Source: Octopus vulgaris
Lineage: Eukaryota
Direction: 5' to 3'
DNA length: 64,000 nucleotides
Assembly: GCA_951406725.2 (NCBI GenBank)
Contig: OX597817.1
Span: forward strand, 27,590,001 to 27,654,000
Part shown: positions 1 through 64,000 of the stretch, in pieces
How positions within the stretch are numbered: the stretch's first letter is position 1
Layout: each line of letters opens with the position of its first letter
The notes under the pieces: model-generated
Seen by the model: only the letters and a program-made list of their open reading frames with translations
Database searches by the model: none
What the model was told of the DNA's origin: nothing
Position numbers and translations under genes: made by a program

Positions 1-202
1 GGATTTCTGATTATTCAGTCTAGCTTAAGGAAGCCCTCACTTATCCCAACATATTTCTGTGTCCTTCATTGAAGACAACAACCTCAGTGTCTCATTCACT
101 ATTCAGTGGACCCTCACTACTAGCCATACATTTACATCCTGCTTCTCTCTCTCTCTCCCTCTCTCTGGCTGTGCTGTGTGGTGTATACAAACATACATAC
201 AT

Positions 203-210
<8 letters not shown>

Positions 211-262
<52 letters not shown>
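211..262. repeat. (TA)n microsatellite, representative of dozens of (TA)n/(CA)n/(TATG)n tracts in the window
   Basis: Perfect AT dinucleotide run. Such tracts explain the [12 protein letters not shown] ORFs. Confidence 0.99.
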
Positions 263-264
<2 letters not shown>

Positions 265-430
265 GACGGGTTTCTTCTTTCAGATTCCGTCTACCAAATC
301 TACTCACAGTACTTTGGTCGGCCCGAGGCTACAGTAGCAGACACTTGCCCAAGGTGCCATGCAGTGGGACTGTACTCGGAACCATCTAGTTAGGAAGCAA
401 GCTTCTTAACACAAAGCTATTCCTGGAACG
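262..430 (-). mobile_element. SINE family B, 5' half (tRNA-like head)
   Basis: Reverse complement matches the head of the copies at 39247 and 10719 (cccactgcgtggcaccttgggcaagtgtc...ctgaaagaagcccgtcgt). Confidence 0.85.
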
Positions 431-514
431 CAATTTAAATAAAATTGTATATATGCATGTTTGTATGTATATATGTATGTGTGCATATATAACTCTCTAT
501 ATTCATATGTATGT

Positions 515-580
<66 letters not shown>

Positions 581-2135
581 TCTATTATATATAGGTATAT
601 ATGCATACATATATACATATATATATTATATAGATGTAGATATTTTATATATGGATATATATGTATATATATATACAATATTTAACGAGTGGGGGTGAGA
701 TGTGTGCATAAATGTACGTTTATGTGGATGTACGTATGCATTATGTCCGTATATGTATGTAATTGAAATTTGAAAAGCAATAAAGGATGAACAAATTTAA
801 TTATCCCACCCGTCAACTCCATAAGGCACATTGCACTCGTAAACCTTCATTATTCAGCTAAACTCGATGTTGTTTCTATTAAAACGTTAATTTATATGAG
901 ATTTTCTTAATATTTATTAGCGGGGAAGAGATTAAATAAGTGGGATCAGATGCCTAGGTACTTTCTAAAAATTTCTATAGCATCATTGTGTAATACCAAA
1001 ATATGTAAACCATGCTGTGGTAAATCTTTTATATGCCTATAACGTTAACGAATTATTTTTTTCGTTCAAGTTAATTATTTTTGTTTATATATATTCACCA
1101 CCTAAGAAGTATTCATTTATATTTTATCATTCTGCAGCTTCACTATTATCTAAGGATTATGATACAGAGCACGCTGACATGAAAATTTAATAAAATATAT
1201 AAACATAATGATAGAAATCAAGAAGGAAGAAAATCCTAACTATCTTCAGGATTCACTAACGCTGATTGGTTCGTTATCGACTATTATTTTATAAGGCATT
1301 ATTGACTTAACGTATCCTGCTGCTTTACCCTCAAATATGTTCCATCTACAAAGTACACTTTTCAATATTTTATTGTCTCATTCCTAATAAACAATAAACT
1401 TGCACACCTAACGATATGCAGGCTTAAATTAATTTTAATATTGAGAATACATTGAATTTCAAGAGGTTGAAATATATTAATCATTCATCAAAATTTATTG
1501 AAAGACGACACAGTAATTTCTTAATTTCAAGACGACAAGAGTATAACAATAGTAACAGTATCATTTACAGAATCACTATATTATAATAGAATCACTATTA
1601 CTATTATAGAATCACTACGGTGGTGTAGTTATCTGAGCCTGCAATCAAATGACTTTCAAATGAAAATGCATTCTATAAGCCATTCGAATTTCTGTGCCTA
1701 TACAATATATTTCTTCGAAGGTATTTAAAGTCCACTACACTTAAGGAGATTCAGCAGAAATGAATCACTGATTTCTCTTTTGTATTTGTTTGTGTGTACG
1801 TGTGTATGTGTGTGTGTGTGTGTGTGTGCGTATGCGTCTGCGTTTGTGTGTGTGTGCGTGTGCTTCTTTGTGTTTTTGTCATTGCTATACACATTAACCA
1901 TAAATTAACAGATCACGAACATGATTACTTTGGCTAAAATGTTTCAGTGACCATAGGTAACAAAACGGGTATTTAAGTTAGCTGGAATATCTTAAATTTT
2001 TCAATGTATGCACACTAAATAAACTTTGCTTCAACATTTGTGTGATTGGATTACTTCTTGTCTCTCTCTCTCATTTCACAGTTAGGTATCCAAACACCTT
2101 GAGGAAAATTAGGTGTCATATATATGAAATGAGAC

Positions 2136-2186
<51 letters not shown>

Positions 2187-2312
2187 ACATACCTATATAT
2201 ATATATTTAAAATGAATATGTAGCTTCAACCGTGTTTTCTGACGTGAATTTGCTACCCAGGTATCGGTTAACCTAATTATCAATACTAGGATAATTCATT
2301 CACCTACTTAAA

Positions 2313-2398
<86 letters not shown>

Positions 2399-3321
2399 TT
2401 TATGTGTGTGTGTGTGTGTGTAAACACAGATGATATATGTAGAGATTCTGAATATAGAAAACACAGAACCGCTCAAAAGATTTGAACTTAAACTCCTAAA
2501 CCTTTACCGAGGTTCAAGCCCACGAGGTAAAAAAAATGAGTGTAAGGGGAATCAAGATGAGCAGAAATGAACACATATAAACAAGTACTACTGCTTGGGT
2601 TTCATATACAAAATATAAATATGCATACATGCAAATAGAGAGACAACAAAGACTGGAAAAATTTTCAGACAGTAATCATTCAAGTATAACTATAGAGATA
2701 TTTATACATTAACAAAGCAAACTTCCACAGAGTATAAAGATACCAAATTAAAGGGAGCAGGTATGGTGTTACATGTCCGACAGCTGTTTCTGGGTATCAA
2801 GAGTTACATCATGATATTAGCAGATATCGTTACACAGAATATGCAACTGGTAATCGTAGCATAAACATTGTTCCTCCACTACTGCTTACTTTGCTCTTCT
2901 GCCTACTCTACCTTAAAATTTCCCTGCATCACGATCTGAAATGGAAGTTTTATCTCTCCAGCCTGAAGACTGAGGCCGTATCTATCCAATGTTTATTCGA
3001 TCCATTTGCTCAATCTCGCAGTCGACACGTCTATTACAAGCAAGTTATATTTGCTAGATCATTGTATTTATCATTGCTTTTGTATTTGGAAACGAATAGA
3101 AATGGTATTAATAATACAAATAACAATATTCCATGAAAGTAAAATTTCTTCTGTCATTACTTAGTGTTAAATAGAGAGTAGGTCTGCTGGTTTGTGATGC
3201 ATTGTCCCTTTCCTAACTCCAGTTTTGGAGACTCTGAAAAATGTCATGAATGCTATCTGTCTTGTGCTTTTTCAGTTTCCCTCGTATCGCACGTTCGAAG
3301 TACGATATAACGGGATAATAA

Positions 3322-3557
3322 GGCGGCGAGGTGGCAGAAACATTAGCACGCCGGGCGAAATGCTTAGCTGTATTTCGTCTGTCGCTACGTTCTGAGTTCA
3401 AATTCTGCCGAAGTCGACTTTGCCTTTCATCCTTTCGGGGTCGACTAAATAGGTACCAGTTACGCTCTGGGGTCGATATAATCGATTTAATCCGTTTGTC
3501 TGTACTTGTTTGTCCCCTCTATGTTTAGCCCCTTGTGGGTAGTAAAGAAATAGATAC
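3322..3557 (+). mobile_element. SINE family A carrying the L1/Tx1-type 3' tail
   Basis: ggcggcgag...ggggtcgat core, then tail ttgtttgtcccctctatgtttagccccttgtgggtagtaaagaaat. 13-bp TSD aacgggataataa at 3309-3321 and 3558-3570. Confidence 0.9.
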
Positions 3558-5118
3558 AACGGGATAATAATAATGCCCTTGCAAATCGTTCTAATCCAGA
3601 TACTGCTAATAACCTTCGACAATACACGAATCTCCGCCTTACTCTGCTTTACACTACTGAAGGCTCTCTACATATATCCATATATATTGCAGCACAGTCC
3701 ATTAGGAGCCAACCAATAGGGTGTTCTACTTCCACGCAATAGCTTCACAAGAAACAAATGATGGGACGTCTATATGGTTGCTATACCTGCTTGAAATAAA
3801 GTCTTATATAAGAAACAACACAACGAATAATATAAGGCGCAATAGACTGAAAATATGATAGATTTGTGATGGCTTGGACACATTTATTCAAAGATCTGCT
3901 CAATCAATGTTAACTAGGGACGAAAAATAGGCAAAAATAGTTGCAACAAGAACAGTAAATCTTAAATCAGTCACTTAATACACAATGGAATAAACATAAT
4001 TAAAGACAATAAGATGTAAAGGAAAATGACGTACATTCTACTCCATGAAATAGTAGAAGCTAACCTTAAAAAAAGCATGCACTTTAGAATCATCAATTGA
4101 TAAAAATAAATGAATTGTACACATTTGATTTTCGTGATAGATGCGCATAAATAAATGTGATTGATATATTACATGCTCGCCAAATTTAATCTAAACAAAG
4201 CATCGAAGAATATATTCGAAGACAGCAATTCTTTGTAAACAACTAGTGCTTTCAAATTAGAATTTCTAGGCGACTTTGCCATAGTTCATTAGCTTATTCA
4301 GTTCATTAGCTTTTCTATGTAAGAGAAACAAAAAAACAAGTCGTCAATAAGAGAAAAATATTCAAATATCGGATAGCTCACGCCCATTAAATTGTGCAGC
4401 TTCAAGTAACATCCCAATGAAGTGATAAATACATACGTGAGTGTGTGAGTCATAAATATATTTTCAGAATTTTCTGATTTGTGATTCTTACTTTAATACT
4501 CAAACACTTACGCATTCTTAATGTAAAAGATACATATATGAATAGCCGTATATATGTTAAGTATGTGTCTTTGTCTATGTGCTTGTATAATTGAGCAAAA
4601 TACGAATTCAGGCAAGGTTACATTGATGCAAGCATACCTCTATAATTATGCATATATATATATTTCTCTTCATATATCCGGAGGCACAAAAACATTGAAC
4701 TGCATAGGCAAATGTAATAATAAATATATTTAAAAGCAATTTTCTATTATCTCTTGCAAACACACATATCTGTAAACAAACATATCGCATATATATGTGT
4801 GTATGTGTGTGTGTGACTGTGTGCGCGCGTACGTATAATTAGAAACTGCATATATTGACGAACATAATAGACAAACACGAATATATATGTATATATACGT
4901 AAATATATATGTAAAATGCATGTACGCATGTATCGATGCACATACATATAAATACATACTACATATCTACATGTATAAATACATATATATATATATGTAT
5001 ATACACACATATGTACATGCACACATATATTTGCATATGTAGTAATGATTAAAAGTGAAAATGCACACGTTGGCAAATTAAATAAGTGTGTGTGTTTCCA
5101 TCTTCATATATGTGTGTG

Positions 5119-5240
<122 letters not shown>

Positions 5241-5309
5241 TATGCATTTATTTACAAACACACATACACACAGACACACACACACATATATATATATACA
5301 TCTATATAT

Positions 5310-5345
<36 letters not shown>

Positions 5346-5414
5346 GGAGAGAGAGAAAGATAGAGAGAAAGGGAAATGGAGTGAGAGACACGGAAAGAGA
5401 AGTGATACAGATAA

Positions 5415-5420
5415 ATAGAT

Positions 5421-5503
<83 letters not shown>

Positions 5504-5530
5504 CAGATAGATAGATAGATAGATAGATAG
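5415..5530. repeat. (GATA)n microsatellite within a compound TA/TG/GA tract
   Basis: Direct reading. A second (GATA)n lies at about 35205-35288. Confidence 0.98.
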
Positions 5531-5599
5531 AGACTTGAATTATTTAGCAACATTCAATTTGGAACCGCTCGAAGCAAATATTGTTTGATTGGTTGAAAG

Positions 5600-6350
5600 A
5601 AATATCCGTTTCTCTTGACATTTGGCAGCTGGAATTTCTATTCATCTGCAAAGACCAGAAAAGTGATGGTTACTGCTGATACTGTCCACGATTTTTGCCG
5701 ATCAATTATGAAACCAAGGTCCTCGTATTTGTTGATAGCCTGCTGCATTGCATAATCCAATACAATTACAAACATATAAGGTGCAAGCGTGTCTCCTTGT
5801 AGGACCCCAGGCGGTATATGAAAGAACTCCATTTCTCCGTTAGAGGACATCACACGAGCTCTGGTCTTCTCATAAATATTTGCAATGGCAAGAACTAGTT
5901 CTTCTACAAAGTCATATGCTCGAAGGATCTTTAACATTTTGTCACAGTGGATGTTGTTAGACGCTCTACTAAAGCCCACGAGGGTTATAATGGCAGATAG
6001 CTGTCTTGATTTAACTCCTTCTATGATACACCTCAGGGAGAAGATCTGAGATGTAGAACTCTCTGGTCTGAATCCATTTTGATTTGGTCACAAACAGCTA
6101 TGAAGCACGTATTGAATCTTGTTGAGGATCCTTCTGTTGATAGCTTGGAGTGAAATATTGAACAGTGCAATTCTTTTGTGGTTAGATTTCATTGCTGAGG
6201 TTTTCTGACTCAAGTAAATCTCGGACCATTGATCTGGACTTCCCCGGCTCAGCAAGAGCTTATTCGCAAACTCCAGTATTATTTCATCCAGATTGCACGT
6301 CTTGATAACTTCAGAGGGAATTCCATCAGGCCTGATTGCATTCTGTTCTA
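5600..6350 (-). mobile_element. Degenerate RTE-clade LINE, reverse-transcriptase fragment
   Basis: ORF 5638-5979 has GVLQGDTLAPYMFVIVLDYAM and FADE (the FADD motif). Upstream sequence carries PDGIP and QNGFRP-like remnants broken by frameshifts. Confidence 0.88.
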
Positions 6351-7926
6351 TAAAGCAATCATCAACAGCTCTTCCTTAAATAAACACTATCTAATTTATA
6401 TATAGTTCATTTGATTTACGCTGTGTTGTATATAAAATAGATATTTAAATAAATGCTAGCTGTCATAAGTTCAAATAAGCAAATTAGACTATACACAGTT
6501 GGGCAAATCTAACTTACAACTGTTTATATAACAGATGATTTTTGCTTTTGATTGGTAATGAAATCGGCTATGTCTTCCTTGAAGAGTGGTCAACACTCTG
6601 TGGAACGGTCCGACAGAAGGCTCCTCTTATTGCACATGAACCGCATATAAAGAATGTGATTAATGTGCTAACAGTTTTCTAAAACATACAGATCGGCTTT
6701 CTAATATATAAATTATTTCTATCTTTCTGATGTTGCTCTGTTGAGTACTACACACACACACACAAAACACACACACAAACACAAACACACACACGCACAC
6801 ATACACACACACACACATTACATAGACATTTATGTGTTTGTCTCTGTGCTTTTATGTGTGTACGGGTGTATTTTATGTATTCAATTTCTTATTTGAATTA
6901 CTCAGAAATTGACTACATAAATGAAATAGTTGCAACATTTGAATCCCAAGTGACCGAAGAAAATCAAATCTGTTATACGAATATATATTGCAGAGCCGCT
7001 CACGGGCGTTAAACATAAATACGTAAATCGACTCTCACTTAGAGAATAGTGTACCAACCTAATTTTGTCAATGATCGATATTGTTAGCCTGCAGTGAATA
7101 TAATAGCAATAACTCACAATAACAAATGTTTTAGAGTAAAAAAAAAAAGACTATTTATATACGGTAATTCCGCTAAATTTCAATAAAATTTATGAACCGT
7201 GCAAGTAAGTACTTCTCTGAATGTTATTACTTACAACTGCATCGCAAAACTAAATAAAAATGACAATTTTCTTTTAGTCCTTGCTGTGAGTTACTTTCAG
7301 AACTTATGTCTAATTTGTCAAGTATACATTCACTCAATAATACTTCTATTGCGTCTATCACGCCGTTTTTGTGCTATAGTATGCACCGAGCTAATTTCTG
7401 AGGAACTGATGTTTAATTTCAGGTACATTTAGCAGTTATGTTTCTGGAGATCAAGACGCAGTAACGCAAAGGCTCATTCATTGGCATGGCAGTAAAAGTT
7501 GAATTTTAGTCTAAATGACTAGTAGTATTTGCGTGCATCTTATATTTTTAGTGCAAACTTTATTTGAGACTGGTTACTTATTCTTTTCTTCTGTTGCGCA
7601 AATCTGACTCAGTCCTGAACGAACTGATCTTTTCATATATCCCAAATGGGGGAATGTAATCCTAAGATGGCCTACTTGATAATGTATAGCAAAACCTATT
7701 CCTAGTACTTTTCAGTATTTATTCCAGTTCTTTATATTCTGATTTGAAATGTAGCTGAGGTAAGCTTTAACTCACACCCCACCTTCAGGGTCACTAAACC
7801 ATTCGTGTAGTGGATTCATAGGCAGTGACTAATATTATTCTCTTATATTTGCTAGTCATGTACCTACACCAGATACCAGTATCAGTAGTCACGAATTCTA
7901 GCCTACTTTAGTCTATATTACTTTAG

Positions 7927-8315
7927 AATGGAGGCGCAATGGCCCAGTGGTTAGGGCAGCGGACTCGCGGTCATAGGATCGTGGTTTCGATTCCCAGACC
8001 GGGCGTTGTGACTGTTTATTGAGCGAAAACACCTAAAAGCTCCACGAGTCTCCGGCAGGGATGGTGGTGATCCCTGCTGTACTCTTTCACCACAACTTTC
8101 TCTCACTCTTACTTCCTGTTTCTGTTGTACCTGTATTTCAAGGGACCGGCCTTGTCACTCTCTGTGTCACGCTGAATATCCCCGAGAACTACGTTAAGGG
8201 TGCACGTGTCTGTGGAGTGCTCAGCCACTTGCACGTTAATTTCACGAGCAGGCTGTTCCGTTGATTCGGATCAACCGGAACCCTCATCGTCGTAACCGAA
8301 GGAGTGCCCCCACCA
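7927..8315 (+). mobile_element. Full-length tRNA-derived SINE (OR1/OR2-like)
   Basis: A-box-like tggcccagtggttagg, B-box-like ggtttcgattccc. 12-bp TSD atattactttag at 7915-7926 and 8316-8327. Confidence 0.9.
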
Positions 8316-8711
8316 ATATTACTTTAGTTCAGTTAGCATGTTGCCAATGACAAACATTGAACTTGAATATTCTTCAAAACTAAGTGAGGATTTTTGGTTA
8401 TTTTACATCACAGGCCCAGTAAGTACACGTTCAGTATTGCGGTATAATGTTAATTTTTGTCAGCATGTTTCGGTTATTAGCTGTGGGATCGTTTCGGTAC
8501 AGCGTACATCCTCCCTGTAAATAAAGTACCTTTTGTTTTCAAATTTTGCATTTTGTCTCATCTGAAATCATTAGCTCTCTCACACGGAAAACGTGAAGAA
8601 AACACATCTAGGCTGGCGAGAGCATTTTTTCCAACTTTTTGGCCCAGAATAGTTTACTGTTCCTCCTTTTAACCCCATCTCTCCCTCTCCTTCCTCCTCC
8701 TCCTCCTCCTC

Positions 8712-8743
<32 letters not shown>

Positions 8744-9186
8744 GCTGCTACTACTACTACTACTAATTGATGTTTTTACGACTACAGTAGGTTTAGCACT
8801 ACCTTTAGGACCAATCACAGCAAATAGCAGTGCATCAAGGCCGGAGAGTTGAAGAAGCTACTACACAAGAGCAGAATTCAACGGACGAAGTTAAGAAGAA
8901 ACCCGGCTAACTTGCTAGTAGGAATATTCAAGTGGTTGCCATCGAATAGTAATTTTCGTGAAGAGACAACGAGGTCATACTCCACTGAATGCTTTATTGA
9001 TGTGAAGAGCAGATGTTTTGTATGTTTCTGTTGTAAATAATTAACGGTATTGTTGCCTTCCAATTTGTTCAATTGAAATCATCTTTGATTATTTATACGG
9101 GTTTTATTATCGCTTGTTTGCATGAACTTAATTTGCTTAAGGCTACTGTTTTATCTCTAGAAATGCGATTTCATTTCAGTAAAGGG

Positions 9187-9196
9187 ATTATTATTA

Positions 9197-9264
<68 letters not shown>
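9187..9264. repeat. (TAT)n microsatellite
   Basis: Direct reading. Produces the poly-I ORF 9073-9309. Confidence 0.98.
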
Positions 9265-10718
9265 GATGTCGTTGCTGTTGTTGTTGTTGTGTTTTTTACC
9301 ATCACCTAATCGATTTTTCTCTTGAGGGTTATTAGCCGCAAGTTATTCGATAGGGTATTTTAATTAAGTAGGCTTTTCAGAATTATATAATTTTATAATA
9401 ATTAATGATTCGATTATATTTTATAGACTAGCCCAAATTAGTGGCAGCTTTTATATCCCAACTCAATTCCTATTAGATTTATAAAGCGAAGGACTAATCG
9501 ATCTTATATTGTATAGGAACGATTAGATTGTTTATTTTAAATAATTGCTTAGAAGTTTCTGCTATTTTTTTTTTTCGTTTAATACGTCGGTTATTTCCTC
9601 TTTATATGAACTTCGAAATTTACTTCACAAAGCCACACAACATTATTATGGAACATTAAAGACATGAGCATAACATGCAGAATACACTGCATTCATTCAT
9701 GTATGACCAGTGACCAGAGAATGAAGTGCACGAACAAAAGCATTTAAGATAAAATATAAAGCATATATTTATGATTGCAGTACTTGTTGGACAGGATGCT
9801 GGCTAAGTTGACTGTGGTGTCTGTCGTTATACTTTAAGAGTAATTAAAGGTTTTGTAATGTGGCCTTTCGAATGTGTGAAGCTTGTACAAAGCACTTGAT
9901 ATTGGAGTTATATCAAATATTAATTTGAGTTGCCTATTCAGTGAAACAATGACTTCTAATTTTGGCATATGACTATTCTATGGCTTTACTATTTTAGGAT
10001 ACAAATTTAATCGGTATAATAAGTACATCGTGAGTAGTTATTCTAAGGAAATTGAAAGGATGAAATGCAGTCCTAACTCAAAAGCATTTGGATCTGAATT
10101 GAAAAACACTATATCTAATAAACTAGTACTTCCCTCTTACTGTTACCGTCTTGAGTTAAGATGATAAAAATTGAGCCAGGCCATGTTTGATAAATAAAGC
10201 TTGACCTTAAATATTTCACAAACTCGAGGAAATATAGCTACGGAGAAAATTATTGCAGTAAATATCAAAAGCTTGGTGAATGTGCATTTCAAATTTGTCA
10301 ATGTCATACGAAATCGCCAAAAACTGAATTTCTTCTAGTTGGAAAAAGCAAAAAGTAGAGGCCGCTCAAGATGCCACTCAGTAAGATCGTATCGGACAGT
10401 TAATATTTGCGCAGCGAACCTCCTAAACAGTCGGTCATACAGAGCTTAAAACACCTTAATTCGGGTCTACTCGGGCCACATTTTAAATATGAGGAATTTT
10501 GCCCTAGAGGCCACGCCTTTCAATTGAGCAAACTCAAAGTTGCCATGAACACTCCCCAGCACTTTTGACATGGGTGTGCAAATTTTCAGGTCTATCTAAT
10601 CACATTTACTAACACTTTTTCCTGCACAACTGCTTGCGGAGCAACGTCAGCCCTTTTCACAAATATATAGTAGATATATATGTGTGTGTGTGGGGGGGGG
10701 TCCTATGTAAATATTTAT

Positions 10719-11139
10719 AGGCGTAGGCGTGGCTGTGCAGTAAGGTGCTTGCTTTCTAATCATATGATTCCAGGTGCTATCCCACTGCGTGGGACCGCGG
10801 GCAAGTGTTTTTTTATCATAGCCTCGCGCCGACCGAAGCCTTCTGAGGGAATTTAGTAGTCGGAAACTGAAAGAAGCCCGTCTTATATATATAAATATAT
10901 GTATATGTATATGTATTTGTATGTTTGTGTCTATGTTGATTCCCCCTCCGCCATCGCTTGACAGGTGATGCTGGTGTGTTTTTGTCCCCCGTAACTAGCG
11001 GCTCGGCAAAAGTGATCGATAGAATAAGTACTAGTTTTACAAAGAATAAGTCCTGAGGTCGATTTGTTTGACTAAAACCACTTAAGGTGGTGCTCCAGCA
11101 TGGCCACAGTCAAATGACTGAAACAAATAAAAGAATAAA
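10719..11139 (+). mobile_element. SINE family B, diverged full-length copy with internal microsatellite
   Basis: Head, internal TA/TG tract, and tail ggtgctccagcatggccacagtcaaatgactgaaacaaataaaagaataa. Confidence 0.88.
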
Positions 11140-11475
11140 CACACACATGTGTTTATATACCTGCTTCTGTGTGTACTCCTTCAATAATATCAAACACAAG
11201 AAACAGAAAGATACTCATAGAAAAAAAAAAGAAAATTGAGACAGTGAAAATTTAATCACGCTTAATTTTGTACCACGGAGTAATAGCAATTATTGCATAT
11301 ATGTTTATATAACTGTTTTATAGGAACTAACGGTACGCGTCTGCCAAAGATGCTAAGGAAATTATTAAAGATAGCATCGGAGACAAGTAGATCTGATCAG
11401 GAATGCATCAAGAAGGTTCCTATACAACGAGGATGTTAATAAGGATGAATTAGGGTTGAAATCCTTTCAGGTTCT

Positions 11476-11507
<32 letters not shown>

Positions 11508-11530
11508 CATACATACATACATACATACAT

Positions 11531-11559
<29 letters not shown>

Positions 11560-11565
<6 letters not shown>

Positions 11566-11710
11566 AAGCAGCAGAAGATTCAACAAAACCTGTTACTCAG
11601 AGAAACAGGTTTTGTTGAATTTTCTGCTGCTTTAAATAAAGCATATTACTCTACCACTGGTATTTCAGTACTCTTTTTTCCACCTTGTTTCACATTTATG
11701 TGTTTACTCC

Positions 11711-11712
<2 letters not shown>
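11560..11712 (+). mobile_element. (TA)n-embedded foldback element with a 3' tail extension
   Basis: 35-bp arms at 11560-11594 and 11604-11638 (one mismatch), 9-nt loop, about 75-nt unique tail, (TA)n on both sides. Confidence 0.7.
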
Positions 11713-11775
<63 letters not shown>

Positions 11776-12234
11776 TACATACAAGTGCGTGAGTTAAATT
11801 AAGCTGATACATTCTACGTGGTCGTATAGGTAAAGCACAAACAGTCGTTTCAAAGTGCCTTCAGCGGGAAGCAAAGAATGTATTTCTAGCTTCTTGTCTA
11901 TCACCAACACAGTGTACCGCAAGAGAGACAATTCTGAAATAACTTCGCTTCTCTATAGAAACCCAGTATCATAACATGAAAAGATTCCGTGAGACGACAG
12001 CCTCCTTTACGAGAAAGTATTGAAGGAGACACGCGAACATTGTTTCAAGTAAGCAGATATCTACAACAATGCTGTTGATAGCCAAGAAACTAAAATGCAT
12101 TGACTGCTTCCACTAGAAGATGTCTTGAAATGATCCTTGAAATCACTGCACCCTTTTATAGGGTAAATATACCCCAAACATATTTCAGCTGATCTAACTA
12201 TTGCTGCTGCTTGTGACTACAATACACACACGCG

Positions 12235-12286
<52 letters not shown>

Positions 12287-12305
12287 GACTAACAAGGGAA
12301 ACAAG

Positions 12306-12619
12306 ACATTCTTTATTGCCCATAAAGGGCTAACATAGAGGGGACAAAACGATAAAACATGTAGGACATAAAATATACAAAATATAATACAAAATGTATA
12401 TTAGAATGTATGACAATATGAATATGAAAAATGTAAATGAAATCACTCGCCCCGCTTACGAGTGGCCTCATTGTCTACCTTTTGTATACTGTTCTTTCCA
12501 ACAGGTCAATCCCCGTCTTCAACCACTTTTCGTATTTTGTAATACTTGGAAGAGAACTCCGACTGCAGTTCACCTCCCAAGTATTAAATCCGAGTTGAAA
12601 TGAATTTATCTTTTCCTCT
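12306..12619 (-). mobile_element. 5'-truncated retroposon (ORF end, 3' UTR and L1/Tx1-type tail)
   Basis: Minus strand ends tttgtcccctctatgttagccctttatgggcaataaagaat. 21-bp TSD atgactaacaaggga(a/g)acaag at 12285-12305 and 12620-12640. Confidence 0.85.
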
Positions 12620-13803
12620 ATGACTAACAAGGGAGACAAGCTCCCTGCTGCATGCGAGACATACATACAGGTATATATGTATAAATAATTATGTAAATGT
12701 TTGTTGACCAATAAAAATACCGCGAAAGCTGGATGAAATGATAGCACGCCAGAGAAATTACCGCAAATATTTTTTTCTGATTCATAACGTTCTAAGTTCA
12801 AATTCTGCAAGGACCAGTTTACCTTTCAACCTCCAAAGAATCGATAAAATAAGATACCACTCAAATACAAGGTTCAATATAATCAACCCATCTCCTTCCC
12901 TCAAAATTTGTTGCTTTGTGCCAAAATTAGAAAACATCATTAGTCAACTAGTTAATCAATTAAACAGTTAACTAATCAATTGCCTCATTAATCATTCAAT
13001 CAATCAATCAATCAATCAATTACTTTGTCGGATTTTTTTCATCGGCATTCAGAACTTCATCAATGATAAGCCATTATCTCCAAATCTGCCTTGTATTTAT
13101 ACATTTTCAGGCTTGTGTGTACGACTGTGAATGAGTGTATGCCTGAATGAAGGTGTATATGACAGGGACGTTTGTATGTGTGTATGTCTGTGAGGAGGGG
13201 TAAGTATGTGCGTGTACGGGCGGCCTGTGCGACCGTTGTTTTCATGATTTGATACATCGTATTTCTATTTTTACGAGTGTCTGTCCGTTTCATTCAAGTT
13301 TGGCTTTCTTATTTCTCTAGAATAAAAAAAATATTCACACATTCACTGATACATAAACTTAGACAGCTACATACATACGTATGCATGTGTGTCAGTAATT
13401 GCATACGCGCATAGCATCCTTACGCATACACACACAGTCTCAGAGACACAGGTTTGCGCTGACTTATATACTGGAGCCAGAGCACATGTATGAATGTTAT
13501 ATAGTTGTAGTAAGTTAATTACTAAATATGTTTATCTTTTATGTTTATGAATATATACCTACAATAAATATTTATCTACCATCCATATCAACACAGGCTG
13601 AAAGCTAGGAATTGGGCGGGAGGGAAAACGGCTGATGGCATCGACCGTGGTGCTTCCATTAATCTCATTCTTTCACACACATCTATATATATGCATGTAT
13701 ATGTATGTAATTGTATGTTTGTGTATGTATATATGGGTATATGTGCGGATACATGTGTATATATGTATGTGTATATGTATATATGTATGTGTGCATGTGT
13801 GTG

Positions 13804-13859
<56 letters not shown>

Positions 13860-13871
13860 CACATATATATA

Positions 13872-14051
13872 TTCCTTCTTGCTGCGTGTATATTCTGCGA
13901 TGACATCCCCCACGCCGGCCTTCTCTTTGATGACCTCGCTACTGATGTGCTTTCTAAACGAGATTCCGCGATCTAGAGAGGAGTGGACAACGTGCTGTGA
14001 CCAGCGGTGTCAAATGAACGCCCGACGGACTGGTAGGTCAAGGTGATCAAG

Positions 14052-14055
<4 letters not shown>
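13872..14055 (+). mobile_element. Probable RTE-type LINE 3'-end fragment
   Basis: GC-richer island inside TA repeats, with RPA..DVL.RD-like remnants and a short repeated tail (caaggtga twice). Confidence 0.5.
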
Positions 14056-14099
<44 letters not shown>

Positions 14100-14748
14100 G
14101 GTATGTAGGTATGTAGGTATGTAGGCATGTATGTATGTATGTATGTATACTTTTTGTTTGTTTATATGTAGGGAAGTAAATATGTGAGCTAGCATGATCT
14201 ATCCAGCTTCCACACCCAAACCAATATAAAACAATACATTTCTGTGAACAAATATTCCAAAACTAACCTTATATTTTTCTCCCTCCTATCATCCCCTTTT
14301 TTATCAAAAGACATGTACCTTTCACGTGATTAACACCCCCACCTTCAGACATACACGTAAACTCATTTTTAACGTAGAATAATACTGAAGCTTCTCTTTC
14401 TGAAAATATGATAGTTGATTCAGCCATAAGAGAATTTCAAAAACATCTGACCATTATACTTTTCAGCAAAGTCAACTATTCAGTCAATTACCATATTTTT
14501 ACCATTCCTTATCTTCTTTCAGTTCTTGTTCATCAACACAACTTCATTTCCACACTTATTAACAAACCTCAACCCCACCAAATCTGTTATATATAGAATC
14601 CCACAGCACAACACAGCCTGACATCAGTTTGACAACCACCCCCCGACAACCTGGAATAACTAAGAGCTACCACAGTATCTGTCCAGATAATATATCCCTC
14701 TAAACTCACTCACACACACACACACACACTCACACACACACACACAAG

Positions 14749-14789
<41 letters not shown>

Positions 14790-14867
14790 ATATGTATGTA
14801 TGTATATATGTATATATGTATGTATGCATATATGTATGTATGTATATATGTATATATGTATGTATGT

Positions 14868-15208
14868 ATGGCTCAGTGGTTAGAGCGTCGAGCTTACGAT
14901 CGTGAAGTTGTGAGCTCGAATCTCGGACCGGGCTGCGTGTTGTGTTCTTGAGCAAAGCACTTTATTTCACGTTGCTCCAGTTCACTCAGCTGTAGAAATG
15001 AGTTGCGACGTCACTGGTGCCAAGCTGCATCGACCTTTGTCTTTCCTTTGGATAACACTGGTGGCGTGGAGAGGGGAGGCTGGTATGCATGGGCGACTGC
15101 TGGTCTTCCATAAACAACCTTGCCCAGACTTGTGTCTAGGAGGGTAACTTTCTAGGTGCAATTCCATGGTCATTCATGACCGAAGGGGGTCTTTACCCTT
15201 TTACCCTT
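14868..15208 (+). mobile_element. tRNA-derived SINE family C, tail type 1
   Basis: A box tggctcagtggttag, B-box-like gagctcgaatctc, central ttcttgagcaaagcactttatttcacgttgctccag, ending in tttaccc repeats. Confidence 0.88.
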
Positions 15209-15249
15209 ATATGTATATATGTATATATATATATATATGTATATATGCA

Positions 15250-15294
<45 letters not shown>

Positions 15295-16705
15295 ATATGT
15301 ATATATGTATATATATATGTATGTATATATGTATATATGTATATATATATGTATGTATATATGTATATATATATGTATGTATATATGTATATATGTATAT
15401 ATATATATATGTATATATATGTATATATTTATTTATATGTATGTATATATGTATATATGTATGTATGTCTAATTTCCTTAAAACCCAGCATCCTACTAGA
15501 AACCAAATCTTCATTTCTGACTGCACATCCAGCATGTTAACTTTTGTCATCCGCTGTACCATATATGCAGGATAAAGGCTAAGTTCCTCGTTCCAAGACG
15601 GGCAGTGGATGCGTCTACGCCTTAGCTTCTTAGAGGAATCCGATATCCACAGTCTATGTCTTTATTTTTTAGGATGGCATTTAGTTGTAGATCAAGCGAT
15701 ATAGCTGGTATCAAGGAAAATTTAGCTGGTATTTCTTGTAGATCACATAGAAACGCACTTGTCGGAGTTTGATACGTGTCAGCGCTGCACTGAGTTTTGA
15801 AACAATCAGCTTTGTTACTAAATATGTAAACCTTATTATTTTGTTTATATCATGAAAGGTTAATTTCCTATTCAATTGATCCTTTAATAGATGCATTCAC
15901 GAGGCTATCAATGATGTTATCTGTACCAGAATCAAATTGCTTGCAGCAAGGTTATCGTTTTTATCAACCAATGTTTTATAAACTCTTCTTATCAAGTACT
16001 TTGGCGTCATTTCGCATGACTACTAGCTGAACGCATTTCGTTAAGGAATCGGTCAAGTTCAAGTTCGTTGCTGTTATTTATATTGCTAAACGCTTGGATA
16101 TTTTTAATATCTGAAATTCCCAATTTTCCTTCAACAAGAGTTATAATCTGTCACTAAATTCAATTTAGTAATTGATTTTTTTTCTGTAATAAGGAAAGGC
16201 GCCCCCTAGCTTCCTTATCTTATTTACTCTGTGCATGATACCCCCTTCTATTAAAGCTCTTTATACTGAATATAATAAGGATAATAACAATAATAATAAT
16301 AATGATAATAATTTCATTATTGTTGTTGTTGCTGTTGTTGCATTGCTTAGATATATGTCTGCCTCTACAATAAATCAATACGTTTCCGGAAAGAACCAAA
16401 CAAATTAGCTGGAAGTTGTAACGAAAGAGAAAGTTTAGAAGTAAATAAAGCAAAGCGAGCGAAAATAATATCAAAAGGGTCATTCATTCATTTGGTAAAA
16501 ATTCACCATTTTGAAGGTCTCGGGGCACTGTTCTCGAATGAAAAACACAGTATGCATATCATGCGATCCCGTAACGGGCTAATGGGCCAAAGTTTTATAA
16601 TGTAATTTATTAGCGAATGTGTGTGTGCGCATGTGTGTGTGTGAGGGCACTTACAATCACATTTTATTACCAAATTTTTGGTCATAATTTTTTAATGAGT
16701 ACTCT

Positions 16706-16744
<39 letters not shown>

Positions 16745-17374
16745 TGTGTTTATGTGTATGTGTGTGTGAGTGTGTGTGTGTGTGTGTCTAAAGGAAGGGC
16801 GTTGCCAAAAGAAAAATAAGGCAAAACGCCTTATATGGTAGATTTAACAGTGACAATAGCTGCGCTTATAATTAAGTTCTGTCATCGCTATCAAATGCAA
16901 AAGGATTAATAATAACAAAATTATCTCCTAGAAGCACTGCAATGTCACGTCCGCCACCATAAAATTGTTAGAAGAACTACTACTAAAACTTATAATGCTG
17001 TTTTACTTGAAGAATTATACTGTTATTTATTGGTCTGTGAAAGAATTGCTTTATAGATAACCTAACCGAAGTAGAATTCTATATTTTAAGAAGAAACAAA
17101 CAAAAACCGAGGGAAATGCAAGATTATGTACGATAGCAAGACAAAATGGTTGAATATTTCCGCTTATGCAGTATGATTACGGGAAATATATAAATTTTGA
17201 AGAGTCTTTTAGATAATGTTTGCATAAAAAAATTATAAGTAAGAATGAATTTCGAAAAGTTTTTTCCTCACATAATTTCCTTCCGCCCGCTTTCATTAAA
17301 ATTCTTTTTGCTCAATCAGAATCATACACACACTCACACACACACACACGCACACAAACACACACATACACACG

Positions 17375-17414
<40 letters not shown>

Positions 17415-17999
17415 CATACAGATAGAAAAATTGCGTGTGCATGCATGCATAGATATATATACCTATGCATATATATGCCATGCATAGATAAATATGCACA
17501 CTGCGTGCGCAGTGTGTGTGTGTGTGTGTGTGTGTGTTCAGGCGCGCACGTGTGTGCACGTATGTGTGTGCATGTATCAATGCATGCGTTATCTGCACTA
17601 AATCAGATATTTTAGAAAAAATGTTTTTAACACAGGAAATAGATATCAGAAGCCTTTAACAATGCAAAGAAAATAAATGTTTTCATTGGGCCTTAAATTT
17701 TTCACTTCCTCTCGTTCTTTTCAATACCACAATTTATACAATTGAAGAAAGAATGAAGTTTGTCTTCCCTAAATTCAGTGGTGCTCGTTAATCTTAATGC
17801 CCATTCGCCAACGAAATGGTTAAAATTTATGCTTCAATTTTCTCATTCTTACTTTCAAATATATTAACTTTCTTAAAACTATTAAACAATTTGAAATAAT
17901 CTGTATGTATATGTTTGAGTGCATGTATATATATATGTATGTGATGTGATGCGTGGGTGTTTGTGTGTGTATTTGCGTGCATGCATGTATGTGCTTAGT

Positions 18000-18500
18000 A
18001 ACTATATCAGACTTACAACTTATGCCTTAATGCCAGAACAGCCTTCTAACCAATATACAGCCACTCTTAGTCCATTAGATATGAGTAGGTACTTAATTAC
18101 CTTCTTGAGACTTCGACCCTGCCCAATTAGAGAACGTAAGTATAATCATCTGTCGTATAAGTTCATTTTATAAGTTTATAAACTGCATTTTTCCAGTACA
18201 CTCTCCTCTCTAAAATTGATATATTTCTTTTCCATTCTTTTCATCTCTAGCAACGAACATACTTTGACGCTTAGTTCACTTGTAGGAGTATCCAATCAAC
18301 ACTTGGAAGCTCTCTTTTATTCCAACTAATTATCAACCCATTACAAATGTCAGATACTTACTTTTCTTCTCAAACGAGTTCTCTTCCCTTTAAATTAAAG
18401 ATTAACCTATAATAGGACGTAACTAACCACTTACTGAAGTTGAGAAGCTGCTCAACTTCACTATAATCCTCAAATGTGAACAAAGCACTTCAAACTGGAC
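18000..18500 (-). mobile_element. Highly degraded LINE (RTE-like) 3' region
   Basis: Only weak motif remnants on the minus strand, with many stops. Confidence 0.3.
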
Positions 18501-19292
18501 AATTTTTTCGTAATTCTCTAGTCTTTGATACTTCTTATCTTCTAAGGATATATGATATCGTTTATACGTACGATTTCAAATATACAGCTTATTATGTATG
18601 CACAACTCGTTAAGAAGATACTGTATAGTTCAGCAATTAATGAATATTAGAACCCAACCCTTAGGAATAGACACTCCTGTACCATTTTACTTCTCCCTTC
18701 CTTGCTTTCTGCTTCTTCTTTACCACACTTTATCATAGTTATCTGACTGCTAAACTCAAACAATTTTCTCTGTCAAGGTGGCAGGGCATTTATTAATCAA
18801 TTCTAAGTTCGTTGGAATAAAAATCTAAAGGTTTTATGCACACTTTTCGATCAATTGAACAGAAAACCAAAGATGCTACCTATTATCATTTATTTGCAAA
18901 CATCTATATCTATAGTGTTGTATTTCGGGATGGTCATTGCTTTAATTTTTTTTTCGCAGAATAAACGCACGCACTATATATTCCTTCTTCACTCGTTTAC
19001 TACTCTTCTTATTTCAGCTCATGTCCCTTGTCCGGAAATCTTTCGTCACACATCCGTAACCTCTTCAGCGACACTTTGCGACTTATATATTGTAATTTTC
19101 AGTTTATCTCACCAGATTTTCTATACAATTCAGAGCTAGCACTGAAAATTGCAGCGTTTCATATACGACTATACTTAAGTAAACAATGCGATTCAGGATA
19201 TTTTTTCTATTTTTTCTTTCTTCCTATTTCTCCTGTTTTTTCTATCTTCGGCCTTATTGTTTGCATAAACGTATTCCTATATGAAATGTCTT

Positions 19293-20045
19293 AGTGCTGT
19301 CATCTGCCTGTTGGCTCTTCTCCTGCAACTCAACTTGATTTCGAGCCGGGTCGTCTGCTGCTGGATAGGACCGACCAGGTAAAGGGCCTGGGTATCTTGC
19401 TGGATTCTTCCTTTTCGCCTTCGACCCAGTGCGTCAATGCTGCCAACAAAGCACGCGGAGTTCTGTTTTTGATTCGACGGTCATTCGGAATGCTCACAGC
19501 AGCCAAATTCCTACCGTTCTATGTCACGCTGGTGAGACGCATATTGGAGTACGGGATTCAAGCCTCTTCTCCTTATCTCCTCAAATACATACATCATCTC
19601 GAAAGAGTACAGAATCTGGCTACCCGCATGGTTCTTGGTCTCAAGGATTTGTCTTATGAAGAAAGGCTGAAGATGCTCGACCTTTATTCTCTAGAAAATC
19701 GACGACGCCGTGGTGATCTCATTCTTGCTCACAACATCATAAGCGGAAAGTGTAACCTCTCGAAAGAGCTGTTCTTCACTCCTGCTCCAGAGCGTGGGCT
19801 GCGGGGTCACTCCGAAAAGTTCTATCTGCGACGATTTCATCTCAATCGAAGGAGAGGGACTTTCTTCGTCCGGGTTGCGAATCCGTGGAATAAGCTGCCG
19901 ACGACCGCTCGGTTCAAAGTCTCTCTTGACCAGAAATGGCCTGAACTCTTTGCATGAACACCCTCCCTGTACATAACTCCATGTCCCCCTACATGGCCTT
20001 GCTTTTTGCTTTGTGAGCCAAAAAATTAACTTAACTTAACTAACT
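19293..20045 (+). mobile_element. CR1-group LINE 3' fragment
   Basis: ORF 19397-19957 has YVTLVR.ILEY, LERVQ..ATR, YEERL..L.L.SLE.RR.RGDLI, LRGH and WNKLP. Tail (TTAAC/CTAA)n. Confidence 0.92.
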
Positions 20046-20897
20046 CTATTGCAACTATATTGCAAATCTGTAGAAATAAACTTTGAAATGAGATCATCGC
20101 ACTGCTAATACAAAAGTAGGCACAAAATTGACTCGCAAACCTTTACTATACTTGGTAGTGTAATATGATGCAAAAAGAAATACTGTGTCCTTCCTAGCAA
20201 TTAATAATTAACAATTATCAGCGGTCTGTAATTCTATCTTAGAAAAAAGAAACAATATATACAATGTATTACTGGATCGTATTTTCAAACAGTACAAATT
20301 ATTGAAAGATGAAGTAAAACAGAACTGAAAATAATGCCTCTATTTTGCCTTGCCACCTCATTAATACTTGTAAAAATAATTTCCTTTTAGGTTAAGAGGT
20401 TAAGTAGATTCAATTAACAGCACTGTACTGCTGATACCTATTTTTCCAATCGTAGAAAAGCGACAGGCAATGTTAGTATAGACACGATTTTAGCTTCGAA
20501 TGAAAAAAAAAGGAAAAGAAACGTTCTTATACACAATGCTGATTGTTCTACCTTTCTTCCTATGTACTTTCTGGAGTTTTTTTTTTACTTTTTAGAAACA
20601 ACAATGTTTAAAAGTACATAGCCCATTAATAAATGGCAACATTGCTTCTAGCGTCATTTATAGCCGTCACTTCATCAGTATCATTTTATATCAAAACCTT
20701 GCGATATCCTTCACACTTTACCACAAAAAAAGACAAGAACTATTGCCTTTTTTAAATACACTAACATTTGACATCTGGGCATATGCATTTGAAAATAGAA
20801 AATATACAAATCCAACGTACAAAAACGTCTAGACACAGAGCAACTCCCGGTATATGTGTGTGTGTCTTCATATATACATATGAACATGCATACACAT

Positions 20898-21447
20898 GTT
20901 AGTTAGTTAGTTAGTTAGTTAGTTAATTTGGCTCAAAAGCAAATAGCAAGGCCATGTAGGGGGACATGGAGTTACGTACAGGGTGGTGTTCATGTAAAGA
21001 GTTCAGGCCACTTGAGGTCAAGGGTGACTTTGAACAAAGCGGTCGTCGGCATCTTCACCATCTCGTCTGGCAGCTTGTTCCACGGATCCGCAACCCAGAC
21101 GGAGAAAGCTCCTCTCCTTCGATTGAGATGAAATCCTTGCAGGTAGAGCTTTTCTGAATGACCCCGCAGCCGACGCTCTGGAGCAGGAGTGAAGAACAAC
21201 TCTTTCGAGAGGTTACACTTCCCGCTTATGATGTTGTGGGCGAGAATGAGATCACCACGGCGGCGGCGTTTTTCAAGAGAATAAAGGTCGAGCGTCCTCA
21301 GCCTGTCTTCGTAGGACAAATTTTTGAGACCAAGAACCATGCGGGTAGCCAGCTTCCGGACTCTTTCGAGATGCTGTATGTCTTTGAGGAGATAAGGAGA
21401 AGAGGCTTGAATCCCATACTCCAATATGGGTCTCACCAGCGTGACAT
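20898..21447 (-). mobile_element. CR1-group LINE 3' fragment, same family as 19293, inverted
   Basis: ORF 20990-21469 is highly similar to 19397-19957. (CTAA)n tail at 20898-20925. Confidence 0.92.
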
Positions 21448-22176
21448 ATATACATATATGCATATACACATATATACGTATGTGTGTTTGAGTGCAGGTG
21501 TGTGAATGTGTGTCTGCATGCGAAGAGGTACTATGGCATCCCCGTAATTCAGATAGTTAGAAAGCAGGTTTACAAAACACCTATTGATGAAAATGCATTT
21601 ATAAACTCTGATGAACTGATACACATACTAAGTGTAGCATATCAATAGTTATCTGTAAATAAATATCTAGCAACTGCATTTTATTAAAAGCTTTTAATAT
21701 TTATGTTCTCCATTAGTCCCTTCTAAGTTTGTCCGAAGTTCTGGAATTGATAATCTTTTTTTAACACTATAACCTTGAATCTTATTTTTCCGAAAGATAG
21801 ACTAACTATGATCTTCCAATTATTAAGGTTTCAATTTATTTTATGTGATATTTCGTAGCTATCATTAGTCTCTTCTAGACAGTGAGGTGATGAGATGCTC
21901 TCTATGAACACATATCTCTGATGAGAAAGAAATAAGAAAATATAGAAAAGCAGCTTATTACCATTCTCAACCCGAAAACAGGAAACCCCACTCTATTTGA
22001 CAATCTTGAAGACTGACATTTTAACAAATATAACAACAGTGTGTTACCTACACAATATATATATATATATATATATATATACAAGATAAACATGGTGTGA
22101 ACTATAACAAGTTTATTGAATTCCAGGTTTGACCTTATTTATTAATCTATATGTAAATCTGTGAATATGCTTTCAT

Positions 22177-22280
22177 CTTCGATGGCTGTTTCAATCCCAG
22201 ACTGGTAACATCTTAATACTTGCACTAAATGTTCTTTATATATATCATACATCATCTGGAAAATGTAGGTCTTCAGTAAA
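22177..22280 (-). ncRNA. Degenerate hammerhead-ribozyme-like motif with long stem II
   Basis: Minus strand CTGAAGA...ccagat/gtctgg...GAAAC agcc ATC gaag. Stem III and stem I carry substitutions. Confidence 0.4.
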
Positions 22281-22514
22281 TTTATGGAGCTGTGAGGATA
22301 TTGATTAGTTTCTATTTCAATAACATTCCATATGTAGCATTTCGTGGGATTTTAATATGCCACAAATGGAACAAGGCAAGCAAAACGACACAGTGTGATT
22401 TAGGGCGGTGGACGAGGACTAACAAAATACGGCATTGGGGCCAAGGAGACGGGAATAGTGGGTAACGCTTCGAAAATATTTTGAAGGTTGGAGAAGGGAG
22501 AGACAGAATTTGTG

Positions 22515-22738
22515 ATTGGTCAGCCTTCGAATGACGCCACCCCGCTGGCCAACAGAAGAAAGAATGAGAGAAAGAGTGGTGAAAGAGTACAGCAGGGATC
22601 ACCACCCCCTGCCGGAGCCTCGTGGAGCTTTTAGGTGTTTTCGCTCAATAAACACTCACAACGCCTGGTCTGGGAATCGAAACCGCGACCCTTCGACCGC
22701 GAGTCCGCTGCCCCAACCACTAGGCCATTGCACCTCCA
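22515..22738 (-). mobile_element. tRNA-derived SINE (same head as 7927) with a different 3' end
   Basis: Reverse complement matches 7929-8110, then diverges. Confidence 0.85.
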
Positions 22739-22739
22739 C

Positions 22740-22839
<100 letters not shown>

Positions 22840-22955
22840 TAAAAGGAATTCCGACCTTGTCTGATTTTCACGTTTTATTTACAATCTTATAATGATATAA
22901 TATAATATAAAATAAAATTAAATAAAATAATAGAATGTTAAATGTTCATTCTGAT

Positions 22956-23000
22956 TGAACAAGTACTTTCATGCATTAAATTCTGCAATCTTCAGGTTCA
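22956..23000 (-). ncRNA. Minimal type-I hammerhead ribozyme candidate
   Basis: Minus strand tgaac-CTGAAGA-ttgca gaatttaa tgcat-GAA-agtact-t-gttca: 5-bp stem I, 4-bp stem II, palindromic stem III AGTACT, cleavage triplet CUU. Confidence 0.72.
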
Positions 23001-23040
23001 TGTAGTAGTGGTGACAGTCATGCTCCACAATTTTTGACTG

Positions 23041-23072
<32 letters not shown>

Positions 23073-23331
23073 CATGTATCTATGTGTATATGTATGTATA
23101 TGTATATATGTATATGTATGTATATGTATATATGTATATGTATATATGTATATGTATGTATGCATATGTATGTATATGTATATATGTATATGCATGTATA
23201 TATATATATATTTATGTATATATATATGTATATATATGTATGAATTATGTATATGTATGTGTATGTATGTATATCTATGTTTTTATGTATGTATATATAT
23301 ATATATATATGTATGTATACATACACACGCG

Positions 23332-23409
<78 letters not shown>

Positions 23410-24018
23410 TTCAAAGCTTAAGGTCATAAGAACCAAGAGTAAAAGTTCTCTAGACTTGGCGTAGTATGATAGTATAATAACATATAATATTTGTTTGATA
23501 CCATATGCCACGATATGTTTTTTTCCGATGTAGTGAATACTTAATATGGGTGGTATTCGTATGACAGTTATCTTTTGAGACCCATCATTCTAATCACATG
23601 GAAAATAAGAATAGTCATCCACTGTATTAGGAGGAAAAAAAAATATTCATTCTCCACTTCATATTCGGCACTTTACTTTTATACTTCTGTAACCACTTAC
23701 AAACTATATTATGCTGTAATATTATCTAAATATATAGATAGAAAGAGAGAGAGAGGAGGAAGAGAAAGGTAGTGAGAGATAGATTTAATATATGAATAAA
23801 CATGATTTTTTGCTGTCATGCCATGCTCCTACAGAAATGTGACGTTGCACCAATGAAACAAAGGCTCATACATGCCACCTTGAATTTTTGCATTCATAAA
23901 CGAAGAGAGAAAGTTATTTATTCCTCTCTAAAATGACGATTGTATCAGTCTCCATTCCGCAAATTCACTCTCAATAATTCTTTTATCATCAGGCTGAATG
24001 CAGAGTGCTTCTTTGTTT

Positions 24019-24073
<55 letters not shown>

Positions 24074-24674
24074 TTTTTGTATTCCGTACATTTAGTTTCC
24101 CTTGTGGAAGCTTCGTAAAAATCAACCATATCAGGGAAGCTGTATCGCTCACCACTTTAAATTATAGAACAAAAAATAGTTACAAATAAAGGCATTTCAA
24201 TAGTATTTTTACATTTTCCATTTGTTTTCGTATTTTTATTTACACATTATTGGTGTGGATTTCTTATTTGTGCTTCTACGTGCAGTATGCTTAATATTAT
24301 TCCGAATACAGTTGAGATTTGTTTATTATATATTTATGATTGCTTTGTTTTTAAAGTTTATGTCTTTTTCCATATTTTTTTTTTTTGCACGTGACAATAT
24401 TTTTTTTTTTTTTTTTGTATACGCTGCCTGGACAAAAATATAATAAAAGTTGAATGGCGTTCGAAAAAAGAGAAAATATCTCTATTTCACTCGATTGAAT
24501 CAATTATCAAAACTATGGAGGATAAATGTTTAATTCTTTTGTGAAAAGAAACGCACGCACACACAAACCCATACACTCACATATACACGCTTACACACGT
24601 ATGAAGATACACACACATAGGTGATATGTATATATATGTAAATATGTATATGTGTGTGTGTGTGTGTGTGTCAT

Positions 24675-24717
<43 letters not shown>

Positions 24718-25011
24718 CTAGCAGTATCACCCGGCGTTGCTCGGGTTTGTAAGGGAAATAACTATATAAGCATTTTTAGAGAGTTATACCCAAAAAATAG
24801 CAAAAAAATGCATTAAAAATGGAAAAATAATGATGGTAAATTTTTTTAAAATTCGTTGACTCATCGTAGACGCGCGCTAATACCCAGAAAGGCTCGATAT
24901 GAATCACGACTATAAGATACCCGGTTTTGGTCAAACTGCACCGCAAAATGTGGGAGTAGTTAGGAATCTAAATCGTAGGAGACAGACACACAACTTCACT
25001 TTTATATATAA

Positions 25012-25014
<3 letters not shown>
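24718..25014 (-). mobile_element. Non-autonomous Helitron
   Basis: Minus strand starts A|TC and ends with hairpin cccgagcaacgccggg plus CTAG|T, which are canonical Helitron termini. Confidence 0.85.
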
Positions 25015-25075
<61 letters not shown>

Positions 25076-26634
25076 AATGCATATAAAGTTAAGCTTCGCC
25101 CAAAGTATATCTATGGTGTCAAATGGAAATGTATGTGTATATTCCCACCTTGTAGCATGTTCGCTTATTCCCTCCCTCTCCTTCTCTATTAAACACAGAT
25201 ACGCAGGAACATACAGATATGATGTGAGTGTGTGTGTATGTGCGTGCGTGCGCGCATTTCATATTTAAAAATTCAACTACGAAATAGTTTTAGATTTTCA
25301 GTAATAAATGTTTTGTGGTTCTATAAATTCAGTTTTAATCCCAGCTCACCGGTATTTCCGCATCTACTATTAAATTCATCTTAAATGCATTTGCTGTCAC
25401 CATTCATTGGCACAGCAGAAGTAATGCACTTCTTCCAAAGCTTAGAATGTAATATAATGATATGATAACTTTTCCTAAAACATTTAAAATCTATCATAAT
25501 CTCCATTAAATATTTTATAGAATCTCCACGTGCTGTTTGTTTTGCCTATGTGTGTTACAATGACAGCGGCTTGTATAAAAAAAAAGTAAAGTCATTTTTT
25601 TTTCTTATTTTTGTATCAACACAAAATTTGTTGTTATAAGTCACTGAGAGAAAGAGTTGGCTTTTATTGCATCGCTAAAATGAAAATACTCAATATGTTG
25701 AGAAACTTCCCAATGACAATGTATATTTAAAGTATTCGCTCTCACACTAATTCCTAAGTATGTTGGTTAATTTCTAGCATAGATTCATATTTTATAAATT
25801 CATTATCCAGTCTGTGTAAGTATTCTTCCATAGTTATATGTACTTGGAGTATTTTAGTTTCCGTTTTACAATCATGTGTTACTGCGTAGTAATTATATAG
25901 CCACGTAAATACATAATCATATCGCAAGGAGTAACTTTTTATATTAAACTTTAATAAAAGTTAAAAAGCATCATTTACAACAGATATAAATAAATTATGA
26001 AGTATGCTACTCCAAGTTCAAATATGCTTCTGGCACATTTAGATTTATAAACAAGCCATTCACGGTTAAATTTTGTTAAGGAGAAAATTGTTCACTGTTG
26101 ACAATGGTGTAAATATACCATCAGTTCGCAGCGCCCTCTTTCCAGACTATGAGATACCGCATTTCGGAGTAATTATCTCCCCTTCGGTCACAGGCACTGA
26201 ATATTTATTTATATATAAATAAATATTGTTATTGTTTCATTGTCCTTATTTTTTAACTGCTTTCACGGCACAAACTTGCATTGCGTTCTGAGCTTTGGGA
26301 AAGTGCAGGGTTTTATGTTTCTATTATACTGAAAATTCTGTGTATTATATATGGAATGTTGATCAGTAATATTCTTTATTCTTTTTCTCCCTCTATATTG
26401 TTGTTATTGGAGGAGCATTCTCATTTGTTATGACTGAGACAATTCTACAGATATATATGTATGTTTATATGTATGTATATATGTATATGTGTGCCCTCCT
26501 GTGTATTCAGGTTATGAAAATTTCGGGCATACTCAACCGGTTAAGGACAAGCAAATTTGTGGTATGAAGGAGAATATTTGTTGTAGCTCTTCTTTAAATA
26601 TATTATGATTATTATTGTTGCTGTTGTTATTTAA

Positions 26635-26850
26635 GGCAGAGAGCTGGCAAAATCGTTAGCACGCCGGGTGAGATGTCCAGCGGCATTTCATCCGCTTTGA
26701 CGTTCAGAGTTCAAATTCTGCCGTGGTCCACTTTGCCTTTCTTCCTTTCAGAGTCGATGAAATAAGTACCAGGGAAACACTGGGGTCGATGTAATCGACT
26801 AGTCTCCTCCCAACAAATTTCAGGCCTTGTGCCTATAGTAGAAAGGATTA
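26635..26850 (+). mobile_element. SINE family A with gtagaaaggatt-(ATT)n tail
   Basis: Family A core followed by caggccttgtgcctatagtagaaaggattatt. Confidence 0.88.
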
Positions 26851-26890
26851 TTATGATTATTATTATTATTATCATTATTATTATTATTAT

Positions 26891-26928
<38 letters not shown>

Positions 26929-29900
26929 TTTTTCTTTGATATCGTTTCATTTAACTATTCCTCTCAAATGTCAACCAGATACTTAGGGCAGGTTCTGTTT
27001 TGTGATGGTGTCTTTTCGCAGCATAATGTATAAGTAGACTAGAAGCTAACAATTCTATTTTGTAGCAATAGCATTTTATCTCTTTCTCCGTTGCTCATCT
27101 CTTTTTGTCTTCCTTTTCCCATTTCGTATTTTTGTAATGGAAATCTGAACGACGTTGTACTAATGCAAACAACACATTTCTAAATATTCTGTGATATTTT
27201 ATTCATTTCATCAACTTTCCCGAGTTTGATCTGATAGAATAGACCAAATCTTTTCCTTAGAGAATCTCCAAGATCATTGAGATTGATATCATTAATCTTC
27301 TGCTTCAATTGTTGTAAGTCAACAACTACAGGGGTAAATATGCACTGCAAATTGTTCCACAGGATCGACATTGTAGCAACGAAGAACGTGGTGTAATTAT
27401 TAGTGAAAAATCTGGAAGATTGAAGAAACTGTGGATGTCGAGAGAATGGAAGACGTGTGAGTCGAGTCGGGTGTTCCCGAGTATAGTTGCTACAAAATCA
27501 ACCAGACTCGTGAGCAATGAACAATGCTGTAGCTGAGGAAAATGCAGTAAGATGAGACAGCACATCTGTACGACAGTGATTAGTCTGTTTTACGTGCGAC
27601 TTCATCTAAGATAGTTGCGTGACTGATTCGCTCTGCGATATAGTGTGGTAGAGATGTATTTGTGTAAATCTGTGTGTGCGCTTGTGTTGCAACGTCAGCA
27701 ATATTGAAGATGTAGTAACAGTGCATTATAGTAGGATTCACTCAAGCTTTGTTGTAGGTTAGTAATTATTTGAACGTCTAGTATTGTTTTATTCTAAAAA
27801 GAAATACCTGCCTTTGAAATGCAATGTGTGTTCCCAAAGAGAATACTCGGTGATAGTAAAGCTTAGCATTTAAAACGATCTTCCCGGAGAATGGTAAAGT
27901 GAGATGCAAAAAGATCGTAGGCTTGTACAGAAATTATGTTGTTTGCTGTAGGAGGAAGATAGCCCATTGGAATATGTTTCTGATGTTACCTCTGAAACTC
28001 AATTTGAGCTGAGTTAACGAGGTTGCAGGTGAATGAAGCTGGACTTCACAAAGCTAGGTAGATATCGTCTTCTTATCAAAAGAGAGTGGATGAAAATCTC
28101 TGAACAGTATTTAATATACAAAGAAAATCTGTTGAGTGAATACAAGTTTCATTCATGTACTTAACATTTATTTCTCTAGTTGTTCCAAAATGCAATTTTA
28201 AATGGTGGTCACATCGAATTAGCGAAGTTAAATACTGTCCGAATAGTTTAGAATTCTGGCAGAGTCGACTTAACCTCACACATTAAAGAGGTCGACAGCG
28301 ATAACCTATTAGTAATAGTCGGTATGTACAGAATTATATCCAGCTAGAAGAACTGAAAGGACTACTAGAACATTTGATATATGCCTGAAGAGTTTATTGT
28401 CATGAATTGTGAGTTATCACTGCTCCAGATTAATTTTCATACATATTGTTGAATTTTTAACAAAATAAAAAAAAGATAGGAAAGTAAAATAAGTCACAAA
28501 TGTGATGGCATTTATATGCAGCCTGCACCGAGATGCAATTAATGTTTCCACGCAATTCACTGATATGTCAGTATCTGTGATATTATTTAGATAACGAAGT
28601 TCCCGATTTAGTGATTTTTCTTCTAAATCGATATAGTTATCGCGTGAGGAAATAACAGAAGGCCGTGCGATTTTCTTTTTCCATTATACATATCGTATTC
28701 TACTTGATTTAGCTTCTCTCTGATTATTCATATCACTATATCGGCTTCTTGGTAGGAAAACATATCTTACAAAATCAACTATTTGTTTAACATGAACAAT
28801 GTGTCTGTCTTCGTGTCTTTTTCAGGAACAGGAACAAATCACTAAGACAGAAAAGAAAATTAAGGAGAAATATAGATTTCATTCGGCATAAGTCATACTT
28901 ATTTAAAATAGGAGCCATAAATCAACCTTTACATTACGGTTTTTGTAACTTCCTCAATACTACCAAACACAAATGTATGAAGATGAGCGAAAATAAAAGC
29001 TGCAGTGATCGTCATAGCAACGTAGGATACAAACATTTGTTGTATTTCCTGTAAACCCTCCCATTTTCATATTTCTTCTTGTTTTACAAGCTGATATATA
29101 TGTAAACCAGAATGCATAAGAAAAATGACTAAATTATTGATGATGTATAGAAAATACATTCAGTTTTATCCCAAAGCATTTCGAGCTGTGTAATACAAGT
29201 CTGAACAAAAGAAAAATATTAGAAAGTTAGTGATTAAAGACTTATCACTTAAAAGGTGATTGACATTAGTATATAAGTAAAATAAGTTTATAAGATCCCC
29301 GTGTAATAATAGTTTACATCATGTTTTAAATATTCAATTAAAAGTGGTACATCTATTCCGTTCAGGTACGTGGTTCAAGAAACATAATTACATCACTTTC
29401 CTAACGTATGGTATTCTTATTAGTTACTGAATGTTCTTTGAAACCATATTACAAAAGTAACTTAAGTTGAAGGGATTAGCTCTTGTTTTACAGATTCAAT
29501 TCTAAATACCTGCAAATGATGACATATAACCCACATAAAAAGAGAAAGGCCACTGTGTGATTAATAGTATAAAGCAAATATATACTCACTTACAGTGAAA
29601 TATTTTTCATTTTTACTATAATAGCTTTTGCACTTTATAGTTCCAAATGATGAATAATTATTTCAAAGTACAGCACATTATATATGAATATTTAAAAAGA
29701 ACATGTAGATTATAGTTCTTGAAAATATCACTAGTATTTACTTTAACGGTATGAAAGGAATGCATGACAACGTCTTCTATAGCAGGATTCGAAATCAGAA
29801 CATAAGAGATATCGCTAAATACTGCAAGATTCTTCTACACTCTCAAACCTATACTAAAGTAAATTATGACACTACATACCATAATGTAGAAAGTATTAAC

Positions 29901-30223
29901 GAGATATGAATCGTTGTATTTAAACAGACGCCCGGCTAAGATAACTTTATCTTGCTGTATTATATATGCATTTTCTGAAAACATAAATAATTATCTACTT
30001 CGAAATAATAGGGGAAATGATTAGGGAAACAGTAAAAATATAAGCATTGTACATGAAGCCCCTATCTGCTTCTGCTAACTACAAACCAATGTTATGTGCT
30101 GTTCTTGAATATTTTGCCAAATTTATCTAAAATATAACTAACAGCAAAATAAGATTATGAATGTAATACATTATGATAATAGAAGTGAATTTGCCTTTTT
30201 TCTTTCCTGTTGTTCACGAAATA

Positions 30224-30444
30224 TCGTAAGATTGTGGTTTCGATTCCTGGACCGGGCGACGCGTTATGTTCTTGAGCAAAACAGTTCATTTCACGTTGCT
30301 CCAGTCCACTCATCTGGCAAAATGAGTAACGCTGCGATGGACTGGCGTGCCGTCCAGCTGGGGAACACATACGCCATAGAAACCGGGAAACCGCGCCCAC
30401 GAGCCTGGTTAGGCTTTAGAAATGGCGCATTTATTTTTTATTTA
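30224..30444 (+). mobile_element. 5'-truncated SINE family C, tail type 2
   Basis: Matches the 49587-50100 units. 14-bp TSD ttgttcacgaaata at 30210-30223 and 30445-30458. Confidence 0.9.
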
Positions 30445-31606
30445 TTGTTCACGAAATACGTCATTAAAATTTTGCATGTTGTCACATAATAATAGAAAAA
30501 CTTAGTCGATGGCTAATAACCTAAGTACTTTCTCTACACTTCTCTCTGTGATACTGTCAAACTTAATTTTGCAGTCTGTGTCACACTGAAACAAATGCCC
30601 ATCCTGCTCCTTTTTTCTTAAAAATAAACTTTTTCATTCATAGTTCCTTTTATATTCTTATCTACACAACGTTCCAATTTTTCCGATATTCAACACACAC
30701 ACACGTATACCATACACTAGCCTTCACGCTCGTATTTACGTAGTAACATAGATACATGCATATGTTTGTATATACATTAGTATACATGTGTATGTTGGTG
30801 CGCGTGTGCGTTCGTATGTGTATACTTAAAAAATAAAAGATATCACAGAGAAATAAATCATGAAGGAGAATAGAAGGCATGTAAACAATGAGGTAAAATA
30901 GCGATGAGCTTAATGCTGTACGCAATAATTTTTCGAAATTTTACCTGAGGGTAAGATATAAAACAAAAAACTTAGAGACATTCAAAGAGAACGGCACCGA
31001 ATTTAAAGAAACTCTGTATAAAATTCTCAAGTTGATTTATATGATAAATTCCGATCTTTAATGTAGACAAGAGGCAGCTGCATACATATGTTACAGTTTG
31101 TTAGAAATCTTTGCAATGGTAAATATATGAAATATATGGAGAGAGATAATGGCATGACTTCAAATAACAGAACAAGAGGGTAGTGTGGAGAATGTTATAT
31201 GCTATGAAATAAAATATAAACTTTTTGAAATGCAATGAAGTTGAGACTATAGTATAAAGGCTGTGTCTAAGAGCAATATATATATATATCCATATGTGTG
31301 TGTGTGTATGTGCGTGTGTGCGTGTGTGTGTGAGTATCTGTGTGTGTGCGTGTGTGTGTGTGTGTGCGTGTGTGAGTATCTGTGTATGTGTGTGTGGGTG
31401 TTTGGAAGGACCCATTTTAAACTCTATTGGACTTTTGGACTTTACTCATAGGGTATTGGAATTTTACGTATATACCATTCTGCCTAAAAAATGGATTTAC
31501 AACTTCAATATCCATACATATCTTGCATCTATTTTCTTTCCTCCACCTCACTCTCTATTTTGTATCACATCTAAACTAACTATGACTTAACCATCCTCTC
31601 ACATCA

Positions 31607-31656
31607 TCTCCGATGAAGGGATATAATTAATAAATATGCTGGAAACAGCTGCAAGA
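31607..31656 (+). ncRNA. Hammerhead-ribozyme-like motif, probably inactivated
   Basis: tct-CCGATGA-a-gggatat...atatgct-g-GAAAC-agct-GCA-aga. Palindromic stem III loop. U4C variant and a GUA-to-GCA change. Confidence 0.55.
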
Positions 31657-31844
31657 CCTCCTATCTATAAATGTTCTAATATCTACACAGCCTTGGTTTT
31701 TTTTATCTCATTACGCAAAAAATTCTTATATAGATATATTTATTTAAATAATGAAGGAGATAAATTGAATATTAATTTAATTAATATCAATTTAAAACCA
31801 GTAGCCTAGTATATAATAATCTGAAAAATCAGAAAAAAATCTCA

Positions 31845-32112
31845 ATACATGTGTATATTTAGAGTTAAAAACCACTAGGTGGATAGCCATATGCTAGAAG
31901 AAGAAAGAATATTCTCCAGAGAAAATTTAGCGAAAACCAGAACATACGATTAATTCTTGATTTTTATATAATTTTCATCTGTCTTGCTCGCCAGTGTCCT
32001 GGTGTTCGCTGAATTTTCACTGGAGAACATTCTTTCTTTGTAGTTAGATCGTATGTGATCTTCTTCTAGCATATGGCTATCTACCTAGTGGTTTTTAGCC
32101 CTAAATATACAC

Positions 32113-32118
<6 letters not shown>
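31845..32118. repeat. Imperfect inverted repeat (foldback) ending in (TA)n
   Basis: Arms of about 100 bp, e.g. aaaaaccactaggtggatagccatatgctagaagaaga versus tcttcttctagcatatggctatctacctagtggttttt. Confidence 0.9.
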
Positions 32119-32155
<37 letters not shown>

Positions 32156-32784
32156 CACACACATATATATACATACATATAGATAAATATGTGGGTGCCT
32201 GTGTGTCTGTGTGGTTGTCTAAGAATCCATGAGTCAGAAAAAATATGCACTTATATACTTGTTGATAGAGTGAGTATGTTAACCAAAGTATACTGTATTG
32301 TAGACCCATTTCAGCCGATGTCGTCAATCGATTTCACACAATATTTGATTACAGCGCTTTTAACTAGCACCAGTTGCTCTTCACTGATAGCAGTGTATGG
32401 AAAAATATGCTGCTTGCTCTCACTAACTGGAGGCGAAAAAATTAATGTCCATTTATATTCAACGGTCAATGTATTTCTCCGTTTTGTTCGGCTGTACATT
32501 TGTGAAGGTTATACTATGGAAGAAATACATAACGAAAATATTGAGAATAATCTCTAGTAACGTTGCTAATGGGAAAATTAGATATTTCTTGCATGTAAAA
32601 AGAAATCCTTCTGTTATATTCATTCTACATTTCCATAGTTATATATAACACATTAATTTGATAGAAATTAATGTTTTGCCTTGAAATACATTAAAAAATT
32701 TAACTATATCGTTCCTTTTTGCTGATGGAATGCAGTTTTATGTGCGTTTGTGTTATATGAATATTGAATGTGTATATCTGTGCC

Positions 32785-32826
<42 letters not shown>

Positions 32827-33856
32827 TAATGTATGTATATATGTACGTACTTATGTATTACGTAATTACGTACGTACACATGTATATGTGTAGAATAAAG
32901 CGCCTTGCATCACATGATTTCTATCAAATGATATATCAAAATTTTGTAACACGCGCTGTGATTGCCTGTAAAGAATTTCACGAAGGTGTTTAAAATCTAT
33001 ATATCATATTGATTTGTCTCAAAATAGATTTAAAGGTTCATAGCTCAATATTATAAGATGGTGCTAAGATCATTTTAGAAATAAAGTAACTCATTCTTTT
33101 TTTGTTTTTGTTTTTTTCATAGACCGTTCAGTATTTTATTGATACTTTTTGGTTTCTTCATATATTCTTCATTTGTCTCTTCGTTGTTCATATTTGTTTG
33201 ATCTCTTTTTTTTTTATCTATCGGCATATTTCGTGTATGATTATGCATGAGAAACGTCCATTGAATAAGGCGTGGAAACAACTAGCGAACAAAAGCGGAA
33301 TAGTTATCCTTCGTTGATGATATTTTATTTTATATTACAAACTTAGCCTTGGCAAAGTTATTCATTCTGTATCTTAGATGCAACATATCAGGTGAAGATA
33401 AAAAGGCTGGAAATCACTGAAGCTAACAGTGAAAAAAATGTGGCAGAAATAAACGAAAAAATGTCAAGTAGAAATCTAAAACAAAAACGTCAAATGAATA
33501 AATTATCACTGAAAAAGCAATAAATTCTCGAAAAAGATAATTTCGTGAAGTGAAATATTAATAATGATTTTTTTTTCTCTTTTGCAGTAGAGGTATTATT
33601 TCATTTTTTAGCGTAATCACTCTTCCTTGATTTTCAGTTGAATGTTTTATTAATGTGTATTTTCAATTTTTTTTTTCTTCAAACTGGATTTTACAGTTTT
33701 TTTTTTTCATCTGAAATTCGGTTTTACTCGTGAGTTTCTATGTAATTTTCAACGTGTATTTGTTACAGACATTCAAATTCACTTGCTCACACTAATTCAC
33801 AGTACATTCTTACACAACAACAATAACAAAAATAACAATAATAATAATTATGTATC

Positions 33857-33892
<36 letters not shown>

Positions 33893-34061
33893 TATACACA
33901 CATATACGTATGCACACACAGAAACGTGTATGTGTATATATATATATATAGTAAACGTTTTTATTTATCTTTCTATTTCAGAATTACAACTATTAGTGGT
34001 TTGGAGTTTAACTGCTCTTTCTAGTGAGTCAGATGTCCTATTATGGCCATCCCTTATATGT

Positions 34062-34104
<43 letters not shown>

Positions 34105-34137
34105 AGCACACATACACGCGTACACGCACATCAATCA

Positions 34138-34195
<58 letters not shown>

Positions 34196-34357
34196 TATGT
34201 AAATTTCGTGTGTGTGGGGCTTAGTGATTTTATGTAGACATTTTTTTTTTAAATGGCAATTTCCACGGAGCTCTTTCATTGGAATTTAGATAATATATAC
34301 GTGATGGACTAACGAAATTATAAGCCCATATCAACTGGTCTATATGATAATCACCAC

Positions 34358-34388
<31 letters not shown>

Positions 34389-34423
34389 CTGTCTCTCTCT
34401 TTCTCTTATATATATATGTATAT

Positions 34424-34560
34424 ACGATGTGGTATGAAAAAGTTCCTGGACTAGGTATGTTTGATAAGAAATAACTTATCTATCTTAGTTTTACCATCAT
34501 CTCCTTAGAAATAGTTACTTGCGCAGCAATACACCGGTCCTAGCGTTCCTGTTACTTTGA
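34424..34560 (+). mobile_element. Mariner-like element terminal fragment
   Basis: TA followed by cgatgtggtatgaaaaagttcctggact, resembling mariner TIRs. No partner end found. Confidence 0.4.
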
Positions 34561-34579
34561 CAATGCGTAGCATCATGAG

Positions 34580-34912
34580 CAAATGTCTTCTACTATAGCT
34601 TCGGGTCGACCAAAGGCTTGTGAGTGGATATGGTAGAGGAAAGCTGAAAGAAGACCATCGTATATGTGTGTGTTTGTGTGTGTGTGTGCGTGCATGTGTC
34701 TGTCTGTCTGTCGTCTGCATTTGTCCGCCACCATCGCTTGACTACCGGTGTTGGCGTGTCTACTTCCCGGTAACCTAACGGTTCACCGAAACGAGCCCAA
34801 TAAAATAAGTTTTAGGTTTAAAGAAATTTTTTCGACTTGCTCGACTAAAACGCTTGAAGGCGGTGCCCCAGCATGACCGCAGTCATATGACTGAAACAAG
34901 TATTAGATAAAC
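34580..34912 (+). mobile_element. SINE family B, 5'-truncated
   Basis: Matches the 39247 copy, including the ggcggtgccccagcatg tail. Confidence 0.85.
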
Positions 34913-34936
34913 GATATATACAGCGAGAGATAGATA

Positions 34937-35200
34937 TGTTTCTTTATTAGCCAGACAGGACTGAACACATAGGGGACAAATTACAATGTAGAGCTTTACT
35001 TTTCGGGGAGAAAAATAGGTGGGGGTAGGTTTTCAATCAAAAGGGATCGTAAAATAAACGATCAATAGAGATCGTGTATCACAGAAATGTCATGATGTAA
35101 AGTATAAAGGGGAAACAGATAAGGTTTATCAGTGGAAAAAGCCTACGGAAAAGACCACGGTAACCTCAGTCAATAATGTCACATGTTACCACATTTATTT
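34937..35200 (-). mobile_element. Retroposon 3' UTR with L1/Tx1-type tail
   Basis: Minus strand ends tttgtcccctatgtgttcagtcctgtctggctaataaagaaac, similar to the tails at 49200-49258 and 3500-3552. Confidence 0.6.
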
Positions 35201-35212
35201 GCATAGATAGAC

Positions 35213-35279
<67 letters not shown>

Positions 35280-36116
35280 CAGATAGATGTAGGAATTAAT
35301 GAGTCTACATGCATGTGCAACTGTATGTTATGAATTTACATAGTCTTGCACACATACACTCACAGCGTACGCCTATGTGGGTGGTTAGAGAGAGTAAGCG
35401 ACCGAGAGACAAACAGACAGACCGTGAGAGCCTTGCGTGTCTATATATTTTGTTATGCGTCTTCTGTTGGCTAAACTTCTGTAATGTTTTGTCAATCTTC
35501 CCAGTTCTATTATTAGGTTATTTTTATGTTTTTAATTTGCCGTGTCTTTTCCGGTTTTATGAAACAGCTTCTGAGTTGCTATTGGCGACATTAATTACAT
35601 AATGAAGTACTCAGTATGTCTACGTATAATTTCGAGGTTATATTCCCTGGTACTTTTTGCTCATCATTTGTCGTAGAGATTATGTTGTCTTGCGTCTCCA
35701 ACTGAGCAACTAATTTTTCTCGACGTCCGTATATTTTTTCTCCTCTGCCACGTAATTTTCTCTAGCCTGTTAGACCTACACGTTAAAGGGATTTTGAGAA
35801 GAGTATCCCTTTAGCGGTCTCTCAAATCATAGACACGCACTTTACTTCTTCGTAAATTCTTATATTTTTATCTCAAGTGGTAATCGTTCCACGAATTGAT
35901 CACAATAGAATGTCACATACACTTACCCCCTAGTTTTTCCTACATTAATATAGCTTTATCTTTACATATCAGACATTATCTGTCAATGCCAGCCATTTTG
36001 GTATTTATGTCGCATTAGGTGCTAACTCTTAAATGTCGTTAAAATACTTTCGATAAAAGTTCAGTTTTTCTGCAAGTAGCACATACTAAAGTTCTCACTT
36101 TATTGTTATGAACTTG

Positions 36117-36167
<51 letters not shown>

Positions 36168-36171
<4 letters not shown>

Positions 36172-36379
36172 TAATCCAAACGGGAAAACAGAAAAAACAA
36201 CAACACGTGGAACAATTACAGTATTATTATTATTAGGCGCTCAGGAAAATGGAAGAAGGAGGGTATGACGTTTCGAGCGGAGCTCTTCGTCGGAAACATA
36301 GGAGAAAGAAAGATCCCGAGACGGGAGGACAGAGGAAAAAAAAATTGCAGGTAGTCTTCACGAGGTCACATACTAAAAA

Positions 36380-36381
<2 letters not shown>
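36168..36381 (-). mobile_element. (TA)n-flanked Penelope-like pLTR or retrozyme-like element
   Basis: Unique ~210-bp island between two (TA)n tracts, containing a hammerhead-like motif. Confidence 0.65.
36263..36297 (-). ncRNA. Minimal type-I hammerhead ribozyme candidate
   Basis: Minus strand gttt-CCGACGA-a-GAGC tcc GCTC-GAAACGTC-atac. Palindromic ACGT stem III, GUC triplet, one mismatch in stem I. Confidence 0.7.
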
Positions 36382-36425
<44 letters not shown>

Positions 36426-36476
36426 CCACACATGATGATTGCTCCGCACGTGTGGCAGTGTGGTAAGAAGCTTACT

Positions 36477-37750
36477 TACTGCGCATGCGTCGGTTTATTC
36501 GCAGTGTTGATTTTTGACGATTCAGACGGAATTATTTGTGCTGCTTGGCAGCGGTTTGTGAGTGGGTGTTATATCAGTAGAAAAAATGTATTCAGATCTC
36601 AGCGAGTATGAGCTGTCCTCAACGGAGGAAGAGCTCGTTAAGGCGGTAAATACAATGGACGAGCATTTGGAAAGAGAAGAGTTTTACTGAGGCTGTAGAG
36701 GTGACGAAAAGGGAGATGGACCTAGCCGAACTGAAGAGCTGAGTAAGATGATACAGAAGGTGGGCAGTGACGTGAAGTTATTACCCCCGTAAAGGGTTAT
36801 GGGAAATATTGAAAAGAAGACCATTACTTACAAGGTGTACTCAGTGGAGAGTAGAAAGGTGGAACAGATGGATACCGAAATATAGAAAAAGCACTGAAAA
36901 AACTTTCGAAGGAAATGACATACATAACGAAAGGATATAGATATGGAATTGTCCAGTTTAGTACAGCGGAGGAGGCAAAGAGGCTGGCGCGTGCAACTGT
37001 AAAAACGGAGGAAGTGGTACTTCTACCCTCGTACCTTGGAAGAAAGACTTCTAAGGTGAGAGTAGAAGGAATACCATCCGATATAGAAGTGGCTTGGGTT
37101 GCGGCACCACCCTCGTTGGTAGTGAGGAGGAGGTGGATGTCCTCCAAGCCACAGAGATGGAGGAAGGAGGATGTAGAGGGAAAGCATTGGAATTCATCGT
37201 ACAAGCGGAGGCGAAGCAGCTGGAAAATTTGGCGGAGACAGTGACGTTGAGAGAAATTGTATTGAGAGTATGGGTAGAGGGCAGAGTTCCGCGAGGCTTT
37301 AAATGTGGCCAAAAAGGCCACTTTAGAGCGCACTGTCCTCTACAGAGAAAAACGACAGAAGAAGCGGTGGTGGAAACGGAGGAGAAAAAGGAAGAAGTAC
37401 AGATAGATGGAAGGAACAAGGAGGATGAATGCACAGTGAGAGAGAATAAAAGGAAAAAGCGGAAGAAGACGAAGAACAGTCAGTGTAATGTGGGACCCCA
37501 GACCAACTCCATCTCACACACGACCACTCAGACCCACCCTCCCCATACAGACACCGAACATAGGAAAAAGAAGAAAGAACAGATACCACAAAATTTACTC
37601 GACCCTCTCCCGGTAAAAAGAAGGTTACGTGTACATGGAGGAGAGAGTGTTGTCACTCAGCGATGGGGAAAACATTAAAGGAAAGACTAAAGAGTACTCA
37701 GGACTCAGAGGTGGCGAGTGGTGTTAGTCAGTGTGGAGTGAGTAACACAC
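36477..37750 (+). mobile_element. L1/Tx1-type ORF1 (gag-like) pseudogene with zinc knuckle
   Basis: ATG at 36586. Frameshifted ORF with RRM-like VQFSTAEEA and KVRVEGIP, then RVWVEGRVPR(G)FKCGQKGHFRAHC (CX2CX4HX4C, first C mutated). No ORF2 downstream. Confidence 0.85.
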
Positions 37751-37849
37751 TTTTCATATTCTCATTTCTGAGTTATCATCCTTGTATCATCTTAATATTT
37801 ATATACACGAGCAGTTGGAAAACCGATTATTGCAGCGATTCCATCTAAG

Positions 37850-37885
37850 AATATCTGAAGGAATATTATTCCGAAATATCATATT
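37850..37885 (+). ncRNA. Minimal hammerhead-like motif with a 2-nt core deletion
   Basis: aatat-CTGAA(GA missing)-GGAAT att ATTCC-GAAATATC-atatt: perfect 5-bp stems I and II, palindromic ATAT stem III, AUC triplet. Confidence 0.6.
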
Positions 37886-37994
37886 GGATTATGGATGACT
37901 AAATTACAACAGGTATATAGTCCATTGTCTGTATTATAGTGCATAGTTATACCATTCAAAACTTTTTATACTTTACATATATACACATATATTT

Positions 37995-38031
<37 letters not shown>

Positions 38032-38119
38032 CAGATATACATACACACATTACACACACACACATTGCCTGTATTATAGTGCATTGTTACACCATTCAAA
38101 ACGTTTTATTCTTTACATA

Positions 38120-38425
38120 TATACACATATATTTACATATATATACACACACACATATATATATACACATATATATATACACACATATATATATATACAC
38201 ACACATATATATATACACACACATATATATATACACACACATATATATATATACACACATATATATATATACACACATATATATATATATACACACATAT
38301 ATATATATATATACACACACACATATATATATACACACACACATATATATATATACATATATATACACATATATAAATGCACACATTACACACACATACA
38401 CACTCACACAAATATATATATATAC
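38120..38425. repeat. Compound TA/CA minisatellite with ~18-bp period
   Basis: Repeated atatatatatacacacac units. Confidence 0.9.
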
Positions 38426-38966
38426 AAATAAAGTTCAACTTTCTAATGTCGTTTCTTCGTTGGAACCAAACTTACTCTTCAAAAAGGAAATCCGTAGAAT
38501 GAATTCGTGATATGCTGCAACGGTGAATTTTATAGATTTTAAATTAACATATTTAAAATTTTCAAAACAATTTCAGAATTTGCATATAGGTAACCCTCAT
38601 TTCATTGTACTTGTTTAGAACAAATTATTTAAATTAATTAAATATCCAGGAAAGCATTCTAATTAGCAAATTAGAGCATTCATATCAAATTATATGAAAT
38701 TTTATGTAATTGTGTTTGTGCGCCCGCCCGCAGATGTGTGTACATTTTCAATAAGGAATCGATAAGAGATATTCAGTGATGGACTCAATACTAATCATAT
38801 AATACTTATATGGTATATGCTTAAATATCCAAATATGTCGTCCGTTTAATAACGCTGTTCTTTTTGAAAAATCAAGCCTATTTCTTAAAGGAGAATAATA
38901 TAATAAGCTAAAAAAATAGAGAGGTAGTTAATAAATTACTTATTAATTAAAACATTGACAAACATC

Positions 38967-39049
38967 CCTTACAGCTGTTTCAGTTCAAAACCTTCAGAAA
39001 ATTAATTAATATAATTAAAAATTATTTGAAAGTCGAATCCCTTCAGAGG
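38967..39049 (-). ncRNA. Hammerhead-like motif with long AT-rich stem II
   Basis: Minus strand cct-CTGAAGG-gattcgactttca...tgaaggttttgaact-GAAAC agct GTA-agg. One core substitution (A9G). Confidence 0.5.
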
Positions 39050-39246
39050 TAGTTTAAGATATACAAAATAGCTGCTCGATCCCTGCTTGTTGAGTAAACT
39101 GTTGCTAACTGTTAATTAAATTGAGTATTAATTGTAATGTTCAACTTTTTTTGTATAGGTAACCAGTATTTTCATAGAATTTTGCTATTCCTGAATGAGG
39201 TTTGTAACCTTTATTTTGTGTGTGTGCATATATATATATATATATA

Positions 39247-39668
39247 GGCGCAGGAGTGGCTGTGTGGTAAGTAGCTTGTTTACCAATCACATGGTCCCGG
39301 GTTCAGTCCCACTGCGTGGCACCTTGGGCAAGTGTCTTCTACTATAGCCCCGGGCCGACCAAAGCCTTGTGAGTGGATTTGGTAGACAGAAACTGAAAGA
39401 AGCCCGTCGTATATATGTATATATATATATATATATATTTATGCGTGTGTGTGTGTTTGTGTGTATGTGTTTGTCCCCCTATCATTGCTTGACAACCGAT
39501 GTTGGTGTGTTTATGTCTCCGTTACTTAGCGGTTCGGCAAAAGAGACCGATAGAACAAGTACTCGGCTTACAAAAGAATAAGTCCAGGGGTCGAGTTGCT
39601 CGTTGTAAGGCGGTGCTCCAGCATGGCCGCAGTCAGATGACTGAAACGAGTAAAAGAGTAAAAGAGTA
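39247..39668 (+). mobile_element. SINE family B, full length
   Basis: ggcgcaggagtggctgtgtggtaag head, ggttcagtccc B-box-like motif, internal microsatellite, (gagtaaaa) tail. Confidence 0.92.
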
Positions 39669-39725
39669 TATATATTCACACACACATACACACACACACA
39701 TAAATATGTATGTGTGTATGTAGGC

Positions 39726-39775
<50 letters not shown>

Positions 39776-40374
39776 TCTATTTCCCCGGAATCAGTAAATC
39801 ACATTAAGTAATTAGATAATAGTATATTAGTGTTTATGTAATTGCTACAATTGTTTTAAAAACGCCGGTGATAATCGATTTAAATATTGGCTAGGGCTTC
39901 TCGCTGTGTACATGCTGAAGATTTTGCCTGCCATTCAAGCGTTCATATACGAAATCACTGAAAAACTTCTCGCATTTGTTCGTTCACATGTATAGTAAAA
40001 CTCAGAAACTAATTGATATTTATGAAATGAATTTGATACAAACCTTGTATTAAAGTATTGTTATACTAACCTACCGCTTCATAAACTTATATTTTTCTCT
40101 TCATTTCTATATTTATTATATCTATTGTATTTTTTTAAAAAATAGATATTTTCACAACGCAAAATGGAAATAAAATGATAAAATTCAGTTCTCTTCATCT
40201 GTTTCTGCTAAGTTTTCATAAAGGTAAAAACTAATTGCTAGTCCAATCGATTCATTTCTCTTTCTCTATATATTTCATATAATTATTAAATAGCAACAAT
40301 AACAGAAATAAAATTGAAAGGGATAACAAGCACAATAACAATGACAGGAAAATTACTACTACAAATAAGAACCC

Positions 40375-40767
40375 TTTCTACTATAAGCACAATGCCTGAA
40401 ATTTGGTGAGAGGAGACGGGTCAATTACATCGACCCCAGTGCGTAACTGGTACCTAATTTATCGACCCCGAAAGAATGAAAGGCAAAGTCGACCGGGGCA
40501 GAATTTGAACTCAAAACATAACGGCAGACGAAATACCTGTTTCTTTACTACCCACAAGAGGCTAAACACAGAGAGGTCAAACAAGAATAGACACACGGAT
40601 TAAGTCGATTATATCGACCCCAGTGCGTAACTAATACTTATTTAATCGACCCCGAAAGGATGAAAGACAAAGTCGACCTCGGCCGAATTTGAACTCAGAA
40701 CGTAACGGCAGACGAAATACGGCTACGCATTTCGCCCGGCGTGCTAACGTTTCGGCCAGCTCGCCAC
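40375..40767 (-). mobile_element. Two adjacent or nested SINE family A copies, one with each tail type
   Basis: 40540-40767 has the Tx1-type tail. 40375-40538 has the gtagaaagg tail. Confidence 0.85.
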
Positions 40768-41039
40768 TTTAATTATAATACACGTAGCAGTGTTACCGAT
40801 TGTGCTTGCGCACTGGATGGATGGCTCGAGAAGTTTAGAATTGCTACGAGATCGCGGCTGTTTCAGATCAATAGCCTTGTTATGAACAGCAAGCATTCTA
40901 AGGAATGTGTCAGAAAGTTAAAAGAAAGATTCAAAGAAGCTTTGTCTATTTGGTAGGGCTTGAGCCTTTTAACATAGTGTCGATATAACATCTGTCATAG
41001 TGAAAGCGTCAATTAAAATAATAATAATAATAATGATGA

Positions 41040-41245
41040 TGATTTGAAATTTTGGTACAAGCACAACACGTTCGGGGAAGGAGTTATCCGATTACATTGA
41101 CCCCAGTGCTTGACCGGCACTTATTCTATCAATCACGAAAGACGAAGTCGACCTCGGATGGATTCGAACTCAGTTCTTATAGATATAAGAAACAGTACTA
41201 AGCATTTTCACCGGCGCTTTAACGATTCTGCTAGCACGCCAACTT
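41040..41245 (-). mobile_element. SINE family A, diverged
   Basis: Reverse-complement family A core next to (AAT)n. Confidence 0.75.
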
Positions 41246-41367
41246 AATACGACAAATATAGGCTAGCTGTCGAAATATCGTTCAGCCAATAAAACATCGA
41301 CTGCAATTGTATCGCGCTCTTCGCATTGTCTATTTACCCTGTGAAGTGTTACGTCAATCTTCTTAAA

Positions 41368-41413
<46 letters not shown>

Positions 41414-41414
<1 letters not shown>

Positions 41415-41727
41415 GTGCCCTGGGAATGATAGCAAAAGGGGCTGATTGCTACCTAACTCAGATACCTAACTCGGAAACCGCAAAATGGCAGAAATTCAAA
41501 AGATAATGCTCATGGGAACTGCTCATATCCTACGCAAAATACATTCTATGTAATCTTAAGGTTTAAAACAAATATTTTTTTTAGACATCCACTAGTACAA
41601 CACAAAAAACAACCAAATATATGGCACACTAGGCATAACAACAACGTGAACGTCCAACCTGTTGTCTCTTGAGGTCTCTGGGTGAGATTTGAAGCCAACT
41701 TGTACAAATATAAAGCAAAAGTCAAAC

Positions 41728-41729
<2 letters not shown>
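41414..41729 (+). mobile_element. R4/Dong-clade LINE 3' end inserted in (TAA)n
   Basis: ALGMIAKG...MAEIQKIMLMGTAHILRKIHSM* (stop 41551-41553) resembles the R4/Dong C-terminus. (TAA)n at 41370-41413 and 41730-41800. Confidence 0.85.
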
Positions 41730-41787
<58 letters not shown>

Positions 41788-41799
41788 TAATAATAATAA

Positions 41800-41968
41800 T
41801 CCTTTCTACTAAAGACACAAAGCCAGGAATTTGAAGGAAGGGGACTAGTAAATTACATCGACGCCAGTGTTTCACTGGTACTTAATTTATTGACCCAGAA
41901 AAGATGAAAGGCAAAGTCGACCCCGACGGAATTTGAACTCATAACACGAAGACGGACGAATTGCCGAT
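41800..41968 (-). mobile_element. SINE family A ending in the (TAA)n tract
   Basis: Reverse-complement core plus gtagaaaggattatt tail. Confidence 0.85.
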
Positions 41969-42582
41969 AAATATCAATGAACAGAAAGTAGCACTGCAAA
42001 ATAATGACACTCCCCGAAGCAGTACAGCTGCCTGGGAAGACGCCGGTCAGTAGATTGATTCCTGACAGTTACATCAACTAGCTTGCCCTACACAGAACGT
42101 TTCCGGTTAGTTTTGGGTATCCTCTCGTATTTTCTTGTAAGCTTTTCCTCATCAACGTCGTTGTTTCAACTACTCCTTTGTACGTATGCGCTCACGTGTA
42201 GTTATATAAGAGTACGTGTATATGTTAGTCGCATGTAGTTGTATAAGATTATGTGTATATGTTACTCGGACGTGCACTTTCCTTTCTAAATACCAAAATA
42301 TACTCTAACTAGAAAGATTCCAGACTGAATTACATTAATTGACATTTTACATTCTGATTTCTCTTTTAGAAGAGCTGTGGGAAACATCAATTAATTTGTT
42401 GTAAATAATACATCGATGCAAGGAAGGAAATACATAAAAATTATAAAGAAATAAACAAATGAATTTCTAAAATAACACAAACACTTATAATTTACCCGAA
42501 GGTACTTTTCTTTCAGTTATTTTATATTCTCTTTGTTCTCTAAGGTTATAATCAATTTGGAATTAATATCGTTATTATATAA

Positions 42583-44150
42583 CTAACAGCTACCGGGCGT
42601 TTTCTGGGTGCCAACAATTTTCATTTTCTTAACGAGAGTTATTTTGTATATGCATGTACTTTAATTTTCATGCAGAACATTTGAATGTTTCTTTTGACTT
42701 TCTAAGATGTATCCGTTTCTGTTGCAAAATTTACGGTTAATTTTAATTTCGTAGCTGTAGAAAAAATACTATCTATATTTTATTCTAATTCTAAAGTTAT
42801 ATCCAACACATAAATTAGAATTAATTTCAACAGAATTTAATCTTTGCTTAGTTGGGGCTCTTGGAATTGATAACACTTCACTGTTCTACGATTTGGTGTC
42901 CTAGCGAAAGTAATGATCATATGCAAGGGCACGTGAGCATGCAATATTGAGTGGACCTTGAAAGAAGCATAGATCTAAAGGTTCAGCTACGGCACATATG
43001 ATTTCAGTCTTTTTGAAACTGTTGTTTCAGTCCGCATTATCTAACAAACTCATTCCTTAACAAAAAAACATTCGGTATTTTTCACTAATGTGTATTTATA
43101 GACATGTTGAGTAACATGCTTTCGATCCTCGAATGTGGGAGCAAACTCGAACAAAAAATTTGAGTTGCTGACATATACAGTGTGGCATGATGCAATACAT
43201 CCCTGGATCTGATGATAGGTTGCTTAAGTTGGATTACCCTTTCTTTTTTGGCGGGCTGTTAATGAATTTTCTTTCCTCATTTTCTAATTAGCCATTTCGC
43301 ATTAAAGACGATCTCATATGAAGCTATCTTATTTTCACAACACGAAGAAAGCAATTATTTTTAGCTTAAGTGGATAGCGAGAGCGCTGCGATGTGCCATT
43401 TTCTGCGAAATAAACTTTGTCACTATTCTCGAAATTCATCTGCAGATGCAAATTATATGGTAGAATTACTTTGCCCCCAATACAATACATTTCTGTAGAT
43501 TTAACATACCTATTTCTTAACTACCCACAAGGGGCTAAACACAGAGAGGACAAACAAGGACAGACAAACGAATTAAGTCGATTATTTCGACCCCAGTGCG
43601 TAACTGGTACTTATTTAATCGACCCCAAAAGGATGAAAAGCAAAGTCGACCTCGGCGGAATTTGAACTCAGAACGTAACGGCAGACGAAATACGGCTACG
43701 CATTTTGCTCGGTGTGCTAACGTTTCTGCCAGCTCGCCTGTAGATTTAACATACCATTTAGCTTCACAATGTTAGCAGATGACTGACATTTCTTCTCTCT
43801 GAGCTGAAGATCTTTATTAGAATTGGTGGATTTGTCATACTGAAACACTGTAAGTTTATTGTTTGCTATTTGTTTGCTCAGACTGCAGTCAGCTTTGTCT
43901 GATGAAAATCAGTCATGTTTCTTTCAGGCAGACTTACAAAATTTCCACAAAATTTCAAGATAAATACCTTTGCTCGTTGTTGACTGCATGGATGTCTCTG
44001 CTGCTCACAGTTTTGCAAGCCTGTTTCGCTAGTTTTCAAGTCGAGTTTCTGTCTCTTTTAAAGACTTTGCGTCTTCATTTATAGCGATTTTTCTGGTTTG
44101 TGCGTTTTCATTTGCAGGATGTTTTTCCCTAGGCCCTATTAAAAAAGACG
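42583..44150 (-). mobile_element. Internally deleted, degenerate Helitron (RepHel remnants)
   Basis: Minus strand carries STPR-like ETETRLEN*RNRLAKL*AAET, then FQYD and MSVIC*HCEAKW...EMYCIGGKVILP, then helicase-end QLKFFVRVC and CFFQGPLNIACSR. 3' hairpin plus TTAG|T at 42583. 5' limit uncertain. Confidence 0.75.
43511..43737 (-). mobile_element. SINE family A with Tx1-type tail, nested in the Helitron
   Basis: 18-bp TSD ctgtagatttaacatacc at 43493-43510 and 43738-43755. Confidence 0.92.
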
Positions 44151-44999
44151 TCACCGTTTGCCAAAATTGGTGAAAAAAAAAAACGATTATCTATTTTCAT
44201 TAAAGCAAAAACTTATACCCGAAAATGGTTACATTGAAGATTAAAAATTTTGATAATTTGAGACTGTTTAAAAATTAAATGAAGCATTGGCTAATAAATA
44301 TTTACATGATAATTGCTGCTAAAGACTGAATTGTAATACTGACAGCCTCTGTTACGTAGTTAACTGAGAAAGTTTAATGGAAATTTGTATATGGATTAAA
44401 AGTTATGTCCTTAATTAGGCGAATTCCGTTACGGCAGCCTTGATCCGGCTTACATTTGTTTATATGTACATCCAAACCAATTCTCGTTAGTTTGACTGAG
44501 AACCTACGTAAGACGAATTTTAGACACTTGAATAAAAAATAACTGGTTTTGCATATGCAATTTATCAGAAATATTTCCATAGACCTGATGATAGAGCGTA
44601 AGTTCCTACAAAAAAATTATTTTGTAGATTTCATTTCAAAGAAATCGATTTGGCGAGAGGAAGGAAGTAGATTGTGATAAAAAAATATATTGGTTTAGCG
44701 ATGCCGCGATGTAATGAAGGTCGTGTAAGTGCAGGCAATATTTTTTTTATTAAATACAGGCAATATTTTAATTAAACAAGTTTCCAAAGGTCTAGATTGT
44801 AATTATCCGTATTTATCAGTTCGGCTACTGTAATTAAGAGTTCGATAATTTTGTCATGCTTGTTTCACAATATAACGATTTCTGATACGATGGTCGTGTC
44901 ACATGCATGTGGAAATTTAAAACGACGGGAAACTAAAAGAGTTTATTAGTTACAACTTAGTTTGTTTGCATATTGTTTTACTTCCTACGGCGAATTTTA

Positions 45000-45520
45000 C
45001 TAGCAGTTCAATAGAACAACTTGCTCGCGAAATTAACATGCGAGCACTTCACAAATATGCGGTCCGGTAATATAGTTCTGAAGGAGATTCAGCATGATAC
45101 AGTACGCTACAAAGCTGGATTCCGAATTATAGGTATGACACATTTTTGCCTGCTGAGTGGACTGGAAGAACGTGATATAAAATATATTGCTTACTGCTCA
45201 TCATCATCAGCGGCGAGCTGGCAGAAACGTTATAGCACACCGGGCGAAATGCGTAGCTGTATTTCGTCTGCCGTTACGTTCTGAGTTCAAATTCCGCCGA
45301 GGTCGACTTTGCTTTTCATCATTTCGGGGTAGATTAGATAAGTACCAGTTGCGCTCTGGGGTCGATGTAATCGACTTAATTCGTTTGTCTGTCCTTGTTT
45401 GTCCTCTCTGTATTTGGCCCCTTGTGGGTAGTAAAGAAATTGATATAAAGTATATTGCTTAAGAAAACACTATGCTACCATGATTCGAACAGCTAACAAC
45501 CACTACGCCACGCGTCTTTA
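45000..45520 (-). mobile_element. Old SINE (family C core with 7927-type tail), interrupted by a family A insertion
   Basis: gctcgcgaaattaacatgc and gagattcagcatgatacag match the reverse complement of 8160-8250. gagtggactggaagaacgtg matches family C. Confidence 0.65.
45210..45440 (+). mobile_element. SINE family A with Tx1-type tail
   Basis: 21-bp TSD tgatataaa(a/g)tatattgctta at 45173-45193 and 45441-45461. Confidence 0.9.
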
Positions 45521-45588
45521 CACATTACAGAATACTTATGACATAATTATAGGTATTATTCCATTCTTATTTCTGGTTTGTTTTAATA

Positions 45589-45823
45589 CAGGTGTGACCC
45601 AAAAGTAGGTTTACAGTTATACAACTATCTCTTTCGCATTCATATATTAACAGTTTATATCTTAATTATAAAAAAAATATGAAAACATTACTCTATGCTA
45701 ATTTAGTTAATTTTGTCAGGCTCCCATTTTAGTTTGTAAGATAGAAATTTAAATGTAATAAATGTAATAAAAAAATTTAAAGCACCTACTTGATATCTGT
45801 AAACCTACTTTTGGGCCACCCTG
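45589..45823. mobile_element. Tc1/mariner MITE
   Basis: TIRs caggtgtgacccaaaagtaggtttacag and ctgtaaacctacttttgggccaccctg, with TA on both sides. Confidence 0.9.
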
Positions 45824-46298
45824 TATTCTACGGAAGATAACGAGTCTATTAGATATCAGACAGCCTGTTCAGATAATAGTTATAATAGTGTTTCATATTA
45901 TATTGCAGCCTTGTTCACCTACTTCTTCTATGTGATGGACGGCAATTCAGTATACTTTACTATAAAGTGGTGCAACAACATGCTACCAGTTCACGAAGTA
46001 ATATAATTGCATGACATAGCATTTGTAAATTCTCAACATTATATTTGAATAAAAAAATTTTTATTTAGAAAATGGTTGTTCCACAACTAATATATATATA
46101 TACAGGTATGCGGCATAATTCTTTCGGCGTTGACTAAAACTAACTGCACTACCTAGAGTTGTTTTCGTCTAGTTTTGTCTTCTTACAATTCTTCAGCAGG
46201 CGATGAAGTGTGTTAAATTCATCTCGACATCTTTCTCAAGAAGTCCTTCCATACCTTAAGGTGAAGGTAAGCAAGTTGTCCAGCACTTTATCTGCCAA

Positions 46299-46670
46299 CT
46301 AGCAGTATCGCCCGGCGTTGCTCAGGTTTGTAAGGGAAATAACTATAAAGCATTTTTAGAGAGTTATAGCCAAAAAATGGAAAAAAATGATGGTAAATTT
46401 TTTTTGAGAGTAAAAAAAGGTGGAGTTGCGTCCCCTAGACGGTCTGTGGTTTGGGTTTCTGATTCTCGACCCCATGTCGAATTTATCGATTTTTTCAGAA
46501 CTGGGGGAACTTTTCAAAATTTTCGCTGCGTTAGTTTTGAATTATGACATTGGGCTATGTGTGTGTCAAGTTTCATCAGAATCGGTTGAAAGCCGTGGTC
46601 AGGGTGAGGGTACAAGCAAACAGACACACAGAAACACGCACAGACAAACTGCCGTTTATATAGAGAGAGA
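46299..46670 (-). mobile_element. Non-autonomous Helitron
   Basis: A|TC start, hairpin plus CTAG|T end. About 100 bp at the 3' end shared with 24718-25014. Confidence 0.85.
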
Positions 46671-47823
46671 TTTACCATTGATTTCTTAGTTTGACACGTT
46701 TCTCGTAATTCTAAATTGTAAATGGATCTGAGATAACGTCAATATCTGTGATAAGAGTATAATTAACATCTCATACATTTTGAAAAATTAGAAGATACAA
46801 TGTTAGGACAGTTTGGCATATATTTGCGACATTATTTAAAACAGAAAACTAACTTTCTCTGTCTCTCTTCCCCTCACAGTCTCTCTCTCTCACTTACAAA
46901 CACTCACACACAATCAGTCATACTCATCAAAACGTATGCATATGTTATGTGCGTGTCTAAATATAAGCGCATATGTGTGTTACTTTCTTCCCGCAAAAGG
47001 ACTGCTAATCAGCAATGTTGTTAACATTCGTTGATTTGAATTGTGTAAAGATTGAAGATAAGATATATTATGTCTATATCACACGTTATTATTGTTCAAC
47101 ATATGTGAGATAGTATTCAAACCGATTCCTTGACAATTTCTAGTCAGCTGAGTATTTAAGAACACAACGGTTTCAGAAATACTTTGAAAATTACGCCAAA
47201 TTAAACATTAATTTAAGATAATGATTATTTAATACTAGAGAGCATTAATTGGAAAACCTTACATCGATGTAGAAATGAGAATTAAACATTAAGACAATCA
47301 CGTTTAGAGCATTACATGAAGATAAAAGATTATGGCTCGTGTTTAAGGTTACCAGTTTCAGATTATTCTTTAGCAGACACGATACACGAATGCGTTCTAG
47401 ATTTGATATGTACTGAAATCTGCTTTGAACCAAAAGTCATGATTTAGATAAAAGAAACGTGAATTTGGAAATACTATAAATTAGTGTCTACTAGCAAAAA
47501 CAAATTATGATGAAATGAGAAAACATAGAGAATGCTAATATATTTACTTTCAGTTTTTTTCTTCTTCGGGTTACGTTCGATGATTAAGTGTACAGCATAT
47601 CGAATGGCAGGGTGAGATATCAGTGGTTCGCATCCAGTCATTAATGCTGCTCCCTGCTGCCCAGTGTATGTTGGTTCACGTACATATATCAGGTTGCAAT
47701 AATTTGATTTTCAATAACGCTAAGCCAAATTTCTTGTTAAATTTTCTGAAACCAACTGACTTCGAAATCGGTGAGAGGTGTGTTATCTTTATGCTTAACG
47801 TCACGAAAACTAGATACCCATTC

Positions 47824-48094
47824 GGTACTTGTATCACAGAGTGGTCCCGGTTTGCGCACACGCGCAGAGGCGCGTCCGTGCTAGCCGGAGGTACAGTCGA
47901 TCCTACGAGCTGACTGGCGCATGCACGATATATACGATATATACTTGTATCGATATATACGTGCGATACAAGTATATATCGTATATATCGTGCATGCGCC
48001 AGTCAGCTCGTAGGATCGACTGGCTACGTCTGGCTAGCGCGGACGCGCGTCTGCGTGTGTGCGTAAACCGGGACCACTTTGCGATACAAGTACC
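47824..48094. mobile_element. Foldback MITE with Merlin-like termini
   Basis: About 130-bp arms starting GGTAC and ending GTACC. Candidate 9-bp TSD tacccattc/tatacattc (7 of 9 match). Confidence 0.75.
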
Positions 48095-48380
48095 TATACA
48101 TTCTTGATTGTAGACTGTAATGTACCGTGAACATTTCTCTTTGAAATATATTTGGCTTAATCCATATGAATAAGACTGCGTACATCTAAACTAAATGTGA
48201 TTAGGACTGTAGGACACTACACCACCTCCCCTTACTTTATAAAATATAAAGATTTCTTCTTCAAACTTCTTTTGAAAATTTATTTTAGTTTATTCCCCGA
48301 TATTTATTTAATATGATAAACGAAAGATGATTGGCATATATATCTTTACAGATTGTATTTAAATACTTTGTTTTTTCTAG

Positions 48381-49258
48381 ACAGCACGAACCTTTCGAAA
48401 TTATCTCTGATTCGAAACTGAATCCGAAACCTGAAAAAGTACCATCATACATATATAGAGAGGATATGAAGGCAATAGTAATCGAAGACAAAAATTACAA
48501 GAGACTGAAAGAAATGTGTGGAGATAATATTGACCCACCAGGAGTAAACGTGGAATTCAAAGAATTGCCACCAGTAATGGATTTAGTAGAAATTGAACCA
48601 CTAATGAAATACTACTAAAAAGTAAATAAGTATGTTAAATTGACAGGGAAAAAAAAGAGAAGACAAAGTGTTTTATGTTATGTTTAAAAATATTGAAAAA
48701 TGGAACAATTTTAGAGAACGTATATAACGTTGGGCAAGTGTCTTCTACTATAGCCTCGGGCCGACCAAAGCCTTGTGAGTGGATTTGGTAGATGGAAACT
48801 GAAAGAAGCCCGTCGTATATATGTATATATATATGTTTGTGTGTCTGTGTTTGTCCCCCCCCCCCCCCAACAGCGCTTGTCAACTGATGCTGGTGTGTTT
48901 ACGTCACTGTAACTTAGCGGTTCGGCAAAAGAGACCGATAGAATAAGTACTAGGCTTACAAAGAATAAGTCCTGGGGGTCGATTTCTTCAGTCAAATGAC
49001 TGAAACAAGTAAAAGATTAACGGTTCAAATAATTGTAATAGTACACGATAATTAATTATGTAGATACATGATAAAAACGGACAGTTTAAAAAGATTAATG
49101 GTAATGCATGTGATGAGGGGTGCATGCAGCCATTCATAACCCCACTGTTATATAAATCACCTCAATCATATTCGTTCTATGTATTGTCCACTCTGTGGTG
49201 ACCTGTCTGTCCTTGTTTGTCCCCCTCTATTTCGGGCCCTTGTGGCTAATAAAAAAAT
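48381..49258 (+). mobile_element. 3' part of an ORF1-only retroelement (ORF C-terminus, UTR and tail), interrupted by a SINE
   Basis: ORF ends YIYREDMKAIVI...DPPGVNVEFKELP..EPLMKYY* at 48618. Tail ctgtctgtccttgtttgtccccctctatttcgggcccttgtggctaataaaaaaa. Confidence 0.75.
48731..49018 (+). mobile_element. SINE family B, truncated
   Basis: Matches the 39247 copy from tgggcaagtgtc onward. Confidence 0.9.
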
Positions 49259-49586
49259 CAGAATTTGAAACCTGGAGTAACTTTGTCTTCTAAAATGACG
49301 AGCATAGAATTAAATATGCTTGAAATACTAAATAAAACGTTAATATTGCAGTTGGAATATTTAATAGGTAATGAATTTAAGGCTAATGCTTTCATATAAA
49401 ACTCGAACATGTAATGCATAATACATTTAACAATAAAACGAGAGCAGTCTAGAGAACGAAACTATTTCATGCAGAAAAGTGTATATCATTTTCACCTACC
49501 ATCTTCAAAGTAAATAGGGTATTTATCGTACAGAGTTGACGTCTAATACATCAATAGATTGATAATGGAATATGTTAAATTGTGTA

Positions 49587-50100
49587 ACTAATAAATAATA
49601 AATGCGCCCTTTTTAAAGCCTAACCAGGCTCATGGGGCCGGTTTCCCGGTTTCAATGGCATATGTGTTCCCCAGCTGGACGGGATGCCAGTCCATCGCAG
49701 CGTTACTCATTTTTGCCAGCTGAGTGGACTGGAGCAACGTGAAATGAAGTGTTTTGCTCAAGATCACAACGCGTCGCCCGGTCCAGGAATCGAAACTAAT
49801 ATCTTACGATCATGATACTGACACCCTAACCACTAAGCCACGCGCCTCCACAAATGCGCCTTTTTAAAGCCTAGCCAGGCTCATGGGTCCGGTTTCCTGG
49901 TTTCTATGGCGTATATGTTCCCAGCTGGACGGGACGCCAGTCCATCACAGCATTACTCATTTTTGCCATCTGAATGGACTGGAGCAACGTGAAATGAAGT
50001 GTTTTGCTCAAGAACACAACGCGTCGCCCGGTCCAGGAATCGAAACCACAATCTTACGATCATGACGCTGACACCCTAACCACTAAGCCATGCGCTTCCA
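49587..50100 (-). mobile_element. Head-to-tail dimer of SINE family C
   Basis: Two ~250-bp units (49600-49851 and 49852-50100) inside a single 11-bp TSD taaattgtgta (49576-49586 and 50101-50111). Confidence 0.9.
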
Positions 50101-50934
50101 TAAATTGTGTAGTTGGCCATTCATATTTTCCTTTCTTTTTATATATTTTTGACAAAGTAGACAATTATGAATATAAAAATATCCTGATGTTAAATATTTA
50201 ATTTAAAATTAAATCAATTTTCAAGTTATAAGTATCCGCGGGAATAATCCAAAATCATAGTTTCGTAGTCCTAAGCAATGATCCTTGAAGGCTATGTAAA
50301 ATAATTTTACTTAAAATAAAGTTTTCGGATCATAGTTGTGACAGGTTGTGACAAAGAAATGAGAAATTAAGTGACTTGTCCAGAAATGCATTGAAAAGTC
50401 CTGCGTTGAACTTAAAATAATGCCATATATTGAAGCTACCAACTTAGTTGCAACAACTCGATTGTCATAGTTCAGATGATGGTAAAAGAAAATGTATCAT
50501 GTCAAAAGGATTCACTCCTTTCCCTGATGTGGCCCTTGCATCGTTAGCAGTTAATAAAAAAAAAAGAGAGAACCGGGTACGTATTGAGTGACTTGACAAT
50601 ACGGTACACTCAGCTAAAAGGGGTCTTATATCAGGTTGAGCTTTTAAAATAGAAAACAATATATTTTTCACGTCTACTTTCATATTTAACCACATAAGAT
50701 TGGTAGCTTTTGACACGTCACGTATAACCACCTACATCTCTTCGTAGTTGTAAATATTATATAAACTTGAAATTTAATACATTTGCAATATAATTTTTGC
50801 ATTTTATTATAGTTGTTATTAGTTAAAAATTCGAATTTATTCAATTTAAGAAATATTTAATCCATTCGATTATTTAACTAAAATATTCTTTTAAACAAAT
50901 CGCTTCATTTTTCCTAGAAACTAGTGTGCTTTAT

Positions 50935-51153
50935 GATAATCCTTTCTACTATAGGCTCAAGGCCTGGAATTAGTGAGGAGGGGGATAGTTGATCATATCG
51001 ACCCCAGTATTAGACTGGTACTTAATTTATAGACCCTGAAATGATGAAAGGTAAAGTCGAACCCCGCGGAATTTGAACTCAGAGCGTGGCAACGGGCGGA
51101 ATACCGCTAATCATTTTGTCCAGCGTGTTAACTATTCAGCCAGCCCGCCGCCT
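50935..51153 (-). mobile_element. SINE family A
   Basis: Reverse-complement core and gtagaaaggattat tail, flanked by the duplication tgtgctttatgat. Confidence 0.88.
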
Positions 51154-51599
51154 AAATGTGCTTTATGATCATGCATAGCATTACCAATATCTTTCTCGGG
51201 ATAAATGTTTTTTTTCATATTTGAAATATCTTTTCTAAACATCTCTTACTATACCCTGAATGTTAAATTCATTCGTGGGTCTAAATTATATATTTGTAAA
51301 TACCATTTTCACACCACTGATAGAGATATTACTAGGTATATCCACTGAAGATAAGTAAAACGCTTAATGAACAATTCAAACGTGTTTTCACCGCCCCCAC
51401 TTAAGGCACATGCAAGTCAGCAAATCTGTAGATTTTGTTATTATTTTTACAGATGTATAATGAGCGGCAGTAACAGTTGACATCAAACTAGATGTGATAC
51501 TGGTCATAGATGAGGCAGACCCAAACTCAGCAGCTGACTCCGATGCAAATCATGCAAACGAGCTCATGCAAAAACCTCTGCAGCTTCTTTTTCAGAGCT

Positions 51600-53147
51600 T
51601 ACTTGCAAGTGGTAAGATCTCAGAAAGAATCAGATGCTAAAAACTATAGGCCTATCTCTCTGACTTCATACATCAGTAAACACATGGAATGAAATAGTCC
51701 GAAAGAAACTAATAGCATTCCTTGAAGAGAATGATTTGCTGACGGGCATCCAGTAGAGTTTCCAACCAAGTAGAAGCTATTTGACACGGTTCTTACAGCA
51801 CTACGACTGGGTTAAAAGCAGCTGATCAACAACTCAAATGTGGATGTGGCATATCAAGACTTTGCAAAAGCCATTGATAAATTCGAACGTGGTATGATAT
51901 ATCACAAGCTGCGTAATTTCAGCATTGTTGGAGAACTTGAAGAGTGGCTACACGGCTTTTCTAACATGATTCCAGTTTCAGTCACACTGTGTGGCATTTT
52001 GGGCAAGTGTCTTGAATCATAGCCTCGGGCCGACCAAATCCTTGTGAGTGGATTTGGTACATGGAAACTGAAAGAATCCCGCTGGATATATATATGTGTA
52101 AATATATTTTTTGTGTGTTTCTTTGTGTCTGTGTTCGTTCCCACACCACCACCAGACAACCGGTGCTGAGCGGTTCGGCAAAAGAGCCCGATAGAATAAA
52201 TACCAGGTTTATTAAAAGTAAGTACTGGGGTCGATACATTCGGCTAAAAATTCTTCAAGGAGGTGCTCCAGCATGGCCGAAGTCTAATGACTGAAACAAG
52301 TAATAGAAAAGACAAAATAGCCTGCTCCAGAGTGACTGTAATCCTTGAATCAAAATCAGTGAGCATCCTAGGCACTGGCATCAATAATGATGCATCTTCC
52401 AGGTGCTTATCACTCAGTTAAGAATGAAATGCAAGTGGTTGACCAGATGGATCATCAGGACTTTCAGAACGAGAGAACAGGAAACCGTGATAGTCCTCGA
52501 GAGAACAGGAAAACATGGTATTCCCAGAGAGAGCATTTGTTTTCGGTTGTTTTCTAAACTGCTGAGGGCAAATGTTCCCACTTATAGCCACCACACAGTA
52601 TAAAACTAACTGTGGAATCCAGCGAAGCTACTCAATGGAGATCGTCTCAATCTGACACGTCAGCTACTGGAGAAGTCTGATAAAATGAAGACCTTCTCCC
52701 TATTACCAAGGCGGGAAAGATATGCAGTGATGTACATCTGGAAAATCCTGGACAGACTTGCTATCAAACTTTGGCATTGAAAGTTAGACAAACAAGAGAC
52801 CGGGACACCACTGCATAATGCCAAAAATTCCATTGCCGTCACGATTCAGAAACAGATACTGTAACAACTTGGGTTCTAAGGACCCACGGCCCTTCAATAT
52901 CTTCCCTAGGAGTCTGAGACTAACATGGAGTAGATGTAGATGACATCAAAACCGAACTGGATCTCCTCCTGTCAGGCGTTCTAGATCAACCCACCTCGCA
53001 GAAGGTAACAAGAATGAAGGCAGCAACATCAAACTCTTCCTTTCACCTAACACCACATATCAGTGATTTCTACTAGTGAAATGTAGCAAAGCTAAGAGCC
53101 GTACTCCAGCATTGTCGCAGATCTCGTGCAGAAGCTAATAAAAGAAT
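51600..53147 (+). mobile_element. Degenerate CR1/L2-group LINE (RT domain to 3' end)
   Basis: NYRPISLTSYISKHME, DVAYQDFAKAIDK, and R.RYAV.YIWKIL remnants. Ends ctccagcattgtcgcag...aataaaagaat. Confidence 0.85.
51942..52312 (+). mobile_element. SINE family B nested in the LINE
   Basis: Matches the 39247 copy. Confidence 0.88.
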
Positions 53148-53319
53148 GTGTGAGTGTATGTGTGCGTGTGTCTGTTTGTTTTTCCACATATATTCATCAT
53201 ATATTATATTTACTAGGTTACATTTTACTTTTCTTTATCATTCTATTTTATTCCTTCTTTTTGAACTTTTAATATTTTTTTTAACGGGGCCAATATTTTC
53301 CAATTCTCAAGGCACCGAC

Positions 53320-53695
53320 TAGCTGGGAAAATCGTTAGCACGCCGGGCGGAATGCTTAACGGCATTTCACCTGTCTTCGTGTTCTGAGTTCAATTTCCGC
53401 CGGGGTCGACTTTGCCTTTCATCCTTTCGGGGTCGATAAATGAAGTACCAGTGAAACACTGGGGTCGATGTAATCGACTAGTCCCCTCCCTCAAAATGTC
53501 ATGGTCTTGTGCCATCAGTAGAAAAGAAAATGCTTAGAGGCATTTTCTCCATCTTCACGCTCTGCGTTCACATTTCGTAGTGGTCGACTTTGCTTTTCAT
53601 CCATTCGGAGTCGATAAAACATGTACAAGTTAAGCAGTGAGGTCGACTTAATCCATTTCCCAATATTACTGGCCTTGTGTCAGAATTTGAAACCT
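53320..53695 (+). mobile_element. Two tandem SINE family A copies
   Basis: Cores at about 53320-53525 and 53530-53695. Confidence 0.82.
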
Positions 53696-56049
53696 TTAGC
53701 TTCCACCCCTTTCCTTCTTTTATACCGGATCTTTCTCCTATTTTCCTTCATTCATTCCATCTTCTTCCTTTTCTATCTTTAATACATTTCATCATTTCCA
53801 TCTCCGTTTTTTTCTTTCACTTGTAGTCATGATTTTTTATTCAATTTTTCTTTCTTCTTATTCATTGATGATTTTTTTCTTTTGTATGAATTATTTTATT
53901 CCTTCCTTTTAAATGTTAGTACTTTCTCTCTTGTTCTAGCACACTTTTTTAAAAATAAATTTTATGAATAATAATATGAAAAGAAAACAAACATTTGCAT
54001 TTATTTAATTATTTCAAACATAGATTCCCTTCCTGACCCATGTCTTTCAACCGTCCTTGGTCAACCAAACATATGCATTGAAATAGCTGCAATCGTTTAC
54101 TTTACTAACGTCTTCTGGTATCAATTCATGTATTACGCAGCAGTCTGCCACAGACCAAACTTTTGCAATAACATTAAGTTATTCTGTTTTTAATTGCATA
54201 CACACAACATCAGTTCTGCCTCTTTAGCTTTTCCCCTCTTAACATAATAAAAAAGAAAACAAATGTTAATAAAATAAGCAACGGAAACAAAGAAATATTT
54301 CAAAGGATCAAAGTATATTTTGCTTGAGTGGATTCACCAAGGAAGTTGCAATGAATATATTTGCAATTTCTTCGTTTCACTTTAATAGAGCTTATGAAAA
54401 TTGCTTTTTATCGGAATATTTTTTTTTAGAATTTCCACCTTTGTCTCGTTTCTCACTACGCTTTGCCCCCACACACACAAACACACATATATATTGTTGA
54501 GGATATTTTAAATTCTCTATTATTAGGCATTATTGTTAAATTAGAGGGAAATTTAATTACACATTGACTCATTATCACATTGGTGATCAATAACATCAGA
54601 ACTATAGTTAACCTTCCCACACTCACAGATACAAACTAATCGCCATTATCTGCTGTATTGCAAGAACAATATAAATCTTCCCTGGGCTATCGTTTATTCC
54701 ATAATATATATTACCTGCATTTAATAATTAAGATTGTTTTATTAATATCAACATTAATATTGTTAATTTCATTTTCTCATCTCTCACTTCCACTTATTCT
54801 TTATGTCCATCTCTTCATATTATACTTTTCTTTTCATCTTTTTATTATTTTCTTTTCTTATGCTTCGTCTAATTTTCGTCTGACATTTCGTCTGACATCT
54901 ACTTCTATTTTCTGCTCTTCTTTTTCTTCTTCTCCTTCCAGTTTATTGTCATCGTCCTCACCTTCTCTTCTTCATAATCTTCTTCCCTTTTGAACTTAAT
55001 GTTAATATTGTTATTGACGATTTATCTATTTGAAATAATCATTATTGTTTTGTTAAAAATAACATTAGCGTTATCATGATGATTTTACATTTCCTTCATC
55101 ATCTTCTGTTTCTAACCACTTAGTTCCAGACGTGACCCTGTGTGGAAACGAACATTGCTTCGCAAATAACAATTTGACTTCTGTAATTCAACTGCATAAT
55201 ACAATGGGTGAGACATTTTCTACCACAGCCACTTGTTAACAAAAGCCTTGCAAATTAAATTTGAAAGACCAAAGTAGTGTAGAAAGCCATCGGATGAACC
55301 GCCTCTTTTGGAGTTGAACTTAATTCTGGTTCATAGGTGCTTACAATCGAATTCAAACTGTCACAAACAAAACGCATTTTGAAAAGATGAAGTTTAAGTA
55401 TTCATAATCTGTCACTGGTTGAGAGGAATACAATTTAAGAAACATAAGTTCTCCTACTGTTTATGAATGTTTAAATCCAAGATTATTTTTCTTAATGTAT
55501 ACCCTTATGCTATTTTGTGGTTTAATCCACAGGTTAGCTGTAATCAAAAGCATTGCACCTGTGTGATCCCTACCTTTTAAAAGTATCTAAATCGTCATTA
55601 TCTAATATTTCCTTTCCGTAATTAAATCGCTAGTGTGAGATTGGTGAAAGATTTGGATAGATTGAAAACATGCTCACCCCACTAGTAGCTTCTTGCTGTA
55701 TCTAAACTAAATGAATAAGCTTAGCAGAAATGAAGCTTGATAAAGAAATACATTGGTAGAAATTAGTTTTAAATACGTAATTTTTCCATTATTACTACTG
55801 TTGGTCACAGTGACAGCCGAACGATATACAGCATTAATTATGGAAATTGAGTGTCATTGTCCAAATTTCATGTCTTTCGTCACTAGTAATAACTGAAGGT
55901 TTTGCTCATCACGGGAATATTGTTTGTTTGTGTTTACACCTTAAGCGCGCTTAAAGTACAAGCAGCGAAAATTCGTAGTCATTTACTTGTGAAACCGAAG
56001 AGATATCAATACCAGGTGAATCGCAATCTATCACAATACTTCACTGGTA

Positions 56050-56420
56050 GTTTGTTTTGCTTACTGCAATAAAAAGTGAGATCAAATGATTTCGAAGAGA
56101 CTGAAACTCGGTGCATGAATGGCCGCAAGTTAAAACTGTTTTGTTGAACAATAAATACTCGAGTTTCCAGATGTATATCACCGCATATTTGTCTCACCTT
56201 CATTCTAGCGAGTATTGATTTAACTTTTTCAGCCTCTCCCAATATTTGACGTGTCGCATTGAGACGATCTTCTCCGTGTAGCTTCGCTAGATTGCTTCGA
56301 GTTCCACCGTTAATTCAACACGGTGATGACCATATTTACGAGCAATAGTCTGAACGGTTGAAGGCTAATCAAGTATTATTCAGCACACCACACTCGCATC
56401 TTCCATTCGTACCTATAACT
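56050..56420 (-). mobile_element. Second, inverted fragment of the 51600 LINE family
   Basis: Minus strand ELEAI*RSYTEKIVSMRHVKYWERLKKLNQYSLE*R*DKYAVIYIWK. Nucleotide match to 52615-52750. Confidence 0.82.
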
Positions 56421-58429
56421 AAATATACGTATGTAGGTATGAATCTGGAAGTTGTATTTTTTTACGAAAGCACAGTGCCTGCTTTCTTATTTCGTTTGTT
56501 TACCACAAAGTTCTATTCCTATATTATATCATTTTCTTGTCAATGTTGATCTTTTCTATACACATTTTCTTCCCTTGCACTAAACCGTTGCCGACACACT
56601 TCTACCAACACCAATAATGACTATGAGAATGCTCCACCAAACACACTCCTTCTTTTCGTGAGATCACCTCATATATCCTCAATTTATATTAAGAATATTT
56701 TTGACAGTCATATTATGTTGTGGCATATTCTTAAACTGATTTACTGCTTGCCATTCGTTATTTTCCGAAAAGCTGGCAAAAGATATGTTTGTAATTTTAT
56801 TACATTTATTTCATCTTTTACATTTTCTGTCTCATTTTACTTACGCATTCACTTTTCTTCCGTATATTTCTTTTCACTCTGAATTTTTGCTCTCTTTTTT
56901 TTTTATATTCATACTTTTTGCCGTTTTTCAACAGTTTATCTTGATAATTTTTTTTTTGTATTTTTCTCTTCTCATACAAGTTTATACACCTTTTTCTTTC
57001 CCTTCACTTCTTATCTCTTCCATGCTGTTTCGTTTTGCTCTTCGTTTCATAGTTATCTTTCTTCTTGTATCTTTCCCCAGTTTTTGTCCCTCTTCCGTTT
57101 GTTTTTGTGAGACTATTATCATCTTTTACTTCCTTTCCTTCTCATATCTCTTTACCTCTGATTCTCATTTGCTTTTCTTCTACTTTCACTTTCTTATTCC
57201 TTTGCTTTCTTATTTTATTCATTTAACTCTCCATTTTGTTTTTCTTAATTTTCTTTGTTATTTTCCTTTCATTCCTTCACTTCTTTCATCGTTGATTCCT
57301 GTTTGTCTATGTCTGAGTTTGAGTTAAGTTTGCAAGGTTTCTGTTATTATTGCTGCCGTCAAATAAATTAAGTGGTTTATTTCGATTACATTGATTTCTT
57401 TTATTCGTCCCTTCCCACCACCGTCATCTTAATCTCTGTTATTGATCCGTTGCTTTAGACCATCACCTCATTCGCTTTATAGTCAAATCCTCATTGTTTA
57501 TGATATTTTTTCTCTGCTAGGAAATTATCCATTTTCTGCCAGTTTTACGTTTAAACTGTTATGTTCTACGCGTTTAATGGGAATTTTATTGCCATTGCTT
57601 GTTTTTGCAAGGAATCCAGTTGTCGTTGTAGATGTTGCAGTTCATACTGTGATTGTTGGTGCAAATGTAACTATGTGTATTTTTCTGATCGTTGTAATTT
57701 TTAATGTTTCTTCCTTTTGTTATATTTGTGCTAATAGTTGTGTTTCCACACGTATAAGACGTGAAGAATATTATTGCGGATGGTTTTAATTCTCTTGTAA
57801 TAATTATTACCTAAATTTTAATTGACGAAGTCATTCCGATGAGTTTTTCTTTTTCCTATGATTTTTGAATACACGCTTTCTTTATAGTTCTTGTTATTAG
57901 TGTCATCTCATTTTTCAACTATTTCATACGAAATTTTACTGCCTCAGAGGCCGAAAATCCGTGTTGCTAAGGTTTCTAGCTTATTGTCTGTGGGAGGCGT
58001 AGAATAATTTTTTATGCTAAAATTATCTCACTTTGTTCAGCTGTGATTTTGTTTTGCGTGGGCTTTTTGAATTGTGCTACATGTTTTCCTTCATGGCGTC
58101 GTTTGCCTTGTGTATGCATTGTGTGGGTGTTTGTTTTGGTCTTCCTTTCTTGTGTGGGTGTATATCTCGGCTCTTTTTATGTTATTGACAGTTAATTGTC
58201 TAGTGTATGCATTCTTTAAAGAATTAGTACTATGTTTTTATGTTAGTTGTTGATTGTTTTGTCTATTTAATTGGAAAGTAATTATCAAAACTATGTGATA
58301 TCCAAGATATATTATTGGATGGTGAATCAATAGATTTGGGTTATTTTAGTGTGTCGGGGTCGAATAAAGTATACATTTGAGAAGAACATACAGTTTCAGA
58401 AGATCTATTGAAATGAAAATATTTTGCGT

Positions 58430-59700
58430 AAACTGTGGAAAGTGCTTACTATAGTTTTTGAGGGGAATGTATATATAAGTGTATGTAGATTTGTGAATCC
58501 TACAATATATTTGTTTCTCATAATTCCAGTTGTACTACGCTTATTTTTTACTTAACGCATCCCACTTAATTCTCATATCACAAGAGTAGTACTTTGAACG
58601 ACATCTTTCCGTGTAATATTTTACCAAAAAGAGAACGCGATGTCTATCAGAGTATTAAGATTTTATTTGATGTCTATAATATCTATAAGGGATCGCATGC
58701 CTTTATTATATTATCAATCTTTACTGCCATGTGGCGTATGATTGTGCGTAGATTGTATTCGAGTACGCTTTTTGGTAAATGTTCATACCACTTAGTAGTT
58801 TCAATATCGAAATGTTGACATACCACCCTGTATACATAGATGCCGACACGATGGTGCTTGCAACCGTACTCTGGCAAGAGGAGGGCAAATGCATGAAAAA
58901 TAACACGAGCAATTGTTTTATTGTAAGGATTGTGTAAATCTACATTTGGCGTTAGTTTCTCATATATATTATTTTTATATTTATTAGTGTTTAGTCACTG
59001 ATCCCAAGATATAAAGATTAAACGAGCATTCTTTGTTTTCATTGCTGGTTGTTTTTCTTTTTCTCTGGAGTCTTGACAGATTTGGAATATAGAAAGTTTC
59101 TGCTCTTCATTTTTTTTAATATAGAGATAATTTCAGTTTTAATTATGTCATTTATGTTTTATTTTTAAACTGCTCTGTTCTTTTATTCTGAAATTTTTTA
59201 TTCATTATGGATATCTTTTAATTTGTACTTTATCGTTTCCTTATATTTGAATAACCTATTTATCTTCGTCCTCCCTTATGGCTCTAATCACTTTCTCTTT
59301 GATTGCACTTACGTATCATTCTCGTCTCATTGCGCTTACTTTAGAGTAGTGTTCTGATGTGCTACTTTCCGGCAGTGCTCTTTATGTTAGGATTAGCAGA
59401 GTGACTTCGGAACAGTGCTAAATTTTATCTCTAAATTAAACGTCTTACACTGAAGATGCAATATCTTGTATTTCGGTATTGCTTTCAGGTTATAAATGTA
59501 GCCTAACTCTTCTGTATAACTCTTTTCTAATGTACTCACATTTTCATTTAAACCAAAGTATTTGCAGAAGTGCTTATATCTAATTCTCTTCTTTTGTTCG
59601 AAATTTCAGTCAGTTTGTCTCTTCTTCATCATTTGGTGAGTCTCATGTGCATTTTGATATTGGAACAACACACGCCTGTTTAATATGCGTATCTAAATCG
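58430..59700 (-). mobile_element. Degenerate R4/Dong-like LINE (CCHC and restriction-like endonuclease region)
   Basis: HHRVGIYVYRVVCQHFDIETTKWYEHLPKSVLEY...IDNIIKA...LIDIA resembles RHD.V...HW..C....KWYEH.P..V.EN of R4/Dong. Limits approximate. Confidence 0.7.
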
Positions 59701-59811
59701 GAGAATGAAATCTGGAGGTGGGTACTTGCCTTGGGTTTCCATAGTAAATCTGATTCAGTAGGGTTCTTTTACTTCCCTTTTTAGAGGGCATTATTATTAT
59801 TAGAAAGAGGA

Positions 59812-60028
59812 AGGTGGTGAGCTGGCGGAATCGCTAGCACGCCAAGCAAAATGTTTAGCGGCATTTTGTATACCATTACGTTCTGTGTTCAGATTCCACG
59901 GAGGTCGGCATCGGATTTCATCTTTTCCAGGTCGATAAAAATAAGTACCAGTTGAACACTGGAGTCGATGTAATCGACTCACCCCATTCCCCCGAATTTG
60001 CTGGCCTTGTACCAAAATTTGAAATCAT
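59812..60028 (+). mobile_element. SINE family A
   Basis: Core plus tail gctggccttgtaccaaaatttgaaatc. Confidence 0.85.
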
Positions 60029-62424
60029 TGTTATTTGAAAGAAGAGGAATTCAATGCAACTATTGCAAAACCTACAAAAATATTATTGGATGATAAATGT
60101 TACACGTCATTTTCTGTTTCTTTCAAGATATTTTTCTATTCTTATTTCTTCTTTTCCTTCTTTCATTTATGATATTGAGTCATTAAATGATAGAAATTAG
60201 CAACTTAGTATCATGTAGCAAATACATAACACCAATCACAATTTTTGGTGTGGCAGGGAATTTATTAGCCTATTTCATCTCTTATTTTGTGCGCTTTCCT
60301 TCCTACTGGTTATAAGGGGGCGAATGATAATGAGATAAACGGTGATGGTGATCGTTATGATAATGATAATGGTGATATATCGACGAATGGAAATCATTAA
60401 ACATGTTCAATATGTTCAACAATATTATAATTTGATGATAATTAATCAATATATATTGGCGCGTGGTTAAAAATTGATTATGCATGAACTGCAAAAATAT
60501 CCAATTTCTGCAGTTTACAACATTAGCCATACATTATTGGGATATTAAGAAATAGCAACCAAACCGCTATAATATAATCAAAATAATATTAATATTAATA
60601 TAATGTTAATATAATTTTTCCGCAAATAGATTCTAAGATAAAAGAAAGTATACTTATTGCATGATGAAATATTAGATGTAAAATATAACATGCTACCGGG
60701 CAACCGAACAAAAATGGAAGAATAGAAAGGCAGACAAGAAAAAAAAATTGAGTTGGCCTTGTATAGTGGCAAGTATTAAAATGCAACAAATGAAATGGGC
60801 ATTAATTCATGGAGAGTGATAAATAGTTTCATTCTTTAGATTTAGGCTAGTATTTAATAATTAGAAATTTACTGTATTCATTACCTTATTCCATGTTGCA
60901 TTAATAGCGCACGGGATACATTTCCAACAGAGAATCGAAGTTAATTCAGCAACTTCGTCCGGTGAGTACTTAACACTACAATGCATTCATTATTGGGGAT
61001 TAACGGCAGGTTTAAGTGCTATCTATATGCAATTACCTCCATTTCTCCATTATTCGAACATGTTCATTTAATTTCAGATCAATGAATGAATATACGAAAT
61101 AACTTGAATGGAATGTCAAGACATAGAATAAACTTCGAACCAAAAGAATAACAACGTGTCCGATCATTCATTGTTACTGATTATTCAAATACAACCTCTC
61201 GTGTACTTACGTAGAGGTACTAACAGACACGCGCGACAAACGGTAATGTGTGTGTGTGTGTATGTGTGTGTGTGAGAGGGAGAAAGAGGGAGATAGATAG
61301 ATATAAAGTATTATATATGTATGCATATATGCTTAGATATTTTGTGTGTATATATATTACTCTTTCACAGAATAAACCATACAATTTAATACATACCGCA
61401 ATTGCATGAAGTCATCTGAATACATGTATAAATTCTTAATTTAGAAAATGCGACAGGTATTACAAACTCGCTCACTTAGGAGTATTGAAACATGCGACAT
61501 TAAAAAAATCCTATGGAGCAAATGTGCATATATGCGTGCATTACTTTTACTTATTTAGTGCAAACGAAAAATAAAATCCCGGGAATGATATATATATTCG
61601 AATCTGATTTTCAAAGAAAGACGAAAGAACGAAGACCTGGCCGTGTACTTAAAAATGCTCAGAACGCAACTGTGTTTGTACATCAATGTGAATGTGTTAT
61701 CAAACAAGTAGTTTGTAAATCAATAATATAAATATGTGCCCAATATGTTATTGCAAGTTTTAACCTATTTATTGTAAGCCGTAAGTCTCAATAAGCGTTA
61801 TTGAAAAATAGTACGTTATTACGGGACATGTCTACATAATTGCTGAAAAATCTCTTCTCATGAAGCAAGAAATTTCATGCTACATCATGTGATTTTAAAC
61901 ACCTCAAATGATATAGACAAAGAATATTATCATTTCCTTAGTACTGATATTTGAAAATATTATAAACAAACTAGACAAAGAAAATATATTTGAAACGTGA
62001 AAATATTTCGCACTTAAAATTATTTAGCACAGAAAATATACTAAAATAGACAGCAACAATCATTAAAGTATCGAGTCTGGTATACCTATATGCTTCTGTT
62101 AACGTATGAGTGACAAAACTGATGTTTCATATTTTCTTATTCAGCCTTAAACAATTTTAGAATTTTTATTATACCCAATCAGACATGTTTCACGTATGAG
62201 TTATTTTGTGACTAACATCGTTATCAGAAACATACGTTTTTTTCATTCGGTATCATAATGTATGTTTATACATATTTCGAAATGCACGAGCATCTCCTGT
62301 TTTCACGTCACATATTTATCCAATATAAGTGTATAATAAGCATTTCATAAGGTCGTCTTCTTCATTGACTTCTAATTTTTATTTCAAATTAAACATTTTT
62401 TTTTTTACTTCTATAAGCTTATTT

Positions 62425-62530
62425 GCGATGGACCGGTGCCCCGTTCAGGTGAAGATCATATACGCCAATGAAACCGGAAAACCGGCCTTTATGAGCCAGG
62501 CATGGCTCGAGAAGGAATAGAACAACAAAC
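62425..62530 (+). mobile_element. SINE family C-related 3' fragment
   Basis: gcgatggaccgg...gaaaccggaaaaccggcc is similar to 30335-30410. agcttatt duplicated at the flanks. Confidence 0.65.
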
Positions 62531-62789
62531 GAGCTTATTAACTGAAAGAGAGGTTTCCGTTCACTTTATCAATTTCCCTATGATTATGATGTGAAGATCA
62601 TTTTTTTATGTTAGCCTTAGACACGGCTCTGATAATGTAATAAGTCAGAATTAAATTGTCACTTGACAGTCACATGCTTGTCAAAAAACGTTCACATATA
62701 TTGCTCATTGTGTTTGAACTAATACGGTTAACTAACGCAGTCCAACTAACATCACCCGTCAAATACTGTTTCTTTGATTTGGAAAACAT

Positions 62790-63470
62790 GCCATGACACA
62801 GCGGGGACAGCACAAGGACAGACAGAACACCACAGTGGGAACAAAAAAAAACCATAAACCGAACGAAGGAAGGATGAATAAAATTAGTGGTGATGAAATG
62901 GCTGCAGTAACATTTAAATGTTTTAAAACAGTTTTTAATCATTTTCCTTTGTCTTTTTTCCTTTTAGCATCTAATAAATTGTAATATCTTACTTTTTAGA
63001 AGTTCATGAATGGTTCTGAATCTGTGTACGCCACAGCAAGCGGTAATTCATCAAACTCCACCTCTACTCCTAATGGGTCTGTGTCGTTTCCTAACAAATC
63101 CCTCAGTTTTCCGTACCGCTCTCGGTCTATCACAATTTCTTTTACATTTTCTGTATACAGCTCTACTGCTAATCTTACCCTTATTACTGCCAAACCTTCT
63201 AAGGCCTCCACCTCGGCCTGTACACTGAGGCCCAGTGTCTAACCCTTCCACATCAACCCCTTCGTCTCTGTGGCCTGGAGAACGGCCACCTCCTCCATAA
63301 TCTTCTGGGATGGTGTGGTCCTCTTAACCATATCATCCATAATCTACTGCGGCGGTGACAACTCCACGCCACCACCCACTCCACATTCCATCCTCTGACA
63401 TTCCTCCATGTTTGATATGTCCATCTCCATCCTTAAAACCTTTGCTGCCTCCGCAACACTCCACCAAACA
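62790..63470 (-). mobile_element. Internally deleted ORF1-only retroelement
   Basis: EEVAVLQATE...VQAEVEALEGLA matches the 37094 ORF and runs in frame into a C-terminus homologous to 48381-48618. Then about 200 nt of UTR and the ctgtctgtccttgtgctgtcccc tail. Confidence 0.8.
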
Positions 63471-63759
63471 GGTGATTCTACTTCACGGCAGGAAATGCAG
63501 ATGTACGAAATGTGAATCCTGAATAATATACTCTTGGATGAAGGCGGCAGTATCCAATTTTGGGAGTGAAAATACCATGAAAAACTCTGAATTACTCTGT
63601 ACCTGAAACCTGAATTCATAGATTTCTTATGTGTTTTAATATTTTAATGACTGATACATTTGTACATTTAGAAACTGATATACATCGATCCAAGACAGAA
63701 TATATGTTTATAGAAATTATTGAACCTATTTGAATTCTCCTTAACATTATATATATATA

Positions 63760-63973
63760 TATATAATATTAATTAGAGACAAAACCACTATTTTGCAAAA
63801 CAAACAAGGAAAGACTTAATCAATACATAAAATTTTAATAAAAAGTAAAAAATAAAAAATAAAAAGTAAAAATAAAAAATAAAAAATAAAAAATAAAAAA
63901 TTTTATGTATTGATTAAGTCTTTCCTTGTTTGTTTTGCAAAATAGTGGTTTTGTCTCTAATTAATATTATATA
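63760..63973. repeat. Perfect 77-bp inverted repeat with A-rich spacer, next to (TA)n
   Basis: Arms at 63760-63836 and 63897-63973 are exact reverse complements. Confidence 0.95.
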
Positions 63974-64000
63974 ATATTTTACTATAAAATTGGATTTAAT

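What the first reader, a model, noticed from the sequence alone, without database searches (positions are those of the whole stretch)
36477..63470. ORF1-only (HAL1-like) retroelement family with an unrecognised conserved C-terminal domain
Seen in sequence: three divergent fragments tile one protein. 36586-37700(+) gives an RRM-like region, a zinc knuckle and LLDPLPVK/GYVYMEE. 62996-63300(-) shares EEV.VLQATE...VQAE...LE.LA with it and continues in frame to ELYTENVKEIVI...DPLGVEVEFDELP...EPFMNF*. 48381-48618(+) has the homologous KLNPKPEKVPSYIYREDMKAIVI...DPPGVNVEFKELP...EPLMKYY*. In both copies that keep the stop codon, only about 200-350 nt of UTR separates it from a shared 3' tail, leaving no room for an endonuclease/RT ORF2. 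Established: HAL1 elements are non-autonomous L1 derivatives that encode only ORF1. Inference: this is an old, diversified ORF1-only family in a cephalopod, mobilised in trans by an L1/Tx1 partner. Protein-level conservation of the C-terminal domain suggests past selection.
Basis: partly seen in the sequence, partly recalled or inferred. Interest (0 to 1): 0.78.

Follow-up and report, generated by a model that had tools for sequence, protein, structure and literature searches.

The report
Half-LINEs that land on promoters
These are broken copies of an abundant octopus jumping-gene family that encodes only the predicted RNA-packaging protein, likely borrows its copying enzyme from full-length relatives, and in one large branch often lands about 30 bases after the TATA box of unrelated promoters, likely right at the transcription start.

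Summary
The core reading holds. The three fragments belong to ORF1-only (HAL1-like) derivatives of L1/Tx1-type LINEs: 0 of 229 sampled units had an ORF2 behind them, and 162 end in a 3' tail shared with autonomous relatives. ORF1 evolved under purifying selection (dN/dS 0.13-0.3 between distant copies).

Corrections: the fragments come from two lineages. The 36.5-kb lineage lacks the C-terminal domain, and the 63-kb copy is a deleted chimera. The domain is predicted to have a ferredoxin-like fold with no family match.

The domain-less lineage inserts at one site in a tRNA-derived SINE (17 of 18). Most of the other copies with a duplication, mainly the domain-bearing lineage plus some autonomous relatives, use unrelated targets, some shown to be LTRs. 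A TATA box starts 20-38 nt upstream in 11 of 25 target groups (null mean 2.0, maximum 7 in 20,000 draws), and in 7 of 16 held-out copies. Start sites and mechanism are inferred; there are no RNA data. The scan noted a single-LTR TATA-targeting Tx1 in another genome.

The parts
36447..36476 (+). 5' piece of the tRNA-derived SINE that lineage A targets; 36462-36476 is the left copy of the usual target duplication
   Evidence: Sequence; same junction in 17 of 18 A copies with a scored duplication
36477..37800 (+). Lineage-A ORF1-only unit, 3'-truncated (no tail); decayed ORF from 36586 with two RRMs and a degenerate knuckle at about 37295-37336; no CTD
   Evidence: 80-85% nucleotide identity to other A copies over about 1.35 kb; CTD absent in A
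48418..48433 (+). Left target-site duplication of the B copy (13 of 16 nt match 49259-49274)
   Evidence: Read from the sequence printed
48434..49258 (+). 5'-truncated lineage-B unit: last ~60 codons of the CTD (48436-48618), 3' UTR and tail
48730..49021 (+). SINE inserted into the 3' UTR of the B copy (approximate ends)
   Evidence: Matches four other window SINE copies; ends read
49259..49274 (+). Right target-site duplication of the B copy
63188..63460 (-). A-like 5' pieces (N-terminus and part of RRM2) with an internal deletion and a stop
   Evidence: 74% nucleotide match to 37126-37211
62770..63187 (-). C/E-lineage CTD (to the stop at 62996), 3' UTR and tail
   Evidence: 75-79% nucleotide identity to L152-L161 from 63187 on; tail hit
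62724..62769 (-). 3' flank shared with several relatives, i.e. a repeated target
   Evidence: Similar flank in L034, L153 and L159, and nucleotide matches running into it in L154-L161

Best explanation
The fragments are decayed copies of ORF1-only retroelements that likely use the endonuclease and reverse transcriptase of full-length Tx1-type LINEs in trans, and the CTD-bearing branch often sits about 30 nt below a TATA box in unrelated repeats, likely because the insertion complex is positioned by an assembled RNA polymerase II promoter. Shown: units of about 1.4-2.2 kb with 5' UTR, one ORF, short 3' UTR, shared tail and 11-30 nt duplications; no ORF2; tandem arrays; purifying selection; TATA spacing in the sense orientation. 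Inferred: the TATA-proximal site is the transcription start; the first nick falls near +1 on the template strand; the unit is then transcribed from the captured promoter; its own ORF1 packages its RNA; a partner ORF2 recognises the tail; re-insertion into the duplicated target builds the arrays. Lineage A works the same way but uses one sequence in a SINE.
For: ORF2 behind 0 of 229 A-E units; 162 have the tail within 1.1 kb. Autonomous relatives have a homologous ORF1, APE+RT+zf-RVT and similar tails. TATAWA starts at -38..-20 in 13 of 32 selected copies and 11 of 25 target groups; null from other upstream windows mean 2.0, max 7 of 20,000 draws; shuffle null mean 1.0, max 6; reverse strand 4 of 32. 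Held-out loci L163-L222 (fetched after the notes): 7 of 16, null mean 1.16, max 5. ORF1-only copies with strong duplications: 7 of 12; autonomous copies: 4 of 8. Empty copies of the L149 target hold the duplicated sequence once. Duplication length varies within one target (13, 15 and 25 nt), indicating independent insertions. L102 sits antisense inside another copy, 26 nt below a TATA-like word.
Against: 19 of 32 selected copies lack a strict TATAWA (14 of 32 with a relaxed motif chosen after seeing the data). Only 32 of 82 candidates passed the duplication filter, whose score-9 cut has a 13% null rate. Exceptions include L163, L165 (duplication covers the TATA itself), L168 and L091. No start site was measured. 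All three targets searched in the genome were repeats, so host-gene promoters are not shown. A motif preference also exists: AGT within 10 nt of the 3' junction in 43 of 97 B/C/E copies against a control mean of 13. No protein contact was tested.
Confidence: 0.58

Rival explanations
1. Same ORF1-only elements, but the site is chosen by DNA or RNA sequence: a loose endonuclease motif (Inr-like AGT) in open promoter DNA, and/or target sequence carried at the ends of read-through transcripts. The TATA spacing then follows from promoter anatomy and from better transcription of well-placed parents.
For: AGT enrichment at 3' junctions (43 of 97). Some targets recur within sub-lineages. Sister Tx1-type families here use (TC)n, (ATT)n and a SINE site. 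PMC4494074 (passages) states that target choice is mainly set by the endonuclease and that co-transcription with the target can strengthen targeting.
Against: The 32 selected copies fall into 25 target groups with no shared sequence, and close relatives use different targets (L177 and L182; L149 and L163). Eleven of 19 strong duplications have TATAWA at a near-fixed distance.
Confidence: 0.3
2. A few insertions into LTRs were multiplied as passengers of LTR retrotransposons, inflating the TATA signal.
For: Several targets are LTRs followed by a PBS-like site (3 of 32) and, in L037 and L211, by sequence I recognise from memory as gag-like.
Against: The signal holds with one copy per target group (11 of 25); 5' junctions and duplication lengths differ within a target; many empty targets exist.
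Confidence: 0.07
3. The window copies are chance deletions of full LINEs, or the CTD belongs to ORF2 or to a host gene.
For: Occasional one-off deletions of autonomous families exist (L180 and L181 keep ORF2 remnants). Public gene sets annotate some copies as proteins.
Against: 0 of 229 A-E units have ORF2 behind them; the ORF1-only clades contain no autonomous member among 184 units on the tree; the CTD is in frame with the RRMs and knuckle in L020.
Confidence: 0.03

Closest known systems
HAL1 (half-L1) of mammals
   Same: Non-autonomous derivative encoding only ORF1, with several independent origins (PMC5753468, passages).
   Different: Here the ORF1 is two predicted RRMs plus a CCHC knuckle, the partners are target-specific Tx1-type LINEs, the 3' end is a conserved tail, and insertion is targeted. 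The primary HAL1 paper was not held.
Target-specific Tx1-clade LINEs (Tx1, Keno, Kibi, Koshi, Tx1-Mar, Tx1-8_Crp, Tx1-4_AMi, Tx1-9_AMi)
   Same: Preference for microsatellites, DNA transposons or LTR elements (PMC4494074, passages and section 15); (TC)n-targeting relatives occur in this genome.
   Different: In the text I read, each family has one sequence or one repeat group as target, and no fixed distance to a TATA box is given. Here one lineage uses many unrelated targets at a similar TATA distance. That paper's supplements were not read.
Dictyostelium TRE5-A / TRE5-A.2
   Same: Non-LTR element placed by position at a promoter complex; ORF1 binds TBP in vitro; a non-autonomous derivative moves in trans (PMC5391098, passages).
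   Different: TRE5-A inserts about 50 bp upstream of Pol III genes. These elements insert downstream of TATA boxes of likely Pol II promoters, in sense.
Drosophila HeT-A
   Same: Gag/ORF1-only non-LTR element in head-to-tail arrays with RT-bearing partners (recalled; only search listings seen).
   Different: HeT-A is Jockey-type and telomeric (recalled); these are dispersed and L1/Tx1-type.

Membership tests
HAL1-like ORF1-only LINE derivative | One ORF homologous to the ORF1 of an autonomous LINE | tested here: met
   Alignment and tree with the ORF1 of APE/RT-bearing elements
HAL1-like ORF1-only LINE derivative | No ORF2 between the ORF1 stop and the 3' end across the family | tested here: met
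   0 of 229 units with ORF2; 162 tail-closed, 60 without a detected tail, 7 at a locus edge
HAL1-like ORF1-only LINE derivative | Amplified as its own lineage, with target-site duplications and 5' truncations | tested here: met
   At least 150 matches per query; duplications; ORF1-only clades
HAL1-like ORF1-only LINE derivative | ORF1 under purifying selection after ORF2 loss | tested here: met
   Pairwise dN/dS falls from 0.4-0.8 among the closest copies to 0.13-0.3 among distant ones, CTD included
HAL1-like ORF1-only LINE derivative | Mobilised in trans by a partner ORF2 | not testable with these tools
   Indirect only: similar tails, shared targets and mixed arrays
Mammalian HAL1 proper | Descent from mammalian L1 with its ORF1 type | tested here: not met
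   Pfam gives only a sub-threshold zf-CCHC and one unrelated weak hit, no L1 ORF1 family; the named ORF homologues are all from octopods
Tx1 clade (partners) | ORF2 with APE endonuclease, RT and C-terminal zinc motif of the L1/Tx1 group | tested here: met
   Pfam; best solved relative is human L1 ORF2p, E 4e-67, against 4e-25 for R2
Tx1 clade (partners) | RT groups with named Tx1 elements and not with L1 proper | tested here: inconclusive
   No named Tx1 reference among the 120 listed homologues; no reference tree built. The Tx1 label rests on recalled ORF1 type and on target specificity
RRM / ferredoxin-like fold (CTD) | Structural match to a named domain family | tested here: inconclusive
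   Model pLDDT 82.6; Foldseek has no hit at E<=0.001; best VIA Z 6.1, rmsd 3.5, 78 aligned, spread over ferredoxin-like folds
LTR retrotransposon part | Element itself bounded by TG...CA with a 4-6 bp duplication | tested here: not met
   Units end at the tail, with 11-30 nt duplications; LTR-like sequence is the target and exists empty

The most novel reading that the evidence does not exclude
An octopus Tx1-type lineage, with its ORF1-only parasites, is a non-LTR retrotransposon system that finds RNA polymerase II start sites by position, through contact with TBP or the pre-initiation complex (possibly via the ORF1 C-terminal domain). It inserts in sense at +1 to capture, and so disable, the promoters of other transposons. 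Known TE-targeting Tx1 families may be special cases of the same rule.
Probability: 0.3. Interest if true: 0.85.

Novelty: new variant of a known kind. Interest (0 to 1): 0.62.

Why it matters
ORF1-only LINE derivatives are described mainly from mammals (HAL1). Here several deep lineages kept ORF1 under selection in a mollusc, which makes the question of why a non-autonomous element keeps ORF1 testable. Targeting a fixed distance below unrelated TATA boxes would be a Pol II counterpart of TRE5-A's Pol III targeting. It would explain how elements without an evident promoter are transcribed and how they could suppress LTR elements. It also marks start sites in octopus repeats, and some octopus 'CCHC-type' gene models are in fact these elements.

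Tried and rejected
Idea that the ORF lies inside a giant LTR: rejected (long duplications, empty targets). Homology of the CTD to the C-termini of autonomous ORF1s: inconclusive (hhalign probability 1.2%, E 0.043); the two 'X' units hitting the CTD profile were misclassified ORF1-only copies, and the best autonomous score was about 5 bits. CTD family: no Pfam family for P0001, no usable ESM Atlas hit, no clear fold match. Rfam: 0 matches in 16 loci. Expression: no RNA holder listed; contigs of three guessed-RNA runs and one run of unknown kind cover an A unit thinly, which shows neither start nor level; no read evidence on start sites was obtained. Singleton dN/dS of 2.0-2.8 for B/C/E is a method artefact and is not used. 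The query was misplaced and hit another ORF1 family lying head-to-head with L177; the intended flank was searched. 'CTD present means TATA target' is not claimed: D and F copies without this CTD also have TATA-spaced sites (L044, L231, L233). Literature searches listed no paper on octopus ORF1-only Tx1 elements or TATA-spaced LINE insertion, judged from listings; Repbase and subscription journals were not searchable.
Full report
Observation. The three fragments are present. The host is an octopus by inference: the four homologues are labelled Octopus bimaculoides, and 8 of 10 representatives looked up carry Octopus or Argonauta names (2 unnamed).

One natural copy, L020, holds the whole architecture in one open frame; its first ~35 codons appear out of frame relative to relatives. 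An AlphaFold model (mean pLDDT 66.8) matches tandem-RRM proteins in Foldseek (best E 7e-5). A CCHC knuckle follows (Pfam E 0.0016, just under threshold), then a charged linker and a ~90-residue C-terminal domain (CTD). The CTD model is confident (pLDDT 82.6) and resembles ferredoxin-like folds only at Z up to 6.1, with no Foldseek hit at E<=0.001. It could be a degenerate third RRM; that is a guess.

The tiling needs correction. The 36.5-kb copy is lineage A, which lacks the CTD (0 of 49 units). The 63-kb copy joins A-like pieces to a C/E-type CTD and tail and lacks RRM1 and the knuckle. The 48-kb copy is a 5'-truncated B unit with a 16-nt duplication and a SINE in its UTR.

No ORF2. In a census of 296 ORF1-homologous units from loci L001-L222 and the window (seven duplicate loci dropped), the 229 units of classes A-E had ORF2 behind them in 0 cases; 162 closed with the tail within 1.1 kb, 60 had no detected tail, and 7 ran off the locus. 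Units are not all independent: a few are split or overlapping. Loci were hand-picked from top search hits, favouring long open frames. Full units with strong duplications measure mostly 1.4-1.6 kb (A) and 1.7-2.2 kb (B/C/E). A FastTree of the RRM-knuckle core (184 of 296 units long enough) shows ORF1-only clades A+D (support 1.0) and B/C/E (0.93), and two smaller ones, none containing an ORF2-bearing member; deep nodes are weak. Some A copies differ by only about 1-2%, so that lineage moved recently.

Selection. Pairwise NG86 dN/dS, binned by total distance, falls to 0.13-0.25 for the B/C/E core (84 copies), 0.18-0.26 for the CTD (99 copies) and 0.22-0.30 for the A core (40 copies) at moderate depth (the most diverged A bin gives 0.42), and is 0.36-0.50 in the closest bin. 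Pairs are non-independent and deep dS is saturated. In A, singletons give 0.95 and shared changes 0.27, the pattern expected of selected parents and neutral copies.

Partners. Autonomous elements with a homologous ORF1 and an APE-RT-zf ORF2 of 1,130-1,145 aa are common, many with open ORF2. Their closest solved relative is human L1 ORF2p. I call them Tx1-type from recalled ORF1 type and from their target specificity; a named-reference tree was not possible. The tail of the 1,132-aa family (L175) is closely similar to the B tail and to the 3' end of an abundant SINE. Mixed head-to-tail arrays of ORF1-only and autonomous units occur (L058, L066, L077); 17 of 98 5'-complete ORF1-only units have another tail just upstream.

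Targets. Lineage A inserts at one point just after an A-box-like motif of a tRNA-derived SINE (box and origin recognised from memory): 17 of 18 non-tandem copies with a scored duplication, out of 35 candidates. The window's A copy has this junction. Other autonomous families use (TC)n, (ATT)n, or a site in a repeat with a hammerhead-like motif. For classes B, C, D, E, X and Y, 82 units had both ends; 32 passed a filter set after viewing the first junctions (duplication score 9 or more, plausible distance, not low-complexity, not tandem). They fall into 25 target groups. TATAWA starts 20-38 nt before the duplication in 13 of 32 copies and 11 of 25 groups, mostly at -29 to -32. Fourteen same-width windows further upstream (-320 to -55) hold 0-5 hits each; the resampling null has mean 2.0 and maximum 7; the reverse strand gives 4 of 32. 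The window was set after viewing the first loci, but the 16 selected copies from loci fetched after the idea was noted give 7 of 16 against a null mean of 1.16; with score 12 or more (null rate 1.5%) it is 11 of 19. Three of 32 have a PBS-like site downstream, two followed by gag-like sequence. Empty copies of the L149 target carry the duplicated sequence once, just below the TATA box. The best relatives of the L214 target lead into yet another ORF1 family at the same spot. More than half of the selected copies have no strict TATA; some may be false duplications or TATA-less promoters.

Mechanism. Shown: structure, selection, shared tails and TATA spacing. Inferred from standard target-primed reverse transcription: the 3' junction marks the first nick, so it would fall near +1 on the template strand, with the second nick 11-30 nt downstream. 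The unit then sits in sense directly below a promoter and would be transcribed from it. I favour positioning by the promoter complex (0.58) over a pure sequence or RNA-flank mechanism (0.3), because close relatives use unrelated targets and one copy lies antisense inside another element below a TATA-like word (L102). The AGT enrichment at junctions (43 of 97) fits both. Whether ORF1, its CTD or the partner ORF2 does the positioning is unknown.

Comparison. It works like HAL1 (PMC5753468, passages) and TRE5-A.2 (PMC5391098, passages), with partners resembling target-specific Tx1 families (PMC4494074, passages and section 15). It is not mammalian HAL1. Seven searches listed nothing on this family or on TATA-spaced LINE insertion, judged from titles and abstract starts; Repbase, the 2010 HAL1 paper and the supplements of PMC4494074 were not seen and may already cover part of this. 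An unchecked scan note (e1-7858672) reports a Tx1 at the TATA box of one LTR family in another genome; it was read after my analysis and is a lead, not support.

Verdict. A new variant of a known kind: the ORF1-only status is solid, the TATA-spaced targeting is statistically strong, and the start-site and tethering steps are untested. Interest 0.62.

Noticed in passing
window 47826-48095: Near-perfect ~270-nt palindrome, MITE- or foldback-like, just upstream of the B copy (seen).
   Followed up: no
window 12309-12371 (-) and 34939-34999 (-): Two further matches to the family's 3' tail with no ORF1 hit beside them.
   Followed up: no
window 5638-6375 (-), 19295-19957 (+), 20990-21556 (-), 58683-58994 (-): Fragments that look like ORF2 of other LINE types (recognised from memory, not searched).
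   Followed up: no
L137-L142: Young autonomous family (1,140-aa ORF2) inserting in a repeat with a hammerhead-like motif; a TAAATAA word lies about 29 nt upstream of the duplication here too. Rfam found nothing in L137.
   Followed up: partly
L230-L234: Another ORF1 family (F), with the tail about 1.46-1.5 kb after its start in three copies and similar to the L137 family's tail; L231 and L233 have 16-nt duplications below a TATATA word.
   Followed up: partly
L131-L136 and L144-L147: Young autonomous families targeting (TC)n and (ATT)n microsatellites, paralleling Kibi and Koshi.
   Followed up: partly
L091, L168, L172, L020 3' flanks: A recurrent TATA-less target shared by ORF1-only and autonomous copies; identity unknown, no Rfam match.
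   Followed up: partly
L236, L237: The L214 target may be the promoter of a DNA transposon (mariner-like end, recalled) and is followed by a further ORF1-like family.
   Followed up: no
P0003, P0009 and others: Public octopus gene models built from these elements, some chimeric or carrying an unrelated name.
   Followed up: no
window 3510-3550, 45399-45439 and others: An abundant SINE shares the 3' tail, so the same LINE group likely mobilises it.
   Followed up: partly
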